NCBI GenBank assembly: GCA_963555755.3
Contig: OY820905.2
Coordinates: 576,001-640,000, forward strand
Direction: 5' to 3'
DNA from: Nitrospirales bacterium
GTDB lineage: Bacteria > Nitrospirota > Nitrospiria > Nitrospirales > UBA8639
DNA length: 64,000 nucleotides
The stretch's first letter is position 1; the number at the start of each line of letters is the position of its first letter. A program made the translations under genes and the position numbers. Under the pieces are notes generated by a model. That model had not been told where the DNA came from and ran no database searches. It worked only from the letters and a program-made list of their open reading frames with translations. Below, in pieces: positions 1 through 64,000 of this stretch.

Positions 1-2521
1 TAAGAAACGGATTCCATGTGCTTAAGGGACTTTCAGATAGAGGCCATCGACCCTGTGGGGTTCTTGGACTGGCTGTTCTTTTTGGGTGGATGCCACGTGG
101 ACTCCGGTTTCATGGATGTTCGAGGATAGGATCGGCCCGGCCTCACCCGTTGGTAGTGACTCACAATGGACTCGAAGGCCCGTTGGACGGCGGTCTGCAT
201 CCGAGCATGGAGCACGAGCAGATCTTCGAAGCTTCGCGCAAACACGTGAAGGCAATGTTTGAAGTTGGTCTTGAATGTCCGCCTCGCCCCGGTGCCGGTT
301 CCAACTATGGACGATCCGGGAGGGGCCATGGGCTCAGCTGCGGGGGCTTCGGGATTGAGTGCGTGGTCCGCCCGATTGGCGAACAGCCGGTTCATGGTGA
401 TCAGGACGAAATGCGCGAAGAGCTCTTGTTTGACGCCGCGCTCGGTTTTGGCATGAAACTCCTCGATGAGGAACAGGCGCTTGCTCACCTTGTAGAGTTC
501 CTCGATGCCCCAACGGGCATGGTAGAGATCCATGAACTCCTGGAGCGGATACCGCTGCTGGGGGCCGACCAGGGTGGTGCCCAAGCAAAATCGGCTGCCG
601 GCCATCTCATATTTCAGAAGCCGCAGGCTCAACGGGATGATGGCGAGATCAGGATAGACCGCCCGGATGTCTCGTTGCGTGCGTGCGGCGGGGAAGAGGG
701 TGACCGTGGTGTCGGTGTCCGGGCCGGCAAAAAACTCTTGAATCTCCTTGAACCCGCTGTCTTGGAGACGAAACACGGCGTGGATCCCGGCGGTCCAGTG
801 CTGATGCAGCAGGACGTAGGAGAAATAGCCTCGATCGTACACCACGACATCGTTGGGCTTCAGCACAGCCAGGTGCCGCAGGGCGCACCGTCGCTCGTTG
901 CCATGCGCGACGAGGTCGAAATCCCAGGGCACTTGCGACGTGAGGTGGTAGAGGCAACTCAGCAACCCTTGAGGATAGTGTGCATTGTCAGAGGGCAAGG
1001 GGTAGCCACACGCCCGCAACGCGCGGGGCAGTGTAAGCTTGGAGCCATCGACGGCAAACACCCGATGGCCCAACCAGGTGTCGTTGGAGTCGTGTGGGGC
1101 ATAGGCGTCCAGAATGTTCCGGTTGACGGACTGGAAAATGGCTTCGTCCAGTTTGCGACGTGCGACACAAAAGGACGCCGGCGCGATGCTGTGGGGTTGC
1201 GGGAGCGCGAGCGCCAGGTTGTCGCAACTGTCCCACAAGTCATCAATGGTGGTGCCGTAACTTTGGGAGTTGGTTGACGACACCAACCGAAAGATCAACA
1301 GCATCAGGATCAGGGAATCGATCACCCGTTTCCGGACGCGCCACTGGTCATCGTACTGGGCCGCCACGTCGTGGAGGATGTGGACCACCTGTTTCCACCA
1401 GGCGACAAACCCTTCCCCGACGGACCGTGTGCGACTGGCTCGCACGTCGTTGCGATAGCGTGTCTTCACCGTGACGGCTCGATGCCCGGCAGTCAGGCAC
1501 GCGCGCCAGTCGGGTTGGAGCGGATAGAGAAAAATCTCTTTTGTCGTGGGTGGACGGTCCGACGTTGAGCCAAACCGCCCGCGCCCCTCGGTGTAGCCCA
1601 CGAAGTGCCAATTGGCCGCTCGATAACAGGTCCCGGCAAACCGGGAGGGATCGATGAACGTTTCAATCAGCACCGGGCGATAACCGTAGACTTCAACCCA
1701 GTCGTCCCCGATCTGCTTGGTGGCCCGCGCCAGCACATGGCTGGCGAGATTCGGCACGTCAATCCACGGAAAGATCAAAAACCGATCATTGCGCAACACC
1801 AATGGCAGGAGCTTCCTCCGGTGCGTCACGTCCCAGCCAATCCAGTGATCTCTGGGGGCCAGCGCCCAGGCGGCCGAGGCCGAAAACAGCAGACAGCCCA
1901 GCGGGTACGGCTGGGCGGCCGATCTCACCAGATAGCCCAGCTGGGCCCCGATCGGGTGTTTATAGCCCAAATAATGATAGGTCTGCAGGTAGGCTTTCCA
2001 GCTCTCGCGTTCCTCTTTCGAGACCACCCGGTGCAGGGTAATTGGGGCCACGGCGGCGAGGGTGTCGGTGAGTGGCTCGGTGGGGGGCGGCTCGTGAAAC
2101 GCAGGGATGGGGTGTCCCGGCGCGCGCTTGTGGCGCGTGGCCGGCAGAGTCACGATCCCGTGCGCTTCCAGCTCGGTCAGCAAGGTCAAACAGGAATGAA
2201 TCTTGTTGTGGCCCGTCGGCGTGGTCCAGCTGAGATGCTCACAGACGGTGAGGGCCAATTCCTTCCGACTCAGGTGGGGGAACAGCTGGACGGTTTCTTG
2301 GACCTGCGCCAACTGCTTGCGGGTGAACCGCCGCCCGCTAAAGGTCGTCTTGGGTAAGGTGTCCACAGTCTTCATCGAGGATAGTCTCTCAGAAGACGGA
2401 AAAGAAGTCAAGCGAAAAAGGACACCAGGGCGACTTCGGTTCAGAAGCCCTGATCAATCAACCAGTTCCGCTGATAACAGAGAAGGCAGATTGTTCGTTC
2501 GAACCAAACCGAATGCCATTG
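1..2521 (-). mobile_element. IS4-family insertion sequence, 3' end cut by the window edge
   Basis: IS4-like end CAATGGCATTC on the minus strand at ~2511-2521; GC visibly higher than flanks; other end apparently just outside the window. Confidence 0.65.
33..2375 (-). CDS. IS4-family DDE transposase with N-terminal DUF4338 (DruA/Mom-like) domain
   Basis: N-half motifs HYLG, RFLIFPW..VPNLAS, ETFIDP.RF.GTCYRAANW..G.T.GRG; C-half IS4 motifs VFAVDGS, VVVYDRGY, YHARWGIEELYK (YREK) and C-terminal RPGRSYPR; probable start MKTVDT at 2375. Confidence 0.85.
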   Translation of the reverse strand: MKTVDTLPKTTFSGRRFTRKQLAQVQETVQLFPHLSRKELALTVCEHLSWTTPTGHNKIHSCLTLLTELEAHGIVTLPATRHKRAPGHPIPAFHEPPPTEPLTDTLAAVAPITLHRVVSKEERESWKAYLQTYHYLGYKHPIGAQLGYLVRSAAQPYPLGCLLFSASAAWALAPRDHWIGWDVTHRRKLLPLVLRNDRFLIFPWIDVPNLASHVLARATKQIGDDWVEVYGYRPVLIETFIDPSRFAGTCYRAANWHFVGYTEGRGRFGSTSDRPPTTKEIFLYPLQPDWRACLTAGHRAVTVKTRYRNDVRASRTRSVGEGFVAWWKQVVHILHDVAAQYDDQWRVRKRVIDSLILMLLIFRLVSSTNSQSYGTTIDDLWDSCDNLALALPQPHSIAPASFCVARRKLDEAIFQSVNRNILDAYAPHDSNDTWLGHRVFAVDGSKLTLPRALRACGYPLPSDNAHYPQGLLSCLYHLTSQVPWDFDLVAHGNERRCALRHLAVLKPNDVVVYDRGYFSYVLLHQHWTAGIHAVFRLQDSGFKEIQEFFAGPDTDTTVTLFPAARTQRDIRAVYPDLAIIPLSLRLLKYEMAGSRFCLGTTLVGPQQRYPLQEFMDLYHARWGIEELYKVSKRLFLIEEFHAKTERGVKQELFAHFVLITMNRLFANRADHALNPEAPAAEPMAPPGSSIVGTGTGARRTFKTNFKHCLHVFARSFEDLLVLHARMQTAVQRAFESIVSHYQRVRPGRSYPRTSMKPESTWHPPKKNSQSKNPTGSMASI

Positions 2522-2608
2522 ACCCTCATGGGGCCGCGCACGGGCAAATATGGTTTTGGGTCCTTTTGCCTAAACAAAAGGATCTCACCGAGCGGGGATG
2601 AAACCCCG
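2522..2608. repeat. REP-like double hairpin next to the IS end
   Basis: GGGTCCTTTTG-cctaaa-CAAAAGGATCT and CGGGG-atgaaa-CCCCG. Confidence 0.5.
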
Positions 2609-2708
2609 AATAAAATGATTTTTGTTTTGTAGCCTTGGATATAAAGGGCAGAAGCAATAAAGAGCCTGGCAGCAAGATCTCTGGGTATTCAGGGGAAATA
2701 TTGATTTG

Positions 2709-2743
2709 AAAATCCCCCTATCCCCCTTTTCCAAAGGGGGGAT
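2709..2743. repeat. Short REP-like palindrome AAAATCCCCCTANCCCCCTTTTCCAAAGGGGGGAT
   Basis: Near-identical copies at 4901-4935 and 17797-17830 (reverse); degenerate copies at 9998-10030 and 10123-10156. Confidence 0.8.
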
Positions 2744-2785
2744 CTGAAAAGTCACCTTCGGAGCAAGGTGCCGGGAATAGCAAGT

Positions 2786-3646
2786 TTAGGTGGGATTAAT
2801 TCCAACAATATACGCAATCCATGCCAAATCGGCATCGCCTTTTTCGACTCGGTGATAGGTCGTTGTACCTTCGTTGGTTTTCGGATCAGTCCCCTCCCAA
2901 AGAAAATGGACATCCTGAAATCCCGCCTCCCGCAAAAGCTCCATGACTTCAGGCATAGACCATAATCTCCAGTCATACACAAAGGCATCGCGCAGCTCAC
3001 TGCCATCTTCAAAGGAAAAGTGAATACGTGTGGTGTAGAAATGAGTTGACGGATCAAACTCATCCTGATCCCAGATAAAGGTGAAATCACCGATGCCATC
3101 ATTATCGGGATTCTCAACCTCACGCGCCTCTTCCTGAGGGACAAAGCTTTCACTCCCCCCCCAAATATCCAGCATAAACATTCCGCCTGGCTGCAGGGAT
3201 TTTCTGGCTCTTTTAAAATACTGCAGCAATGTGGACCGGTCTTTAAATACCATGTAGCTGAAATTCATGGCCACGGTCATTTGGGCTTGAGAGGGATGGC
3301 GATCAAGCACGTTGCCTTGGACGAGATTGAGGCGTTGTTGTTGTTCTGGAGTCAGACACGAAATATTATGCTTGATGCCCCAATTCAGCGTAGGCCAATC
3401 CAGATCTACACCCATGGCGTAATTATCTGGATGAGCCGTCACAAAGTAGGCTGCAAGCGCTGCGGTACCACAAAAGTCTTCCCGAAAATTATGAAGAGTT
3501 TGCCCTGTATACTCTTCATAGTGATACGCGAAAAACGGAATATCACTGTCTGGGCCTTGGACACTTTTTTGATACAAAGCATGCGGGTCAGCCAGATCGG
3601 CCATTAACGGGCGCTTCCTGGGCCTTTTGGTTTTTTGTTTTGGCAA
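2786..3646 (-). CDS. Class I SAM-dependent methyltransferase
   Basis: REDFCGTA, GVDLD and L.PGG.F.LD motifs; AAGGAG RBS before TTG. Confidence 0.75.
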   Translation of the reverse strand: MPKQKTKRPRKRPLMADLADPHALYQKSVQGPDSDIPFFAYHYEEYTGQTLHNFREDFCGTAALAAYFVTAHPDNYAMGVDLDWPTLNWGIKHNISCLTPEQQQRLNLVQGNVLDRHPSQAQMTVAMNFSYMVFKDRSTLLQYFKRARKSLQPGGMFMLDIWGGSESFVPQEEAREVENPDNDGIGDFTFIWDQDEFDPSTHFYTTRIHFSFEDGSELRDAFVYDWRLWSMPEVMELLREAGFQDVHFLWEGTDPKTNEGTTTYHRVEKGDADLAWIAYIVGINPT

Positions 3647-3658
3647 AGGTTCTCCTTA

Positions 3659-3815
3659 GGGCTCGCGCAAGAATAATTTCCCTTGTTTGGGTGCTGAGGC
3701 GCCTGTCTGGCAAGGCGCGAGGACGGCGCATACTCCTCGTATGGAAAGGACGAGCAACGCCGCCAGACAGGATGGATCGACGCCCAAACAGGGGAAGTTA
3801 TTCTTGCGCGAGCCC
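3659..3815. mobile_element. MITE-like element family A, copy 1
   Basis: ~35-bp terminal inverted repeat GGGCTCGCGCAAGAATAA...; flanked by TTA/TTA; homologous copies at 20366, 37223 and 52969. Confidence 0.85.
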
Positions 3816-4090
3816 TTAGTATGTAAGGACTAGTATAAGTCGTGTATCATAGGGAAGAAACGAATCTGTTTCTAGATGCTTTGAAAACTTTTTTAAATTT
3901 TTGGGAACTTTTTCTGCAAGTTGTCCAATCTCCGATGAGTTTCTTATACTCTTGAACAGGCCGGGATGAAAGAGAACCCCTCACCCTTCCCTTTCCCCTC
4001 AGGGGCGAGAGGAATTATAGGTTGAGCCCCCTCATTGCCATCTCATCGAATATTTATTTTCACGTAAAATTTTACGGAAGGAGTGTTTGA

Positions 4091-4759
4091 ATGGAATATG
4101 CAAAAGAAGAAGGAAAAACTGATGTTCAGGATGACCCGAAGGCCAGGGAGCTTATGAGACAGGCGTTTGAGAAGACTTCGCGATGGCCAGATGGGTTTGG
4201 TGGGTTTGAGGCAGATTTATCGATCAACGTGAATGGCGAGGTGACCACCGGTACGGTGACGGTGAAATCGTCTAAAGAAGTTGAAGTATCACTTCCGAAT
4301 GAGGACCTTCAAAAATGGGCGCAGGGGCAAATTTCCATGATTGCCACGCATCGTGGGCCACGGAACTTTGATGAGTCCGATGGGAAATACAATCTTTCAT
4401 TTGCTGGTCAGGAGAATCATCCTCAAGGACCACGCATCAATTTAGGTGATCCGATGAACTCCTCTTATCGTGTCAAAGATAGTCGCATCACACAGATTAA
4501 TCGGAAAATGCCGTATGTCGCGTTCACAATTAATGTCGAAGATAGTGCGCTGACTCAAGATGACAAATACCTCACCACCCGCTACACCGTGTATTATTTC
4601 TCCCCTAAGGATGGCTCACTGTCGAATGTCGAAAGTTTTTCAGACACTCACACAAGAGTTGGGAGTGCGGATCTGCCTGCGACACGACGCATTATTTCGT
4701 ATGAAAAAGGTGAGATGGTGACGCGGACGATGACGTTTGAAAATCATAAAACCCTGTAA
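4091..4759 (+). CDS. DUF3386-like protein
   Basis: ARELMRQAFEK.SRWP..FGGF.AD and SSYRVKD.RITQINR pattern; GGAG RBS. Confidence 0.65.
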   Translation: MEYAKEEGKTDVQDDPKARELMRQAFEKTSRWPDGFGGFEADLSINVNGEVTTGTVTVKSSKEVEVSLPNEDLQKWAQGQISMIATHRGPRNFDESDGKYNLSFAGQENHPQGPRINLGDPMNSSYRVKDSRITQINRKMPYVAFTINVEDSALTQDDKYLTTRYTVYYFSPKDGSLSNVESFSDTHTRVGSADLPATRRIISYEKGEMVTRTMTFENHKTL

Positions 4760-4779
4760 CGGTAGGTTCTTACAAGTTC

Positions 4780-4828
4780 AAATTTCTCCGTTCGTGCTGA
4801 GCTTGTCGAAGCATGAACGGAGAAATTT
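4780..4828. repeat. REP-like hairpin, possible terminator
   Basis: AAATTTCTCCGTTCGTGCT-gagcttgtcga-AGCATGAACGGAGAAATTT. Confidence 0.7.
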
Positions 4829-4960
4829 ATGTTAATCACCTACTTGCGAACAATATTTACTTCCACAAGCAGCTGGGAATTTATGTGGAAAATGGTTGTG
4901 AAAATCCCCCTAACCCCCTTTTCCAAAGGGGGGATACTGCTGAGCGCTGAAATTTAGATT

Positions 4961-5389
4961 ATGGATCTCAGATCAGAATATCCACGTAGCATGCGCGAAA
5001 GTTTTGGCGGCTACGTCCACTTGGCTCGGATGATTGATAAATGCCGGGCCAAGCATGTGGGCATGTTGGGCGAATATATTTTTCCCTGCCCCATAGATCA
5101 GCGCCTCTTAGATTTTACTGGGATTTCCGGCGACACGTTTCTAGAGACCGTTCACTCTCGAACAGACGATGAAGTCCTTCATTGGCTCCAATCCACCGCC
5201 CTCTCTCACACCCCTCAGGAAATTGAAGATTGGAACTCTACTCTCCTCAACCGTGGACCTGATACAGACGAAAAGCGCGAATATTTCAAAAAGATTCGCG
5301 ACAGCATCGATCCTACCCGCACCGATATTACCACCTGGGCCGATTTGTTAGATTTAGATGAAGGAAGAAAGGTGTCCTTGAGGACGTAA
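4961..5389 (+). CDS. DUF5069-like protein
   Basis: DL...PRS.R..GGYVHLARMIDKCRA...GEY...CP.D...DLDEGR pattern. Confidence 0.7.
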   Translation: MDLRSEYPRSMRESFGGYVHLARMIDKCRAKHVGMLGEYIFPCPIDQRLLDFTGISGDTFLETVHSRTDDEVLHWLQSTALSHTPQEIEDWNSTLLNRGPDTDEKREYFKKIRDSIDPTRTDITTWADLLDLDEGRKVSLRT

Positions 5390-5453
5390 CGTGTGCAAGG
5401 GAAGAAAAACCAATAGTGGAAAAATACGCTTTAATCTCGGCCTGCAATGCACT

Positions 5454-6182
5454 TTAAGAAAGCCCCTGCCCGCTGGTTCCGCCACCGAAGCCGCCGAAGC
5501 TTCCCCCGAATCCCCCCTGGCCTGTGCTCCAATATTCTCCACGTCGCCACCGTTGGAACGGATGCCGTCGCTCTGGTCGTGTGAAACGCCAGAGGGCAAA
5601 TACCATAGCCACCACCGCGGCGATTTTCATCCAAAAGCCCCTATTCGAGGACCGTTTCTTTTTTGCAAATTCTTTGGTCACACTGCCAGAGGCTGAGGCT
5701 AAACCAACAGCGGTTTGAAACAACGCTTCTCCAAATTGAGCATTCTGAAACATGGGATTGAGATATTCCTCTGACAATTTGTCCAGATGGGGTTTGCTGA
5801 TCACGGAGAGTAAATTCCGGCCGAGCACGACCACAGCTTGACGTTCTTTCAATGAGGCCAGCAATAAAATGCCCTGTTCTTGCTGCACCGTACCAATTCG
5901 CCATGCTCCATACAGTTCCTTGGCGTAGTCGCGGGCATGACCAAAAGGACTCACTGTTGGAATGGTCACCACAATCATTTCGACACCGGTGCGAGTTTCC
6001 AATTCCCTGCAGACACTTCGAATCCGAGACTTCCATTCATCAGTGAACATCTCCGCAAAATCACTCACATAACCTCTCGGTGTTGGAAATGTGTGTTTTT
6101 TGATTCCATAGGGCGAGTTAGCCCAACACAAGGAAGGTGCCAGCAAGAACGCCACCATCAGTATCGATGAGAGGATTTTCAT
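5454..6182 (-). CDS. TPM domain-containing membrane protein
   Basis: Signal peptide, GYVSDFA, W.IG...GILLL, transmembrane helix, Gly-rich tail GGFGGSFGGFGGG. Confidence 0.75.
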   Translation of the reverse strand: MKILSSILMVAFLLAPSLCWANSPYGIKKHTFPTPRGYVSDFAEMFTDEWKSRIRSVCRELETRTGVEMIVVTIPTVSPFGHARDYAKELYGAWRIGTVQQEQGILLLASLKERQAVVVLGRNLLSVISKPHLDKLSEEYLNPMFQNAQFGEALFQTAVGLASASGSVTKEFAKKKRSSNRGFWMKIAAVVAMVFALWRFTRPERRHPFQRWRRGEYWSTGQGGFGGSFGGFGGGTSGQGLS

Positions 6183-6958
6183 GATTTGGCTCCCTGAAAG
6201 CGTCCTTCTTGTGCCAGGGCCTCAACTCGTTCCGTCAATGCGCCTAAGGCCACAAGATAACGATCAAGCAGATGTGGGAATTCGTGTTTGCCTGGTGTAC
6301 TTTGTCCTCGTTTCAATAACCAGACTTCGTGGAACGCGCTGGGGTCAAGCTGCAAGACTGAGGACATGCGATCCAAGATAGCATCCGGCGTGCCTGTGGT
6401 TGCTTGACCCAGTAATCGATACAGCCCACGCAGACAGGGAATCAAGGTAGTGAGAGAAATGGGCAACAATGCATGAATACCTTCAGAATTCCCGTTAGAT
6501 TCGACAAATTGTTGGCGGACTCGGAGTAGGTTGCCACGAATTTCTCGTTCACATTCATTAAACAGGTTCCCGCCCGTGAGGTGGAGTTCAGGAAACGGAT
6601 CGCGCCCGGCCAACATCAGGTGGTGATCACGAATGTCAAAGAACTCCAACGGAAACGTTTCAAGAAAATGTTGCAATTCATTTCGTGTAAATAGCAGCGG
6701 AGTCACGAAACGTTCCTTCGCCCACCGACGACTGAGTGTACTGCATTGCTTCATGATGTCGAGCGTGATGGTGTCAAAAACCATGAGAAGATTGATATTC
6801 GATCGTCCCTCAAGAAAATCACCACCAGCCAAACTGCCATACAAAATAATGGCCGACACATCGTCTCCAAGCCTTTTCGTGACATCGCGGAGATAGGAGC
6901 GGAGGATGTCTTGAGTCCGTTCGGGCATTCCTGCCCAGGTTTTTGGAATTTCAGGCAT
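6179..6958 (-). CDS. Nucleotidyltransferase-fold protein
   Basis: SAIILYGS..GDF...SNINLL and FPLEF.DI motifs; overlaps the TPM gene by 4 bp. Confidence 0.65.
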   Translation of the reverse strand: MPEIPKTWAGMPERTQDILRSYLRDVTKRLGDDVSAIILYGSLAGGDFLEGRSNINLLMVFDTITLDIMKQCSTLSRRWAKERFVTPLLFTRNELQHFLETFPLEFFDIRDHHLMLAGRDPFPELHLTGGNLFNECEREIRGNLLRVRQQFVESNGNSEGIHALLPISLTTLIPCLRGLYRLLGQATTGTPDAILDRMSSVLQLDPSAFHEVWLLKRGQSTPGKHEFPHLLDRYLVALGALTERVEALAQEGRFQGAKS

Positions 6959-6993
6959 GAGAATATTGAAGCGTTGTGAAACCTTTTTTGAAA

Positions 6994-8268
6994 TTAGCGT
7001 GACAGAGCATGCGAAGGGAGTTGATTCGCGCGAGGATCTGGAAGAAAACCAGCGGCTTGCAATCGATCAATCATGCCAAAAGGTGGCGTTTTGCGCAATC
7101 CGGCTGTCGCGGTCAACACTTGATATTGAAGACGGAGGTTATGATCAATGGTCGAAAAGACTCGATTGCGAAGCCAGGCTAGAAGCGGATTGGCGGTATT
7201 CCAAAACAACACTTCTTCATCAGCCAGTCGCTGCAGCATCTCGACTTGGGGGCGCCGTTGATTCTCAAAAACTTTTAGCGCCTCAGCCGAATATGTATCC
7301 TGGGCAAAACAGGTCGTGAGCACATCAGCTAGAGCAACGGCATCAACCATAGCCTGCATCCGGCCTTGCGAGGCATGCGGGTTCATCCCGTGGGCCGCAT
7401 CACCGATCAGTACTGCTCCGTCGGCCACCCACGTTTTAGCGCGGGCACGCCCCGTTCCCATATACGCCGTTTGCTCCCATGTCTCTAACCCTTTAAATGT
7501 CTGACCAAGATCCGGATAAATCGCCTGCCACTTCCGTTGCAAAAACTCAACTCCTTGTTGTTTCACCGCCTGAAGGGCATCCGACGCAACCATAAAAAAT
7601 ACGTACACTTGATGCCCGGCAGCGGGAAAGATCCCAAGAATTTCTTTTTCCCCTAGAAAATACTGAGATTCCAAGAGTTGTTCCGGACAGGGCAAAATGG
7701 AAATCAAATAACTTTCTTTGTATCGATGCAACTGCGTCGCGATACCCAATTTTTCACGAACCCGGGAAAATGGACCATCTGCCCCAACGACCACTTTTGC
7801 GGAAATACGCACAGGCTTTCCTTGGGTTTCAGCCTCAACACCCGCAACCGTGCTCCCCTCTTGGATCAGTGACGTAAAGCTGGTGTTGTACCACAACCCG
7901 CCAGGATTTTGCTTTTCGAGCTCTTTAAGCACGGTGTGATGGACGGTGTTCGGGAGTGTGACGAGAGCACGGTTATACGGTTTGGGCAGAAGATCGTAAT
8001 CGATGGTACATAACCGCTTCCCACCGATTTGGCGAAAATGAAAGTACCGGACAGGATTGACCGCCTCCTTGGGAAGGTTATCGAGGAGATGTAATGCATC
8101 AAGGATTTGCTGACCATTGGGTTGGAGAATCTCACCACGCAAGCCGGTAGGCGGACCAGGACTTTTCTCAAGCACCAACGTTTTGATGCCTTTCTTGGCG
8201 AGTAACACGCCAAGAATGGCACCCCCTCCCCCGGCACCTACAATCACGACATCTGTTTGAATATCCAT
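6994..8268 (-). CDS. FAD-dependent monooxygenase/oxidoreductase (UbiH/PheA-like)
   Basis: GAGGGG Rossmann motif, VVGADG..S.VR, LIGDAAH.M.P...QG. Confidence 0.85.
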   Translation of the reverse strand: MDIQTDVVIVGAGGGGAILGVLLAKKGIKTLVLEKSPGPPTGLRGEILQPNGQQILDALHLLDNLPKEAVNPVRYFHFRQIGGKRLCTIDYDLLPKPYNRALVTLPNTVHHTVLKELEKQNPGGLWYNTSFTSLIQEGSTVAGVEAETQGKPVRISAKVVVGADGPFSRVREKLGIATQLHRYKESYLISILPCPEQLLESQYFLGEKEILGIFPAAGHQVYVFFMVASDALQAVKQQGVEFLQRKWQAIYPDLGQTFKGLETWEQTAYMGTGRARAKTWVADGAVLIGDAAHGMNPHASQGRMQAMVDAVALADVLTTCFAQDTYSAEALKVFENQRRPQVEMLQRLADEEVLFWNTANPLLAWLRNRVFSTIDHNLRLQYQVLTATAGLRKTPPFGMIDRLQAAGFLPDPRANQLPSHALSR

Positions 8269-8349
8269 ACCTCTACGCTTCGCTATCTAGAAATGATGGC
8301 CGTACTTGAGGGGAATGTCTGGTTGAACCGACGAAAATTGGCTGACCTA

Positions 8350-8640
8350 GGAGCCTGTCCCAGATTAGACGAATCTACTGCGGATGCGCTGGATTTGGCC
8401 AGATCTTCCGAACCTTTTCGGGGAATGTTGAAACAGGCCGCCAGCTGCGTTCTCGGGCTTTTGGCGTGCTCACGTACTCCGTGTACGCTCCGCGCGCCAA
8501 AAGTCCTGCGGCCTTGCTGGACGGCCTTTTTGAACCTTCCCCGTTTTCGTTGAATAGTCCAACTATTCGCCTCAAACGGTCGAAACATCTGACTCAAACC
8601 AGCACATCCTCGCAACGATCGCTAATCTCGGACAGGCTCC
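8350..8640. mobile_element. MITE-like family C copy carrying a nested family B element
   Basis: TIR GGAGCCTGTCC.AGATTAG at a CTAG/TA site; 291 bp = 162-bp empty copy (53614-53775) + 121 + 8. Confidence 0.85.
8421..8541. mobile_element. MITE-like family B, copy 1 (nested)
   Basis: TIR GGGAATGTTGAAA / TTTTTGAACCTTCCC; flanked by CCTTTTCG / CGTTTTCG. Confidence 0.8.
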
Positions 8641-8643
8641 TAG

Positions 8644-8907
8644 TCAGTATTCAAAAATTTTTTGAAAATGATCCTCTGCTTCTTCCCAAGCAGCGGAGTT
8701 GGTTTTCTGCAGCCAACCTTTGAGAAAGGCTTTTTGCTCCGCGGTTAACATCTGTTTGATTTGATGGGTTCGTCCTTGCAGCGGTTGCAAAAACCCAACA
8801 TTCTTTTTCGGATCCAGCGTGGCCGTCCGGACATAGACATTGGTATAGGCGGATGGGACATCATCCTCTCCTTCGCCCTGGAGCCACACGGAAAGATACT
8901 TATCCAT
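8644..8907 (-). CDS. Small hypothetical protein
   Basis: Compact ORF MDKYLSVWL...; start uncertain. Confidence 0.55.
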   Translation of the reverse strand: MDKYLSVWLQGEGEDDVPSAYTNVYVRTATLDPKKNVGFLQPLQGRTHQIKQMLTAEQKAFLKGWLQKTNSAAWEEAEDHFQKIFEY

Positions 8908-9305
8908 ATTTAACCCCGTACTATCTATTGCCGGTTCTGTTTCATGGAACAGATCATTTTCGGTCTGAGACAGCGGAGTGGCTTCATGAGCCCGGAAAAG
9001 AAAATTGTGATTCCACATCAGCCTGTTACCTGAACGAAACAGCGAGTTGATAAAAAATTTCGAATCCGGCCATATTGTCAAGGACCTCAATCGAAAGTCA
9101 ACTCTAAGAAGGGTTCCACTATCGAAGATTCATCTATTCCTTGAAGATCCTTCCTTGCTACAATTGCACCCTTAGGGTTTACTCATGAGGGATGATTCTG
9201 GTAATGTTTTTTTGAAAAATTTCCTACCCCCTCGAGACAACTTGATGTCAATGATTACATGACTATTTTTGGTTTTTTCATCCTAGGAGGAAGGAGTCAG
9301 TCTTT

Positions 9306-9914
9306 ATGAAACGATTCATACTACTTGGGGTTTTGATGAGCGTGATGACACTCGGCGGATGTGCAGGGTCAGGGGAAGTCTTTCAACTCCGCTTGCATGA
9401 TGTGATGCTTCCCTCCATGGAACAAGTCGGAGGGGACCTTTCGGTTGTGGTGTCCGATTTTAGCGATCAACGTCCTCAAACCGAACATCTTGGAAGTCAT
9501 GTCTGCATAACGGGCCACATAACCCATTTTGACCTTATGGATAGCAATCTTGGAAAAGACGTCTCAGATGCATTTGTGGATTTTCTTCAAAAATCAGGAT
9601 TTCAAGTAAACAGTGGTACGAGTGGAGCAGCGGATGTGCGCATTACGGGGAAAGTCACCACGTTTTCGGCCAACGCTACAGGGAAATTTCTTCGCACGAA
9701 CCTAGAGGTTGAGACGATCATGGAATTTGTCATTGCCAATGTGGCGGACGGCAGCACGATTCGCATGACGATCGGAGCCGGTGGAACAGACGATGTCACC
9801 TTTTTTGGTCCAGAGGACATGGAAACCCTCGTGAACGAAGTCCTCCAAGAAGGATTTGAGGAACTGCTCGAACAAACCGTCGTACAGGGGAAAACACTGC
9901 GCAGAAAAATTTAA
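9306..9914 (+). CDS. Lipoprotein (YajG-like)
   Basis: Lipobox LGGC after a hydrophobic stretch; F.DQRP motif; AAGGAG RBS. Confidence 0.6.
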   Translation: MKRFILLGVLMSVMTLGGCAGSGEVFQLRLHDVMLPSMEQVGGDLSVVVSDFSDQRPQTEHLGSHVCITGHITHFDLMDSNLGKDVSDAFVDFLQKSGFQVNSGTSGAADVRITGKVTTFSANATGKFLRTNLEVETIMEFVIANVADGSTIRMTIGAGGTDDVTFFGPEDMETLVNEVLQEGFEELLEQTVVQGKTLRRKI

Positions 9915-10314
9915 CATGGTAAATCACAGACTTTGTTGATTTATCGCTCTTCGCATAAACCCGTACTGACTTTTTTTAATAAATTCCTCCTTATTCCTCC
10001 CCCCTTTGGAGGGGGGCTTGGAGGGATTTTCCTTTCAAGATCTGGCCAAGTTTGAAAAATACTTTCCACGTTCATTCGTCGGCCTTTGGTTTTCAAAGAT
10101 GCTGCAGTATGTGAAGTATAGTAAAATCCTTTCTACCCTCTTTTTCAAAGAGGAAGTCGCATAACACTCCTCACCATTATCCAATTTCCCACACCAATAC
10201 CCAACGCCCTACCCATGGCCTACGTTTCCGTACATGGCACATGCGCCCGTTGGCAGAAAATTTCGTGGTCGCATTTCCCCCCCCTTCCGGTTTTGGTCAA
10301 AACCTATTGAACCT

Positions 10315-11328
10315 ATATGCCTTCCCATTTGACTAAGGTTAGTCCCTAGACTAGTCTGCTGGACTATGGACACAGGGTATGCTGCTGATATCTTGGATTT
10401 TTCTGTTAGGTTCCACACCGAAGAAGCGTGCTTCGAGTACTTGCGGGCGATTCGGTGGCCAGACGGGTTTATGTGTCCAGCTTGCGGTCATCGCGGTGGT
10501 TGGTGGCTCAAAAAATATTTCCGGTTTGAGTGTTCGTCGTGTCATAGACAGACATCACCGCTAAGCGGCACAGTGATGCATAGATCGCACTTGCCGCTAC
10601 GGCTTTGGTTTTGGGCTGCCTATTTCGTCTCCACGCACACACCTGGCATCAGTGCTGTGCAATTGCAGCGTCAACTCAGTATCAAGAAGGTGGATAGCGC
10701 CTGGTATTTGCTCCACAGATTGCGACGAGGAATGGTACGACAGAACCGTGAACGGCTCGCAGGAACAGTTGAAGCCGATGAAACCCATATCGGTGGACCG
10801 GTAAAAGGCAAAACGGGCCGTGGCGTCGCGAAAGCGAAAACCAAGACGTTAATAGCCGGAGCCGTAGAAATTGTCACGTACACACAAGGGGATCACTTTC
10901 GAGAGAAAGCAGGGCGTTTACGATTAGCGATTCTTCAAGACGCTGGAGAGAACGAGATCAAAGCATTCCTCAATAGCCATGTCGCTGAGGGCAGTAAGAT
11001 CAAGTCCGATGGTTGGAAGGGATACTCGGCAAAAGCCTTGGCAGGATACGAACACCTGAGACGGACCCAGGGTGACCCAGCAAGTGCTGGGAAGCACGCT
11101 CCACACATCCATAGAGCGTTCGGCAATCTGCAGACCTGGCTGAACGGGATTCACCATGGAGTGGATTCAAAATACCTGCAACACTATCTTGATGAGTTTG
11201 TCTTTCGCTATAACCGCCGTGAGACTCCAATGAGTACCTTCCAGAGTTTGTTGAAAATCCTGACCAGCAGCTCAAAACCCTTGGGATTCAATAAACTGAA
11301 GCAACCTTAGTTAAATGGGAAGGCATAT
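10315..11328 (+). mobile_element. IS1595-family insertion sequence
   Basis: 26-bp IRs ATATGCCTTCCCATTT(G/A)ACTAAGGTT with one mismatch; no target duplication visible. Confidence 0.9.
10366..11310 (+). CDS. IS1595-family transposase
   Basis: Zn ribbon CPACG...CSSC, VEADETHIGG, SDGW, HHGV..KYLQHYLDEF.FRYNRR. Confidence 0.92.
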   Translation: MDTGYAADILDFSVRFHTEEACFEYLRAIRWPDGFMCPACGHRGGWWLKKYFRFECSSCHRQTSPLSGTVMHRSHLPLRLWFWAAYFVSTHTPGISAVQLQRQLSIKKVDSAWYLLHRLRRGMVRQNRERLAGTVEADETHIGGPVKGKTGRGVAKAKTKTLIAGAVEIVTYTQGDHFREKAGRLRLAILQDAGENEIKAFLNSHVAEGSKIKSDGWKGYSAKALAGYEHLRRTQGDPASAGKHAPHIHRAFGNLQTWLNGIHHGVDSKYLQHYLDEFVFRYNRRETPMSTFQSLLKILTSSSKPLGFNKLKQP

Positions 11329-11336
11329 CACTCAAA

Positions 11337-12251
11337 ATGGTTCTGAGTCCGCATTTTAATCTCTTTTCAGTTGATAACGCCGAAGTGGCGCTCAATATAT
11401 TGAAAGAGCAACCCATTGATTTGGTCACACTTGATCTGAAACTCCCTGGTGAGCAGGGCATGGCAGTATTGGAAAAGATCCGGGAAGAAGGCCTGAACAC
11501 CGAAGTCATTATTATCACCGGGTACGGAACACTTGAGTCAGCAGTAAAGTCCATACAACATGGCGTGGCTGCCTATGTGGTCAAACCGTTCAACGTCGAT
11601 GAACTCCTAGGCATGATTCATAAAACGCTTGATCGCCGCCGAGACGTAGATTCGCTACGAAGCTCCTTAGAAGCGTTTAGCTCCTTATGGGTTCCTCAGA
11701 GTGGACCGGCATCAACAACAGAAAAACTCGAAACACTCCTTGGTGCCAAAAATCCTGAATTAGCTCGACATGGTAAACGCGTACACTATTATGTGACGTT
11801 GTTACTGGAACACCTCGAGATCCCCACCACGAACAAGGAGGGCATTCAATTGGGTGCGCTCCTGCATGATATCGGACAACTCGGGCTTCGAGATCGAGTG
11901 GCTCTGGGATCTTCCCTACACACAACGGAGGAGACGGATCTCCTCACTTGCCATCCATCGATTGGAGAACGGATGCTCCAATCCATGACATTTCCAGAAG
12001 AAACACGTGCGGTCATTCGCTCACACCATGAACGATATGACGGAACCGGGTTTCCCGACCATCTTCAAGGAGACGGCATTCCTTTGGCTGCACGGATTGT
12101 CGGCATTGCCAACACCTTCGACAATTTGGTGTCAGGTGGGAAGAACGTCGCTCCAATCACCGTACCCGAAGCTCGCGAACACATCCGACGCGAGGCCGGA
12201 CATACGCTTGATCCGAAGCTTGGGAAACTCTTTGCCAAAATCGTCGGGTAA
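11337..12251 (+). CDS. Response regulator with HD-GYP domain, 5'-truncated
   Basis: Receiver motifs DLVTLDLKLPG, IITGYG, KPF; HD-GYP motifs LLHDIG, HHERYDGTGFP; first receiver strand (xxVDD) missing at the IS junction. Confidence 0.8.
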   Translation: MVLSPHFNLFSVDNAEVALNILKEQPIDLVTLDLKLPGEQGMAVLEKIREEGLNTEVIIITGYGTLESAVKSIQHGVAAYVVKPFNVDELLGMIHKTLDRRRDVDSLRSSLEAFSSLWVPQSGPASTTEKLETLLGAKNPELARHGKRVHYYVTLLLEHLEIPTTNKEGIQLGALLHDIGQLGLRDRVALGSSLHTTEETDLLTCHPSIGERMLQSMTFPEETRAVIRSHHERYDGTGFPDHLQGDGIPLAARIVGIANTFDNLVSGGKNVAPITVPEAREHIRREAGHTLDPKLGKLFAKIVG

Positions 12252-12318
12252 ATTAACACCGCGATCCCTTAAGGGGCCGTTGAGAAAGTCCCAACGAGAT
12301 TAGCAAGCCTTTTACCAA

Positions 12319-12498
12319 GGACCTGCGAGAAAATAATTTGATTAATATCGCGCCAAGATTTGGGTCGGATTTGGACGGAACGATTGAGAAATACCCGAGG
12401 CATAGCACAGCTATGGTAAGGGTGTTTCGATTGAGGCCCGTTCAAAGATGGCCCGAAGATTGGATGCGAGATTGATCAAATTATTTTCTCGCAGGTCC
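12319..12498. mobile_element. MITE-like family D, copy 1
   Basis: TIR GGACCTGCGAGAAAATAATTTGAT; 180 bp; second copy at 57145-57324. Confidence 0.85.
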
Positions 12499-12509
12499 TA
12501 AGATGACCC

Positions 12510-14998
12510 ATGAGTAAAATTCATCAGACACAACAACAATTGACCGACGAAGTGACGGTCCTGAAAGATCGAATCGCGCAACTCGAAGCGAGTGAAGTCA
12601 ACCGGAAACGTGCCGAACTGACCTTACGTGCGGCTGCCGAAGAATGGGAGCAATCATTTAACGCCCTGACGGATGAAGTCATGATCTTGGACAAATCCGG
12701 AACCGTGCTCTGGGGTAATAAAGCCGTCCACGACCGATTTGAACCGACTCATGGGAATGTACTCGGGCTCAACTACCGGATGTTGTATTACGGCAGCCTT
12801 CACCCGGATGTCCGTCCGCCCTGGGATTCCGTATTACATGGAGCCCTATCCGCGGCAGTGGAAATCTCTTTACCCAAACTGAATGGATGGTTTTCCGTCT
12901 CCTGTTATCCTCTCTGCGACATCGAAGGCAAACAATGGGGCGCCATCTCGATCATCAAGGATATTACCGACCGCCGTCGTGTCGAAGAAGCCCTCCGTGA
13001 TATTGCTCAAGGTGCCCCTGCTGCTGGGGGAGCTGCGTTCTTTCGCGCGTTAGCCAAAGACCTCGCCAAAGCGCTCGATGTCCAATACGCATTTCTTGCC
13101 GAGTTTCCCGATGCGCATCGCACCATGGCACAAACGGTGGCAGTTTGGGCTCAAGGACAATTCACTGATAATTTTTCCTGGGACATGGTGAATTCACCTG
13201 GGCCTCACATTCTTCACAATAAAACGCCCTCCTGGGGACAGGATGCGCAGCGACATTACCCCTTGGATCTCTTGTTGGCCAAATGGAATATCAATAGTTT
13301 TATTGGCATTCCCCTCCTAAACTCCAAGGAAAACATCATTGGCCTCATTGTCGCAATGGATCCTGGGCCACTACGAAATTTGCAATTAGCTCAATCCATT
13401 CTTGGAGTCTTTGCTGTGCGTGCCGCCAGTGAATTGGAACGCAAGCGCGCCGAAGAAGCGTTACGAGATAATGAAGAACGCTATCGAGCCATCGCCGAAC
13501 ATGCCTACGATTTAATTTTTGAAATCCAACCTAATGGATCCTTGCTGTATTTAAGCCCGAGTTGTGGGGATGTCCTCGGGTATGATCGGAATGAATTCCG
13601 TCAATATAATTTTCTCGATCTGCTCCACCCTGATGATCAACGTATTATCAATCCTGAGTTTGAGGACAATATCCGATCACTGCACGATTTGCAGATGGAA
13701 TGTCGGCTTCATCATCAATCGGGAGAGTGGCGGTGGTTTGAAAGTCACGTCAAACCCTTCAGGACCACAACAGGAGACATCGTGGCCGTGGTGGTGTCAC
13801 GAGATATTACCGAACGCCGACGAATGGATGAAGAACGTGTTCGTGCCACCAAATTGGAATCGATTGGAATCTTGGCTGGAGGCATTGCCCACGACTTCAA
13901 TAATATTTTGACTGCCGTATTTGCGAATATCGGGTTAGCGAAAATGTTATCGGCTAAAGAAGGCGCAAGTTTGAATCCGTCAATAGTTGAACGTTTAACG
14001 GCGGCAGAAAAAGCCTGTCTGCGTGCGAGGGACCTCACCAAACAACTTCTCACATTCGCCAAAGGTGGCACTCCCGAAAAAATCGGGCATCCGTCGCGCG
14101 GTTTATCATCGAAACGGCAGAGTTTGCCCTGCGTGGGTCAAATGTTCGGTGTGACCTGACCTTGCCGGACCACTTATGGTCCGTGGAGGTTGATGAAGGG
14201 CAAATGAGTCAGGTGATTCAAAATCTTATTATCAACGCGGACCATGCGATGCCGGATGGTGGAATCATCCAGATTAAAGCTGAAAATATTGCCGTGGATT
14301 CCTTGCATGGGCTTCCCATCAAATCCGGCCAATATGTTAAAGTATCAATTCAAGATCAGGGGTCGGGCATCCAGCCTGAAAACCTCTCAAAAATTTTCGA
14401 CCCCTATTACACCACCAAGCAAAAAGGAAATGGGTTAGGCCTCGCGACGACGTATTCCATCATCAAGCGTCACGAAGGATATATTACCGTTCAATCGGAA
14501 CCTGGCATCGGCACCAATTTCGTGTTTTATGTGCCCGCGGTTGAAAAAGGAGAGCCTGAAATCGTTGTTGAGGAATCACGAGTCATGCAGGGATCTGGCC
14601 GATTGCTGGTCATGGAAGATGAAGAGGACATCCGAGATATCCTAGGTACGATGTTAGTCCATTTGGGTTATGAGGTAGATTTTGCTACTGATGGAGCCGT
14701 CGCGATTGAACTCTACCGGAAAGCACAAGAGGCGGGGAAACCGTTTACGGCTACCATTTTGGACCTGACCATTCCAGGGGGAGTGGGGGGACGAGAAGCC
14801 ATTCAGCACCTTAAGGCTCTTGACCCGAATGTGGTGGCGCTAGTCTCGAGTGGGTATTCGAATGATCCGGTGATTGCCACCCCGGAACAATTTGGATTTA
14901 AAGGTATGGTGGCAAAACCCTATAATCTGTCCGACTTGGGTAAGGCTTTGGACCGGGCATTGGGAAACGATAACCAGACGACAACCTCACCGTCCTGA
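12510..14998 (+). pseudogene. PAS-GAF-PAS hybrid histidine kinase with receiver domain, split by a frameshift at ~14077-14082
   Basis: H-box GGIAHDFNNIL in ORF 12510-14159; HATPase motifs (QVIQNLIINA, DQGSGI, GLGL) and receiver in ORF 14162-14998; one extra A in the A6 run joins the frames. Confidence 0.75.
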
Positions 14999-16024
14999 AG
15001 AAAACTCTCCAGCGATTTCTTGTGGAGTAAAGACCCCTCGTTCCGTAATAATTCCTGTTACATATTCTGCCGGTGTCATATCAAACGCTGGATTCAAAAC
15101 CTTCACGTTGTCCGGTGCAATACACTTGCTCCCATGCACAGACAGCACTTCCGCTCGGTTTCGTTCTTCAATCGGAATGGCATCCCCGGTCGGTGTTGCG
15201 ATATCAATGGTCGAAGACGGTGCGGCAACATAGAAGGGAATACCATGGACTTTCGCCAAGACCGCAATGGAATAGGTCCCGATCTTATTGGCCACGTCGC
15301 CATTGGCCGCAATCCGGTCAGCCCCCACCACACATACCTGGATTTTTCCCTGACGCATGAACGATCCTGCCATGTTGTCAGTAATCAATGTCACCGGAAT
15401 ACCATCTTGCATCAGCTCCCATACCGTGAGTCGAGCGCCTTGCAAGACGGGCCGTGTTTCATCAGCCAATACCTGAATGTTCTTGCCTGATTCCCACGCT
15501 GCTCGAACCACTCCTAAGGCCGTACCATATCCTGCGGTGGCCAGTGCGCCGGCATTACAATGGGTAAGAATTGTCTGGCCATCTCGAATCAGTTGGGCTC
15601 CATGCTGTCCGATGGTTCGGCACATCGCAATATCTTCTTGCTGGATAGCAATAGCTTCATTCACCAGATGGGTTTGGATGTCTTCGATAGAGCAGTCACG
15701 GTTCTTGTCAAACACACGTTTCATCCGTTCAATGGCCCAAAACAGATTCACGGCTGTCGGACGGGTCGTCGCGAGATGATCGCAAATCTTCAAAACCGCA
15801 GCCCTAAACTCCCGATGATCAGAACATTGAACCGCCTGAGCCCCAAGTGCGACGCCCATAGCAGCCGTCACACCAATCGCCGGCGCTCCCCTCACGCGTA
15901 GTTCTCGAATCGCATCAGCCACGGTGGAATAGTCATGACAGTCGAGAATTTCCACCTGCCCGGGCAACTTGCTCTGGTCAAGCAAACGAACCACACCATC
16001 TTTCCATTCAACTGTCGGGATCAT
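14987..16024 (-). CDS. mtnA: S-methyl-5-thioribose-1-phosphate isomerase
   Basis: [61 protein letters not shown]. Confidence 0.93.
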
Positions 16025-16223
16025 GAATCTGGTCCTTCCTTCTAACCGTATGAACACTGTTAAGAATTTTACATTTCAACTAGTACATCCCAAAGCTCCC
16101 TCGCCCCTGTGGGGAGACCTGCCGGCGCGCCGGCGCGCTTTGGCGAAGGCGTGGGGTGAGGAGTTAGCCCGTCAAGAAGTTAAAATTCTAAATCAGTTTT
16201 GCCTGCCGTAAATCCGTCGGACT

Positions 16224-17675
16224 TTACCCTTTGATATTCCCAATTGGCAAGAGTTCCGCCACTTTCTTCGTGATGCCGGCAGTCTCGACCGCTTCAACAA
16301 CCTCGGAAATATTCTTATACGCGAGTCCCGCTTCTTCAGCCAATCCAGACATGGAAACCGCTTTCACAATGATTCCTCTTCGGGCCATATCCTGTAGCAA
16401 TTGGGACCCACGCACCTGCCGTTTCGCTTTGGCTCGGGACATCGTGCGGCCAGCACCATGCATGGTTGAGCCAAACGATTCCTCCATCGCTTGTGATGTG
16501 CCGACTAAAAGATAGGACCCGGTTTCCATCGAACCACCACAGATCACCGGCTGCCCAATATGCCGAAAGGCATCCGGAAGTTCGGGGGATCCAGGACCAA
16601 ACGCGCGTGTCGCCCCTTTCCGGTGAACTAGCAAGGGCTTATCGTGATACCGTTCCACCTTGGCAATGTTGTGGGCCACGTCATAGACCTGATGCATGCC
16701 CATTGACTCGGGAGATTGTTGAAAGACCGTGCGAAACGCCTCACGAATTTGATGGGCAATCACCTGACGGTTGGCAAAGGCCATATTCGCTGCACAATTC
16801 ATCGCAGAAAAATATTCTTGCCCTTCCGGCGATTGAAACGGCGCACAGGCTAATTGTTGATCTTTCACAGACAGGCCATATCGTCTCATGGCTTTTTCAA
16901 AAATCCGAAGATAATCCGTCCCGACTTGATGCCCAAAACCTCGTGAGCCACAATGCACCATGATCACAATCTGCTCATGGCCGTGAATGCCAAGCGCTTC
17001 CGCCACGGCATGATCATAAATCCGGTCATGATGAACGACCTGCACTTCCAAGTAATGGTTGCCCGCCCCTAAGGTTCCCAATTGGTGCATGCCGCGTTTC
17101 AGCGCTTGTTCCGAAATGCAATCCGGATCGGCGCTCCCAAGACAACCTTGCTCTTCAGTATGGGATAAATCTCCAGGCCACCCATAGCCCTGTTCCACAC
17201 TCCAACGTGCGCCTTTTCGCATGACCTCATGGAAACTTTTGGCATTGAGCTTGACGAAGCCCCTGCAACCCACCCCCGCCGGCACATTGCGAAATAGTTC
17301 AGTCATCAACGCATCTAATCGTGGACGCACATCGGCCAACGTCAAATCCGTGCGGATAAGGCGCATCCCGCAATTGATGTCGTAACCCACCCCACCCGGA
17401 GAAATAATGCCGTGTTGCACATCAAACGCCGCCACCCCACCGATGGGAAAACCATATCCCCAATGACCATCCGGCATACACAGGGCATACCTCTGAATGC
17501 CGGGTAAACACGCGACATTCGTCACTTGTTCAAACACACCAACATCCATGTCCTGTATGCCAGCTTCCGTGGCATAAATACGGGCCGGAACCTGCATGCC
17601 CGATTTCTCCGACATCGGGATTTCCCACAAAGCATCGGACAACCGGTTCACCATCATATGGGTTGAGAAGTTCAT
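16224..17675 (-). CDS. rtcB: RtcB RNA ligase (archaeal/eukaryal-like type)
   Basis: PDGHWGYGFPIGG, SPGGVGYDINCG, GNHYLE, HCGSRG, HNIAK, HRKGATRA, HGAGR. Confidence 0.93.
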   Translation of the reverse strand: MNFSTHMMVNRLSDALWEIPMSEKSGMQVPARIYATEAGIQDMDVGVFEQVTNVACLPGIQRYALCMPDGHWGYGFPIGGVAAFDVQHGIISPGGVGYDINCGMRLIRTDLTLADVRPRLDALMTELFRNVPAGVGCRGFVKLNAKSFHEVMRKGARWSVEQGYGWPGDLSHTEEQGCLGSADPDCISEQALKRGMHQLGTLGAGNHYLEVQVVHHDRIYDHAVAEALGIHGHEQIVIMVHCGSRGFGHQVGTDYLRIFEKAMRRYGLSVKDQQLACAPFQSPEGQEYFSAMNCAANMAFANRQVIAHQIREAFRTVFQQSPESMGMHQVYDVAHNIAKVERYHDKPLLVHRKGATRAFGPGSPELPDAFRHIGQPVICGGSMETGSYLLVGTSQAMEESFGSTMHGAGRTMSRAKAKRQVRGSQLLQDMARRGIIVKAVSMSGLAEEAGLAYKNISEVVEAVETAGITKKVAELLPIGNIKG

Positions 17676-17934
17676 GAAAAGATAACGCTTTTTTCCTCTA
17701 AAAAAACTTAGATGTGGTATTTCATGGCCTTGTTTGCAATTTGGTCATGTAAATCCCTTTATTCCCCAATGCTTTGCGACTGGGTTACCATGGAGGTCCC
17801 CCCTTTGGAAAAGGGGGTTAGGGGGATTTTCTAATCATAAAAGTACCCCGTGGATTGCGAGGGGGGATCTTTATTTTATTTCAGATTTCGATATTCGAGT
17901 TTCGGATTTGTTCAATATATTTTTGCACAGAACC

Positions 17935-18375
17935 TTATACATCTAACACAACTCGGGCTCGATAATGGCCAGGTTCTGTATGCACTTCGTACAGATGCTT
18001 CGTGACCGCTTTGACATCGGCGCGGAGTTCTTGAGTCGTGCCATCAATACTAGCCCCCACGATCATCCCCCGAACATGCCAAGTTTGGGCACCCGTATCC
18101 TGCCATACCTCAGCCTGTATATCATGAAATAACACCGCCTCGGCATCTTTGAGAAACACAAAGGTAGACAACCATTCAAATAAAAGATCTTGGAGGGTTG
18201 GTTGAACCAACTGTACTTCATGGTTCCACTGTGTGCCCACTGTGCGTGGGTTCACCATAGCCTCCAGCAGGGCCCCGCCGGCTTCAATAAATAATTCTGA
18301 GGGGGATGCACCCCAAGCGTCAAACGCCAAATCAGCCAGAGCGATATCTTCAAGGAACCGAAATCCTTTGCCCAT
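17935..18375 (-). CDS. Archease
   Basis: FRFLE...AD.AF, LL.EWL, DVKAVTKH, C-terminal VVLDV; directly upstream of rtcB. Confidence 0.88.
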   Translation of the reverse strand: MGKGFRFLEDIALADLAFDAWGASPSELFIEAGGALLEAMVNPRTVGTQWNHEVQLVQPTLQDLLFEWLSTFVFLKDAEAVLFHDIQAEVWQDTGAQTWHVRGMIVGASIDGTTQELRADVKAVTKHLYEVHTEPGHYRARVVLDV

Positions 18376-18583
18376 AGGGATTAGATTGAACTCTTTCCGC
18401 ATGAATGAAAGGAATGAATGGTCATCTCCCTAATAAAAACACAGTATAACAGAATCCCATAGAGTGACGAATACCACCATTTTGGAAAATTCCAAAGCAA
18501 AAAATAACAGATGGAAAGAACCGCGGGTTTGGGGTCACATACGATTTGGGATCAGAGTTTGGGCCAAGTTTGGGGTCAGGCCT

Positions 18584-20052
18584 CAATACTGTTCACTTAG
18601 ATATCTTCGGTGGTTTGATGGATGGTGTCCAGTCAATTTGCGCAACGGGCGGTCTCGGACGTTTGTACGGTGCGTATGGAGAGTTTCTGCGTTTCACCAT
18701 CCTCGGCTTGATTTTTCCACGACTGGATTCACACAACAGTTTCGCCGTCGCCTCAAACAGCAGCCGATACCATGTTTTTTGGCGCTCAGGGGGGAAGGGC
18801 CCCAGATTGGGGCAGGGTTCGACGCACTAACTGCACCGTGGCCGTAAAAGATACTGTGCGGTCCGGGATGTCTGCCTGGGTGGCCCCTTGATACATCAAC
18901 CAGCGCACGGCGTAGTGGGCCATCACCCATCCGTAGAACTCTTGACGCACCAACTCCGGCGTTTTGCTGCGCAGGACGCGACGACGTTGCCTCAGGTGCG
19001 TCTTCAGCTCATCAAACACCAATTCCACCTCCCAGCGCTCGTGATACAGTTGAGCCAGGTCCTGGGCGGGTGCGCCTTGGTCATCCAGCAGCGTGGTGAC
19101 GAGACGGTACAGCGGTTCGCTATTGGGCCCCTGCGGTAAGACATACTCAATCACCCTGATGGCGATCCCATCAATTCGCTTTCTTCTGGCGCGTTCACTG
19201 GGATACAGATGGCTCAGGTACGAGCCATCGTCCAACAGCTTGTCAACTGGAAGGATCAAGCTCTTCGGCATGCGCCAGAGTAGTTGCGCTCCGGTCTGAA
19301 GGCCGGCCTGCCAATGGGCGTACCCGACAAAGCCGCGATCGGCCATGCAGAGCATGTCGGGCGTGAGGCGACGCACCAAGGGCGCGGCCACCTCCCATTC
19401 GGCCTGCTTATAGGCCCCTAGTTCGGCATCCAAAATGGCGTGACTGGCACATTCCGTCAAAATGGCGCACTGGGCTTGGGGGTAGCCGGCCTGCCCGGTT
19501 CGGCTGCCTGGGTACCCAAAGGCTTGCACAGTGGCTTCCTCATCCGGGACCTCAAAGTTGGAGCCATCTATCGCGACGAGTCGGTAGCCTGCAAAAAAGG
19601 CGTGGGCATGCTCTGGACGAGCCAACGGGCGCAAGCAGCGCTGCCCAATGGCTTTCAGCGCCTGCCACGTCAGCCGTGAGCGGGCTTTGCTGATGGCGGA
19701 TTTGACAACGCTCACGGGAGCCACAGGTTGCTGGTCTTGCCAGGACAGCCCTTGGGCCACAGCGGCAAACACCGCTTCGTACGCGGCCTCGCTGTATAAG
19801 CTCAACGCCATGGTGTAGTACACCACGGCAGAAGCGGGAAAGGTGCGGACACGTTCACTGTTACAATGATGTGCGTCAAGTTCTTCGTTGATGATGGCCA
19901 CCGGAAAGGCACGAGCCAGTAATCCCGTGCTCAAATAATCCGCCAATCGAGCCCCCGCCCCCAAGCCGACTTTCTTTCTTGCCATGTTGCCTCCTCCCAG
20001 ATTACGTGTGGAGGCGAAGTATAACAGATTTTCATCTAAGTGAACAGTATTG
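18584..20052 (-). mobile_element. IS4-family insertion sequence (1469 bp)
   Basis: Perfect 19-bp IRs CAATACTGTTCACTTAGAT; 10-bp target duplication GGTCAGGCCT at 18574-18583 and 20053-20062. Confidence 0.93.
18786..19985 (-). CDS. IS4-family transposase, possibly extended by a +1 frameshift
   Basis: LVAIDGS, MADRGF, YHERWEVE..FDELK; ends ...LPP-stop at CCC TGA. Confidence 0.9.
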   Translation of the reverse strand: MARKKVGLGAGARLADYLSTGLLARAFPVAIINEELDAHHCNSERVRTFPASAVVYYTMALSLYSEAAYEAVFAAVAQGLSWQDQQPVAPVSVVKSAISKARSRLTWQALKAIGQRCLRPLARPEHAHAFFAGYRLVAIDGSNFEVPDEEATVQAFGYPGSRTGQAGYPQAQCAILTECASHAILDAELGAYKQAEWEVAAPLVRRLTPDMLCMADRGFVGYAHWQAGLQTGAQLLWRMPKSLILPVDKLLDDGSYLSHLYPSERARRKRIDGIAIRVIEYVLPQGPNSEPLYRLVTTLLDDQGAPAQDLAQLYHERWEVELVFDELKTHLRQRRRVLRSKTPELVRQEFYGWVMAHYAVRWLMYQGATQADIPDRTVSFTATVQLVRRTLPQSGALPP

Positions 20053-20250
20053 GGTCAGGCCTTGCAATGCCACATACGGGGGGCCCAGACCTCACGTTAC
20101 CTCCATCGTGCAATGGCCCTTGCGTTTACTTCTCGAGGATACACCCAAAAGGACATTGCCGAGTATTTTGGCGTTCATTACAGTATCGTCAGTCGAAAGT
20201 GAGCGGAGGAAAGGAAGCCGAAGTGATATGGCATTGCAAACCTGACCCCC
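20053..20250 (+). pseudogene. Deleted remnant of a REP-associated tyrosine transposase (RAYT-type) with REP ends
   Basis: 20113-20202 encodes MALAFTSRGYTQKDIAEYFGVHYSIVSRK (C-terminal HTH); bounded by GGTCAGGCCTTGCAATGCCA and TGGCATTGCAAACCTGACCCC. Confidence 0.65.
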
Positions 20251-20365
20251 AACCGTATTGAGTCAGGTTCAGGCTACATACCTTTCCTCCCAAGGCCAAA
20301 TGCTGATCGATCTTGAAAATATTGGACTCTAACCTTTTGTTCCTTCTTTTTTAGTTCAGGCTTAA

Positions 20366-20521
20366 GGGCTCGCGCAAGAATAACTTCCCATGTTTGGGCG
20401 TCGATCCATCCCGTCTGGCGGCGTTGCTCGTCCTTTCCATACAGGAGTATGCGCAATCCTCGCGCCTTGCCAGACAGGTGCCTCAACACCCAAACATGGG
20501 AAGTTATTCTTGCGCGAGCCC
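20366..20521. mobile_element. MITE-like family A, copy 2 (inverted relative to copy 1)
   Basis: Same TIR; TAA/TAA flanks. Confidence 0.85.
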
Positions 20522-20653
20522 TAAGGGTCACTCCCCGTCTCCCTCTCTCCAGAAAGATTTCAATTCCATGGTGGAACCCAGCCCAGCTCCTCGGCAGCAT
20601 CGAGGAGGTTCATCTCTTCCTCGTCCCACCCCGTTTTATGTACGGGTGATTTC

Positions 20654-23600
20654 CTAAAATTCCTGGTCGTCGTCGGATTGATCATCTAGGGTGGAGGGTG
20701 TATCTGGAGAGTTCTTGGGGAACAAAATAGTCGCGGGAAGTGTAATCGTGTTTTTGAGGACATTAAATGCCAATTTCGCAAAACCCGTCAGCCCGGTTTT
20801 CAATGATTCTAATGGAAGGGACTTGACCACCGGATCATTAATCGGCCCTTTCACCTCAAATACCGCCATATCGATGCTTTCCTGGTCACCTTCTAACAAT
20901 AATCGAAACAATGAAATTTTTCGCAACAGTTTAAAATACGATCCTAAAGGGCTTGCAACCAAAGCAAGGTCCAATTGGTCTTCAACTAAATCATACGTCC
21001 CTGCGCCTGTGAGTTTAAGTATAGGTCCGTCCATCACAATATCTTTCGAGCTCATGATTCCGTTCTTGATTGTGAGGGTTCCGGATTGCTTGTCAAACGG
21101 ATACCCCTCCTTTTCGAGATCAACCTTTCCTTGAAGAATCGCCGGAAGGTTCATCAGGGCTAACATTTTCGGTATGACTGTGCCTCGTCGAATTTGGCCA
21201 TCCTTCACAAGAATTTTTAAATCACCATTGAGTGTGGGGAAGATGCCACGTTCATCTTTTCCATGCCCATGAACCATACCTTGAACAGAAAGAGTACCGG
21301 TCACCAGATGTTCACTGAGATTTTCTGCACTCAGAAATGTTGTCTCTAAAGGTTGGAACGGCACGTCGTCCATATTGATCCATGTTTTGACCGTAGCTGG
21401 TTGTTTGACCGGCAAATGAATGAGTAAGCGGCCTTGGACCTTTCCGGATTCTATTGTACCCTTTATCTGATCCACACCAATGATACCATTCTTGATTTGA
21501 AGCCGGCCTTGTAAGTCTTGAAACTTCATATCTTTGTACCAGGCACGACGAAACTCAATTTTTCCTTCAACCGTTTGCGTAGCCGCGATGGATTCCAATA
21601 CCTCCCGGATGGGAGACCGATCCCCTTTGGGGATCAACAGATCAATATCAAATTGGGGAGCGAGCATCTCAAATTTGACCTTGGGTGTGGTTTCCCAATT
21701 GTGAATGGAGCCCGCGATCCGTGCTTGACTATCCTGCATGTAAAACTGCAAACGTTTGACTTCTGCGACATGACGATCAAACTTGACGCGAAGAACGACC
21801 TCAGACAAGGGGCTGTTTAACCCCTCCACGGACAAGGCGCCCTTCGTAAGCGCAAACCAGCCATTTTTATTCCATTGGCGCCAATCGTTCCCCTTGCCAT
21901 CAACATTCAAAGAAAACTCGATGGATCCCTTTTGTAATTCGTCATTAAAAACCGTCAAGCCAGAAGGAAGAGATGACAGGTCGAAGGGCGTAGCGGTGAT
22001 TGACGCAGTGAAAGGGCCCTTCATATTTCCATCAAATAAGCCATGTCCCGATAGAGAAAGAGAAGGAAGGGAGAGGGTCATCCGGTGAATGTGCAACCGT
22101 GATCCTTCTTCGAATTTCAGATCGACATCGAATGTGCCTGGGACGGTCTTTTCCTTGTGAAGGACATCACCCAGGGTCATGTCCAGCTCCTCAAGATTCC
22201 ACCGTGTTTGAATTCGGGGTCTATCAATGGGGCCGGAAATCGTGGCGACCACATCTGCCACTCCTGACATCATGGTCTGGATAGCGGAGGAATATTTGCC
22301 GACCTGAATGGCTAGGTCTTTGTCAGAAATACGTCCTGTAAGTTTTAAGGTATCGAAGACTTCGGAATCTTGGAATTTGATCGTGCCTTGTAAGGCAATG
22401 GGACTGGATCCTAGAAATCCCTTTAGAGGTTCAAAGCTGATATGCTTTTGTGAAAACGTGACGGTGCCGGCAACATTCGTTATGAGGCCTTCTATTCCAG
22501 GAATGCGGAGGGTCACTTGCTCGGCCTCATATCGAGCGTGTTCAAAAGAAATGTGTTCAGGGTCGTCAAGAGGCCCGGCATAGCGAATCGTCATCTTTCC
22601 GGCTCCACTCTCCCCGACAAATCCAGCCATGGCATGATCAGGGTCTGTCCAACCGAATACCGTTCGTAAAATTTCTACCAACTTTTTTGAGGGAACGGTT
22701 CCCTGTAATTCAGTAGACAGCCACGGCCCAGTGTCCCGAAATTCGATGTTTCCCGTACCCGAAGATACGGGAATGGATTCATAGATCCCCTGAATGTCTT
22801 GTAACTGAACCCGGTCTGGTTGAACGAACACGGTTCCCTGAACGTGCTCGGCTACCCCCCATTTTGTCCCAAGGTCAAAAGATCCTCCAGAAAGTTTGAA
22901 CTCCCCGGTTACACTAAAACCCATATCGTCACGACTCGAACTCGAAACAGTGGCGGAAACCACTTCAATGGTACCGTCAAGTGATTGATCGACTATCGCG
23001 TTCCGCACAGTATCAGGAATGATATATGCTGGAACCATCTCGATGATTTTCTTCATGCGAATCGGGGCACTGGACCATGTGGCGGAAATCGTGGGAGGAT
23101 TGGCAGCCAGTAATCCCGATATGCTGGCTTGGCCTTGTAAATCAATTGCGTCGGAAATCACAATTACATCAGACAGGACCAACTCATACCCTTGTAAACC
23201 TGGCCCATATTGGATCTGACTCTGAACCTTCATTCGGCCAACATGAGGTGGCACCAAATCCTGGATGTGAAAAATTCTCGCTAAGGAACCAAGGGCCGAC
23301 TGATTCAACTCAATTTGTGTTCGGACATCGACCTTCGGACCAGAAAGTTCTTTCGTCTCCTGAGGGGTGGTGGAAAAATCGTACACGTGAGACATCGTTC
23401 CTTGGAAAGACAGTTGGGACGCGTCATCACCATTGACGTTCGCGGAGAACAACACATCCATTGGTTTCATGGCCGACAAATTGGAAATGTCCAACGCGAC
23501 TCTATTCAGCTCAATTGTTTCAGGCTGTGAATGTTCAAATGCATCGACTATCTGAATAAACCCCTTTTCAATGGTGAGAGAATAATCAGTGAGGAAGGCC

Positions 23601-24031
23601 CCAACACTTGTTGAACCGGCAGACTGATTCTGCAGGATGGTTTCTGCGTTCCACTGCCCCTCTTCGTTACGCCGAAGGTAGACTTCCGGTTCTTCGATTA
23701 GCAGTCCTTTCGGAACAAATTCATCCTGCAGGACGGAGAGGAAACTCAAATCCATTTGAATCCGTGCGGCGTGAAACACTGGCTCGCCCTGGTCAGATTC
23801 AAGGATTTGAAGATCTGTCAGTGTCAGAGTGGGAGATGGAAAGAATGACACTTGGATGTCGCCCACTTGGAGATTCTGACCAAACGTATCAAGCATCTGT
23901 TGCTGAACAACGCGTTGGACCGTATCAAGATGAAAGGTCAGAAGATATCCAATGGCCAACGCCCCAAACATGACCAACAGGAAAAATATCAAGAGGGTAC
24001 GCCGCCGTACTGACATCACGTCACTCATCAA
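20654..24031 (-). CDS. AsmA-like/YhdP-family envelope protein
   Basis: N-terminal TM anchor, PEVYLRRNEEGQWN, long beta-rich body, C-terminal V.GP..DP.V. Confidence 0.75.
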   Translation of the reverse strand: MMSDVMSVRRRTLLIFFLLVMFGALAIGYLLTFHLDTVQRVVQQQMLDTFGQNLQVGDIQVSFFPSPTLTLTDLQILESDQGEPVFHAARIQMDLSFLSVLQDEFVPKGLLIEEPEVYLRRNEEGQWNAETILQNQSAGSTSVGAFLTDYSLTIEKGFIQIVDAFEHSQPETIELNRVALDISNLSAMKPMDVLFSANVNGDDASQLSFQGTMSHVYDFSTTPQETKELSGPKVDVRTQIELNQSALGSLARIFHIQDLVPPHVGRMKVQSQIQYGPGLQGYELVLSDVIVISDAIDLQGQASISGLLAANPPTISATWSSAPIRMKKIIEMVPAYIIPDTVRNAIVDQSLDGTIEVVSATVSSSSRDDMGFSVTGEFKLSGGSFDLGTKWGVAEHVQGTVFVQPDRVQLQDIQGIYESIPVSSGTGNIEFRDTGPWLSTELQGTVPSKKLVEILRTVFGWTDPDHAMAGFVGESGAGKMTIRYAGPLDDPEHISFEHARYEAEQVTLRIPGIEGLITNVAGTVTFSQKHISFEPLKGFLGSSPIALQGTIKFQDSEVFDTLKLTGRISDKDLAIQVGKYSSAIQTMMSGVADVVATISGPIDRPRIQTRWNLEELDMTLGDVLHKEKTVPGTFDVDLKFEEGSRLHIHRMTLSLPSLSLSGHGLFDGNMKGPFTASITATPFDLSSLPSGLTVFNDELQKGSIEFSLNVDGKGNDWRQWNKNGWFALTKGALSVEGLNSPLSEVVLRVKFDRHVAEVKRLQFYMQDSQARIAGSIHNWETTPKVKFEMLAPQFDIDLLIPKGDRSPIREVLESIAATQTVEGKIEFRRAWYKDMKFQDLQGRLQIKNGIIGVDQIKGTIESGKVQGRLLIHLPVKQPATVKTWINMDDVPFQPLETTFLSAENLSEHLVTGTLSVQGMVHGHGKDERGIFPTLNGDLKILVKDGQIRRGTVIPKMLALMNLPAILQGKVDLEKEGYPFDKQSGTLTIKNGIMSSKDIVMDGPILKLTGAGTYDLVEDQLDLALVASPLGSYFKLLRKISLFRLLLEGDQESIDMAVFEVKGPINDPVVKSLPLESLKTGLTGFAKLAFNVLKNTITLPATILFPKNSPDTPSTLDDQSDDDQEF

Positions 24032-24177
24032 CTCTATTGTCCCCTACTGTTTTCAGGTTCACGAAAAGGTTTATCCATTCTAACAAAGGCGCCATCGAGA
24101 ATCTTGTGCTTTCGACATCTCAGTTTCTACTTGAGCCCCACTTCCAATAAGGCAAGCCCCTCATGTATTGAAGTGGC

Positions 24178-24206
24178 TTGACACTGACGTGCGACGCCGA
24201 TATGTT
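24178..24206 (+). promoter_or_regulatory. Putative sigma70 promoter of the HD-yjbQ-protease operon
   Basis: TTGACA-17 bp-TATGTT. Confidence 0.4.
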
Positions 24207-24299
24207 CGGTTCCCAATAAAGAAGGGCCTTTACCCGTCCAGAAAGAGTGGGATCGGAATACTGGCCTGTTGATTTCTTTGTCACAGTTTCTACCCTTGA

Positions 24300-25174
24300 T
24301 GATGAATGCGTTATCCATCCGCCCTCAGCGCCTGCTTTCCCGAACCCTGACTGCCTCTTTATTGAAACTGTATGATTATCCTCATCCGACCAATCCTCAA
24401 AAAATCATTAAAGGCTACGACAAGGCCCATGCCATGCGAACCGCAAAAATGTGTGTCGCGGTAGCACGTTCTTTGGGACATGACTTGGACCGCGTCCACC
24501 ATTACCAAATTGCCTGTGTACTTCATGATCTGGGACGAGCGGGATTGGATCAACCCTTGTTTGGCAAAATTTGGTCCTGGGCCAAGATGCATGGCATTCC
24601 CACACGACCGGCTGAATGGCGAGCCAAACATACCAGCACCCCGTATGGCAAAGAAACGGAAGCATTCGTTCAGAAATATCGCGCCCAACTTGAAGAAGAA
24701 GGCATTCCTATTAATAAATGGGCCTGTGAACAAATTGAAATGCGCTTGGGTTATGCTCGGCGGATGAAACGCATGCTTCGTGTGATTAAGCCGCAACTTC
24801 GACATCTGAATATTTCATGGCATCGCTGGATGGAACAGGTTATTCTATATTATTATTACCCGGAACTCATATCCCGAGAACAGCCATGGGTTCGCGAATT
24901 AGGTGAAATCCTTGTTGCCTGCGAACAACTTGAAGCCTACAGCAATCGGCAACGCGGGCAGGACTACTATACCCGATCACAGGAAAGCTTCGAGGAGGCC
25001 TTTCGTTATTTGAATTCTTTAATACGAAAAAAGCAACTCGGTAGAAAAGTGGTTGGGGCGGTTCGCACCTTGACGGCCAACGGCCGATTTGATTCCATTC
25101 TGGCGGCTGCCAAAGGGAGCGCCCTCACACCCAAAGACATTCAGTTTCTGCGAACGTTGGCACCATCGCAATAA
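24300..25174 (+). CDS. HD-domain protein
   Basis: H..RTAKM...IACVLHDLGR; start uncertain (24269-24303). Confidence 0.65.
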
Positions 25175-25176
25175 CC

Positions 25177-25599
25177 ATGGCAGTTCATACCCATCAGCTC
25201 TCACTTCAGATGCAAGGTGATTGTCATATTGAAAGTATGACCGCTCACATTCGACGTCTGCTCGAACAAGGTGACTTGGAAGCTGGCATTGTCACTATTT
25301 TTGTGAAACACACCACAGCCTCGGTCTTTATCATTGAGGACGAGCCAGGGCTCCGTGCGGATACAAAAACGGTATGGGAGCGGTTCTTGCCAGCTGATCC
25401 CACCTGGCAGCACAATACCAGAAATCCCGGAGAAAATAATGGGCATAGTCATCTCCGTGGACAATTTCAAGGGCAATCGTTAACCATTCCGTTTGTTGAA
25501 CGGCAATTGACGTTGGGAACATGGCAGGAAATCGTGATGATCGATTTTGATACCCGTGCGCGCCAACGGGAACTCATTATACAAATCATTGGAGAATAA
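25177..25599 (+). CDS. yjbQ: YjbQ family (secondary thiamine-phosphate synthase-like)
   Basis: HTTAS, NGHSHL, LGTWQ.I..IDFD...R.R. Confidence 0.85.
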   Translation: MAVHTHQLSLQMQGDCHIESMTAHIRRLLEQGDLEAGIVTIFVKHTTASVFIIEDEPGLRADTKTVWERFLPADPTWQHNTRNPGENNGHSHLRGQFQGQSLTIPFVERQLTLGTWQEIVMIDFDTRARQRELIIQIIGE

Positions 25600-25604
25600 G
25601 AGCC

Positions 25605-26765
25605 TTGCGGACACAAACCTCAATCGACACTAGAAGTTTTCGCAGTGGACGCCGCTATCGATTAACGACCTTCATTCTCTTCCTATTTGTCACTATGGGC
25701 AGCGCATTTTTCCCCACAATCGTGTTTGCAAACTGGGAAGCTCAATTTCTTGGGAACAATAACCATCAAGGGGCTCCGATACCCACACTCATTAAACTCG
25801 GACCTGATGAACGAGAGACCATTTCCATATTCGAACGCGCGACGAAATCAGTGGTGTTTATTACCAACACAGCTTTCCGTCGAGACTTTTGGTCTCTCAA
25901 TACGTTTGAAGTTCCGCAGGGGTCAGGGTCCGGGATTATTTGGGATCGTCAAGGGCATATCGTCACAAACTTTCACGTCGTGTATGGAGCTGACTCCATT
26001 CAGATCGTGCTATCGGATCAAACCTCGGTTCAAGCACAAATAATTGGGGTCGATCCCGACCATGACTTGGCCGTCCTACGCATTCGCACATCAAAGGATC
26101 ATCTCTTCCCAATCGATGTGGGGAATTCCCAGGAACTTCAGGTCGGGCAAAAGGTGCTCGCCATTGGAAATCCCTTCGGATTGGATCATTCATTAACTAC
26201 CGGGGTTGTGAGTGCTCTCGGGCGAACGATCAAATCCATGAACGACCGAACTATTGAAGGGGTTATTCAAACCGATGCGGCCATCAACCCGGGAAATTCC
26301 GGTGGTCCCTTGTTGGATAGCGATGGTCGTTTGATCGGGATCAATACCCAAATCATCAGCCCAAGCGGTGCCTATGCGGGAATAGGGTTCGCTGTGCCGG
26401 TCAACACGATCACCCGTGTGATTCCCCAACTGATTCGATTCGGCAAATTGATTAGACCGGGCATGGGCATTTCACTCATTCCCGATTCCATTGCCGCTCG
26501 ATGGGGCATTCAGGGACTGATTATTTCAAAAGTTGAACCGGGAAGCCCTGCAGAAAAAGCAGGGCTGGAAAGCGCACGAGAAACACGTTTAGGCCGCATC
26601 CAACTCGGGGACATCATCACCAAAATCAATCAAGAGCCGGTGAACATTTTTGATGACCTGATTCGAATTCTTGATCGACATAAAGTCGGGGATCGCGTAA
26701 CCGTTGAAGTGCATCGGAACGGAAAATCGCGAAAAGTCAAGGTGACGCTCAAATCAATTGACTGA
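25605..26765 (+). CDS. Trypsin-like serine protease with PDZ domain (HtrA/HhoA-like)
   Basis: GSG.IWD..GHIVTNFHV, DLAVL, IQTDAAINPGNSGGPL; C-terminal PDZ. Confidence 0.9.
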   Translation: MRTQTSIDTRSFRSGRRYRLTTFILFLFVTMGSAFFPTIVFANWEAQFLGNNNHQGAPIPTLIKLGPDERETISIFERATKSVVFITNTAFRRDFWSLNTFEVPQGSGSGIIWDRQGHIVTNFHVVYGADSIQIVLSDQTSVQAQIIGVDPDHDLAVLRIRTSKDHLFPIDVGNSQELQVGQKVLAIGNPFGLDHSLTTGVVSALGRTIKSMNDRTIEGVIQTDAAINPGNSGGPLLDSDGRLIGINTQIISPSGAYAGIGFAVPVNTITRVIPQLIRFGKLIRPGMGISLIPDSIAARWGIQGLIISKVEPGSPAEKAGLESARETRLGRIQLGDIITKINQEPVNIFDDLIRILDRHKVGDRVTVEVHRNGKSRKVKVTLKSID

Positions 26766-26877
26766 TTATTGAAATTCCTTTCCTCCCTTTCTTTTCCCCT
26801 TCACCACCATTTGCGCAAATCCAGAAAAAATTGTATTTTAAAAAAAATTCTTATTTCTGAACTCCTGGAGAAGCTTT

Positions 26878-27603
26878 ATGGAACCCTTTCCAAAAAAAAT
26901 GAAATGTATTACTGGCACGTTCACTGGTTTCACCGTTGTCTTCACAGTATCTATTTGGCTACTTGTCGGGAGTGGGTTGGCCTGGGGCAATGCTACTGAT
27001 CAAACACAGCTTGTGGACAATGCCACACACACCATTGAAAGCTTCATGGACGATCCTCAGTTAACCTGGTTTCACGACCATGTCAAAGATGCCAAAGCCT
27101 TGCTGATCATTCCACAATTATTAAAAGGTGCGTTTATTTTTGGGGCAGAGGGGGGAAGCGGCGTGCTCATTGTCCGCGATCAAGATTCAAATAATTGGAG
27201 CAACCCGGCTTTTTACGTGTTGGGCGGACTCAGTTTCGGGTTTCAGTGGGGGGGACAAGCCTCGGAAGTCATCATTATGGCCAGGACAGACGGCGCTGTT
27301 GAAAACCTATATACCTCCTCCTTTAAATTGGGTGGTGATGCCTCGATTGCGGCCGGCCCCTATGGTGCGGGGATTGAAGGAGGGACCTCAGCGAATCTCA
27401 ATGCCGATTTTCTCTCATTCTCTCGCTCAAAAGGTGCCTTCGCAGGCATTTCATTTGTAGGAGTGGTCATCTACGCCAGTGACGACTCAAATGAAGCGTA
27501 TTATGGAAAAGCCATTCGACCACTTGATATACTGACAAAAAAGTCAGTCACCAATCCACATGCCAATGGCTTACGAGAAGCAGCGAAAAAGGCTGTTCAA
27601 TAA
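26878..27603 (+). CDS. SYLF (Ysc84) lipid-binding domain protein
   Basis: KGAFIFGAEGGSGVL, SFGFQ.G, LGGDASIAAGP, SRSKG.FAG.S. Confidence 0.8.
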   Translation: MEPFPKKMKCITGTFTGFTVVFTVSIWLLVGSGLAWGNATDQTQLVDNATHTIESFMDDPQLTWFHDHVKDAKALLIIPQLLKGAFIFGAEGGSGVLIVRDQDSNNWSNPAFYVLGGLSFGFQWGGQASEVIIMARTDGAVENLYTSSFKLGGDASIAAGPYGAGIEGGTSANLNADFLSFSRSKGAFAGISFVGVVIYASDDSNEAYYGKAIRPLDILTKKSVTNPHANGLREAAKKAVQ

Positions 27604-27605
27604 TC

Positions 27606-27723
27606 TGTCATTTCGACCCTTGGGAGAAATCTCTCCATTGGGGTTAGAAAGGTTGCATGGGGGGTGGGAAATAAGAGATTTCTCCCAGGGGTCGAAATGA
27701 CAATGGTGAGGGTCGAAATGACA
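27606..27723. repeat. REP-like inverted repeat between convergent genes
   Basis: TGTCATTTCGACCCTTGGGAGAAATCTCT...AGAGATTTCTCCCAGGGGTCGAAATGACA plus an extra GGGTCGAAATGACA half-site. Confidence 0.75.
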
Positions 27724-27759
27724 ACGGTGGCGGTTGTTCCAACCATTCCTAATATTCCC

Positions 27760-30354
27760 TCACCCTCGAATGGTTGGGACGATTACGACCTGCCCGTCCT
27801 TATAATCGATCGTCACAGCATCGCCGTCCTTCACTTCGCCCTTGACCAACAACCTTGACAATGGCGTTTCAACGTCATGTTGAATCAATCGTTTCAATGG
27901 CCGCGCGCCATACATGGGATCGTACCCCCGCCTGCCCAAGTCAACCAACGCTTCAGGTGTAACATCTAACGTAATGCGTCGATCCGCTAATCGAGATTTC
28001 AGGCGAGCCAATTGAATATCCACGACTTGACTCAGTTCTTCAGGAGTCAAGGGATGAAAGACCACTGTCTCATCTACTCGATTCAAAAATTCAGGACGAA
28101 AATGATTTTTCATCTCGTTCATGACAATGGTCTGCAATTCCTCATACGTGCGACCATGTTGTTGTGCTTCAAGGATTTCCTGGCTAGCGATATTCGAGGT
28201 CATGATGAGGATCGTATTTTTAAAATCTACGGTTCGTCCTTGGGAATCCGTTAAACGACCATCATCAAGTACTTGGAGAAGGACATTAAACACATCATGA
28301 TGGGCCTTTTCGATTTCATCCAGAAGGATGACGGAAAACGGACGGCGCCGAATGGCTTCGGTTAATTGCCCACCTTCGTCATAGCCAATATACCCAGGAG
28401 GGGCACCAATGAGCCGTGCCACGGTGTGTTTTTCCATGTATTCGGACATATCGATTCGCACGAGATTGGCTTCGTCATCAAATAGAACGTGCGCTAAGGC
28501 TTTTGCCAATTCTGTTTTTCCCACACCAGTAGGGCCAAGAAATAAAAACGATCCAACGGGTCGATTGGGATCTTTAATCCCCGACCGTGCCCGCAGCACG
28601 GCATCCGCCACTGCACAGACGCCCTCTTCTTGCCCCACCACTCGATTGTGAAGCAACTCACTTAGCTTCAAGAGCTTTTCCATCTCGCCTTGAAGTAACC
28701 GACTGATGGGAATTCCTGTCCATCGGCTCACCACTTCCGCGATATCGTCTTCATCGACTTCCTCTTTTAATAGTCGTGAGTCCCCCTTGTCTTGATCAAG
28801 ATGTGCTTCTTCCGCTTCCAGATCGCGTTCGAGCCGCGGAAGCGTTCCATACCGAAGTTCAGCCACTCGATTGAGGTCATAGTCGCGCTCAGCCTTTTCA
28901 GTCTGATGCCGGATATCTTCGATCTGTTGCCGAATATGCTGCAACCGCCCTACCGAAGACTTTTCGGCTTCCCATTGTGTTGTTAATGCAGACAGTTCCT
29001 GGCGTTTCCCTTCAAGCTCCTCTTCGAGGGTTTCCAAGCGAGCCTTACTTCCATGGTCTTCTTCTTTTTTCAGCGCTTCCCGTTCAATCTCAAGCTGTAA
29101 TACTTTGCGCGAAATCTCATCGAGCTCCACCGGCATACTATCGATTTCGGTTCGAAGTCGAGCACCAGACTCATCAATTAAGTCAATGGCTTTGTCGGGA
29201 AGAAACCGATCTCCAATGTATCGATGAGACAGTCGTGCCGCAGCGACCAAAGCTGCATCCTTTATTCGAACGCCATGATGAACCTCGTACCGCTCCTTCA
29301 ACCCTCGAAGAATCGAAATGGTATTTTCTACGGATGGCTCCTCAACAAACACGGTTTGGAATCGACGTTCGAGGGCCGCATCCTTCTCAATATGTTTTCG
29401 ATATTCATCAAGTGTGGTGGCCCCAATCAAATGCAGCTCTCCTCTTGCCAACACTGGCTTCAACAGATTGGCGGCATCCATAGCTCCTTCCCCGGCACCC
29501 GCCCCAACCACTGTATGTAATTCATCGATAAAGAGAAGAATCTGCCCCTGCGAAGATTGAATCTCTTTCAGGACAGCCTTTAATCGTTCTTCAAATTCAC
29601 CACGAAACTTGGCTCCGGCAATGAGTGAGCCCATGTCTAACACCACGAGGCGTTTCTGCTTCAAACCTTCCGGTACATCCCCTTTGACAATGCGTTGCGC
29701 CAACCCTTCGACAATAGCCGTTTTCCCAACCCCAGGTTCACCAATCAACACTGGGTTATTTTTTGTTCGTCTCGAGAGAATTTGAATCGTACGACGAATT
29801 TCTTCGTCGCGGCCAATGACCGGATCGAGCTTACCTTGGCTTGCCAGTTGAGTCAGATCTATCCCATATTTTTCTAAGGATTGGTAGGTCCCTTCAGGAT
29901 CTGGACTGGTGACTCGCTGGTTTCCACGAACCTTTTGTAATCCAGCTAACAATTTATCGCGAGTGACACCCAACTCCTTCAAGACCCCACCGTCTTTCAC
30001 CATCGCCAGGAGCAAATGTTCGACACTCCCAAATTCATCTTTTAATGCCCGCATTTCAGCCTCGGCATGGGAAAGAAGGTTTGCCATCCGCTGCGTGAAA
30101 TGGATTTGTCCAGGAGCGGGACCGGAAACTTGCACTTGTGGAATTCGGGAAAGCACTTTTTCAGCAGAGGCTTTGACGGCGGAAACCGCCACTCCAGTTT
30201 TCTCAAAAATCGGGGCGGCCAATCCGTCAGGTTGTTCAAGTAAGGCAATCAACACATGCTCCACATCAATTCCCTGATGATTACGTCTCATGGCCAGAGA
30301 AGAAGCGGCCTGGATAGCTTCTTGCACTTTCAAAGTCATACGATTTCGATCCAT
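27760..30354 (-). CDS. clpB: ATP-dependent chaperone ClpB
   Basis: Two AAA+ modules ([16 protein letters not shown]), coiled-coil M-domain with ELRYG, GARPLKR. Confidence 0.96.
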
Positions 30355-30532
30355 AATTGACAGCACCCCTCCAACACGTTTTTAATTTCGTTCTTTTAAG
30401 GTAACCACCCTCTCCTTGAAATCAAGGCATGAGATACGAAAAGATCTCGTGACATGTTGACGGCAAATTGTTCAACTGTTTAGGAAGAGTACCAGGAAAA
30501 AATGAAGCAAGAAAGGAAAATTGGTGAAAGGG

Positions 30533-31495
30533 TTATGGCAAGGCGATCTGCTCGCATTCTAATTCAGTCTTAACCAATTCTAAGCGTGCAACGAGTTTTT
30601 TGACTTTTTGTTTCGTCAAATCTTGAAACTGCATAGTCATCAGAACCTGGGTAATATCCTTAGCCAAGATTTCTGACCGGGCATTCACCTCAATAACCAT
30701 GATTGCTAATTCATTGTTTTTCTCAGCCACCGTAGTATTCAAATGCCCTAAATTTTCCTTGGCCTGGTAGACACTACTCATATCCATTGCCCCCAGAGAT
30801 TCAAGTTCTTCAATCACCACGGCAACACTTGTGATAGCACCGTTCACCAATTTTTTAATGTTTGTTGCCGCAATCCCAGACCGACTCGCTAATTTCGCGA
30901 CTTCTTCTGCGACCACAGCAAACCCACGGCCATGCTCTCTGGCACGTGCTGCCTCAATAGCTGCATTCAAGGCAAGTAGTCGAGTTTGATCAGAAAGAAA
31001 CTCAATTTCCTCAAGAATTGGAGCAATGGCCCTTGTACTGGCTTCAACCTGTCTCACCACTGACCCTATTTGTAGCGCAACTTTGCTAGAATTATCGACT
31101 TCTTCCACAAAACTGTCCAATGCGTGGTCATAGGTCTCCGACCCACCATCTCCGGTCTCTTCTTCAACCTTCCTGACACTGGCCTGTTGGGTTTGACCTA
31201 CATCACGGTTTGCACGATCAGAAAGCATTTCTAAACGATCCATGAGACCACTAACCCCTGCCTCCATTTCATCGGAAATGATATGGATATCGCGAATGAC
31301 CTCAGGAATTATAGCAGCATATTTGCTGGATTGATTCTCTATGCAGTCTTGAGCTTTGGCTTCCATACGATTTTCAGCCTCCTGTAATTGAGGTAGAAAC
31401 CATTGTTTTTTGGAGTACATCGCACCAAGCCACATGCCCCCAATCAGGCCAACGCCAACACTGCAAAATGAGATTATCAAATATTCAGTAAGCAT
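30533..31495 (-). CDS. Methyl-accepting chemotaxis protein
   Basis: [28 protein letters not shown] hairpin; one N-terminal TM. Confidence 0.85.
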
Positions 31496-31665
31496 ATATT
31501 TGTGAATGTTGAAGCTCTTTCATAAATTTTCGGACAATTTCAATCAACTCTTTAATGGAAATAAACTTCCTGCAAAATTACTGAAATATCAATATCTTAT
31601 GATTTCCCGACAAAAAATTCCTATGGCACCATGAAAGACTGATTTCGAATAGAAAATAGGACGGC

Positions 31666-33291
31666 CTAAGACAAAATGTGTTGAAATAGATCCCGGACTT
31701 GGCTGGTAATCATTCTGTACTCGGTAAGAAATGGAGCGGGATTGTTTTTGAGTTGTTGAGCATCATACCCCATCCGAATCGCACATTTGAGGATTTCCTT
31801 TTCCTCAACCGGTAAGGTATGGGTTTGAAGTTCATGCACCATCTGCAGTTTATGCTCGAGGTCTCGCAGATACAGGTAGTGTTTTTGTAGCCTCTCACCT
31901 TGATCTGGCAATAGATATTGATGCGCCACCAAAAGCCTTAGACTTTTGAGGGTATTGGGTTCAAAGAGTTGTGGCTTCAAGGCCACATGCATCAATTGAA
32001 GGGTTTGAACAATAAATTCAATGTCACGAATACCACCGGGACTCAATTTGACGTTACGATCATCATCTCCTTTTCGCTTCACTTTTTGATGAATTTGGGT
32101 CCTCAGCGAGCGGACAGCATCCACAATATTTTGCACGGCCTGTTCTTCTTGCCCGATCACAAATGGACGAATCTTTCGAAGGAAGGATTTTCCGATCGAA
32201 AGTTCTCCAGCAATGGCTCGTGCTTTTAAAAAGGCCAGCCGCTCCCAAGCTCGCCCACGAGTCTGATAATAATTTACGGCTTCGCTGATTGTCCAGGCGA
32301 GTGGACCGATGGTCCCTTCAGGTCGCAAACGTAAGTCCACCCGAAACAAAAAACCTTCTGATGTTGAGACAGACATCACCTGCGTCAGCGTTCTAGCCAA
32401 ATTTTGGAAATAATCTTCGTTGGAAAGGCGCGTCTGACCTTCCCCCGCATTTGTGTGGCCTGGACTGGACTCATACACGTAGACCAGATCGACATCAGAA
32501 CTATAGTTGAGTTCACCTCCCCCGAGTTTTCCCATACCAAGCACGACAAATCCTGTCTTCTGTTCTTGTCCTTTTGAATCCGTATGATGGGGGCTTCCAT
32601 GTTGTCTCTGGAGATCTTCGTTCACCAGCTGATACGCCGCATGAATTACGGTTTCAGCTAATTGAGAAAGGGCATGAAAGGTGTCTTGAACCGTCGCGAC
32701 ACGAAACAGGTCACGAGCGCCAAGGCGAAGCATTTCTCGACGATGAAACCGTCGAAGGATGTCCAACTTGCGTTCATACGTTTTGACGAGACTTAGAGAT
32801 TCGTATAAGAGCACGTGAAGACGTTTTTTTGTGGGTCGTCTTTGGAGAATGCGTTCGTCCTCTAGCCAATAGATCACTGTCGGGGACCGGATCAAGGTTT
32901 CAGCCATGGCCGGACTGCTCCCAAATAACACACAGAGCAATTCTAAGAGATGAGGTGTTTGGCCCAAAAAGCTAAAGACCTGCGTCCGGGCATTGCCGGC
33001 TTCCAGAAACCGTTCCCAATCATTTAACGCCTGATCAGGGTCAGCAGTGTGTGAAACGGCTTCCAATAATTGATGAAGAATCGGTGCGAGTAATTTGCGG
33101 CTTCGTGGGAGCCCAGCCATCAATTGCAAATTGGCATCCGCCTTCCTCCAATCATTAAATCCATAGGGGGCTAAGAGGCGAGAAACTTCGGTCCCAGGCA
33201 AATCCGGTGACAGAAGAAGAGGAGTAGGATCAAGAGGAGTTGTCGTCAATGATGAATCAGAAGATGTCATAACAGGAATAGCGGTACACAA
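31666..33291 (-). CDS. glnE: GlnE-like glutamine synthetase adenylyltransferase, single NT-domain half
   Basis: GMGKLGGGELNYSSDVDL, FRVDLRLRPEG..GPL, WERLA..KAR, VKL.PGGIRDIEF. Confidence 0.85.
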   Translation of the reverse strand: MCTAIPVMTSSDSSLTTTPLDPTPLLLSPDLPGTEVSRLLAPYGFNDWRKADANLQLMAGLPRSRKLLAPILHQLLEAVSHTADPDQALNDWERFLEAGNARTQVFSFLGQTPHLLELLCVLFGSSPAMAETLIRSPTVIYWLEDERILQRRPTKKRLHVLLYESLSLVKTYERKLDILRRFHRREMLRLGARDLFRVATVQDTFHALSQLAETVIHAAYQLVNEDLQRQHGSPHHTDSKGQEQKTGFVVLGMGKLGGGELNYSSDVDLVYVYESSPGHTNAGEGQTRLSNEDYFQNLARTLTQVMSVSTSEGFLFRVDLRLRPEGTIGPLAWTISEAVNYYQTRGRAWERLAFLKARAIAGELSIGKSFLRKIRPFVIGQEEQAVQNIVDAVRSLRTQIHQKVKRKGDDDRNVKLSPGGIRDIEFIVQTLQLMHVALKPQLFEPNTLKSLRLLVAHQYLLPDQGERLQKHYLYLRDLEHKLQMVHELQTHTLPVEEKEILKCAIRMGYDAQQLKNNPAPFLTEYRMITSQVRDLFQHILS

Positions 33292-33350
33292 ATTTCGATT
33301 ATAGAAGGCTGGTCGAGGCCTTACAATGCCTACAATTTTTAGTATACTCC

Positions 33351-35663
33351 ATGATCATGACCACCCTGCCCACACTCACAACCCTGCAGAAAGTCTTGCC
33401 AGGCGTTGCTCCCGACGTGATTCAGGATTTTCTTGATCGGATGGACCAAGATTATTTTTCCCATTTCCCCAAAACAACGGTGGCGAAACACATCCAGTTA
33501 GTCAATGACTTAACCCCCGATCAACCCTGCGCACTCAATGTACAACCAGGAAAAGATACATCTCAGTTTAAACTCACACTCGTGGCCTATGACTATTTTG
33601 CCGAATTCGCCATGGTGTGTGGGTTATTATCTGCCTATGGCTTGGACATTCGGGAGGCGTTCATTTTCACTTCTCACGAAAAAGGAACACCATCATTAAA
33701 CCCGGCACGCCACAACATCCGCCATCTGAAATCTCGTAATTTTTCTGTTCAACGTCCGACACAGCATCCCGGTTTATCAAGAAAAAAAGTGGTGGATGTG
33801 TTTCGTCTGCAAGTCCTCTCAGGATGCACATTCAATGCGCAAGACCAACAAGCCTTCACCCATGAATTGATCGAGATGGTTCAGATGTTGAATTCTCGCC
33901 ACGCACAAGTCGTTCGAACACGGGTCAATCGAAAATTATTGGAAACTCTTGGAAAAAGAAAAACCTCGTTGACGAATTTGGTGCATCCGGTGGAGATTCA
34001 ATTCAATAATTCGATTTCTTCCCAAGACACTGTCATGGATATTCGAGCCACCGACTCACCTGCTTTCCTGTATGCCTTTTCCAATGCTCTCACCATGAGG
34101 GGTATCTATTTAACCAAGGCCATAATAGAAGTCGATGGCACAAGAGTCCGGAATCGGTTTTTCGTCAGAAGCCGACAGGGTCAAAAAATTGTGACGGCCG
34201 ATGCACAACAAGAACTGATGGTGGCTGCGGCCCTTATCAAAGAATTCACTCACTTTTTAACCTGGGCTCCGGATCCGACCAAGGCCCTTGATCATTTCGA
34301 TCAATTTCTGGACCAGCTACTGGAAGATCACCCCACCAAGAAAAAATTTACTTGGTTGACCCGGAAAGACTCCTTAGCCAATCTCGCCCAATTATTCGGG
34401 ACCAGTGATTTTTTGTGGGAAGACCTTCTCAGACGACAACACACAAATTTGCTCCCCATTTTCGAAGAATTTCACACACAAAGTGAACATCCTTCAAAAG
34501 AACAATTGATAGAAACGTTACGAGCAAGACTTGGGAAAACAAAAAACCCTGAAACTCGAAAAGCCATTCTGAATCAATTCAAGGACGAAGAGCTGTTCCG
34601 CATCGACATGAACCATATTCTTAAGAGTACCTCTCTCCCGATATTTTCCCAGGCCCTGACCACCTTAGCTGAAGTGATCCTGGACCAAGCGTTACTAGAG
34701 GCACAGTCGGTAGTCAATCAATCCCGTAAACCTCCAACAACCAAAAATAATCAATCCCTGCCAGTGACCATCTGTGGATTGGGAAAACTCGGGGGTCGCG
34801 AATTGGGGTACGCCTCGGATATAGAGATTGTGTTTATTTATGATATGGATCCCCACACTCCTCCACACCAACGCCCGATCATTGGAGAATACTACGAACG
34901 ACTGGTACAGGAATTTTTGCATTGGATCGAAGCCAAGCAGGAAGGTATTTTTCAAATTGATACTCGGCTTCGCCCACATGGAGAAAAAGGGCTCCTCGCA
35001 AATTCAATGGAAGAAATTCAACGCTATTACCATGTGGACGGCAGGGCTGTACCCTTCGAGCGTCAAGCCTGGATAAAACTTCGACACGTGGCCGGAGACG
35101 AAAATCTAGGCCATCACGTTGAAGGCCATCGAGATGAATTTGTGTACAGTTCAGAACCCTGGGCTCTCGATACAGCCCTACACTTACGACACCGACAGAT
35201 CCGTGAGCTTGTTCCCCATGGTTCGATTCATGTGAAATATAGCCCAGGAGGGTTAATCGACATTGAATACACCACGCAATACATCCAATTAACACATGGA
35301 AATCACAAACCAACCATACGCACAACCAATACGCTAGAGGCACTCAAATCATTAGAAACCACCAAGCATTTATCAAAGAAGGAATCCAAGGCCTTACAAG
35401 AAGATTATGTTTTTATGCGAAAAGTCATTGATGGCCTTCGTATCGTCCGAGGTAATGCCAAGGATTTAGTTCTGCCAAAGTCCGGCTCAGAGGATATGAT
35501 CTACCTGGCAAGGAGACTCGGGTATCTCACCAAAGTCTGGCAGGAAGGTGCCAAGGTTTTTGAACAAGACATTCAAAAACGGATGGATCGGGTGCATAAG
35601 CTGTTCACTAAACAATTTCCTCAATCCCCCTTAAAAAGAAAAATATCCTCCAAAAGGGTATAG
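33351..35663 (+). CDS. glnE: GlnE-like half with two ACT-like domains and one NT domain
   Basis: GLGKLGGRELGYASDIE, IDTRLRPHG, FERQA, VKYSPGGLIDIEY; N-terminal ACT-like segments. Confidence 0.8.
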   Translation: MIMTTLPTLTTLQKVLPGVAPDVIQDFLDRMDQDYFSHFPKTTVAKHIQLVNDLTPDQPCALNVQPGKDTSQFKLTLVAYDYFAEFAMVCGLLSAYGLDIREAFIFTSHEKGTPSLNPARHNIRHLKSRNFSVQRPTQHPGLSRKKVVDVFRLQVLSGCTFNAQDQQAFTHELIEMVQMLNSRHAQVVRTRVNRKLLETLGKRKTSLTNLVHPVEIQFNNSISSQDTVMDIRATDSPAFLYAFSNALTMRGIYLTKAIIEVDGTRVRNRFFVRSRQGQKIVTADAQQELMVAAALIKEFTHFLTWAPDPTKALDHFDQFLDQLLEDHPTKKKFTWLTRKDSLANLAQLFGTSDFLWEDLLRRQHTNLLPIFEEFHTQSEHPSKEQLIETLRARLGKTKNPETRKAILNQFKDEELFRIDMNHILKSTSLPIFSQALTTLAEVILDQALLEAQSVVNQSRKPPTTKNNQSLPVTICGLGKLGGRELGYASDIEIVFIYDMDPHTPPHQRPIIGEYYERLVQEFLHWIEAKQEGIFQIDTRLRPHGEKGLLANSMEEIQRYYHVDGRAVPFERQAWIKLRHVAGDENLGHHVEGHRDEFVYSSEPWALDTALHLRHRQIRELVPHGSIHVKYSPGGLIDIEYTTQYIQLTHGNHKPTIRTTNTLEALKSLETTKHLSKKESKALQEDYVFMRKVIDGLRIVRGNAKDLVLPKSGSEDMIYLARRLGYLTKVWQEGAKVFEQDIQKRMDRVHKLFTKQFPQSPLKRKISSKRV

Positions 35664-35691
35664 GAGCCTGACCAAGTTTAGCGAAGAAACG

Positions 35692-35731
35692 AAAAGGCCC
35701 GTTCCTACTACTCAGCAGGAACGAGCCTTTT
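35692..35731. terminator. Bidirectional rho-independent terminator
   Basis: AAAAGGCCCGTTCCT-loop-AGGAACGAGCCTTTT between convergent glnE-half and glnA. Confidence 0.75.
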
Positions 35732-35754
35732 GACGTTTCGAGGCTTACGGTAGA

Positions 35755-37164
35755 CTACACATCATAGTACATGACAAATTCGTGCGGATGCGGTCGAATT
35801 CGTACTTGATCCACCTCATTATCCCGTTTGTAACCAATCCAAGCTTGCACCAAGTCTTCACTGAAGACTCCACCTTTTAACAGGAATTGATAATCGTTTT
35901 CCAAGTTACTCAAGGCCTCGTCCAAACTCGCCGGCATCGTCGGAATATTTCCTGCTTCTTCTGGAGCTAAATCATAGAGATTTTTGTCCATGGCTTCTCC
36001 AGGATCGATTTTATTTTGCACACCGTCAAGTCCGGCCATTAACATGGCGCTGAAGGCCAAATAACAATTCGCGGCGGGGTCTGGAAACCGCACCTCGATC
36101 CGTTTGGCTTTGGGGTTGGGAGAATACATGGGAATGCGAATTCCCGCCGATCGGTTTCGACTGGAATAGGCCAATAACACCGGAGCCTCAAAGCCTGGCG
36201 TTAATCGTTTATAGGAATTGGTCGTAGGATTGGTAAAGGCCGCCAAAGCTGGACTATGCTTGAGAATGCCTCCGATATAATGCAAGCACATCTTGGAGAC
36301 ACCAGCATATTCTTTCCCAGCAAACAGAGGTTTCTTATCCTTCCAAATACTTTGGTGCGTATGCATGCCCGTGCCATTGTCCTGAAATAATGGTTTCGGC
36401 ATAAACGTCGCGGTTTTGTTATGTCGCCGGGCCACATTTTTCACAATGTATTTATACAGCATCATTTTATCGGCCATACTGACCAATGTATCAAAACGAA
36501 GATCAATTTCTGCTTGTCCGGCAGTTGCCACTTCATGGTGATGTTTTTCAACATGCATGCCGGCCTTTTCCATTTCCCGAACCATTTCTGAACGAATGTC
36601 TTGCTGGGTATCCATTGGCGGAACAGGAAAATACCCTTCCTTATGTCGTGGGCGAGCGCCAAGGTTTTGACCTTCTTGACCAGAGTTCCAAATGCCTTCA
36701 TCGGAATCAATAAAATAGTACCCTGAATGACTGTTTTGATCGTAACTCGCATGATCAAAAACAAAGAACTCCGCTTCCGGTCCCCAAAAAGACACATCTC
36801 CAATTTTGGTGCCCTTTAAATATTGCTCAGCCCGCAGGGCAACACCTCGAGGGTCTCGTTCATAGCCACCACGAGAAATGGGATCTTGGACATTGCAGAT
36901 CATAGTCAGCGTCGGAATTTCCGTAAATGCATCCATTTTGGCTGTATTGGGATCCGGTACAACCAGCATGTCACTATTCTCAATCATCTTCCAACCACGG
37001 ATTGATGATCCATCAAACCCGGACCCATCCTTAAATAAATCCAAGTTGAGTTCAGACGTGGGAATGGAAAAATGCTGCCAGGTTCCAACCAAATCCACAA
37101 ACCTCAAGTCGACCATTTCGACTTTGTTCTTTTTTGCAAAATCCAAAACCTCACGGGCTGTCAT
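35755..37164 (-). CDS. glnA: Glutamine synthetase type I
   Basis: FDGSSI, GPEAEFF, HHHEVATAGQ, TATFMPKP, NSYKRL.PGFEAP, adenylylation site NLYDL. Confidence 0.97.
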   Translation of the reverse strand: MTAREVLDFAKKNKVEMVDLRFVDLVGTWQHFSIPTSELNLDLFKDGSGFDGSSIRGWKMIENSDMLVVPDPNTAKMDAFTEIPTLTMICNVQDPISRGGYERDPRGVALRAEQYLKGTKIGDVSFWGPEAEFFVFDHASYDQNSHSGYYFIDSDEGIWNSGQEGQNLGARPRHKEGYFPVPPMDTQQDIRSEMVREMEKAGMHVEKHHHEVATAGQAEIDLRFDTLVSMADKMMLYKYIVKNVARRHNKTATFMPKPLFQDNGTGMHTHQSIWKDKKPLFAGKEYAGVSKMCLHYIGGILKHSPALAAFTNPTTNSYKRLTPGFEAPVLLAYSSRNRSAGIRIPMYSPNPKAKRIEVRFPDPAANCYLAFSAMLMAGLDGVQNKIDPGEAMDKNLYDLAPEEAGNIPTMPASLDEALSNLENDYQFLLKGGVFSEDLVQAWIGYKRDNEVDQVRIRPHPHEFVMYYDV

Positions 37165-37222
37165 TCTCTACCTCCTTCACAAAGATAAATTGAAGATCTT
37201 CGATACACTCCAGATCTATTGA

Positions 37223-37379
37223 GGGCTCGCGCAAAAATAACTTCCCATATTTGGGCGTCGACCCATCCCGCCTGTCGGCGTGGCTCGTCCTTTCAATCTG
37301 AGGAGCATGCGCAGTCCTCAAGCCCTGCCAGACAGGTGTCTCAGCACCCAAACATGAAAAATTATTCTTGCGCGAGCCC
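37223..37379. mobile_element. MITE-like family A, copy 3
   Basis: Same TIR; TGA/TTA flanks; lies between amt and glnA. Confidence 0.82.
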
Positions 37380-37428
37380 TTAGGTTTCCTGCAATTGCAC
37401 CATATCGCAACACGGAGACAGCCGGTGA

Positions 37429-38772
37429 TTATGAATATGCGCTCTCATTATGCTGACTGAGATCCAATCCAACCTGTTCATCCTCGGCCGAAACCCGAAG
37501 TCCAATGGTTATATCGACAACTTTCAGAATGATAAACGTCCCGACCACCACAAAAATTATGGTGGCTACAGCCCCAACCAATTGGATGATAAACTGTCCA
37601 GGGTTGCCGAAGAATAAACCTTGGGCCCCAATCGAAGCAAATAATCCGACGGCGAGAATGCCCATGAATCCACCAACCCCGTGTATACCCACGACATCAA
37701 GCGAGTCATCGTACCCAAGTTTGACTTTCCGCACCACAGCCAAATAGCACACACTGCCCGCGACGAGCCCAATAAACAAGGCGGATAGAGGGCCCACAAA
37801 CCCAGCACACGGGGTAATAGTGGCTAATCCAGCAATGATTCCACTCGCAACACCAAGCGTGGTGGGTTTTCCTCTATGAAACCATTCTGCGACCATCCAA
37901 CTGAAAGCACCAGCGCAAGCGGCAAGATGTGTCGCGATAAAAGCGGCGGCGGCGATCCCATCTGCCGCCAACGCGCTGCCCGCGTTGAAGCCAAACCAAC
38001 CGAACCACAATAATCCGGCTCCTAAAACAGTCATCGGCAGATTACCGGGGGGCATCGGTTCCACCCCATACCCCTTCCTCTTACCAAGAACAATGGCACA
38101 AACCAGCGCGGCAAATCCGCAACTCATATGGACGACAGCGCCTCCAGCAAAATCCAAGACCCCATTTCCCTTCCACGCATCATTCATCCAACCCATATCG
38201 CTCATCCAGCCACCACCCCAGATCCAATGAGCCAACGGGGAATAGATAAAGGTCGACCACAGAACGGCGAAAGCCAACAAAGCTGTAAATTTCATCCGCT
38301 CAGCAAAGCTACCGGTAATCAAGGCCACTGTAATCGCAGCAAACATTAATTGAAAAAACATGAACGCCTGGTGTGGCACCGTCGAGGCATAGTCTGGACT
38401 TGGAGTCAGGCCTACACCATTCAGACCCACCCAGTCTAATCCCCCGATCACCGACCCCACGTCCGGGGCAAAGGCTAGCGAGTAGCCCCAAAGGACCCAC
38501 ACAATGCTAATGACGCAAAGAATAATAGCGGAATGCATGAGCGTGCCCAGGACATTCTTAGTCCGAACAAGCCCGCCGTAGAAAAGGGCCAGACCAGGGA
38601 GTGTCATGCACATCACCAGCGCCGAAGACATCAGAATCCATGCCGTATCTCCGGAATCAATGGTTGGTCCTCCACCCGAGGTCCCCTCCTGGGCCCATCC
38701 GGTTGATACACAAAACCCTTGCAAAACTGCCAGTGTCAGCATCAAAATTCTGTACTGTGTGGATCGCATCAC
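37429..38772 (-). CDS. amtB: Ammonium transporter
   Basis: LFYGG, FQLMFA.IT, DFAGG.VVH, WFGWFGFNAGS, DDSLDV..IHG. Confidence 0.93.
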   Translation of the reverse strand: MMRSTQYRILMLTLAVLQGFCVSTGWAQEGTSGGGPTIDSGDTAWILMSSALVMCMTLPGLALFYGGLVRTKNVLGTLMHSAIILCVISIVWVLWGYSLAFAPDVGSVIGGLDWVGLNGVGLTPSPDYASTVPHQAFMFFQLMFAAITVALITGSFAERMKFTALLAFAVLWSTFIYSPLAHWIWGGGWMSDMGWMNDAWKGNGVLDFAGGAVVHMSCGFAALVCAIVLGKRKGYGVEPMPPGNLPMTVLGAGLLWFGWFGFNAGSALAADGIAAAAFIATHLAACAGAFSWMVAEWFHRGKPTTLGVASGIIAGLATITPCAGFVGPLSALFIGLVAGSVCYLAVVRKVKLGYDDSLDVVGIHGVGGFMGILAVGLFASIGAQGLFFGNPGQFIIQLVGAVATIIFVVVGTFIILKVVDITIGLRVSAEDEQVGLDLSQHNESAYS

Positions 38773-38847
38773 AAGATTACCTCAGGTTAAAGTGAATAGC
38801 TCTCGATGGCCCATCTGGCAATCGAGCCAACCCTTTTTCAGTCCTAA

Positions 38848-39219
<372 letters not shown>

Positions 39220-39296
39220 CTAAAGGATCTGCGACTCTCTATCAGGTATCACAGATCCCTTAATCAACCACATTAGCAGGCAAAAGTGCTCAATAT

Positions 39297-40634
39297 TTAT
39301 GAATACGCCCGTTCGTTGTGTTGGCTGAGATCGAGTCCAAGGACCTCTTCATCTTTGGTCACGCGAAGGCCGATGGTCATATCAAGGACCTTTAAAATAA
39401 TAAACGTACCAACAAAAGAAAATACCCAGGTTGCTCCAACGCCAATGGCTTGAATCGCGACCTGACCAGGATTCCCGAAAAACAACCCGGTTGCCCCACC
39501 GACACTGGCAAAGAGACCGGTCGCAATCGCGCCCCAAGAACCACCAATCCCATGAATCGCAAGAACATCCAGGGCATCATCAAACCCAAGTTTACTTTTC
39601 CACAGAACCGCTGCATAACAAAACGCCCCGGCGCCTACACCAATCACAATGGCAGATATAGGCCCAACAAAACCCGCGGCAGGAGTGATGGCCACCAACC
39701 CTGTGACGGCTCCACTGGCTGCTCCAAGAGCGGTGGGTTTGCCCCGATACGCCCATTCCACAACGAGCCAAGACAACGCCCCTGCTGCCGTCGCCACATG
39801 AGTGGCCACAAACGCACCCGCGGCGATTCCATCTGCCGCTAACGCGCTGCCTGCATTGAAGCCAAACCATCCAACCCACAGGAGCGACGCGCCAATCAAC
39901 GTGAAGGGAAGATTATGGGGGGCCATCTTCTCCGTACCATATCCATGACGTGTTCCGAGTACCAGTGCCGCCGCTAAGGCCGCCACGCCAGAACTAATAT
40001 GGACTACCGTTCCCCCAGCGAAATCCAAGGTTCCTTTTCCCTTCCAAGCATCCCTCATCCAACCCATATCGCTCATCCATCCCCCGCCCCATACCCAATG
40101 CGCTAAGGGGGAATAGATAAAGGTTGCCCAGAGTATCGCAAACAAGATAAACGCACCAAAATTCATTCGCTCAGCAATCGCACCGCTAATCAGAGCGACG
40201 GTGATCCCAGCAAACATGAGCTGAAACACCATAAAAGCCAAGTGGGGAATAGCTGTGCCGGAGAACGCCTCAGCCCCTACGCCACGGAGGCCTAAGAATT
40301 CAAAACTTCCGATTATTCCACTGATATCGGAGCCAAACGCAATCGTATATCCCCAAAGCACCCAGACAATACTCACCACACACACAGCGATAAAGCTATG
40401 CATCATGGTGCTGAGTACATTCTTATTCCGGACCATTCCCCCGTAAAATAACGCCAAACCGGGAATAGTCATGAGCAGCACTAACGCCGAGGCCGTAAGA
40501 ACCCAACTGGTATCACCCGCACTAATCGCCGCGGCTTCCCCAGACTCCTCACCAAACACTGGGGCAGCAAATGATAAAAGTAAAAACACTGAAATTAAAA
40601 ACAAGAGATACTTATATGTACTTTTTTTATTCAT
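39297..40634 (-). CDS. amtB: Ammonium transporter (second paralog)
   Basis: Same Amt signature motifs. Confidence 0.93.
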   Translation of the reverse strand: MNKKSTYKYLLFLISVFLLLSFAAPVFGEESGEAAAISAGDTSWVLTASALVLLMTIPGLALFYGGMVRNKNVLSTMMHSFIAVCVVSIVWVLWGYTIAFGSDISGIIGSFEFLGLRGVGAEAFSGTAIPHLAFMVFQLMFAGITVALISGAIAERMNFGAFILFAILWATFIYSPLAHWVWGGGWMSDMGWMRDAWKGKGTLDFAGGTVVHISSGVAALAAALVLGTRHGYGTEKMAPHNLPFTLIGASLLWVGWFGFNAGSALAADGIAAGAFVATHVATAAGALSWLVVEWAYRGKPTALGAASGAVTGLVAITPAAGFVGPISAIVIGVGAGAFCYAAVLWKSKLGFDDALDVLAIHGIGGSWGAIATGLFASVGGATGLFFGNPGQVAIQAIGVGATWVFSFVGTFIILKVLDMTIGLRVTKDEEVLGLDLSQHNERAYS

Positions 40635-40672
40635 TGTTATTGTCTCCCTCGCAACTTTTTTATGAAACTTCC

Positions 40673-41914
40673 CTAAAAGAGGAAGATCCCTTCAACCGCT
40701 AAGGTTGATTGGTTGTCACTGAACCCGACACCGTCTTGAAAGGTCTTTTGGTCAGACTTATCGTACCGAAATTCTGCTCGAGTAATTAAATTGGGAACTG
40801 GTTTAAATTGCAATGTGTAGGTCATCTCCCAAAGAGTTTGGCCTCCCGGGATAGCTGCATCGCTACCTGCATCGATAGCTGCATCGATAGCTGCACCAGA
40901 ACAAACAAGGGCATTGCCTAAAGGTGGCCCCCCGGCGCAACTTTGGGTGCCAGCTGCATCATCAAAAATTTCTGCACGTACTCGGGCACCCCATTGATCT
41001 GTAAAGTCATAGATAAAGTAACCAGCGACTCCACCCCAACGAGCCATAGTTGTTGCTGCGCCACCAGGATTGGCCTGGTTACCATAGTAAGCTTCAATAA
41101 CAACTTCTGCTTTATCCGTGACTTGGACATCTAAAATTCCGCCAAATAAGAGACGTTCAGAATTCGGTATATTTCGTGGACCTTCAGGTCCCCAGAAACC
41201 AAATAAAGAAACTCCCACATTATCCATAGGTGAAATGGAAAGAAGGGCTTCGATGGATTTGCTACTATTAAGATCAACCTGGGTACCTGTAAAAGAGTTA
41301 ATAACGCTAGCTGCAAAGGATACATAATCATTAAAGTCGTACGATCCTCGAAGACCAGTTACCGTGAAGGGTTCTCCCATTCCAAACATAAATGACCGGG
41401 AAAAATTTGGATTCACATAACTTTCAATCACCTCATATCCAACAAGGGTGTTCATTCGTCCTGCTTGAATAGTCAAACCATTTCCAATTGGGGCAATAAA
41501 TTGTACATATGCTTCCTGAAAATCAAAATCATCGGCTCCGGATCCCCCTGAAAATTTTGCATCCTCACCGAAATTTAACTTAAGCCGAAACCCCGCGCGA
41601 TCCTCCAGGCTTCCATCTCCATTTGCCCCCTTTTCGAAAACCAGTTGAGCATTATTGGGTCTGAAAGAATTTGAGTCTCCATCAAAACTCCTCATGTTAT
41701 TGATACCCGTACTAGGATTATTGAAGTTCTGAGTATAAGATGTTGACACAAACCCATAAAGGGAAAGATCTAATTTTTTTGAAAGGGAATGTTCTTCTTC
41801 CCGAGCCATGGATTCCGAAACAAAGACAGGCAGGATCAACAGCACCATGGCCATGATCGTCACCACGAAAGGCGTAAATATTTTTTGTACACAAGGAAAA
41901 ATCTTCAAGGTCAT
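40673..41914 (-). CDS. Outer-membrane beta-barrel porin (BBP2-like)
   Basis: Signal peptide, QEAYV, GYEVIE...NPNFSRS, RAEFRYD, C-terminal Phe. Confidence 0.75.
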   Translation of the reverse strand: MTLKIFPCVQKIFTPFVVTIMAMVLLILPVFVSESMAREEEHSLSKKLDLSLYGFVSTSYTQNFNNPSTGINNMRSFDGDSNSFRPNNAQLVFEKGANGDGSLEDRAGFRLKLNFGEDAKFSGGSGADDFDFQEAYVQFIAPIGNGLTIQAGRMNTLVGYEVIESYVNPNFSRSFMFGMGEPFTVTGLRGSYDFNDYVSFAASVINSFTGTQVDLNSSKSIEALLSISPMDNVGVSLFGFWGPEGPRNIPNSERLLFGGILDVQVTDKAEVVIEAYYGNQANPGGAATTMARWGGVAGYFIYDFTDQWGARVRAEIFDDAAGTQSCAGGPPLGNALVCSGAAIDAAIDAGSDAAIPGGQTLWEMTYTLQFKPVPNLITRAEFRYDKSDQKTFQDGVGFSDNQSTLAVEGIFLF

Positions 41915-42485
41915 TGCTAGCTCCTTTCAAGAAAACATCGTGTTTTGATGGTTGTCATTCCACGTTTGCTTATCGACAACTCCGTCATGTTGCACTGCAT
42001 TGTGCAAAAAAATATATTTCAAACAAATGTATCCCCTCGGTTTAGTATCAAATACATACGGTGAATCCCTTAGCGATTTCGCCGCACATTAAACAGGATT
42101 TTTAACCGAAATCCAAGCAAAAAAAAGCCCTCAACCCTTGCTACAGACTGAGGACTACATCGTCCTAAATAGCTTTTGAAAACACACACCCAGACTTCAC
42201 CGTCCCAGTATAAAACTTTTATAAACTGAAACGCTCTTGAAGTCAAGAAAAAATTCCTCGTTATGGAGAAAACCACGCCAAGGCGAATCCAGAGGTATTG
42301 GATTCTTAAAAACAGATCCCGGCTACATATTGTTCTATGTGTGACTTCTTCAATGTGGTACACCTATCTTTTCAAAATGGACCTTGGGATCCTGAGGCCA
42401 CCCTTGTTGCATCCTCAATCAATCCAAGGTCATTCAAAACGCATGGCGGTTTTAGTCATTGAACCAGGAATGATTTCGTTACACC

Positions 42486-43298
42486 ATGGGTAGCCTTTCC
42501 TCTTCAAGGTCAGATTCCTCAGTTCCCCCCAACCCTTGGGGTGGGCAAACCCTCATTGTCGATCAATCGGATTCAACATCATATCCCCGACCAAGTGCTG
42601 CGCTAAAAGATGCCGGATCCCAGGATCTCATTTATATTCGCCCCGGTCAGTATGAAGATCGTCTGTTCATTTCGGAAAAACCCATACACATCATGGGCGC
42701 TGGCCGTGATCAGGTTCAAATATTTAGCCGTCGAAGCGGACCTCTGTACCTACAAAAAATTCCACGCGGACACATTTCGGGAATTACCTTTCGGTATGTG
42801 GGGAGTGATCAACATTCCGCAATGAACATTCTTGATTCCACCTGCACCATCTCACAATGCCGAGCGACGGAGGGCATTTTATCCGGCATCGTCATCTATG
42901 GCTCACAGTGCCAGCCAACCCTTAGTGACAATGAAGTCTGCGCCAATCGTGAGTCAGGCATTTTCACATTTGGCGGAGCCCGCCCCTACATCACCAAGAA
43001 TGTGTGTTTTGACAATCATCATTTCGGCCTTGCGGTTCGAGACGATGGAAGCCACCCGGATCTCACAAAAAATATCTGCCACCATAATATGCTCAGTGGC
43101 ATCTTGTTATTTCATGGAGCAAAAGCCTTGGTACTCGAAAATACCTGTGAACAGAATTTCCATTGGGGAATTGTCATGACACCAGACAGCCAAACATCTC
43201 CTGAACAGGAACAATTACTTCAAGCCAATACCCTCACACACAATCCACGAGGCGCTCTCATCGTCACCCATGAACCCCTCAGCGAAATTGGCCGATAG
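42486..43298 (+). CDS. Right-handed parallel beta-helix repeat protein
   Basis: IYIRPGQY followed by ~23-aa N..SGI repeats. Confidence 0.75.
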   Translation: MGSLSSSRSDSSVPPNPWGGQTLIVDQSDSTSYPRPSAALKDAGSQDLIYIRPGQYEDRLFISEKPIHIMGAGRDQVQIFSRRSGPLYLQKIPRGHISGITFRYVGSDQHSAMNILDSTCTISQCRATEGILSGIVIYGSQCQPTLSDNEVCANRESGIFTFGGARPYITKNVCFDNHHFGLAVRDDGSHPDLTKNICHHNMLSGILLFHGAKALVLENTCEQNFHWGIVMTPDSQTSPEQEQLLQANTLTHNPRGALIVTHEPLSEIGR

Positions 43299-43312
43299 GA
43301 GATGTTGAACCT

Positions 43313-43433
43313 GGGAATGTTGAAAAAAGCCGCCAGCGGCGTTCTCGCCCTTTTGCCGTGCTCACGTACTATGAGTACGCTCCGCGCGTCAAAGCGCCTG
43401 CGGCCTTGCTGAGCGCACCTTTTTGAACCTCTC
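43313..43433. mobile_element. MITE-like family B, copy 2
   Basis: GGGAATGTTGAAAAAAGCCGCCAGCGGCGTTCTC...CTTTTTGAACC. Confidence 0.8.
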
Positions 43434-43566
43434 CTGTCTGGCTTTTGTGGGTTCCTAAAAAAATGGAAGGGGTTTTGGAAATCTACGCGCAAAGATTATG
43501 GGTCTGTTGAATATTCAGGTCCATGACCCATAGGTACTCCAGGGAAGCCGGCTCGCATCAGTGGGA

Positions 43567-43712
43567 GGGAATGTTCAAAAAAGCATGCCCTGAGTCTTTC
43601 CGAAGGGTCTATCCAGCAAGGCCGCAGCCCTTTTGACGCGCGGAGCGTACTCTCAGTACGTGAGCACGGCAAAAGGGCGAGAACGCCGCTGGCGGCTTTT
43701 TTCAACATTCCC
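43567..43712. mobile_element. MITE-like family B, copy 3 (reverse) with a small REP-like insert
   Basis: TIR GGGAATGTT(C/G)AAAA; insert GCATGCCCTGAGTCTTTCCGAAGGG; may extend left to ~43500. Confidence 0.8.
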
Positions 43713-43713
43713 A

Positions 43714-44091
43714 TTATGGACGACGAAGAAAGCCAATGGCCAACCACACCCAGCCCGTCAGGAAAAATAGGCCACCAAGGGGCGTGATGGCGCCAAGCCA
43801 TCGAGTATCAGAAAGAGCTAGCACATAGAGGCTACCTGAAAAAAATACAATTCCTAAGACAAACGCCCAAGCCGCATTTCGAAAAATCTTTGATTCATAT
43901 TGAGCGTACGCCCAGCCGGAAAACAATAACGCCAGGGAATGGAACATCTGATAGCGTACCGCTGTTTCAAACACCTCCATCATACGTTCGGAAAGTATTG
44001 GCCTGAGCATATGAGCCCCAAAGGCTCCAATCGCCACAGCAATACCAGCCAACACAGCACCCAACGCTAAGATCTGTCTTCCTGTCATCAT
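43714..44091 (-). CDS. DUF423 (YgdD-like) membrane protein
   Basis: GAFGAH, TAVRYQMFH, FSGSLY, GAITPLGG. Confidence 0.88.
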   Translation of the reverse strand: MMTGRQILALGAVLAGIAVAIGAFGAHMLRPILSERMMEVFETAVRYQMFHSLALLFSGWAYAQYESKIFRNAAWAFVLGIVFFSGSLYVLALSDTRWLGAITPLGGLFFLTGWVWLAIGFLRRP

Positions 44092-44108
44092 GTTCCTCAT
44101 CAATGTAT

Positions 44109-44338
44109 GGGCCTGTTGAAAAAGCATGCCCTGAGTCTGGCCGAAGGGTCCGCCAGCGGCGTTCTCGGCCCTTTGTCGTGCTCACGTACTTTGAGTACGC
44201 TCCGCGCGCCAAGCCTACTCCGCCGAAGTAGCCTTTGGCTACGAAGGCCGGGAGTGCCTGCGGCCTTGCCTGTGGAAGGGCGCGTCTTGGCGAACCTGGG
44301 TTGGGCGGGTCAGACAACGGGCCTTTTTGAACAGGCCC
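44109..44338. mobile_element. MITE-like family B, copy 4 with several nested inserts
   Basis: TIR GGGCCTGTTGAAAAA / TTTTTGAACAGGCCC; family B core interrupted by three short inserts. Confidence 0.78.
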
Positions 44339-44418
44339 TTTGCCGGTGATGATTCATATGTATTAGTCAGATAAGGGTCTCACTCTAAATATTTTGAATT
44401 ATTCAAAAGCCCCTGTAT

Positions 44419-44640
44419 TTAAGGAGAACTCACGGTGGGAATGATTCGTCCCCAATGGATGCGTTGCCACATTCGCTCGTGTCCCCAATACAGGCCTATT
44501 TTAGCCAAAGAATCAATTGACCCCACAATGACTGCTGCTGTCAATTCTCCCGAGTAGATAAACACCACCATGGTGGTAACCATGGTGGCGATTACTCTCC
44601 AACTGATGCCTTTCGCCACACTCCGTAGATGCGTTTCCAT
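44419..44640 (-). CDS. DUF2061 membrane protein
   Basis: ET..RS.AK.ISWR..AT and LY..HER.W.RI.WG. Confidence 0.8.
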   Translation of the reverse strand: METHLRSVAKGISWRVIATMVTTMVVFIYSGELTAAVIVGSIDSLAKIGLYWGHERMWQRIHWGRIIPTVSSP

Positions 44641-44674
44641 AGGGACTCCTAAATCTCAAAAGCAGGCGACACAG

Positions 44675-45154
44675 CTACGAATGGGCCGGCGCCTTTATCT
44701 TGGGTTTCTTCGCGGTCTTTGGTGCACCCTGTGTGGATTGCGCAAAATCCTGCAAGGAATAATGGTCGAGCACGCCAGCAATGGCGTTTCGAACTTCCAG
44801 CATCGGCATTTTAATCGGACATTGCGGCGCATTCGCATACGGACAATCTTGACACGTTTGATAGGCGGTCTGACTCACGCAGGGAATGGGCGCGAGAGGG
44901 CCATCCAACGCGCGAATAATCGAGCCCAGCGAAATCTGTTCAGGTTTTTTAATGAGTCGAAACCCACCGTCCACACCGGGACGACTCGCCAACACACCCG
45001 CGTGTTTCAACTGGAGAAGGATAGACTCCAAAAATCCCATGGGAATGTGTTGCCGTTCCGCGATATCAGATCGGCGGACCGGTCGTTGGCCATAGGCCTC
45101 CGTCAATTGCAACAAGGCGCGCAATGCGTATTCACTTTTTTTAGAAAATCTCAT
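44675..45154 (-). CDS. Rrf2-family transcriptional regulator
   Basis: SKKSEYALRA, FLE.IL.QLK, S.PG..GGF.L, LDGPLAP..C; four C-terminal Cys. Confidence 0.88.
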   Translation of the reverse strand: MRFSKKSEYALRALLQLTEAYGQRPVRRSDIAERQHIPMGFLESILLQLKHAGVLASRPGVDGGFRLIKKPEQISLGSIIRALDGPLAPIPCVSQTAYQTCQDCPYANAPQCPIKMPMLEVRNAIAGVLDHYSLQDFAQSTQGAPKTAKKPKIKAPAHS

Positions 45155-45359
45155 AATTTCTAATAATGTTAGCTATTTTTATTAATAATTAAAAAAAACG
45201 CACCCATTTGTCAACAAACTAAGGGGCACGCCCCTTGGAGCATCCCCACAAAGGATGCACACTCCTTCCAATCCCGCAGTCGGAGGTTCAAAGGCTATTC
45301 ATACTATAAATTGAACTATTGTCGGTGTGTAGGCTTGCTAGCCGAAACTGTGCGAAGGT

Positions 45360-45435
45360 TGGTGGAGGGCAGGGGACTTGAACCCCTGACCCCAACGTTG
45401 CGAACGTTGTGCTCTCCCAACTGAGCTAGCCCCCC
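45360..45435 (-). tRNA. tRNA-Ala(CGC)
   Basis: 76-nt cloverleaf GGGGGGCTAGCTCAG...CAACG TT CGC AA CGTTG...GGTTCAAGTCC...CCA; G3:U70 Ala determinant. Confidence 0.95.
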
Positions 45436-45507
45436 ACAATTTTGAATCAGAATTGTTTTCGGCAATCGAAGAAAATCACTTTATCAAAAGGTCCATACCC
45501 CTGCAAT

Positions 45508-46140
45508 TTATGAAGTCAACTCAAGAATTCTCACCTTCTTATCCTCAACACACAACCGTCTTTCAGCAAATAATTGGACTGCATGGGGGTACAACACATG
45601 CTCCTGCTCAAGAATGCGCGCAGAAAGAATGTCTACCGTGTCATCCTCATTAACGGGTACGCCGGTTTGTAAAATAATCGGCCCTTCATCGACCCCTTCC
45701 GTGACAAAATGCACGGTGCACCCTGAAATTTTCACGCCTGCGTCCAATGCCTGTGTTTGGGCGTTCAGACCAGGAAAGGCCGGGAGAAGCGACGGATGAA
45801 TATTCATCATTTGCCATTGATACGCATCGATCAGAACCGACGTGACAATTTTCATGTACCCCGCGAGTAGAACCAGTTGGACATCATGGCCCTTTAGCAC
45901 CTCCAGAATTTTCTGGTCGTACGCTTTTCGGGGTTGCGCCTCCCCTGCTACCGATTTCGGATCGAGAAAAATTCCCTTCATGCCATGTCGGTGGGCCCGC
46001 TCTAAGGCCATCGCATCGGGGTTATTACTCACCACTACAGCGATGGTCGCATCAAGTGTCTTGGTGTCGATGGCGTCAATGAGGGCTTGAAGATTTGAAC
46101 CACGACCGGAGGCAAGGACACCTAACCGAAGGGGGATCAT
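45508..46140 (-). CDS. purN: Phosphoribosylglycinamide formyltransferase
   Basis: [33 protein letters not shown]...VD.GPII. Confidence 0.96.
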
Positions 46141-47186
46141 GCGTTCCCTTTAGAGGAATACGTGACAGAAGGCGAGCGTTGTGGATCTTCTACGATTTGC
46201 CCTATTCCCATCGCTTGCTCACCGAGTGCATTGGCGCGATCAATCACCGCCTGTTCTTGCTCCGCTGACACAACTAACACAAAACCAATGCCCATATTAA
46301 ACACCCGATACATCTCATCTTCTTCAACCTGCCCAAATTTTTGAATGTGAGAAAAAATCGGCGGGATGGGCCACGTGTTTTTGCGAATGTCCGCCCGGCA
46401 CCCTTGAGGTAAGACTCGGGGCACATTCCTGGTTATTCCGCCACCCGTGATATGGGCAAGACCATGAATTGAAAAATCTTTAATCAATGGCAATATTGTT
46501 TTGACGTAAATCCTGGTTGGCGTGAGTAGGGTCTCTCCTAACGTGTTATCCATCCCATCCAACGAACTGTCCAAGGATAACTCTGCCTGTTCAAGCAACA
46601 CACGTCGCGCCAAAGAAAACCCGTTGCTATGAAGCCCCGATGAGGCCAACCCGATTACCGCGTCACCTGGTTGAATCTTTTTCCCAGTGAGAATCGCCTC
46701 CCGTTCGACCACACCCACGGAAAACCCCGCAAGGTCGTATTCCCCTTTTTGATAAAAGGAAGGAAGCTCTGCCGTCTCTCCCCCAATTAATGAACAGCCC
46801 GCTTGCCGACACCCTTCGGCAATCCCCTGCACTATGGCTTCAGCTTTTGATACCACCAACTCCCCGACGGCTAAATAATCCAGGAAAAATAGCGGCTCGG
46901 CTCCGCTGACGATGATATCATTCACACACATCGCCACGAGATCAATGCCAACCGTGTCATGTCGATCCATGAGAAACGCCAGTTTGAGTTTTGTCCCGAC
47001 GCCATCGGTTCCTGATACCAGCACGGGATCAACATACCGTTCAGCCCCGAGCCGAAATAACCCTCCAAAGGCACCGATATCCCCCAGAACCTCAGGCCGA
47101 AACGTGGATCTGGCAAGTGGCCGAATACGCCGGACCACTTCTTCTCCGGCTTCGATATCAACCCCAGCTTGACGATAATCAGTCAT
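46137..47186 (-). CDS. purM: Phosphoribosylformylglycinamidine cyclo-ligase
   Basis: [45 protein letters not shown]. Confidence 0.96.
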
Positions 47187-47207
47187 ACATGAGTCCCGAC
47201 AAATTAA

Positions 47208-48512
47208 TTATTGAAGAATGAATTCCACGAGCGTTTCGATGTGCGCGGTTTGGGGAAACATATCAAAAAGTTGCACACGACTCATCTGATAGCCTGCCGC
47301 ACCCAAACGTTTCGCATCCCGCGCTAATGATGCCGCATCGCATGAAACATAAAAAATCCGACTCGATTTGGTTTGAATCAACGATTCAACACACGTCTTA
47401 CTGAGCCCTGCTCTTGGCGGATCCACCAGAACCACATCATAGTCTTCAGGTGGCGCCTGTCGTAAAAATTCTTCCGCGGTGGATGGCCGAAACCGACACC
47501 GGCCTATGTGATTCTGGGATGCAGATTTCCGAGCATCCGCGATCGCGTAAGGATTTTCTTCTACCACGGTAACCAACGCTCCCCTCCTGGCCAATGACAA
47601 TCCCAGACAACCTACGCCAGCAAATAATTCCAGAATTCGTGTCTGCGCGCATTCTCCAAGCCATTCTTCTAAGGTGTGATACATCATGGCATAGACTGAC
47701 CAATTGGCTTGCATGAACGACCGATCACTTATTCGAAAGGAGGCTGCATGAAATTGTTCAAACAGATGATCGTCCCCAGTGACCAGACGAACGGGAGCAT
47801 GCTTCCTTCGTGCTGGAGGAGCATCAGACGTCACGACGCATCCTGACACACTCGGAATTTCTTGAAAGGTCTTGAGGATGGATTCAGCTTGCCCTTGGTT
47901 GAGCCTGGGAGATTTAATAATCAACAGATGACTGCCAAAGGCAGCGGAGGCACGCACCTCAAGACTAGACAGAAACGCTGGCAAACGGGACAAGGCGCCC
48001 AAACGGGTTTTTACCTCCTCGACCACTAATCGAATGGATTCAGGAATGAGCAAACACCCGGTCGCTTCAACCGGTTGGTGCGAACGCTCCCGAAGAAACC
48101 CTAGTTGAAAGGTATTGTGTTCTTGAAACACCGAAAACCGAACCCACCGTCGGTACTCATACGGAAAGGGCGACGGCACGGGTGGCAACCATGCTTGAGG
48201 GGAAACCTGTCCAATCCGTCCAAAGGCCTCTTCCAGCATCTGCTGTTTAAAACGAAGCTGCGCTTCGTAGCGAACGTGCTGAAATTGGCATCCGCCACAT
48301 TGTTCATAGACAAGACATGGAGCAGCAATTCGGTCTGGTGAGGCTTCTTGGATTTGATCCAATGCGGCGAACTGGTATCCCTGACGCGAGGGCTTCGGCG
48401 TCACCATAACCAGTTCATCGGGCAAGACCCCGCGAACGAAGGTAACTTGTGACTCAATGTGAGTCAATCCCCATCCGCCCGCGACGATTCGCTCAATTTT
48501 GTAACTACTCAT
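47208..48512 (-). CDS. rlmD: 23S rRNA m5U methyltransferase (RlmD/TrmA family)
   Basis: C..Y..CGGC, FMQAN, LELFAGVG, DPPR.G, YVSC...LARD, DMFPQTAHIE. Confidence 0.85.
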   Translation of the reverse strand: MSSYKIERIVAGGWGLTHIESQVTFVRGVLPDELVMVTPKPSRQGYQFAALDQIQEASPDRIAAPCLVYEQCGGCQFQHVRYEAQLRFKQQMLEEAFGRIGQVSPQAWLPPVPSPFPYEYRRWVRFSVFQEHNTFQLGFLRERSHQPVEATGCLLIPESIRLVVEEVKTRLGALSRLPAFLSSLEVRASAAFGSHLLIIKSPRLNQGQAESILKTFQEIPSVSGCVVTSDAPPARRKHAPVRLVTGDDHLFEQFHAASFRISDRSFMQANWSVYAMMYHTLEEWLGECAQTRILELFAGVGCLGLSLARRGALVTVVEENPYAIADARKSASQNHIGRCRFRPSTAEEFLRQAPPEDYDVVLVDPPRAGLSKTCVESLIQTKSSRIFYVSCDAASLARDAKRLGAAGYQMSRVQLFDMFPQTAHIETLVEFILQ

Positions 48513-48542
48513 TTTTTAGTGGAACCTGAAGTTCCATCGCTA

Positions 48543-48862
48543 GGACTTGTCCAAAAATAACTTGAGTTTTTTAGTCTCATCTTCACGCCATCTTTGACCG
48601 ATCTTTGTGCCAAAAAACCTTGAAATATCTCGATATTCCGGCGCCTTTTCGTCACAACGATCAATCAAACCTAACATAAATCTGAGCCTCAAAACTCAAG
48701 GGCACCTCTAAAAACCGTCCTTTTCCGTGATGGCGGCGTCAGCCGCGTGCTCAAATCCTCATGTATTCGCCCATACACTCCGGTTTTCCGCGCACAGCTT
48801 CCTTGCCCTCACAAAAAATGCCGGGTTTTTAGAGGTGCCCTCAAGTTATTTTTGACAAGTCC
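48543..48862. mobile_element. MITE-like family E (related to D) with a nested family F element
   Basis: TIR GGACTTGTC(C)AAAAATAACTTGAG; interior aligns with family D. Confidence 0.75.
48700..48840. mobile_element. MITE-like family F (nested)
   Basis: 17-bp perfect TIR GGGCACCTCTAAAAACC; 4-bp duplication TCAA. Confidence 0.82.
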
Positions 48863-48893
48863 TTCGTGCGAAACAGATTCGTTACCGTGAGGG

Positions 48894-50267
48894 TCAGGCT
48901 TCAGGCCGAAGTTCGACATTCAACAATTTAATCTTTCGATGTAAGTGACTGCGCTCAATCTTTAAGTCGTCAGCGGTCTTGGAGACTTTCCATCCATTAT
49001 CCCGAAGCCGATGCGTGATATATTCCCGCTCAAACGCATGTCGTGCCTCTCGCAATGACTCATACGAGTCTAAGGCACTGACTCGTTGAACAGACCCATC
49101 CGATCCGCCCGGCATAAAGGGAATGACATCGGAGGCGTCAATCACAGGTTTGGGTACCATGATCATCAAACGCTCGACCTGATTCCGAAGCTCACGAATG
49201 TTACCTGGCCAGTCGTGCCGAGCCAGCACTTGGAGTGCCCCATCAGTCACCTCTTTGAGCTTCATTCCCTGTTCTTCACCATGCACGCGCAGAAAATGTC
49301 GAACGAGTACCGGAATATCTTCACATCTATTCCGAAGCGGGGGCACCTCAATCGGTAACACATTAAGTCGATAGAATAAGTCTTCTCGAAACTTCCCCTT
49401 TTCAATTTCCTGCCGAAGGTCCTTATTCGAAGCCGCGATCACCCGAACATTCACTTTAATGAGCTTGCTACCTCCGATCCGTGTGAATTCCTGTTCCTGT
49501 AAGACTCGAAGGACTTTGGCCTGGGTGGCCACACTCATGTCGGCAATTTCATCTAAAAAGAGTGTGCCCCCATCAGCTAAATCAAATTTTCCGCGGCGCT
49601 GAGACACCGCACCAGTGAACGCACCACGTTCATGACCAAACAGTTCGGTTTCAATGAGGGTTTCCGGAATTGCAGCACAATTGACTTCCACAAACGACCG
49701 ATTGTAGCGTGGGCTCTGAAGATGAATGGCTCGGGCCACGAGTTCCTTCCCCGTCCCATTCTCTCCGGAAATAAGCACCCGACTGTTGGTGGGAGCCGCC
49801 GCGGCAATTTGCTGTCGCAGCGTTTCCATGACACGGGAATCCCCAACTAGTTCATAATGCCGTTCAACCTTGAAGCGTAAATTAAAATTTTCCTCCTCCA
49901 GTGTACGTTGATGGAGGGCGTTTCGAACGAGAATCGTGACTTTCTCGAGATCGAGTGGCTTCTCAAGGTAATCATACGCTCCAAGTTTCGTCGCCTTGAC
50001 CGCGGTCTCTACCGACCCATGACCGGACATCATCACGACCATCAAGTGAGGAAACTGGTGTCGGATACGCTTCAATATTTCCAATCCATCGATCTCCGGC
50101 ATCCAAATATCGAGAATCACGAGATCTGGCAGTTCAGCGCGAATCTGCTTTAAGGCTTCAGCCCCACTCTTGGCGAGCGACACCTGATACCCTTCATCCT
50201 CGAGAATACTGCTCAGCATATTCAGAATGGATGGTTCGTCATCAACGATGCAAATAGTCCCGGACAT
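48894..50267 (-). CDS. ntrX: Sigma-54-dependent response regulator (NtrX-like)
   Basis: Receiver VDDE/LDIWMP/SGHG, GENGTGKE, GAFTGA, WPGNIRELRN, Fis HTH. Confidence 0.8.
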   Translation of the reverse strand: MSGTICIVDDEPSILNMLSSILEDEGYQVSLAKSGAEALKQIRAELPDLVILDIWMPEIDGLEILKRIRHQFPHLMVVMMSGHGSVETAVKATKLGAYDYLEKPLDLEKVTILVRNALHQRTLEEENFNLRFKVERHYELVGDSRVMETLRQQIAAAAPTNSRVLISGENGTGKELVARAIHLQSPRYNRSFVEVNCAAIPETLIETELFGHERGAFTGAVSQRRGKFDLADGGTLFLDEIADMSVATQAKVLRVLQEQEFTRIGGSKLIKVNVRVIAASNKDLRQEIEKGKFREDLFYRLNVLPIEVPPLRNRCEDIPVLVRHFLRVHGEEQGMKLKEVTDGALQVLARHDWPGNIRELRNQVERLMIMVPKPVIDASDVIPFMPGGSDGSVQRVSALDSYESLREARHAFEREYITHRLRDNGWKVSKTADDLKIERSHLHRKIKLLNVELRPEA

Positions 50268-50371
50268 CCTACAACCACTCCTTAGCCATGCCATGAAAGA
50301 AAAAAAATATGGTCACAACACACAACGCATGAGTCAATGATATCACTACTGAGGGGCCAGATGTCACACCC

Positions 50372-52702
50372 TTAGGCTATGGGCAATTCAAGAGAAAACA
50401 CGGCACCTCGTGGCTGATGATTGGCCGCCTGAATCGTGCCATTATGGTCGGTCACGATGCGATGGACAATTGCCAGACCTAAGCCCGTGCCCGCCCTTCG
50501 CTTGGAAAAATATGGCATGAATAATTTATCCTGATCCTCGTGGCGAATGCCCGGCCCTTCGTCGGCCACGGTAATCTTCACGTATTGACGTTTCCAATCC
50601 ATTTCGGTCGTGACCCACAGCCGACCCTGTTGTTCCATGGCCTGCATGGCATTGTCAAATAAATTCACAAAGACCCGTCGCATTTGCTCTTGATCCATAT
50701 TGACGAGAGGTAAGGTGGGATCGAGGGAAAGAAGAAATTCAATGTTGTGATGCCCACCCGTATACAGCGCCACCACTTTTTCAATCACCTCGTGGAGCGA
50801 CGCTCGAACCATATGAGGAGCTGGCAGGCGGGCAAATTTTGAAAACTCATCGACCATTCGCTTGAGGCTTCCGACTTCATTCACGATGACACTCGTGGAT
50901 TGATCGAAAATATCATTAAAATCGGGAGCACCCTCAAAAAACTTTTTTCTCAACCGTTGCGCCGCAAGTTGGATCGGGGTCAATGGATTCTTAATTTCAT
51001 GGGCAATACGCTGGGCGACTTCTTGCCACGCCGCGGTTTTTTGCGCTTTAATCAACTCGGTACGGTCTTCAAATACCAACACAAACCCCAAATCCTTTCC
51101 GGACTCATTCCTCATCCGCGACAGATTCAATCCTATGGTTAATAATTTTCCTTGAACGTCCATTTGTCCTTCGAGGGTTAAGCTGTCTCGTCCATCCACG
51201 AGGATTCGATCATAGGCTTCTTGAAACAAATGAAAATGATTCGCTTTAAACACATCAAACACCGGACGGCTCCGAACCTCGTCGGCCCCAACACCGAGAA
51301 TGCGTTCAGCAGAATGATTGAACGTCGTGATGGCCGCATGAACGTCAATGGACAACACCCCCGATGCAATGGTTTCCACGACAGCTTCGGTATAGGCCCG
51401 CCGCCGATCCGCTTCGATGTTCGAATGCACCAGGGATTGATTGGCTTCTTCGAGTTCGGCTTTGCCAGTGGAAAGATCCGCGGCCATGCGATTAAACGAA
51501 TCGATTAAGGTGCCGATTTCATCAGTCGCGCTGACCGCAATACGCACACGTAAATCTCCACGCGCGACGGCTTCTGTGCCTTCAGCTAATTTTTGAATCG
51601 GCACAGTAATGCCGCGAGCCACATAAAACCCAAACCATGTTGCACTAAATACTAGCAGGACCGTCACTACGGCCACGAATAAATAGGCCCCGGCTTTGAT
51701 GGGATTTTCCATGGCTTTTATTTGACGAAACTCACTGTACTGGCGGGCGATGCCTTCCATTTTGGCCAGCAAGGCTTCCGGCACATATGTGCCGACCACG
51801 GCCACACCTTCGATGCCATCGGGATCATGGCTGGAGGAAATGGGAACCGCGGCTCGGATCAGACGCCCAACGGGGGCTTCCTGAACAGCGGTCAACGCTG
51901 TCCCCGTATCCAGCACCTTTAACACTAACTGGCCCGCAGGTAGATTCAACACCGAATTCGGTACGTCCGGATCAACCATCCGAGCCAGGGTTTCAAGCTT
52001 CGATGAAAAAATTTCGATACTGGTTAAATTGAACTCACCTCGTTTTCGAGCCATGGCGGCCATTAATATTTCCCGATGGTCAGGCTGCAACATGTCTTCC
52101 CGAAAAACTTCTTTGCTGATCGCCTGCGCGCTTTTCGTGGCCAACGCCATGTGACCTTCGTGATACATTCTGGCCATTTGCTCAGAATCTTTCAGCACCT
52201 GTTCGATATGATTGTTAAACCACACCTTCATGACTTCGCTAATCACCCCACTTGCCACAAAGGCCAATAGCAAGGTGGGAATCAGGGAAAAGCCAATAAA
52301 GGCAGCAATCAATTTTGTTCGAAAGCCAGAACCCAGCAGCCGGTGCCGCCGTTCAAAATATGCTTTGATTAAATTCCGCGACAGTAACAGGGTGAGCACA
52401 ACCAGCCCCACCACATCCAAATACACCAGAAATAACACAAGAGCATAACTCGCACTTGGAAGGAGTGAATCGGATTTGGGCATTCCGGTCATGCCATATC
52501 TGGCATAGTACATGGTGAGGAGCAGACTGGAGATAAGGAGAAGCAGGACGATCCAGACGGGTTTCAGGTGAAGATGTTTCGCCTTGTCGTCATCCCGAAT
52601 GAACCGCTCTCGTAATTTCGAGGATGGTAAAAGCCGGGGAACTAATTTTGACGGTGATGCCATGACAACCATTCCAGAGACGCGGTGCCAAATGGCACCC
52701 AT
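50372..52702 (-). CDS. ntrY: HAMP-PAS sensor histidine kinase (NtrY-like)
   Basis: AAWQEVAQRIAHEIKNPLTPIQL, EFSKFARLP; HAMP and PAS domains; start uncertain. Confidence 0.8.
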   Translation of the reverse strand: MGAIWHRVSGMVVMASPSKLVPRLLPSSKLRERFIRDDDKAKHLHLKPVWIVLLLLISSLLLTMYYARYGMTGMPKSDSLLPSASYALVLFLVYLDVVGLVVLTLLLSRNLIKAYFERRHRLLGSGFRTKLIAAFIGFSLIPTLLLAFVASGVISEVMKVWFNNHIEQVLKDSEQMARMYHEGHMALATKSAQAISKEVFREDMLQPDHREILMAAMARKRGEFNLTSIEIFSSKLETLARMVDPDVPNSVLNLPAGQLVLKVLDTGTALTAVQEAPVGRLIRAAVPISSSHDPDGIEGVAVVGTYVPEALLAKMEGIARQYSEFRQIKAMENPIKAGAYLFVAVVTVLLVFSATWFGFYVARGITVPIQKLAEGTEAVARGDLRVRIAVSATDEIGTLIDSFNRMAADLSTGKAELEEANQSLVHSNIEADRRRAYTEAVVETIASGVLSIDVHAAITTFNHSAERILGVGADEVRSRPVFDVFKANHFHLFQEAYDRILVDGRDSLTLEGQMDVQGKLLTIGLNLSRMRNESGKDLGFVLVFEDRTELIKAQKTAAWQEVAQRIAHEIKNPLTPIQLAAQRLRKKFFEGAPDFNDIFDQSTSVIVNEVGSLKRMVDEFSKFARLPAPHMVRASLHEVIEKVVALYTGGHHNIEFLLSLDPTLPLVNMDQEQMRRVFVNLFDNAMQAMEQQGRLWVTTEMDWKRQYVKITVADEGPGIRHEDQDKLFMPYFSKRRAGTGLGLAIVHRIVTDHNGTIQAANHQPRGAVFSLELPIA

Positions 52703-52968
52703 TGTTTAAATCGTTGAAAAGATTTTTTATTCTCTGTTTCGAAAATCGTCAGATGGTAGGCGGGAACTGAAAGGCCAAGCCACTCTTCCCGCACCCTTCC
52801 GCCTTACACCTTCCGTTGCACGAAGGCCATTTTTCCTTTTCTCTATAGATGGGTAGCCCACAGAACCATGGATTCGTGTCTGCTGTATTGTAAGCGGGAT
52901 GGAGTAGGATTGAAATGGCCTTCAACCCCATTGAAGGAGATACGGCGGTGTGCACAAATAGGTACTAA

Positions 52969-53125
52969 GGGTTCGCACAAGAATACCTTCCCAGGTTGGG
53001 GCGTCGATCCATCCATTCTGGCGACGTAGCTCGTCTTTTCCACACGCGGAGTATGCGCAGTCCTCGCGCTTTGCCAGACAGGTGTCTCAGCACCCAAACC
53101 TGGCAAGGTATTCTTGCGCGAACCC
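52969..53125. mobile_element. MITE-like family A, copy 4 (variant ends)
   Basis: GGGTTCGC...GCGAACCC; abuts the DUF1844 stop codon. Confidence 0.82.
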
Positions 53126-53547
53126 TAGGACGTAGGGTTTTTACCCGAGGCCGCCTCGACGTATTTCATGCGCAGGGTATACAGCATGTCCTTCATGACC
53201 GCGGCCTCATCCGAAGTTAAATTTCCTTTGGTTTTCTCTTCCAGAATCGAGAGAATGTCCACAATTTCCTTTGCCTGCGGCAAGTTCACCGGAGCATGGG
53301 GCTGATCAGGGCTCAATTTTTCCCCCATAAGCATTAAGGCCGAGGTTCCCAGGGAAAAAACAAATGAGGAAAATGCGAGCGGAGGAGCAGGTTCGTGGGT
53401 GTGTTCAGAGGCGGTTTGGGTATCTTGGGTTACCTCAGAACCTGGCGAAGAGGACGAAGGTGTTGCGGTTGAAGAAGGTTCTTCGCGAAATTGCCCGCGC
53501 TTATCACGAATAACAAACCCTTGTTGTTCTTCTTCCTCCTCAGGCAC
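53125..53547 (-). CDS. DUF1844 domain protein
   Basis: GFVIRDKR, F..FV.SL...AL..MG, AK..VD.L..LEEKTKGNL...E...L..LRM.Y. Confidence 0.8.
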   Translation of the reverse strand: MPEEEEEQQGFVIRDKRGQFREEPSSTATPSSSSPGSEVTQDTQTASEHTHEPAPPLAFSSFVFSLGTSALMLMGEKLSPDQPHAPVNLPQAKEIVDILSILEEKTKGNLTSDEAAVMKDMLYTLRMKYVEAASGKNPTS

Positions 53548-53613
53548 GGCAACACCCCTTGATTATTGGAAAATGGAAATTATCACAATCCCCTTGAGCC
53601 CGCAAGATGGCTA

Positions 53614-53775
53614 GGAGCCTGTCCGAGATTAGGGATCGTTACAAAGGAGTGCTGGTTTGAGTCAGATATTTCGATCGTTTGAGGCGAATAGTGGTACTAT
53701 TCAACGAAAAGGATCGGAAGATCTGGCAAAATCCAGCACACCCACCGTAGATCCGCCTAATCTTGGACCGGTTCC
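53614..53775. mobile_element. MITE-like family C, empty copy (162 bp)
   Basis: Reverse-complement homolog of 8350-8640 without the nested element; TA flanks. Confidence 0.82.
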
Positions 53776-53780
53776 TAACA

Positions 53781-53808
53781 TTGAAGACCACCCCAAAAAC
53801 GGTATAAT
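53781..53808 (+). promoter_or_regulatory. Putative sigma70 promoter for mazG
   Basis: TTGAAG-16 bp-TATAAT. Confidence 0.4.
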
Positions 53809-53901
53809 GGGGGCCTGTGTTCATGAAGGTCAAAAGGTTGATCTTACACTGTAAGGAAATAACTCTCATGTTCCCCAAGACACAACCGTTTTCCCAATAT
53901 T

Positions 53902-54783
53902 ATGTCACAAGCTTTTGACGATCTTGTCGCACTGGTGGCTCGACTCAGAGCCCCTGATGGCTGCCCATGGGATAGGAAGCAAACGCATGACTCGCTCAAA
54001 CCCTATCTCATCGAAGAATCCTATGAAGTCTTAGAGGCTTTGGATCGAAATGATCCCCGTCAACTTCGTGAGGAGTTAGGCGATCTGCTTCTGCAAGTCG
54101 TGCTCCATACTGAACTTGAATCAGAACAAAACCATTTCACCATGCAAGATGTCATCACAACATTGAATGAGAAACTGGTCAGACGACACCCCCATGTTTT
54201 CACCAAAGAAACCGGACCGTCCTTGAATGCCGACCAAGTCATTACCCAGTGGGAAAAAATTAAGCAGTCTGAACGCTCAGAGCAGGGGCAAGAAGAGTCT
54301 ATTCTGGAAGGGGTCCCTGCCTCCCTCCCCGCTCTTTTACGCGCCTACCAAGTGCAAAAACGTGCCTCTCGTGTGGGCTTTGATTGGGAGCAACCCGAAC
54401 AAGTCGTTGAGAAACTTGATGAAGAGCTGCAAGAACTCCGAGAAGCGACCATCCATCACCAATCCAGAGCAGCCTCCTCTTCCCACGGACAGGATGTGTT
54501 GATTGCCTGGAAAGCTATTGAACAGGAATTTGGTGACGTGCTCTTCACCATTGCAAATTTGGCAAGATTTTTGAAAATCAATCCTGAAGAAGCCTTACGA
54601 AAATCCTGCAACCGATTTGTGACTCGCTTTGCTACGATGGAACAACAAGCAGCGGATGTGGGAAAGGAGCTACAACAACTCAACCCGGAAGAATGGGAAA
54701 CATTTTGGGAAGTCGCAAAAAAGCATGAACGGAGTACCCACAACCTCCCCTCAGCCTCTTCAGGACGGAGTGATCAGTCATGA
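53902..54783 (+). CDS. mazG: Nucleoside triphosphate pyrophosphohydrolase MazG
   Basis: LRAPDGCPWD, EESYEV, EELGDLLLQV, KLVRRHPHVF, GFDW, EFGDVLF. Confidence 0.93.
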   Translation: MSQAFDDLVALVARLRAPDGCPWDRKQTHDSLKPYLIEESYEVLEALDRNDPRQLREELGDLLLQVVLHTELESEQNHFTMQDVITTLNEKLVRRHPHVFTKETGPSLNADQVITQWEKIKQSERSEQGQEESILEGVPASLPALLRAYQVQKRASRVGFDWEQPEQVVEKLDEELQELREATIHHQSRAASSSHGQDVLIAWKAIEQEFGDVLFTIANLARFLKINPEEALRKSCNRFVTRFATMEQQAADVGKELQQLNPEEWETFWEVAKKHERSTHNLPSASSGRSDQS

Positions 54784-55409
54784 GTGACTCTGAAAAACAA
54801 AACGGAAGACGTGTCGGCGTTCACCCCATGATTGTGGTCTTCGGCGTGATTTTTGGTCTGTGGGCTTTCACCCAAGCCATCATTCCAGAATCAAAAAAGA
54901 TTCAACCGCCCCAAGGCCATGAATCCCAATCCGTGCAAACCGCCTCCATTCTGGAAGAGGCACGCACCACAGCCGTCCCCATATTTAAAATGACGGCTGC
55001 CGTACCAACGATGAATGCCATCAGCGTACTTGTCCCTGAACAAACGACTGACAGCCAGGTCGCCGCGTTGGTGGCCTACCTGCGTGATGCCCGCACAGAT
55101 GGGACTCTCTCTTCCATCCTGTCTCCCACGACCCCGAATAACCACCTTGGTCCATTTTCCATTGCGAACATCTTTATTTTTTCTGATCGCCAATATGCCG
55201 TCGAAGAAGCCATTCAGATTTTATCCGTGGGTGCACATGCCCCGGGGGATATTTATGGGAAGGAGATTCCCTATGAAGTGGCCATGGAACATGTCCGTGG
55301 CCATTATATGGTGAACCTCAACAACAAAACCAAACAGGACCAAGGCACACTGGGTTTTGGGGAAGTCGCCACCGGGCTCTATTCGCGTCGGTATCTCCCC
55401 ATCTTTTAG
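54780..55409 (+). CDS. Hypothetical membrane-anchored protein
   Basis: Overlaps the mazG stop (ATGA); N-terminal TM. Confidence 0.6.
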   Translation: MSDSEKQNGRRVGVHPMIVVFGVIFGLWAFTQAIIPESKKIQPPQGHESQSVQTASILEEARTTAVPIFKMTAAVPTMNAISVLVPEQTTDSQVAALVAYLRDARTDGTLSSILSPTTPNNHLGPFSIANIFIFSDRQYAVEEAIQILSVGAHAPGDIYGKEIPYEVAMEHVRGHYMVNLNNKTKQDQGTLGFGEVATGLYSRRYLPIF

Positions 55410-55530
55410 GGGGATGTTGAAAAAGGGCGTCAGCGGCGTTCTCGGCCCTTTGTCGTGCTCACGTACTGCTGTACGCTCCGCGCGCCAAAGCGCCTGCGGC
55501 CTTGCTGAGCGCACCTTTTTGAACATCCCC
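55410..55530. mobile_element. MITE-like family B, copy 5
   Basis: GGGGATGTTGAAAAA...TTTTTGAACATCCCC directly after a TAG stop. Confidence 0.82.
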
Positions 55531-55611
55531 CTTGCTTTGGTGGGAGGGCAATTTAAATAATTTCAATGCGAAGGAGGAAAGCCTGACAGAGCAATTTTGG
55601 TGAGGAATAAT

Positions 55612-56019
55612 TTACAAGCCCACGATCTTTTGAATTTCCTGCCGTAAACGCTCACGCTCTTCTTTCATCCAACTTTCCAGTTTGGGGAAAAGGTAGGCTA
55701 ATGATCCAGTAAACGGCTCAATCATCACATCCCGACGGTCAACAAACATATTCGCTTCATTCGCCAGTTCAAGTTTTCGGTCTCCAATAGCACGAGTGAG
55801 AATTTGATTGACTCGAAGTTGCTGACCCGCCGATCCACCGGAAATTTCTAAAATTTTACTTTTAAAGACATTCAGTTCTTCTTCCAGCGAGATTTTCACA
55901 CGGATCCCTTGTGGGGTGCCCCAGTTGGGGCGTTGAACCGAATAATCATAAGACATGGCAGGCTCCTGGGGTTCCCGGTACGGACCCATTACATTTAAAA
56001 TGGTGTAGGACTCAGCCAT
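55612..56019 (-). CDS. Hypothetical protein
   Basis: 135-aa ORF with AAGGA RBS. Confidence 0.6.
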   Translation of the reverse strand: MAESYTILNVMGPYREPQEPAMSYDYSVQRPNWGTPQGIRVKISLEEELNVFKSKILEISGGSAGQQLRVNQILTRAIGDRKLELANEANMFVDRRDVMIEPFTGSLAYLFPKLESWMKEERERLRQEIQKIVGL

Positions 56020-56085
56020 CAGAATTCCTTTGGAGCCTGCCCAAGATTAGACAGATCTACTGCGGGTGCGGGAATGAGAAGAAAG

Positions 56086-56133
56086 TGGTCGGGGCGAGAG
56101 GATTGGAACCTTCGACCCCCGCGTCCCCAACGC
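56086..56133 (-). other. 3' half of tRNA-Pro(GGG), att-like island junction
   Basis: Minus strand GCG TT GGG GA CGCGG GGGTC GAAGG TTCCAAT CCTCT CGCCCCG A CCA; no 5' half or D-arm. Confidence 0.7.
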
Positions 56134-56488
56134 CAATTTATTTGCAACGGTAGCCAACACAATGCCACACCGTACCATGCAAACACCGCGCCTAGCAAGG
56201 TGTTTACCTGCTTCTTGTTGCTTGGCGTGGTTTTGCTGGGTATGGGCGAACCGTGACTTTTTTCGTATTTTTTGAGTTGGAACCGTCACTCTAACCGTTA
56301 CCGTAAAAACACTATACGTACCAGGGTAGAAATCTCAGGGAGGCAATGGGTCGGTTCGCTACCGACTCGGCGGTGTGTTTCCTGACCATCGTACGGAAAT
56401 TAACATTCGGGTCTTCTCCCAAGTGAGTGGGTAAATTGGGGCGAGTAATGTCCTGTTCCTTCAGATTGTATCCTCTAACCGTAATAAT

Positions 56489-57465
56489 GGTTCTGTCGCA
56501 AATACTCGACCGAGACGAAAAGCATGTGATGGTTGGCCTGCACTACGCGGCGAGGGCATAGAACATTTCAGCAGAAGTTTTCCTATCTCCCGCGAGGGTT
56601 TTCATCTGACCTTTCTTGATCATGGCCATAATTTCAATCCCAGCTCATGTCCGTTGGGCCGCGTGAAAGGTTTTGAAGCCCAGCACCGATCGCGTGAGCC
56701 TTTTGATGCATCGGTGGTCTTGCTCGATAATATTGTTCAGATATTTGCACTGACGGATTGTAATACGTGTGTGATGGTCTCGATTCAACTGTTTCAGGCC
56801 CGCTTGGTTCGCCCCACTCTGATCGATATTCACCAGACTCGGGTTGCCGTTTTCATTGATAGCGTTCTTCAAAAAGCGTAAGGCAACTTGCGTATCTCGT
56901 GTCGCGGTCAAGAGAAAATCGATGGTATGCCCTTGCGTATCGATGGCCCGATAATAATATTTCCATTGGTCCTTGACCTGAATGTAGGTGTCATCCATTC
57001 TCCACCGAGTGCCGATGCGCTTTTTTTTACGCCGAAAGGCGGCTTCCAGTTGTGGCGAATCATGAATGACCCAGCGATTGATGGTACTGTGGTCAACGGA
57101 GAATCCACGTTCTAGCATCAATTCTTCAATATCCCTGTAACTAAGGACCTGAGAGAAAATAACTTGAACAATTTCGCGCCACGATTTGGGTTGGATTTGG
57201 ACGGAACGATTGAGAAAAACCCGAGGCATAGCACAGCTATGTTGAGGGTTTTTCGACTGAGGCCCATTCCAAGATGGCCCGAAGATTGGATGCGAAATTG
57301 TTCAAGTTATTTTCTCTCAGGTCCTAAGGGATTACACGAGATACCAACGAACGCTTTGCAGATCATGTCTTGATGAAAATGCGTCTCTTGAAGGATATGG
57401 CTACCATGATGGTCTCCCCCTCAAATAGCTTCAGGTTAACACATCAAGCTATTTGCGACAGAACC
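56489..57465 (-). mobile_element. IS6-family element with pseudogenised transposase interrupted by a family D element
   Basis: 16-bp IRs GGTTCTGTCGCAAATA; LSYRDIEELM.ERG, RWRMDDTY, YLNNIIEQDHR; frameshifts and stops. Confidence 0.88.
57145..57324. mobile_element. MITE-like family D, copy 2, inside the IS6 transposase
   Basis: TIR GGACCTGAGAGAAAATAACTTGAAC; TAA/TAA duplication. Confidence 0.88.
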
Positions 57466-57473
57466 CATGTCTG

Positions 57474-58520
57474 TTACATACCAATCGTGTGACGAAGTAT
57501 GGGGGTGCGGGCAATGAGTAGGCAGGCCACGGTGCTAATGGAAAATGTCAAGAAAACTTCGATCCCGATTCCTGCCAAGGCGAATTGATTGAATAGGCCT
57601 TTCGTATAGGGTTTGAGGAGAGTTAGGAATATCACATGAATGAGGTACACCCCAAACGTCATGGGGCCAAGAAAGGCAAACGTTTCCAAGAGGAAATGGT
57701 TTAATGAAGTGGTAAAGAAATATTGAAGTAACAAAAAAATAGAGAAGGATTGAATGATCACGGCAAGGTGGAAATGGTCATAAAATTTAAAAGTTCGGTA
57801 ATCTTCGATTCCCAATAGGGCAATTTGTTGGCCTGTTCCTATGATGATAACCACACTTGATAAAGCGAAGCAGAGGGTGGCTATCCAACATTGTCCACTT
57901 GACAACATTCTATGACGTAAAATGAATCCCCCAATAAAAAACCCTAGATAGGGGATAAATCTGGTGAAGGCATTTAACGGGAGAAATATCGTCATATAAT
58001 CGCCTGCTGCCAAAATAAATGCTCCGATGGCGAGGCCCCAAAGGACAAAATTTTTCTGATATTTGACAAAGATCCGTAAAAATGGAGTGACCAGATATAA
58101 CCCTAGGATAATAAATAGAAAGTAGAGATGGTTATACGTCAATCCATTTAAAAGAGCTTTTAGGATAAATTCTTTGTCAACTGGTTCTCCATAGAGATAA
58201 TCATTCCAAAAAAAATAAAACGAGACCCAAAAGATGAATGGAGCCAAAATTCTCTTGGCACGTTTTTTATAAAAAATACGCCAAGATTCTTGTTTGGCCG
58301 GATCCAGCAAAAGGGCGCCACTTAACATAATAAACATAGGCACTGCCCAACGGCTGAGAGAATCGATGCTGTTACATATCCACCAGTTTTCGAGGCTAAT
58401 AGCGTCATATTGGATGACACCCTGGGCTGAGGAGTGAAGCGCAATGATTGTAAGCATAGTCACGACTCGCATGCCATCGGCATAGGCGATATGTTTATAG
58501 GGGGTGGGTCGATCGTCCAC
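57474..58520 (-). CDS. Acyltransferase family 3 membrane protein
   Basis: D.MR......IALH, AVPMFIMLSGALL, HLYFL, TFGVYLIH; AT-rich. Confidence 0.85.
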   Translation of the reverse strand: MDDRPTPYKHIAYADGMRVVTMLTIIALHSSAQGVIQYDAISLENWWICNSIDSLSRWAVPMFIMLSGALLLDPAKQESWRIFYKKRAKRILAPFIFWVSFYFFWNDYLYGEPVDKEFILKALLNGLTYNHLYFLFIILGLYLVTPFLRIFVKYQKNFVLWGLAIGAFILAAGDYMTIFLPLNAFTRFIPYLGFFIGGFILRHRMLSSGQCWIATLCFALSSVVIIIGTGQQIALLGIEDYRTFKFYDHFHLAVIIQSFSIFLLLQYFFTTSLNHFLLETFAFLGPMTFGVYLIHVIFLTLLKPYTKGLFNQFALAGIGIEVFLTFSISTVACLLIARTPILRHTIGM

Positions 58521-58799
58521 AGGAATGTTCTTTCTTTTTGTGCCGCAGAATCGTTACTTCATAATCAACGGTGTCTTTTTGCCGCGCAGTTGATTGAATT
58601 CCAAGAAATGCAAAGGATCAATGGTGGTAAGGATAAAATAGTGAATACCTCTTACGGCAGCAAGTATGGGATTTTTTCTGCTGATTTTTTTAATCTTCAT
58701 ATGATTTTCAACTTATCTGGGAAAACTCATAACGATAGAATGCTTGGACGCAAGCCATATAGGTCTGGCTCGTTTCTACCCGCCAACGTGTAGCAGCCC

Positions 58800-59554
58800 A
58801 TGCGCAAAACTATTGTATTTACCTTTCTGGGTCTCGGCTTCTTTTTGGGGCAGTAGAGGTGGTGTTGAATGCCTTGCGGTTGGGAGACGATGCACCATTT
58901 ACACTTGATGGAACTCTTATCTATCGTCCGATCCCCACCGCTCGATATGCCTATATCCAAATGCCAGAAAATGGCGGAGAGGTGATTTGGACGGAATTTG
59001 ATGCACGAGGTGATCGTGTGATGGATAGTGGTGACCCAGCTACGGCAGATACTGTGATTGGCGTCTATGGGACTCATTTATTCAGGGAAGTTTTGTACAC
59101 AGTGAAGAAACTTTTTCCTATTTCCTCTACCAGGACTTACCGCACAAAGTTCAATCTTCCGTTGCCACGGTAAATGCCGGGACCGATGGATGTTTGTACT
59201 TCTTATGATTGGCAAATTGATAAGGATAAATTCCCAGATTATGATCTGCGTACATTGACCAACCTGATGACTAAGATGGCTGAAAGACATGGGATTTTCT
59301 CCATAAACCTTTTTAAGGTCTTCCAAGGGGAACGTTGTCATGAGTTGTATTATCACCACGGAAATAATTACTGGACCCCTCTGGGTCAAAAGCTTGCCGC
59401 GACGATGGTGGCTGACCATCTTATTCAGGATGAGACCCTTCACCTATCGTCTGTTCCTCCGTACAATCCGACTGGCAAGTTGTGTTCCTTTTCTCCCCTT
59501 GAATTGAAAAAACTTCCTAATGGAATATCTCTTGGGATGGTATGGTCAACTTAA
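58800..59554 (+). pseudogene. Degraded SGNH/AlgX-like exported protein
   Basis: Signal-like start at 58800 frameshifted into ORF 58859; in-frame TAA at 59171-59173; LYY...N.YWTPLGQKLAA..VA resembles a decayed DxHW block. Confidence 0.45.
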
Positions 59555-59971
59555 CGATCGATGGGCAAATTGAACCAGCTAAGCCAAGCTGCTTATGCGC
59601 ACACCGCTGCCTCCCAGACCTGAAACGCCTGGGGGCGCAACAGTCGATAATGGACCGCCTGCATGAGGTGGCGGCCGAGACAAAAGAGATTCTGTGTGAG
59701 TCCGTGTAACGTCAAAAACCGTTGAGCGTGAGTTGCTGAAGAAAACCCTCGCAAGGGTAAACTTTCGGCACCATTGACGAACGGTTTCATAGGTGACGGT
59801 GATGCCACGTTCGGCCAGCAATTCTTCGACTTCACGGAAACTGAGGCAGAAACGATGGGACAACCAGACGGCGTGACTGATAATTTCAGAAGGAAAGCGA
59901 TGGCGTTGGTAGCTGGGTTTTTGGTTTTCATGCTGCCCAGTCTGCCAAAGGCGGGTTAAGTTGACAATACC
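59539..59971 (-). mobile_element. Internally deleted IS6-family element (433 bp)
   Basis: IRs GGTAT(G/T)GTCAACTTAA; N-terminus YQRHRFPSEII...RQWCRKF joined out of frame to C-terminus RGFSSATHAQRFL. Confidence 0.82.
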
Positions 59972-60118
59972 CGCACGACATACCAGAACTGAAAACACGT
60001 CAGCCACCAGAATACATCGGCGCAAAGCCTGACCCCCGGCTACCCAACCAATCACGTCTTGATTGTTGATTAATTGTCCTCGAAAATATCACGTCCAGGT
60101 TGACCAAGACAGCCAGTG

Positions 60119-61594
60119 CTAACGGGATAATCGATCGAGCACATTTCGGGTAATCCTTTCAACGACCTGGTCTCCGCCACGTAAGCCACGGGCCCAATCT
60201 GTCGTAGCCGCTGTAAAAACATTCCCGCCGCCGCCGCTCGTATAGATACCCATGCAGGCATTACCCTCTTGGTCGGGGGCAAAGCGTTCATGCCATATCC
60301 ACAATCCGTCAGGCCAACTGGCCGGCGCGGTTGCAAGAATCTGGAATGATTCCGGCGTGCCATCCCTATGCGTAGGCACGGGCCGACCGTTCTTACTCTC
60401 GAAATCGCAGCCGTCGACTTCATAACCAACAATCGAGTCCGTCCCGCCGAATTCATCATCATTGTTCAGGCCGGTTCCTTCAAAAACCCAATGGTCGGCG
60501 CGGTGGACAGTAAAGGCACCGGATCCATCCATATATTGACCCTGACTGCGATGCATGCCTCCGTGCATCATCCCAACACCCGTCAGCGAGTTTTCCGGCC
60601 GGTTAACGAGGTGATGACTCCACAGTGTAGTCAGCAAGGGGTTTGGACCACCCGGATTGTACAAGGGGTCGTCCCGATACCACTTTTTCCAGGACACCAT
60701 GGCTTGACCGTCATCCACAAAACGTATCTGCCACGTCACGGAATTACCACTGAAGAACGCCGCATTGCCGCCTTTGGCGATAAAGGCCTCGAGATGGTCT
60801 CGCATTCCCTTCGACCAGTACTCGTCATGTCCTACGCTAAGAATCAGCTTGTAATGGTTCAGTAGTTCAGGGTGGAATTCCAGGTCTTCATTGGCCGCGT
60901 AATCGATCTTATAGCCCTGTTGTTCGGCCCAGATGATGAAGTGTGCTTCCCATTCATAGACACCACTTTTGATCGGCCGCAAAAACGAGACCCGGTGTCC
61001 TTGCCGGTTATTGGTGCTGTTAAAAGAATACAAGCTTTTGCCGCCCCATGACTCGTAGGCGTTCCACATATTGGTGGTAAGCGGCATGAGAATTGACGTT
61101 CTTTCCCCCGGTGAACCTGCACGCACGATAAAAAACGTTGTTTGACCGTCTATCCATTCGGCCGGTCGGGTTGGGTCGGTGCCGCCTAAAAATACTTCGT
61201 AATAGCCGCTGACCCAGTCTGGCGGGACTTTCAGTGACAGGCCTACCGGCCAGCCGGCTCCGCGGGCCGATGCGTCAGGAGGTTTGTCGTAAGAGCGGCC
61301 CGACTCAACGATCTTTTTGAAAATCGGCTGTTGGACAGATCCGAGTCGCCTAATGGTAATCGTATAGCGATCAAGCCTGGACGAAATATGAAAATCAATA
61401 CGGTTTCCCGGCGCGTAGCTCCTTTTGTTTGTATAACCCTGAATGAATGGGGAAGAGGCATCGACTCCGACAGCAACGTAAAGATGTAGCGCCGAGAAAA
61501 AGCAAATGAGGAGCCCCCCAAAACACCTCAATCGAATCCTGGGGTGTTCGAAACCTGTAATGGGTTTCTTCACCGGACTCGAGCGTTGCAGCAT
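60119..61594 (-). CDS. N,N-dimethylformamidase beta-subunit-like domain protein, probably exported
   Basis: W.AY..WGGKSLY, VSF.RP, SVGHDEYWS..MRD, FFSGN...WQIR, VGYEVD. Confidence 0.75.
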   Translation of the reverse strand: MLQRSSPVKKPITGFEHPRIRLRCFGGLLICFFSALHLYVAVGVDASSPFIQGYTNKRSYAPGNRIDFHISSRLDRYTITIRRLGSVQQPIFKKIVESGRSYDKPPDASARGAGWPVGLSLKVPPDWVSGYYEVFLGGTDPTRPAEWIDGQTTFFIVRAGSPGERTSILMPLTTNMWNAYESWGGKSLYSFNSTNNRQGHRVSFLRPIKSGVYEWEAHFIIWAEQQGYKIDYAANEDLEFHPELLNHYKLILSVGHDEYWSKGMRDHLEAFIAKGGNAAFFSGNSVTWQIRFVDDGQAMVSWKKWYRDDPLYNPGGPNPLLTTLWSHHLVNRPENSLTGVGMMHGGMHRSQGQYMDGSGAFTVHRADHWVFEGTGLNNDDEFGGTDSIVGYEVDGCDFESKNGRPVPTHRDGTPESFQILATAPASWPDGLWIWHERFAPDQEGNACMGIYTSGGGGNVFTAATTDWARGLRGGDQVVERITRNVLDRLSR

Positions 61595-61607
61595 AATTAC
61601 CCCACCC

Positions 61608-62774
61608 CTAACATTGATAATCTTGTAATACCTCTGCCAAATATTCACCAATGAGACGATGGGCTCTCGCATTCGGATGTGGATCATCCGGCGAGAGGAT
61701 GAACGCTTCTCGGTTCGTTTGAATATTCGGAATTATCTGAGATACCCGAATGACTTGGAATTGACCTTGATCCAGTTGCTGGACGATTTGGTTTGCAAGA
61801 GTATATCCACTGCCCTTGTCCCAAAAAAGAACCAGAAATTGGGCGCCGTAGGTGTTTTCTAACTCGGATTTGGCCCGAGCCAGAATTTTTAGGTAAAGGG
61901 GAATGTCTTTCGAATCAAGCAACGTTGAATGAAGGAGGTGCGTCCGAATAAACTTATACAGTAAACTATCCTTTAAATAGCCAAGAAAGTATCTAAAGAC
62001 GGTGCCGTGGAAAGGCCCATTATACTCCACTCTACCTTCCTGATTCATGGTATAACGCGGGCCATAGAAATCCCAGGAAGTTTTCCCGGCCACTCTATCA
62101 ACATGGGCTGGAATCCCCTGATAAATCACCACCTGGAACGGGCCATCAACAAGGTCAGCCATCCGGCCCGTTTCTATCATCCGTAACATTTGATGGGGAC
62201 CATATCCGTGAAATCCCAAATTGTGGGCCCGAAATTTTCCCCCACCAGCGTCCTGGAAATAATAGGGCATGGTCTCAGTATCCCCAAGCCCTTCACCAAA
62301 TGTAATAGAGCCACCTGAAAAGACGACATTGCACAATCTGCCATTTTTTCTAAAGGGCGTTTCCCGAATGCCCTTTGAATTAATCGTATATTGGACCTGA
62401 TATAGCAACCGGTCCGCAAAGTGTTCCTGTACTGTAAATTTCCCTGTATTGGGTCCGTACCCCAACTCAGAATCATAATGGAAATACCAGAAAGGATAAT
62501 CTACTCTAACTTGATCTTCGACCTGATTGTAAATAACTAGGGAAACCTCCAGCAGCATCAGACACGCAAATAGGCTCATGAAGGAGAGAGCCAGATTTTT
62601 CGCCATCGGTTTCCTGAACCACATACAAAGCCAGCCGGACCAGATTGCACCCATCAAAAAAACCAGAGGGAAAGACCACCGTGTTTCCAAAAAATACAAC
62701 AAGGTGAAACAAAAAAGAGGGAGCACGACTAAGGACCAGAACCGAACGGCTGGTAAGGATTGAACAGGAGTCAT
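61608..62774 (-). CDS. SGNH/GDSL hydrolase-like membrane-anchored protein
   Basis: GGSITFGEG, NLGFHGYGPHQ, DPHPN; N-terminal TMs. Confidence 0.75.
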   Translation of the reverse strand: MTPVQSLPAVRFWSLVVLPLFCFTLLYFLETRWSFPLVFLMGAIWSGWLCMWFRKPMAKNLALSFMSLFACLMLLEVSLVIYNQVEDQVRVDYPFWYFHYDSELGYGPNTGKFTVQEHFADRLLYQVQYTINSKGIRETPFRKNGRLCNVVFSGGSITFGEGLGDTETMPYYFQDAGGGKFRAHNLGFHGYGPHQMLRMIETGRMADLVDGPFQVVIYQGIPAHVDRVAGKTSWDFYGPRYTMNQEGRVEYNGPFHGTVFRYFLGYLKDSLLYKFIRTHLLHSTLLDSKDIPLYLKILARAKSELENTYGAQFLVLFWDKGSGYTLANQIVQQLDQGQFQVIRVSQIIPNIQTNREAFILSPDDPHPNARAHRLIGEYLAEVLQDYQC

Positions 62775-62927
62775 TTCAGGGAATGGGAATCTTTGTGAGT
62801 AATAGAAAGAGCTGATCAGACTACACAATAACAGGTTTTAAGAAAAGGGAAGGCCAAAAAATTGTTTCTCAGAACTTATAACTCGGCACTATCCCTTTCT
62901 ACCTAAATGGAATGCCAGAATATTAAA

Positions 62928-63090
62928 CCTAGAAACGGCAGTTGGGCACAAAAAAGACGTGTAAGATATTGGTGTGCATGGTGAAATAAAAAAAGTCGTG
63001 GTCACCTTTGTGGTGATGAGACATTTTTTTATTTTGCCAGGTGCGCCAAGAGCTTGCGCGGACTTTTGTGATCCAACTGCTGTTTCTAGG
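62928..63090. mobile_element. MITE-like element family G (163 bp)
   Basis: TIR CCTAGAAAC(G/A)GCAGTTGG..CACAAAA; 5-bp duplication TTAAA. Confidence 0.75.
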
Positions 63091-63277
63091 TTAAAGGCTG
63101 AAATACTAAAAGGCCCCCTCTCCTCCTTCTCATAGGCTGAACAAGACAACCAATAGGGTGCTCAGTCTGGAATCCGAGTGTGTGCTGAAAATCAAGGGAG
63201 GCATTGACCGGACTGTTTAACCGCTGCTCCGTTCATCATATTCACAGTGTCTCCCACCTTATGGCAAGTCGGTGAAT

Positions 63278-64000
63278 TCACATAAGTATGTTATTTACCA
63301 CGAAGTCCGCAATTATCTTATTAGCCATAGCATTGGGATGCCGGTCTTGGAGGTGCAATATGTATATTGATTCCTCTTCCTTTAAACGCGGTAATATATC
63401 GCTAATTTTGTGAAGCCTTAAGCTGCTCTCTTTTAGGCCTACAAGAACTTTTTTATAATGTTCATCCATTGTCTCATTCCACAGGAGCACATGAAATTCG
63501 CTCCCGGGGTACCTGGTTTCAAAAATCTTCCGAGCCTTGTCCACTATGCCAACAAACAAATTGATGTCATCTGCATTGATAGGCCTTTGGCTGCCCAGTA
63601 TTTTTTCGTAAACCAATGATTTTTGTAAGTATTCGGACAAGCCTGGCGGAATCAATCTGTTTTGGTCAAAAGACCCCACATAGTGGACCTGTCCATCCTT
63701 CCCGAGAATGTATTTCGGTCCATGTTGATCCCAACTCGCCAAACCGGCAGAGCGAGAAACATGGGAAACTAACGCTTGAAATATAGCGTATTGGGGAACG
63801 CATTCTACAATACCCTCCACAAGACCATGCTCCAGGGCGGAGAGCATCTGGTGCGGGCCGTACCCATGGAATCCAAAATTATAAACACGATAGATTCCAT
63901 GGGTTTTCCTACTTACCTGGTAGGGCATTGTCTGATCATCATTTACCCCTTCTCCAAAGGTAAATGAACCGCCGAAAAAGAGAAGGCATTTTTTACTCTC
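63278..64000 (-). CDS. SGNH/GDSL hydrolase-like protein (5' end outside window)
   Basis: GGSFTFGEG, NFGFHGYGPHQML, DRHPN; paralog of 61608-62774. Confidence 0.75.
   Translation of the reverse strand, partial: ESKKCLLFFGGSFTFGEGVNDDQTMPYQVSRKTHGIYRVYNFGFHGYGPHQMLSALEHGLVEGIVECVPQYAIFQALVSHVSRSAGLASWDQHGPKYILGKDGQVHYVGSFDQNRLIPPGLSEYLQKSLVYEKILGSQRPINADDINLFVGIVDKARKIFETRYPGSEFHVLLWNETMDEHYKKVLVGLKESSLRLHKISDILPRLKEEESIYILHLQDRHPNAMANKIIADFVVNNILM

Follow-up and report, generated by a model that had tools for sequence, protein, structure and literature searches.

ERIC elements, a typing target for over 30 years, have been described as repeats of enterobacteria and vibrios (PMC2229807 and PMC2267715, in their available text), and the accessible part of the literature yielded no naming of their mobiliser. 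Type II MITEs such as Correia/NEMIS, RUP, Chunjie and the Pseudomonas R0/R2 elements are non-coding sequences with terminal repeats, target duplications and a stable stem-loop, and their similarity to IS elements is restricted to the ends (accessible text of PMC10969869, PMC3184786 and PMC11602168). In one of these three papers a MITE census found sequence clusters to be 97% genus-specific; the available portion lists no shared interior. A 2007 review, as far as its accessible text goes, saw no experimental support for the movement of MITEs by transposases.

The window analysed here, a stretch of 64,000 nt from a Nitrospirales bacterium (contig OY820905.2, positions 576,001 to 640,000), was originally predicted to hold 15 full copies of rod-shaped elements in six families, A to F. 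All 15 are present at the positions described, and each motif quoted for a family occurs in at least one window copy of that family. The copies are non-autonomous transposons (MITEs): like the type II elements, they are short, non-coding, multi-copy and bounded by terminal inverted repeats. Families A, B, C, D and F have 44–170 full copies each genome-wide, with target duplications of 2–5 bp. A 3-bp duplication was seen in 92 of 163 copies of A and 67 of 101 copies of D, and a 4-bp duplication in 97 of 120 copies of F; duplications are weaker in C (TA in 19 of 44, CTAG-type in 13 of 44). Families A to F are real, but a seventh, G, was missed; it has a 3-bp duplication in 48 of 67 copies. Family J, found outside the window, has 8-bp duplications as against the 4 bp of F.

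Family A copies are located at 3659..3815 (plus strand; short-class core, CAAGGC...CAACGCC; TTA duplicated), 20366..20521 (minus; TAA duplicated), 37223..37379 (minus; more diverged) and 52969..53125 (minus). Family C, with IS1182-type ends, is found at 53614..53775 (plus) and 8350..8640 (minus); nested in the latter is a family B hairpin (8419..8543, minus) with a long-class, ERIC-type core, a composite with 33 occurrences genome-wide. Further B hairpins lie at 43313..43437 and 55410..55530, both on the minus strand. Two more B copies, though correctly placed, are longer than the hairpin originally described: the extended element at 43500..43712 (plus) consists of an outer end, a 68-nt unstructured spacer and a hairpin at ∼43568–43712, with ATTAT duplicated at the outer ends, and the one at 44109..44413 (minus) contains small inserted hairpins and has TGTAT duplicated. 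Genome-wide, 47 of 70 extended B elements have a 5-bp duplication (1.9 expected by chance), while among plain B copies duplication is rare (3 of 41). Family D occupies 12319..12498 (plus), with an AGATTT/AAAGAT frame and a predicted fold that contains several tandem GA pairs, and 57145..57324 (plus; TAA duplicated), the second copy splitting the transposase gene of an IS6-family element (56489..57465, minus). The family E element (48543..48862, minus) has a D-type core, and its terminal repeat is interrupted by the family F MITE (48700..48840, minus), which has IS5-type ends, a long-class core and TCAA duplicated. Family G, beyond the span originally considered, is a strand-asymmetric rod at 62927..63091 (plus; TAA duplicated), in which the shared core described below was not matched.

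Filled and empty sites were observed for nested insertions, for the D copy in the IS6-family element, whose empty site is present in three genomic homologues, and for the extended B element at 44109..44413, where a relative shows an empty site of matching size (one contig, one run). No clean empty site appeared among the displayed joints of the DNA runs.

Judged by sequence similarity, B, F and J have one core in common, to which A is linked more weakly. Of the core motifs said to be common to A, B and F, those of B and F (and J) match strongly and those of A only weakly; the predicted kinship of D and E is strong as well. One core for all six families did not stand, since similarity of C or D to A, B or F is absent. 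Families C and D/E carry other cores, for which hybrid elements are the only link; the interior is a small kit of exchangeable modules, one being the centre of ERIC. Correia elements may share the B/F/J core. In viral contigs the D-type apical pattern gave one chance match, within a gene, and the C-type pattern none; the D core was not found in the plasmids searched. The cores of F and J are near-identical (z about 14) despite IS5-type versus IS66-type ends, which supports the idea of a conserved folded cargo carried by the ends of several transposase families.

The link to ERIC comes from several comparisons. The ERIC1 and ERIC2 primers (sequences from the available text of PMC7468466) fall on the two arms of the shared apical motif, and one E. 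coli ERIC copy has the exact apical arms of family B with CAAGGC upstream. Our cross-phylum model has 19 matches in that E. coli chromosome. A sequence-only profile built without ERIC rows scored only two of seven ERIC-type loci (19.4 and 14.6 bits; the best of 350 shuffles reached 10.5). The B/F/J core is the centre of ERIC, and its central hairpin is found in all three families.

Covariation analysis, proposed as a check, showed covariation of the B/F/J core over many phyla: 82.9% of cells are paired, against 62.2% after shuffling and 29–43% after sliding. The unpaired motif bases are conserved over the same range, with an invariant G-U pair next to the tandem GA. The apex is not a canonical K-turn, as its bulge has 0 or 1 nt rather than the usual 3. 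Spacing between motifs is fixed, in two size classes ∼10 bp per arm apart. Such spacing would suit a site in duplex DNA for a host protein that bends DNA or acts as a dimer, the hairpin being a by-product of palindromy, and an IHF site has been reported in the long, 155-bp form of Correia (PMC2229807, available text). We regard this explanation as improbable: the length of the apical loop is variable (4 to 8 nt), the middle stems change sequence yet each remains complementary to its own partner (−15.6 kcal/mol, against −6.4 kcal/mol when partners are swapped), and opposed mismatches over seven families are strongly purine-biased on one strand (75 purine-purine versus 10 pyrimidine-pyrimidine).

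For five window copies, DNA folding of both strands gave z = −3.2 to −7.9; none of 200 shuffles reached this stability, and in all five the motif strand folded better than its complement. In the larger set the motif strand comes out ahead with RNA parameters (91 of 93) as well as with the other energy set (87 of 93), so that DNA and RNA are not cleanly separated.

Mutations fall in a pattern that bears on function. Private substitutions are about as frequent in the core as outside it (51 over 86 motif sites, against 190 over the 332 remaining sites; p = 0.81), and constraint is visible only in substitutions inherited by sub-lineages (9 in the motif versus 144 elsewhere, p = 6e-7). Likewise, 284 of 436 private changes disrupt a pair, whereas 176 of 247 shared changes preserve pairing, 120 of these being compensatory. 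Compensatory changes can also arise by arm-to-arm repair without selection. In one B lineage divergence is ten times higher in the unstructured spacer than in the hairpin: among 52 extended copies the spacer differs from consensus by 24.6% and the hairpin by 2.4%. The inner left end of extended B is kept, though duplication never occurs there (0 of 70).

That the elements are ordinary MITE debris without function, alike through recent amplification, gene conversion and arm-to-arm repair, would agree with the neutral decay of copies after insertion and with copy numbers sufficient for conversion; we nevertheless hold it to be very improbable, given the unpaired motif bases kept across many phyla and the tenfold gap between spacer and hairpin within the same extended B unit. 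Arm-to-arm repair, moreover, would erase the conserved mismatches rather than keep them. Since the motif has its full share of private mutations, resident copies are under no detectable host selection. Taken together, the contrast between private and inherited mutations, the spacer divergence and the overall unbiased orientation indicate that what is selected is likely the spread of the element itself, with the hairpin probably working to that end and not for the host. The suggested role as a signal for RNA processing or stability in the host becomes less likely with single copies decaying neutrally and gene orientation unbiased overall.

The core could still act as RNA, being processed or bound in read-through transcripts, which would make insertions tolerable or useful, or serving an RNA intermediate of copying. 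The greater stability of the motif strand under RNA parameters and the RNA-like G-U pair beside the tandem GA would fit, as would the RNase E and RNase III effects reported for ERIC and Correia in reviews (accessible parts) and the orientation-dependent effects of ERIC on mRNA (PMC2229807, available text). Behind stop codons, family B is oriented 23 sense versus 47–50 antisense (p = 0.002–0.006, uncorrected), which points to some transcript-level selection; sub-threshold Rfam sRNA matches coincide with ERIC-type loci. We consider action as RNA rather unlikely, however: orientation behind stop codons is balanced overall (120 sense versus 127 antisense), the motif is not depleted of private mutations, GNRA or UNCG loops are absent among the four-base apical loops (0 of 41), and target duplications fit DNA transposases. 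The Rfam scan suggested in the original prediction returned at gathering threshold only tRNA in the window and no match on elements in the 20 of 125 related loci scanned. Four RNA or RNA-like runs consist of contigs only, in which strand, ends and level are not readable. With nine tests taken into account, no replication-strand bias was found (lowest p = 0.028).

Matching terminal repeats to autonomous IS elements succeeded for part of the families. The ends of F match IS5, those of C match IS1182 (two copies in the genome share them) and those of J match IS66 (12 copies in the genome share the J/L ends). IS5 elements of 1.2–1.3 kb with the F end occur in metagenomes, and seven of seven tested exceed the IS5 cut-off. 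In the pairs C-IS1182, J/L-IS66 and F-IS5 the ends are common with the autonomous IS and the interior is unrelated, as in type II MITEs; the core was not found in any of the 15 autonomous-IS loci scanned. For A, B, D, E and G no partner was found in the genome, viral contigs or plasmids searched. Large elements seemingly with B, A and D ends proved to be IS110, IS630 and what we call IS1634-like insertions inside MITEs. Among small F-ended metagenome elements 15 of 32 are without this core, which is therefore not required for such ends to move. No linked helper gene recurs among the 150 of 193 flanking reading frames scanned or among 31 of 108 frames in viral contigs, and the search for an enzyme or binding protein for the core found none.

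With moderate confidence we favour the reading that in these gene-less MITEs the strand-asymmetric modular hairpin acts in cis and boosts the mobilisation of its element by borrowed transposases, probably as folded ssDNA. What was observed are the ends with their target duplications, the empty sites, a fold that covaries, the exchange of modules, and constraint visible only in mutations that sub-lineages inherited; the steps of folding and recognition are inferred. A strand exposed by replication, repair or supercoiling would fold into the rod, pairing the two terminal repeats and bringing the strand's 3′ end beside its own 5′ end. A candidate reader, either the transposase complex or a host factor that is widely conserved, may recognise the basal motif with its AA/AAC bulge and the apex with its tandem GA, held at a fixed distance in the two size classes ∼10 bp apart. 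The fold could ease pairing of ends only 120–180 bp apart, and the opposite, pyrimidine-mismatched strand folds worse, which would mean fewer cruciforms. More tentatively, and with rather less confidence, a pan-bacterial modular ssDNA transposition enhancer may be envisaged, in which the folded motif and a conserved factor would enable DDE transposases of unrelated kinds to amplify elements of very small size; ERIC would be one case, and bacterial MITE bursts would share a cis-acting engine.

Selection of one and the same folded core for spread under IS5, IS66 and other ends would, if true, offer an explanation for the hundreds of copies to which some MITEs rise; a transposition enhancer that is portable and acts in cis, together with its binding factor, would be new biology. 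The genome offers the test pairs J/IS66, C/IS1182 and F/IS5, and the B spacer is a built-in neutral control.

The module had been suggested to be uncharacterised. We found no Rfam family for the shared core and no description of it in the main papers, nor do the available texts of PMC2229807, PMC2267715 and PMC7468466 mention a core common to ERIC and other MITE families; ERIC itself, however, is a member. ERIC (also IRU or RU-1) has the same apical motif, a length of ∼120–130 bp and a single long stem-loop. It differs in its TA ends, as its TA termini and terminal repeats were not found in the elements described here, which have IS5-, IS66- and other ends with 3–8 bp duplications; its apex lacks the bulged G of B, F and J. 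With ends and duplications unlike those of ERIC, the present elements are relatives of ERIC, not ERIC. REP/REPIN sequences, RAYT-mobilised GTAG/CGTC-tagged palindromes of 20–40 bp with a linked RAYT, differ from them in size and duplications. Integron attC sites (PMC5027507, accessible text) resemble them in the imperfect, strand-selective hairpin, a purine skew favouring one strand and conserved unpaired bases. attC sites are, however, recombined by integrase in cassette arrays without target duplication, whereas the present copies are dispersed, with IS-type ends and duplicated targets; we take attC as a functional analogy for the proposed mechanism. Unlike the type II MITEs of the census, as far as its available text goes, the present elements have a fold whose fixed motifs recur in different phyla and with different types of ends.

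The 15 element copies of the original prediction (four of family A, five of B, two each of C and D, one each of E and F) were all located by profile searches and in the printed sequence, along with one copy of an additional MITE family, G (window 62927-63091). In the 4.6-Mb host genome, the source of the 64-kb window at G000:C1:576001-640000, full-length copies number 163 for A, 170 for B, 44 for C, 101 for D, 120 for F and 67 for G; three families absent from the window, J, L and K, have 15, 16 and 35. Mean identity to the family consensus is 85-98%. For family E there is a single near-full relative, besides fragments. On either strand, five copies from the window are much more stably folded than shuffled sequences, the motif strand being the better of the two. 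In seven family consensuses, mismatched bases that face each other are purine-purine 75 times and pyrimidine-pyrimidine 10 times. No core match was seen in further families of short palindromic repeats (the GTCATTTCGA type, the CCCCCTTT type and family K; window 27603-27727, 2700-2760, 4863-4935, 17749-17935 and 2524-2614).

The families were said to bear different ends, and target duplications agree with this: exact duplications flank 92/163 copies of A (3 bp), 67/101 of D (3 bp), 97/120 of F (4 bp) and 48/67 of G (3 bp), family C shows TA in 19/44 in a CTAG context, and J and L are compatible with 8 bp (6/15 and 7/16) if a one- to two-base error in drawn boundaries is allowed. A D copy at window 57145 splits an IS6 transposase gene, and the empty site is seen in three homologues. 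Ends of C are common to two IS1182 elements, and those of J and L to a 2413-bp IS66 element (12 copies, 8-bp duplications). Among 119 metagenome loci with the 16-bp end of F there were eight distinct elements of 1.22-1.33 kb enclosing a long reading frame; all seven F-ended large metagenome elements tested passed the IS5 cut-off, a clean duplication missing in most. For A, B, D, E and G, searches of the genome, viral contigs and plasmids gave no partner IS. Some IS subgroup names are our own labels. Composites have multiplied as units: B nested in C is present 33 times, and A nested in G 32 times with one insertion site.

The host genome is very IS-rich. Window 10366-11310, 18786-19985 and 59537-59973 hold transposase genes of IS1595 and IS4 type together with IS6-like fragments present in multiple copies. 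A DruA (Druantia) domain is encoded by an accessory gene of the IS66 element (L002:159-1043), and a multi-copy 2.6-kb element has DruA fused to an IS4-like DDE transposase (window 33-2411).

In family B, 70 of the 141 copies that were anchored have a third B-type end upstream, at a distance of 68 nt in 46 of them. A 5-bp duplication flanks the outer end of 47/70 of these extended elements, against 1.9 expected by chance, and never the inner end. At window 44109-44413 one contig of sequencing run X18 omits 312 bases and adds 2, the net 310 equalling the element plus one duplication. The 68-nt spacer (window 43500-43567; 70 copies genome-wide) is fixed in length and quick to change in sequence: in the extended-B lineage, with 52 copies kept out of 59 after removal of seven rows that were divergent or gapped, divergence from consensus was 24.6% in this unstructured spacer, with a nested pattern, and 2.4% in the hairpin. 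The constant length suggests a length rule for pairing of ends. B copies (window 44109-44413, 43568-43610) also carry hairpin inserts of 20-45 nt, often containing CGAAG, at recurrent positions. An IS110-family RNA-guided transposase has a fixed insertion point within a small insert of one B subfamily. It is seen in L003 (G000:C1:1893080-1894560) and at some 11 further sites, with 11 left and 12 right junctions in agreement; the empty target is present at window 43500-43712 and, as a variant, at 44109-44413.

The original prediction assigned one structured core to all six families. This proved too wide by two models: a profile drawn up from 67 rows, all foreign, which is confined to B, F and J, and R1, a cross-phylum covariance model, which in the window takes in B and F and, weakly, A. 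Median profile scores were 19.9 bits for B (146/170 scored), 27.4 for F (119/120) and 22.5 for J (13/15); A was near zero, yet 65/66 scored copies lay on the motif strand, and C, D, G and L gave no score (shuffle maximum 4.1). In the window R1, whose training rows included four of the B copies and the F copy, matched 5/5 B, the F copy and, weakly, 2/4 A (E = 0.011), and none of C, D, E or G. Pairwise similarity z was about 14 for F-J, about 5 for A-J, 2.5-2.9 for B-F and B-J, 2 for A-B and 13.5 for D-E; the C and D cores had no pairwise similarity to A, B, F or J.

Hybrids connect the core classes. The 41 copies of family M nest a CAAGGC...CAACGCC frame in the AGATTT/AAAGAT frame of D and bear an A-type module on the opposite strand. 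L008 sets a D core, capped by a C-type apex, within GGAG/TGAG, and a Desulfosarcina plasmid element combines A ends, a CAAGGC/AACGC frame and E apical arms. Family C is also present on a plasmid from Pseudomonas, where its stems covary. Two length classes, of 38-40 nt and 57-60 nt, describe the interval between basal motifs, and F-ended loci picked without regard to core show them too. We picture the superfamily as a small kit of modules, and tandem GA pairs are predicted in most of these; ends of several transposase families (IS5, IS1182 and IS66) are supported, and the single cargo is not. Family M (263 bp; G000:C1:69385 and 40 other sites) carries a pair of core modules in head-to-head orientation on opposite strands, and L163 and L200 also resemble two-module elements.

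The B/F/J core was searched for as GGAG-YKTAY-loop-RTAMR-TGAS...RACGC, with degenerate letters partly set with ERIC in mind. The host genome gave 334 matches (reversed control, 0); 7 of 151 genomes in a phylum sample contained the pattern, and a scan of species genomes gave at least 125 loci. Among the matches listed (80 titles) were Bacteroidota, Bacillota, Chlorobium, Arcobacter, Desulfobacterales, Mesorhizobium, Pseudomonas, Pectobacterium and Serratia. Several features not imposed by the pattern recur in 128 matches: exact apical-arm complementarity in 122 (expected, 1 in 8), upstream CAAGGC (66 exact, 93 with at most one mismatch; control window 32), spacing of 18-19 nt (69/93 on the 5' side, 76/128 on the 3' side) and middle-stem pairing (-15.6 kcal/mol with its own partner versus -6.4 with a swapped one). 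Covariation was examined on this core: in 76 aligned rows (71 of 75 standard-spacing loci and five window copies) 82.9% of cells were paired against 62.2% when shuffled and 29-43% when slid; the structure was drawn from the same sequences, and related rows inflate the score.

The ERIC1 and ERIC2 primers, as printed in PMC7468466, map to the two apical arms. In an E. coli chromosome the pattern matches twice, once with exact B arms, and R1, four of whose rows are of ERIC type, matches 19 times; a profile of sequence alone, built with no ERIC rows, found just 2/7 ERIC-type loci. R1 also matched 17/32 small F-ended metagenome elements (five being family F or close kin) and 0/15 autonomous-IS loci. 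The B/F/J core is pan-bacterial, ERIC included. A match inside an RNA-phage replicase reading frame (L293:1501-1560, L311), where the 3' spacer is long and terminal repeats are lacking, is probably due to chance.

Substitutions in A, B, C, D, F and G were divided by how widely they are shared. Those in single copies are even over sites (436 in 726 paired, 125 in 196 unpaired) and mostly break pairs (284/436); shared ones (at least four copies and at least 4% of the family) mostly keep them (176/247, 120 compensatory; p = 3e-20). In A, B and F the motif sites take private changes at the background rate (51 in 86 versus 190 in 332, p = 0.81) and carry few of the shared ones (9 versus 144, p = 6e-7). 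We therefore infer that resident copies decay neutrally and that new sub-lineages arise only from copies with an intact fold.

On balance the core may well be a cis-acting enhancer of trans-mobilisation working as a folded single strand, more likely of DNA than of RNA. DDE-type ends and target duplications point this way, as do the purine-skewed fold of one strand, an inner terminal repeat preserved at a position other than the cut end, the absence of RNA-type tetraloops (0/41) and the small regard paid to transcription direction. Copies behind stop codons number 120 sense and 127 antisense, and those before start codons 112 versus 111, genes being called by a simple ORF rule. B leans antisense behind stop codons (23 versus 50, or 23 versus 47 once true ends are used and B-in-C is left out) and F the opposite way (25 versus 13). 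The main rival is that the core acts as RNA, which we consider rather improbable in general; part of the copies may have such a role secondarily, as reported for ERIC in Yersinia (PMC2229807). Under the DNA-strand reading, the folded strand would bring the ends side by side, a putative factor would bind the folded core, and cruciforms would be avoided.

Rfam returned only a tRNA in the window and no known family on the elements; on 20 related loci the elements gave only sub-threshold sRNA hits. These (AaHKsRNA22, V_AS5, CssrA, sX9, isrH) lie on repeats at L114, L126, L060, L037, L133 and L155, and some curated sRNA families may overlap the MITE superfamily. The elements are real and belong to a known kind of MITE; their core is modular and related to ERIC, and we found no printed description of it. 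A core common to different MITE families was absent from the accessible parts of the literature searched, including PMC2229807, PMC10969869, PMC11602168, PMC3184786, PMC2267715, PMC5027507 and PMC7468466. A functional likeness that we draw is to attC sites (PMC5027507), which share with the MITE hairpins a purine-skewed fold of one strand.
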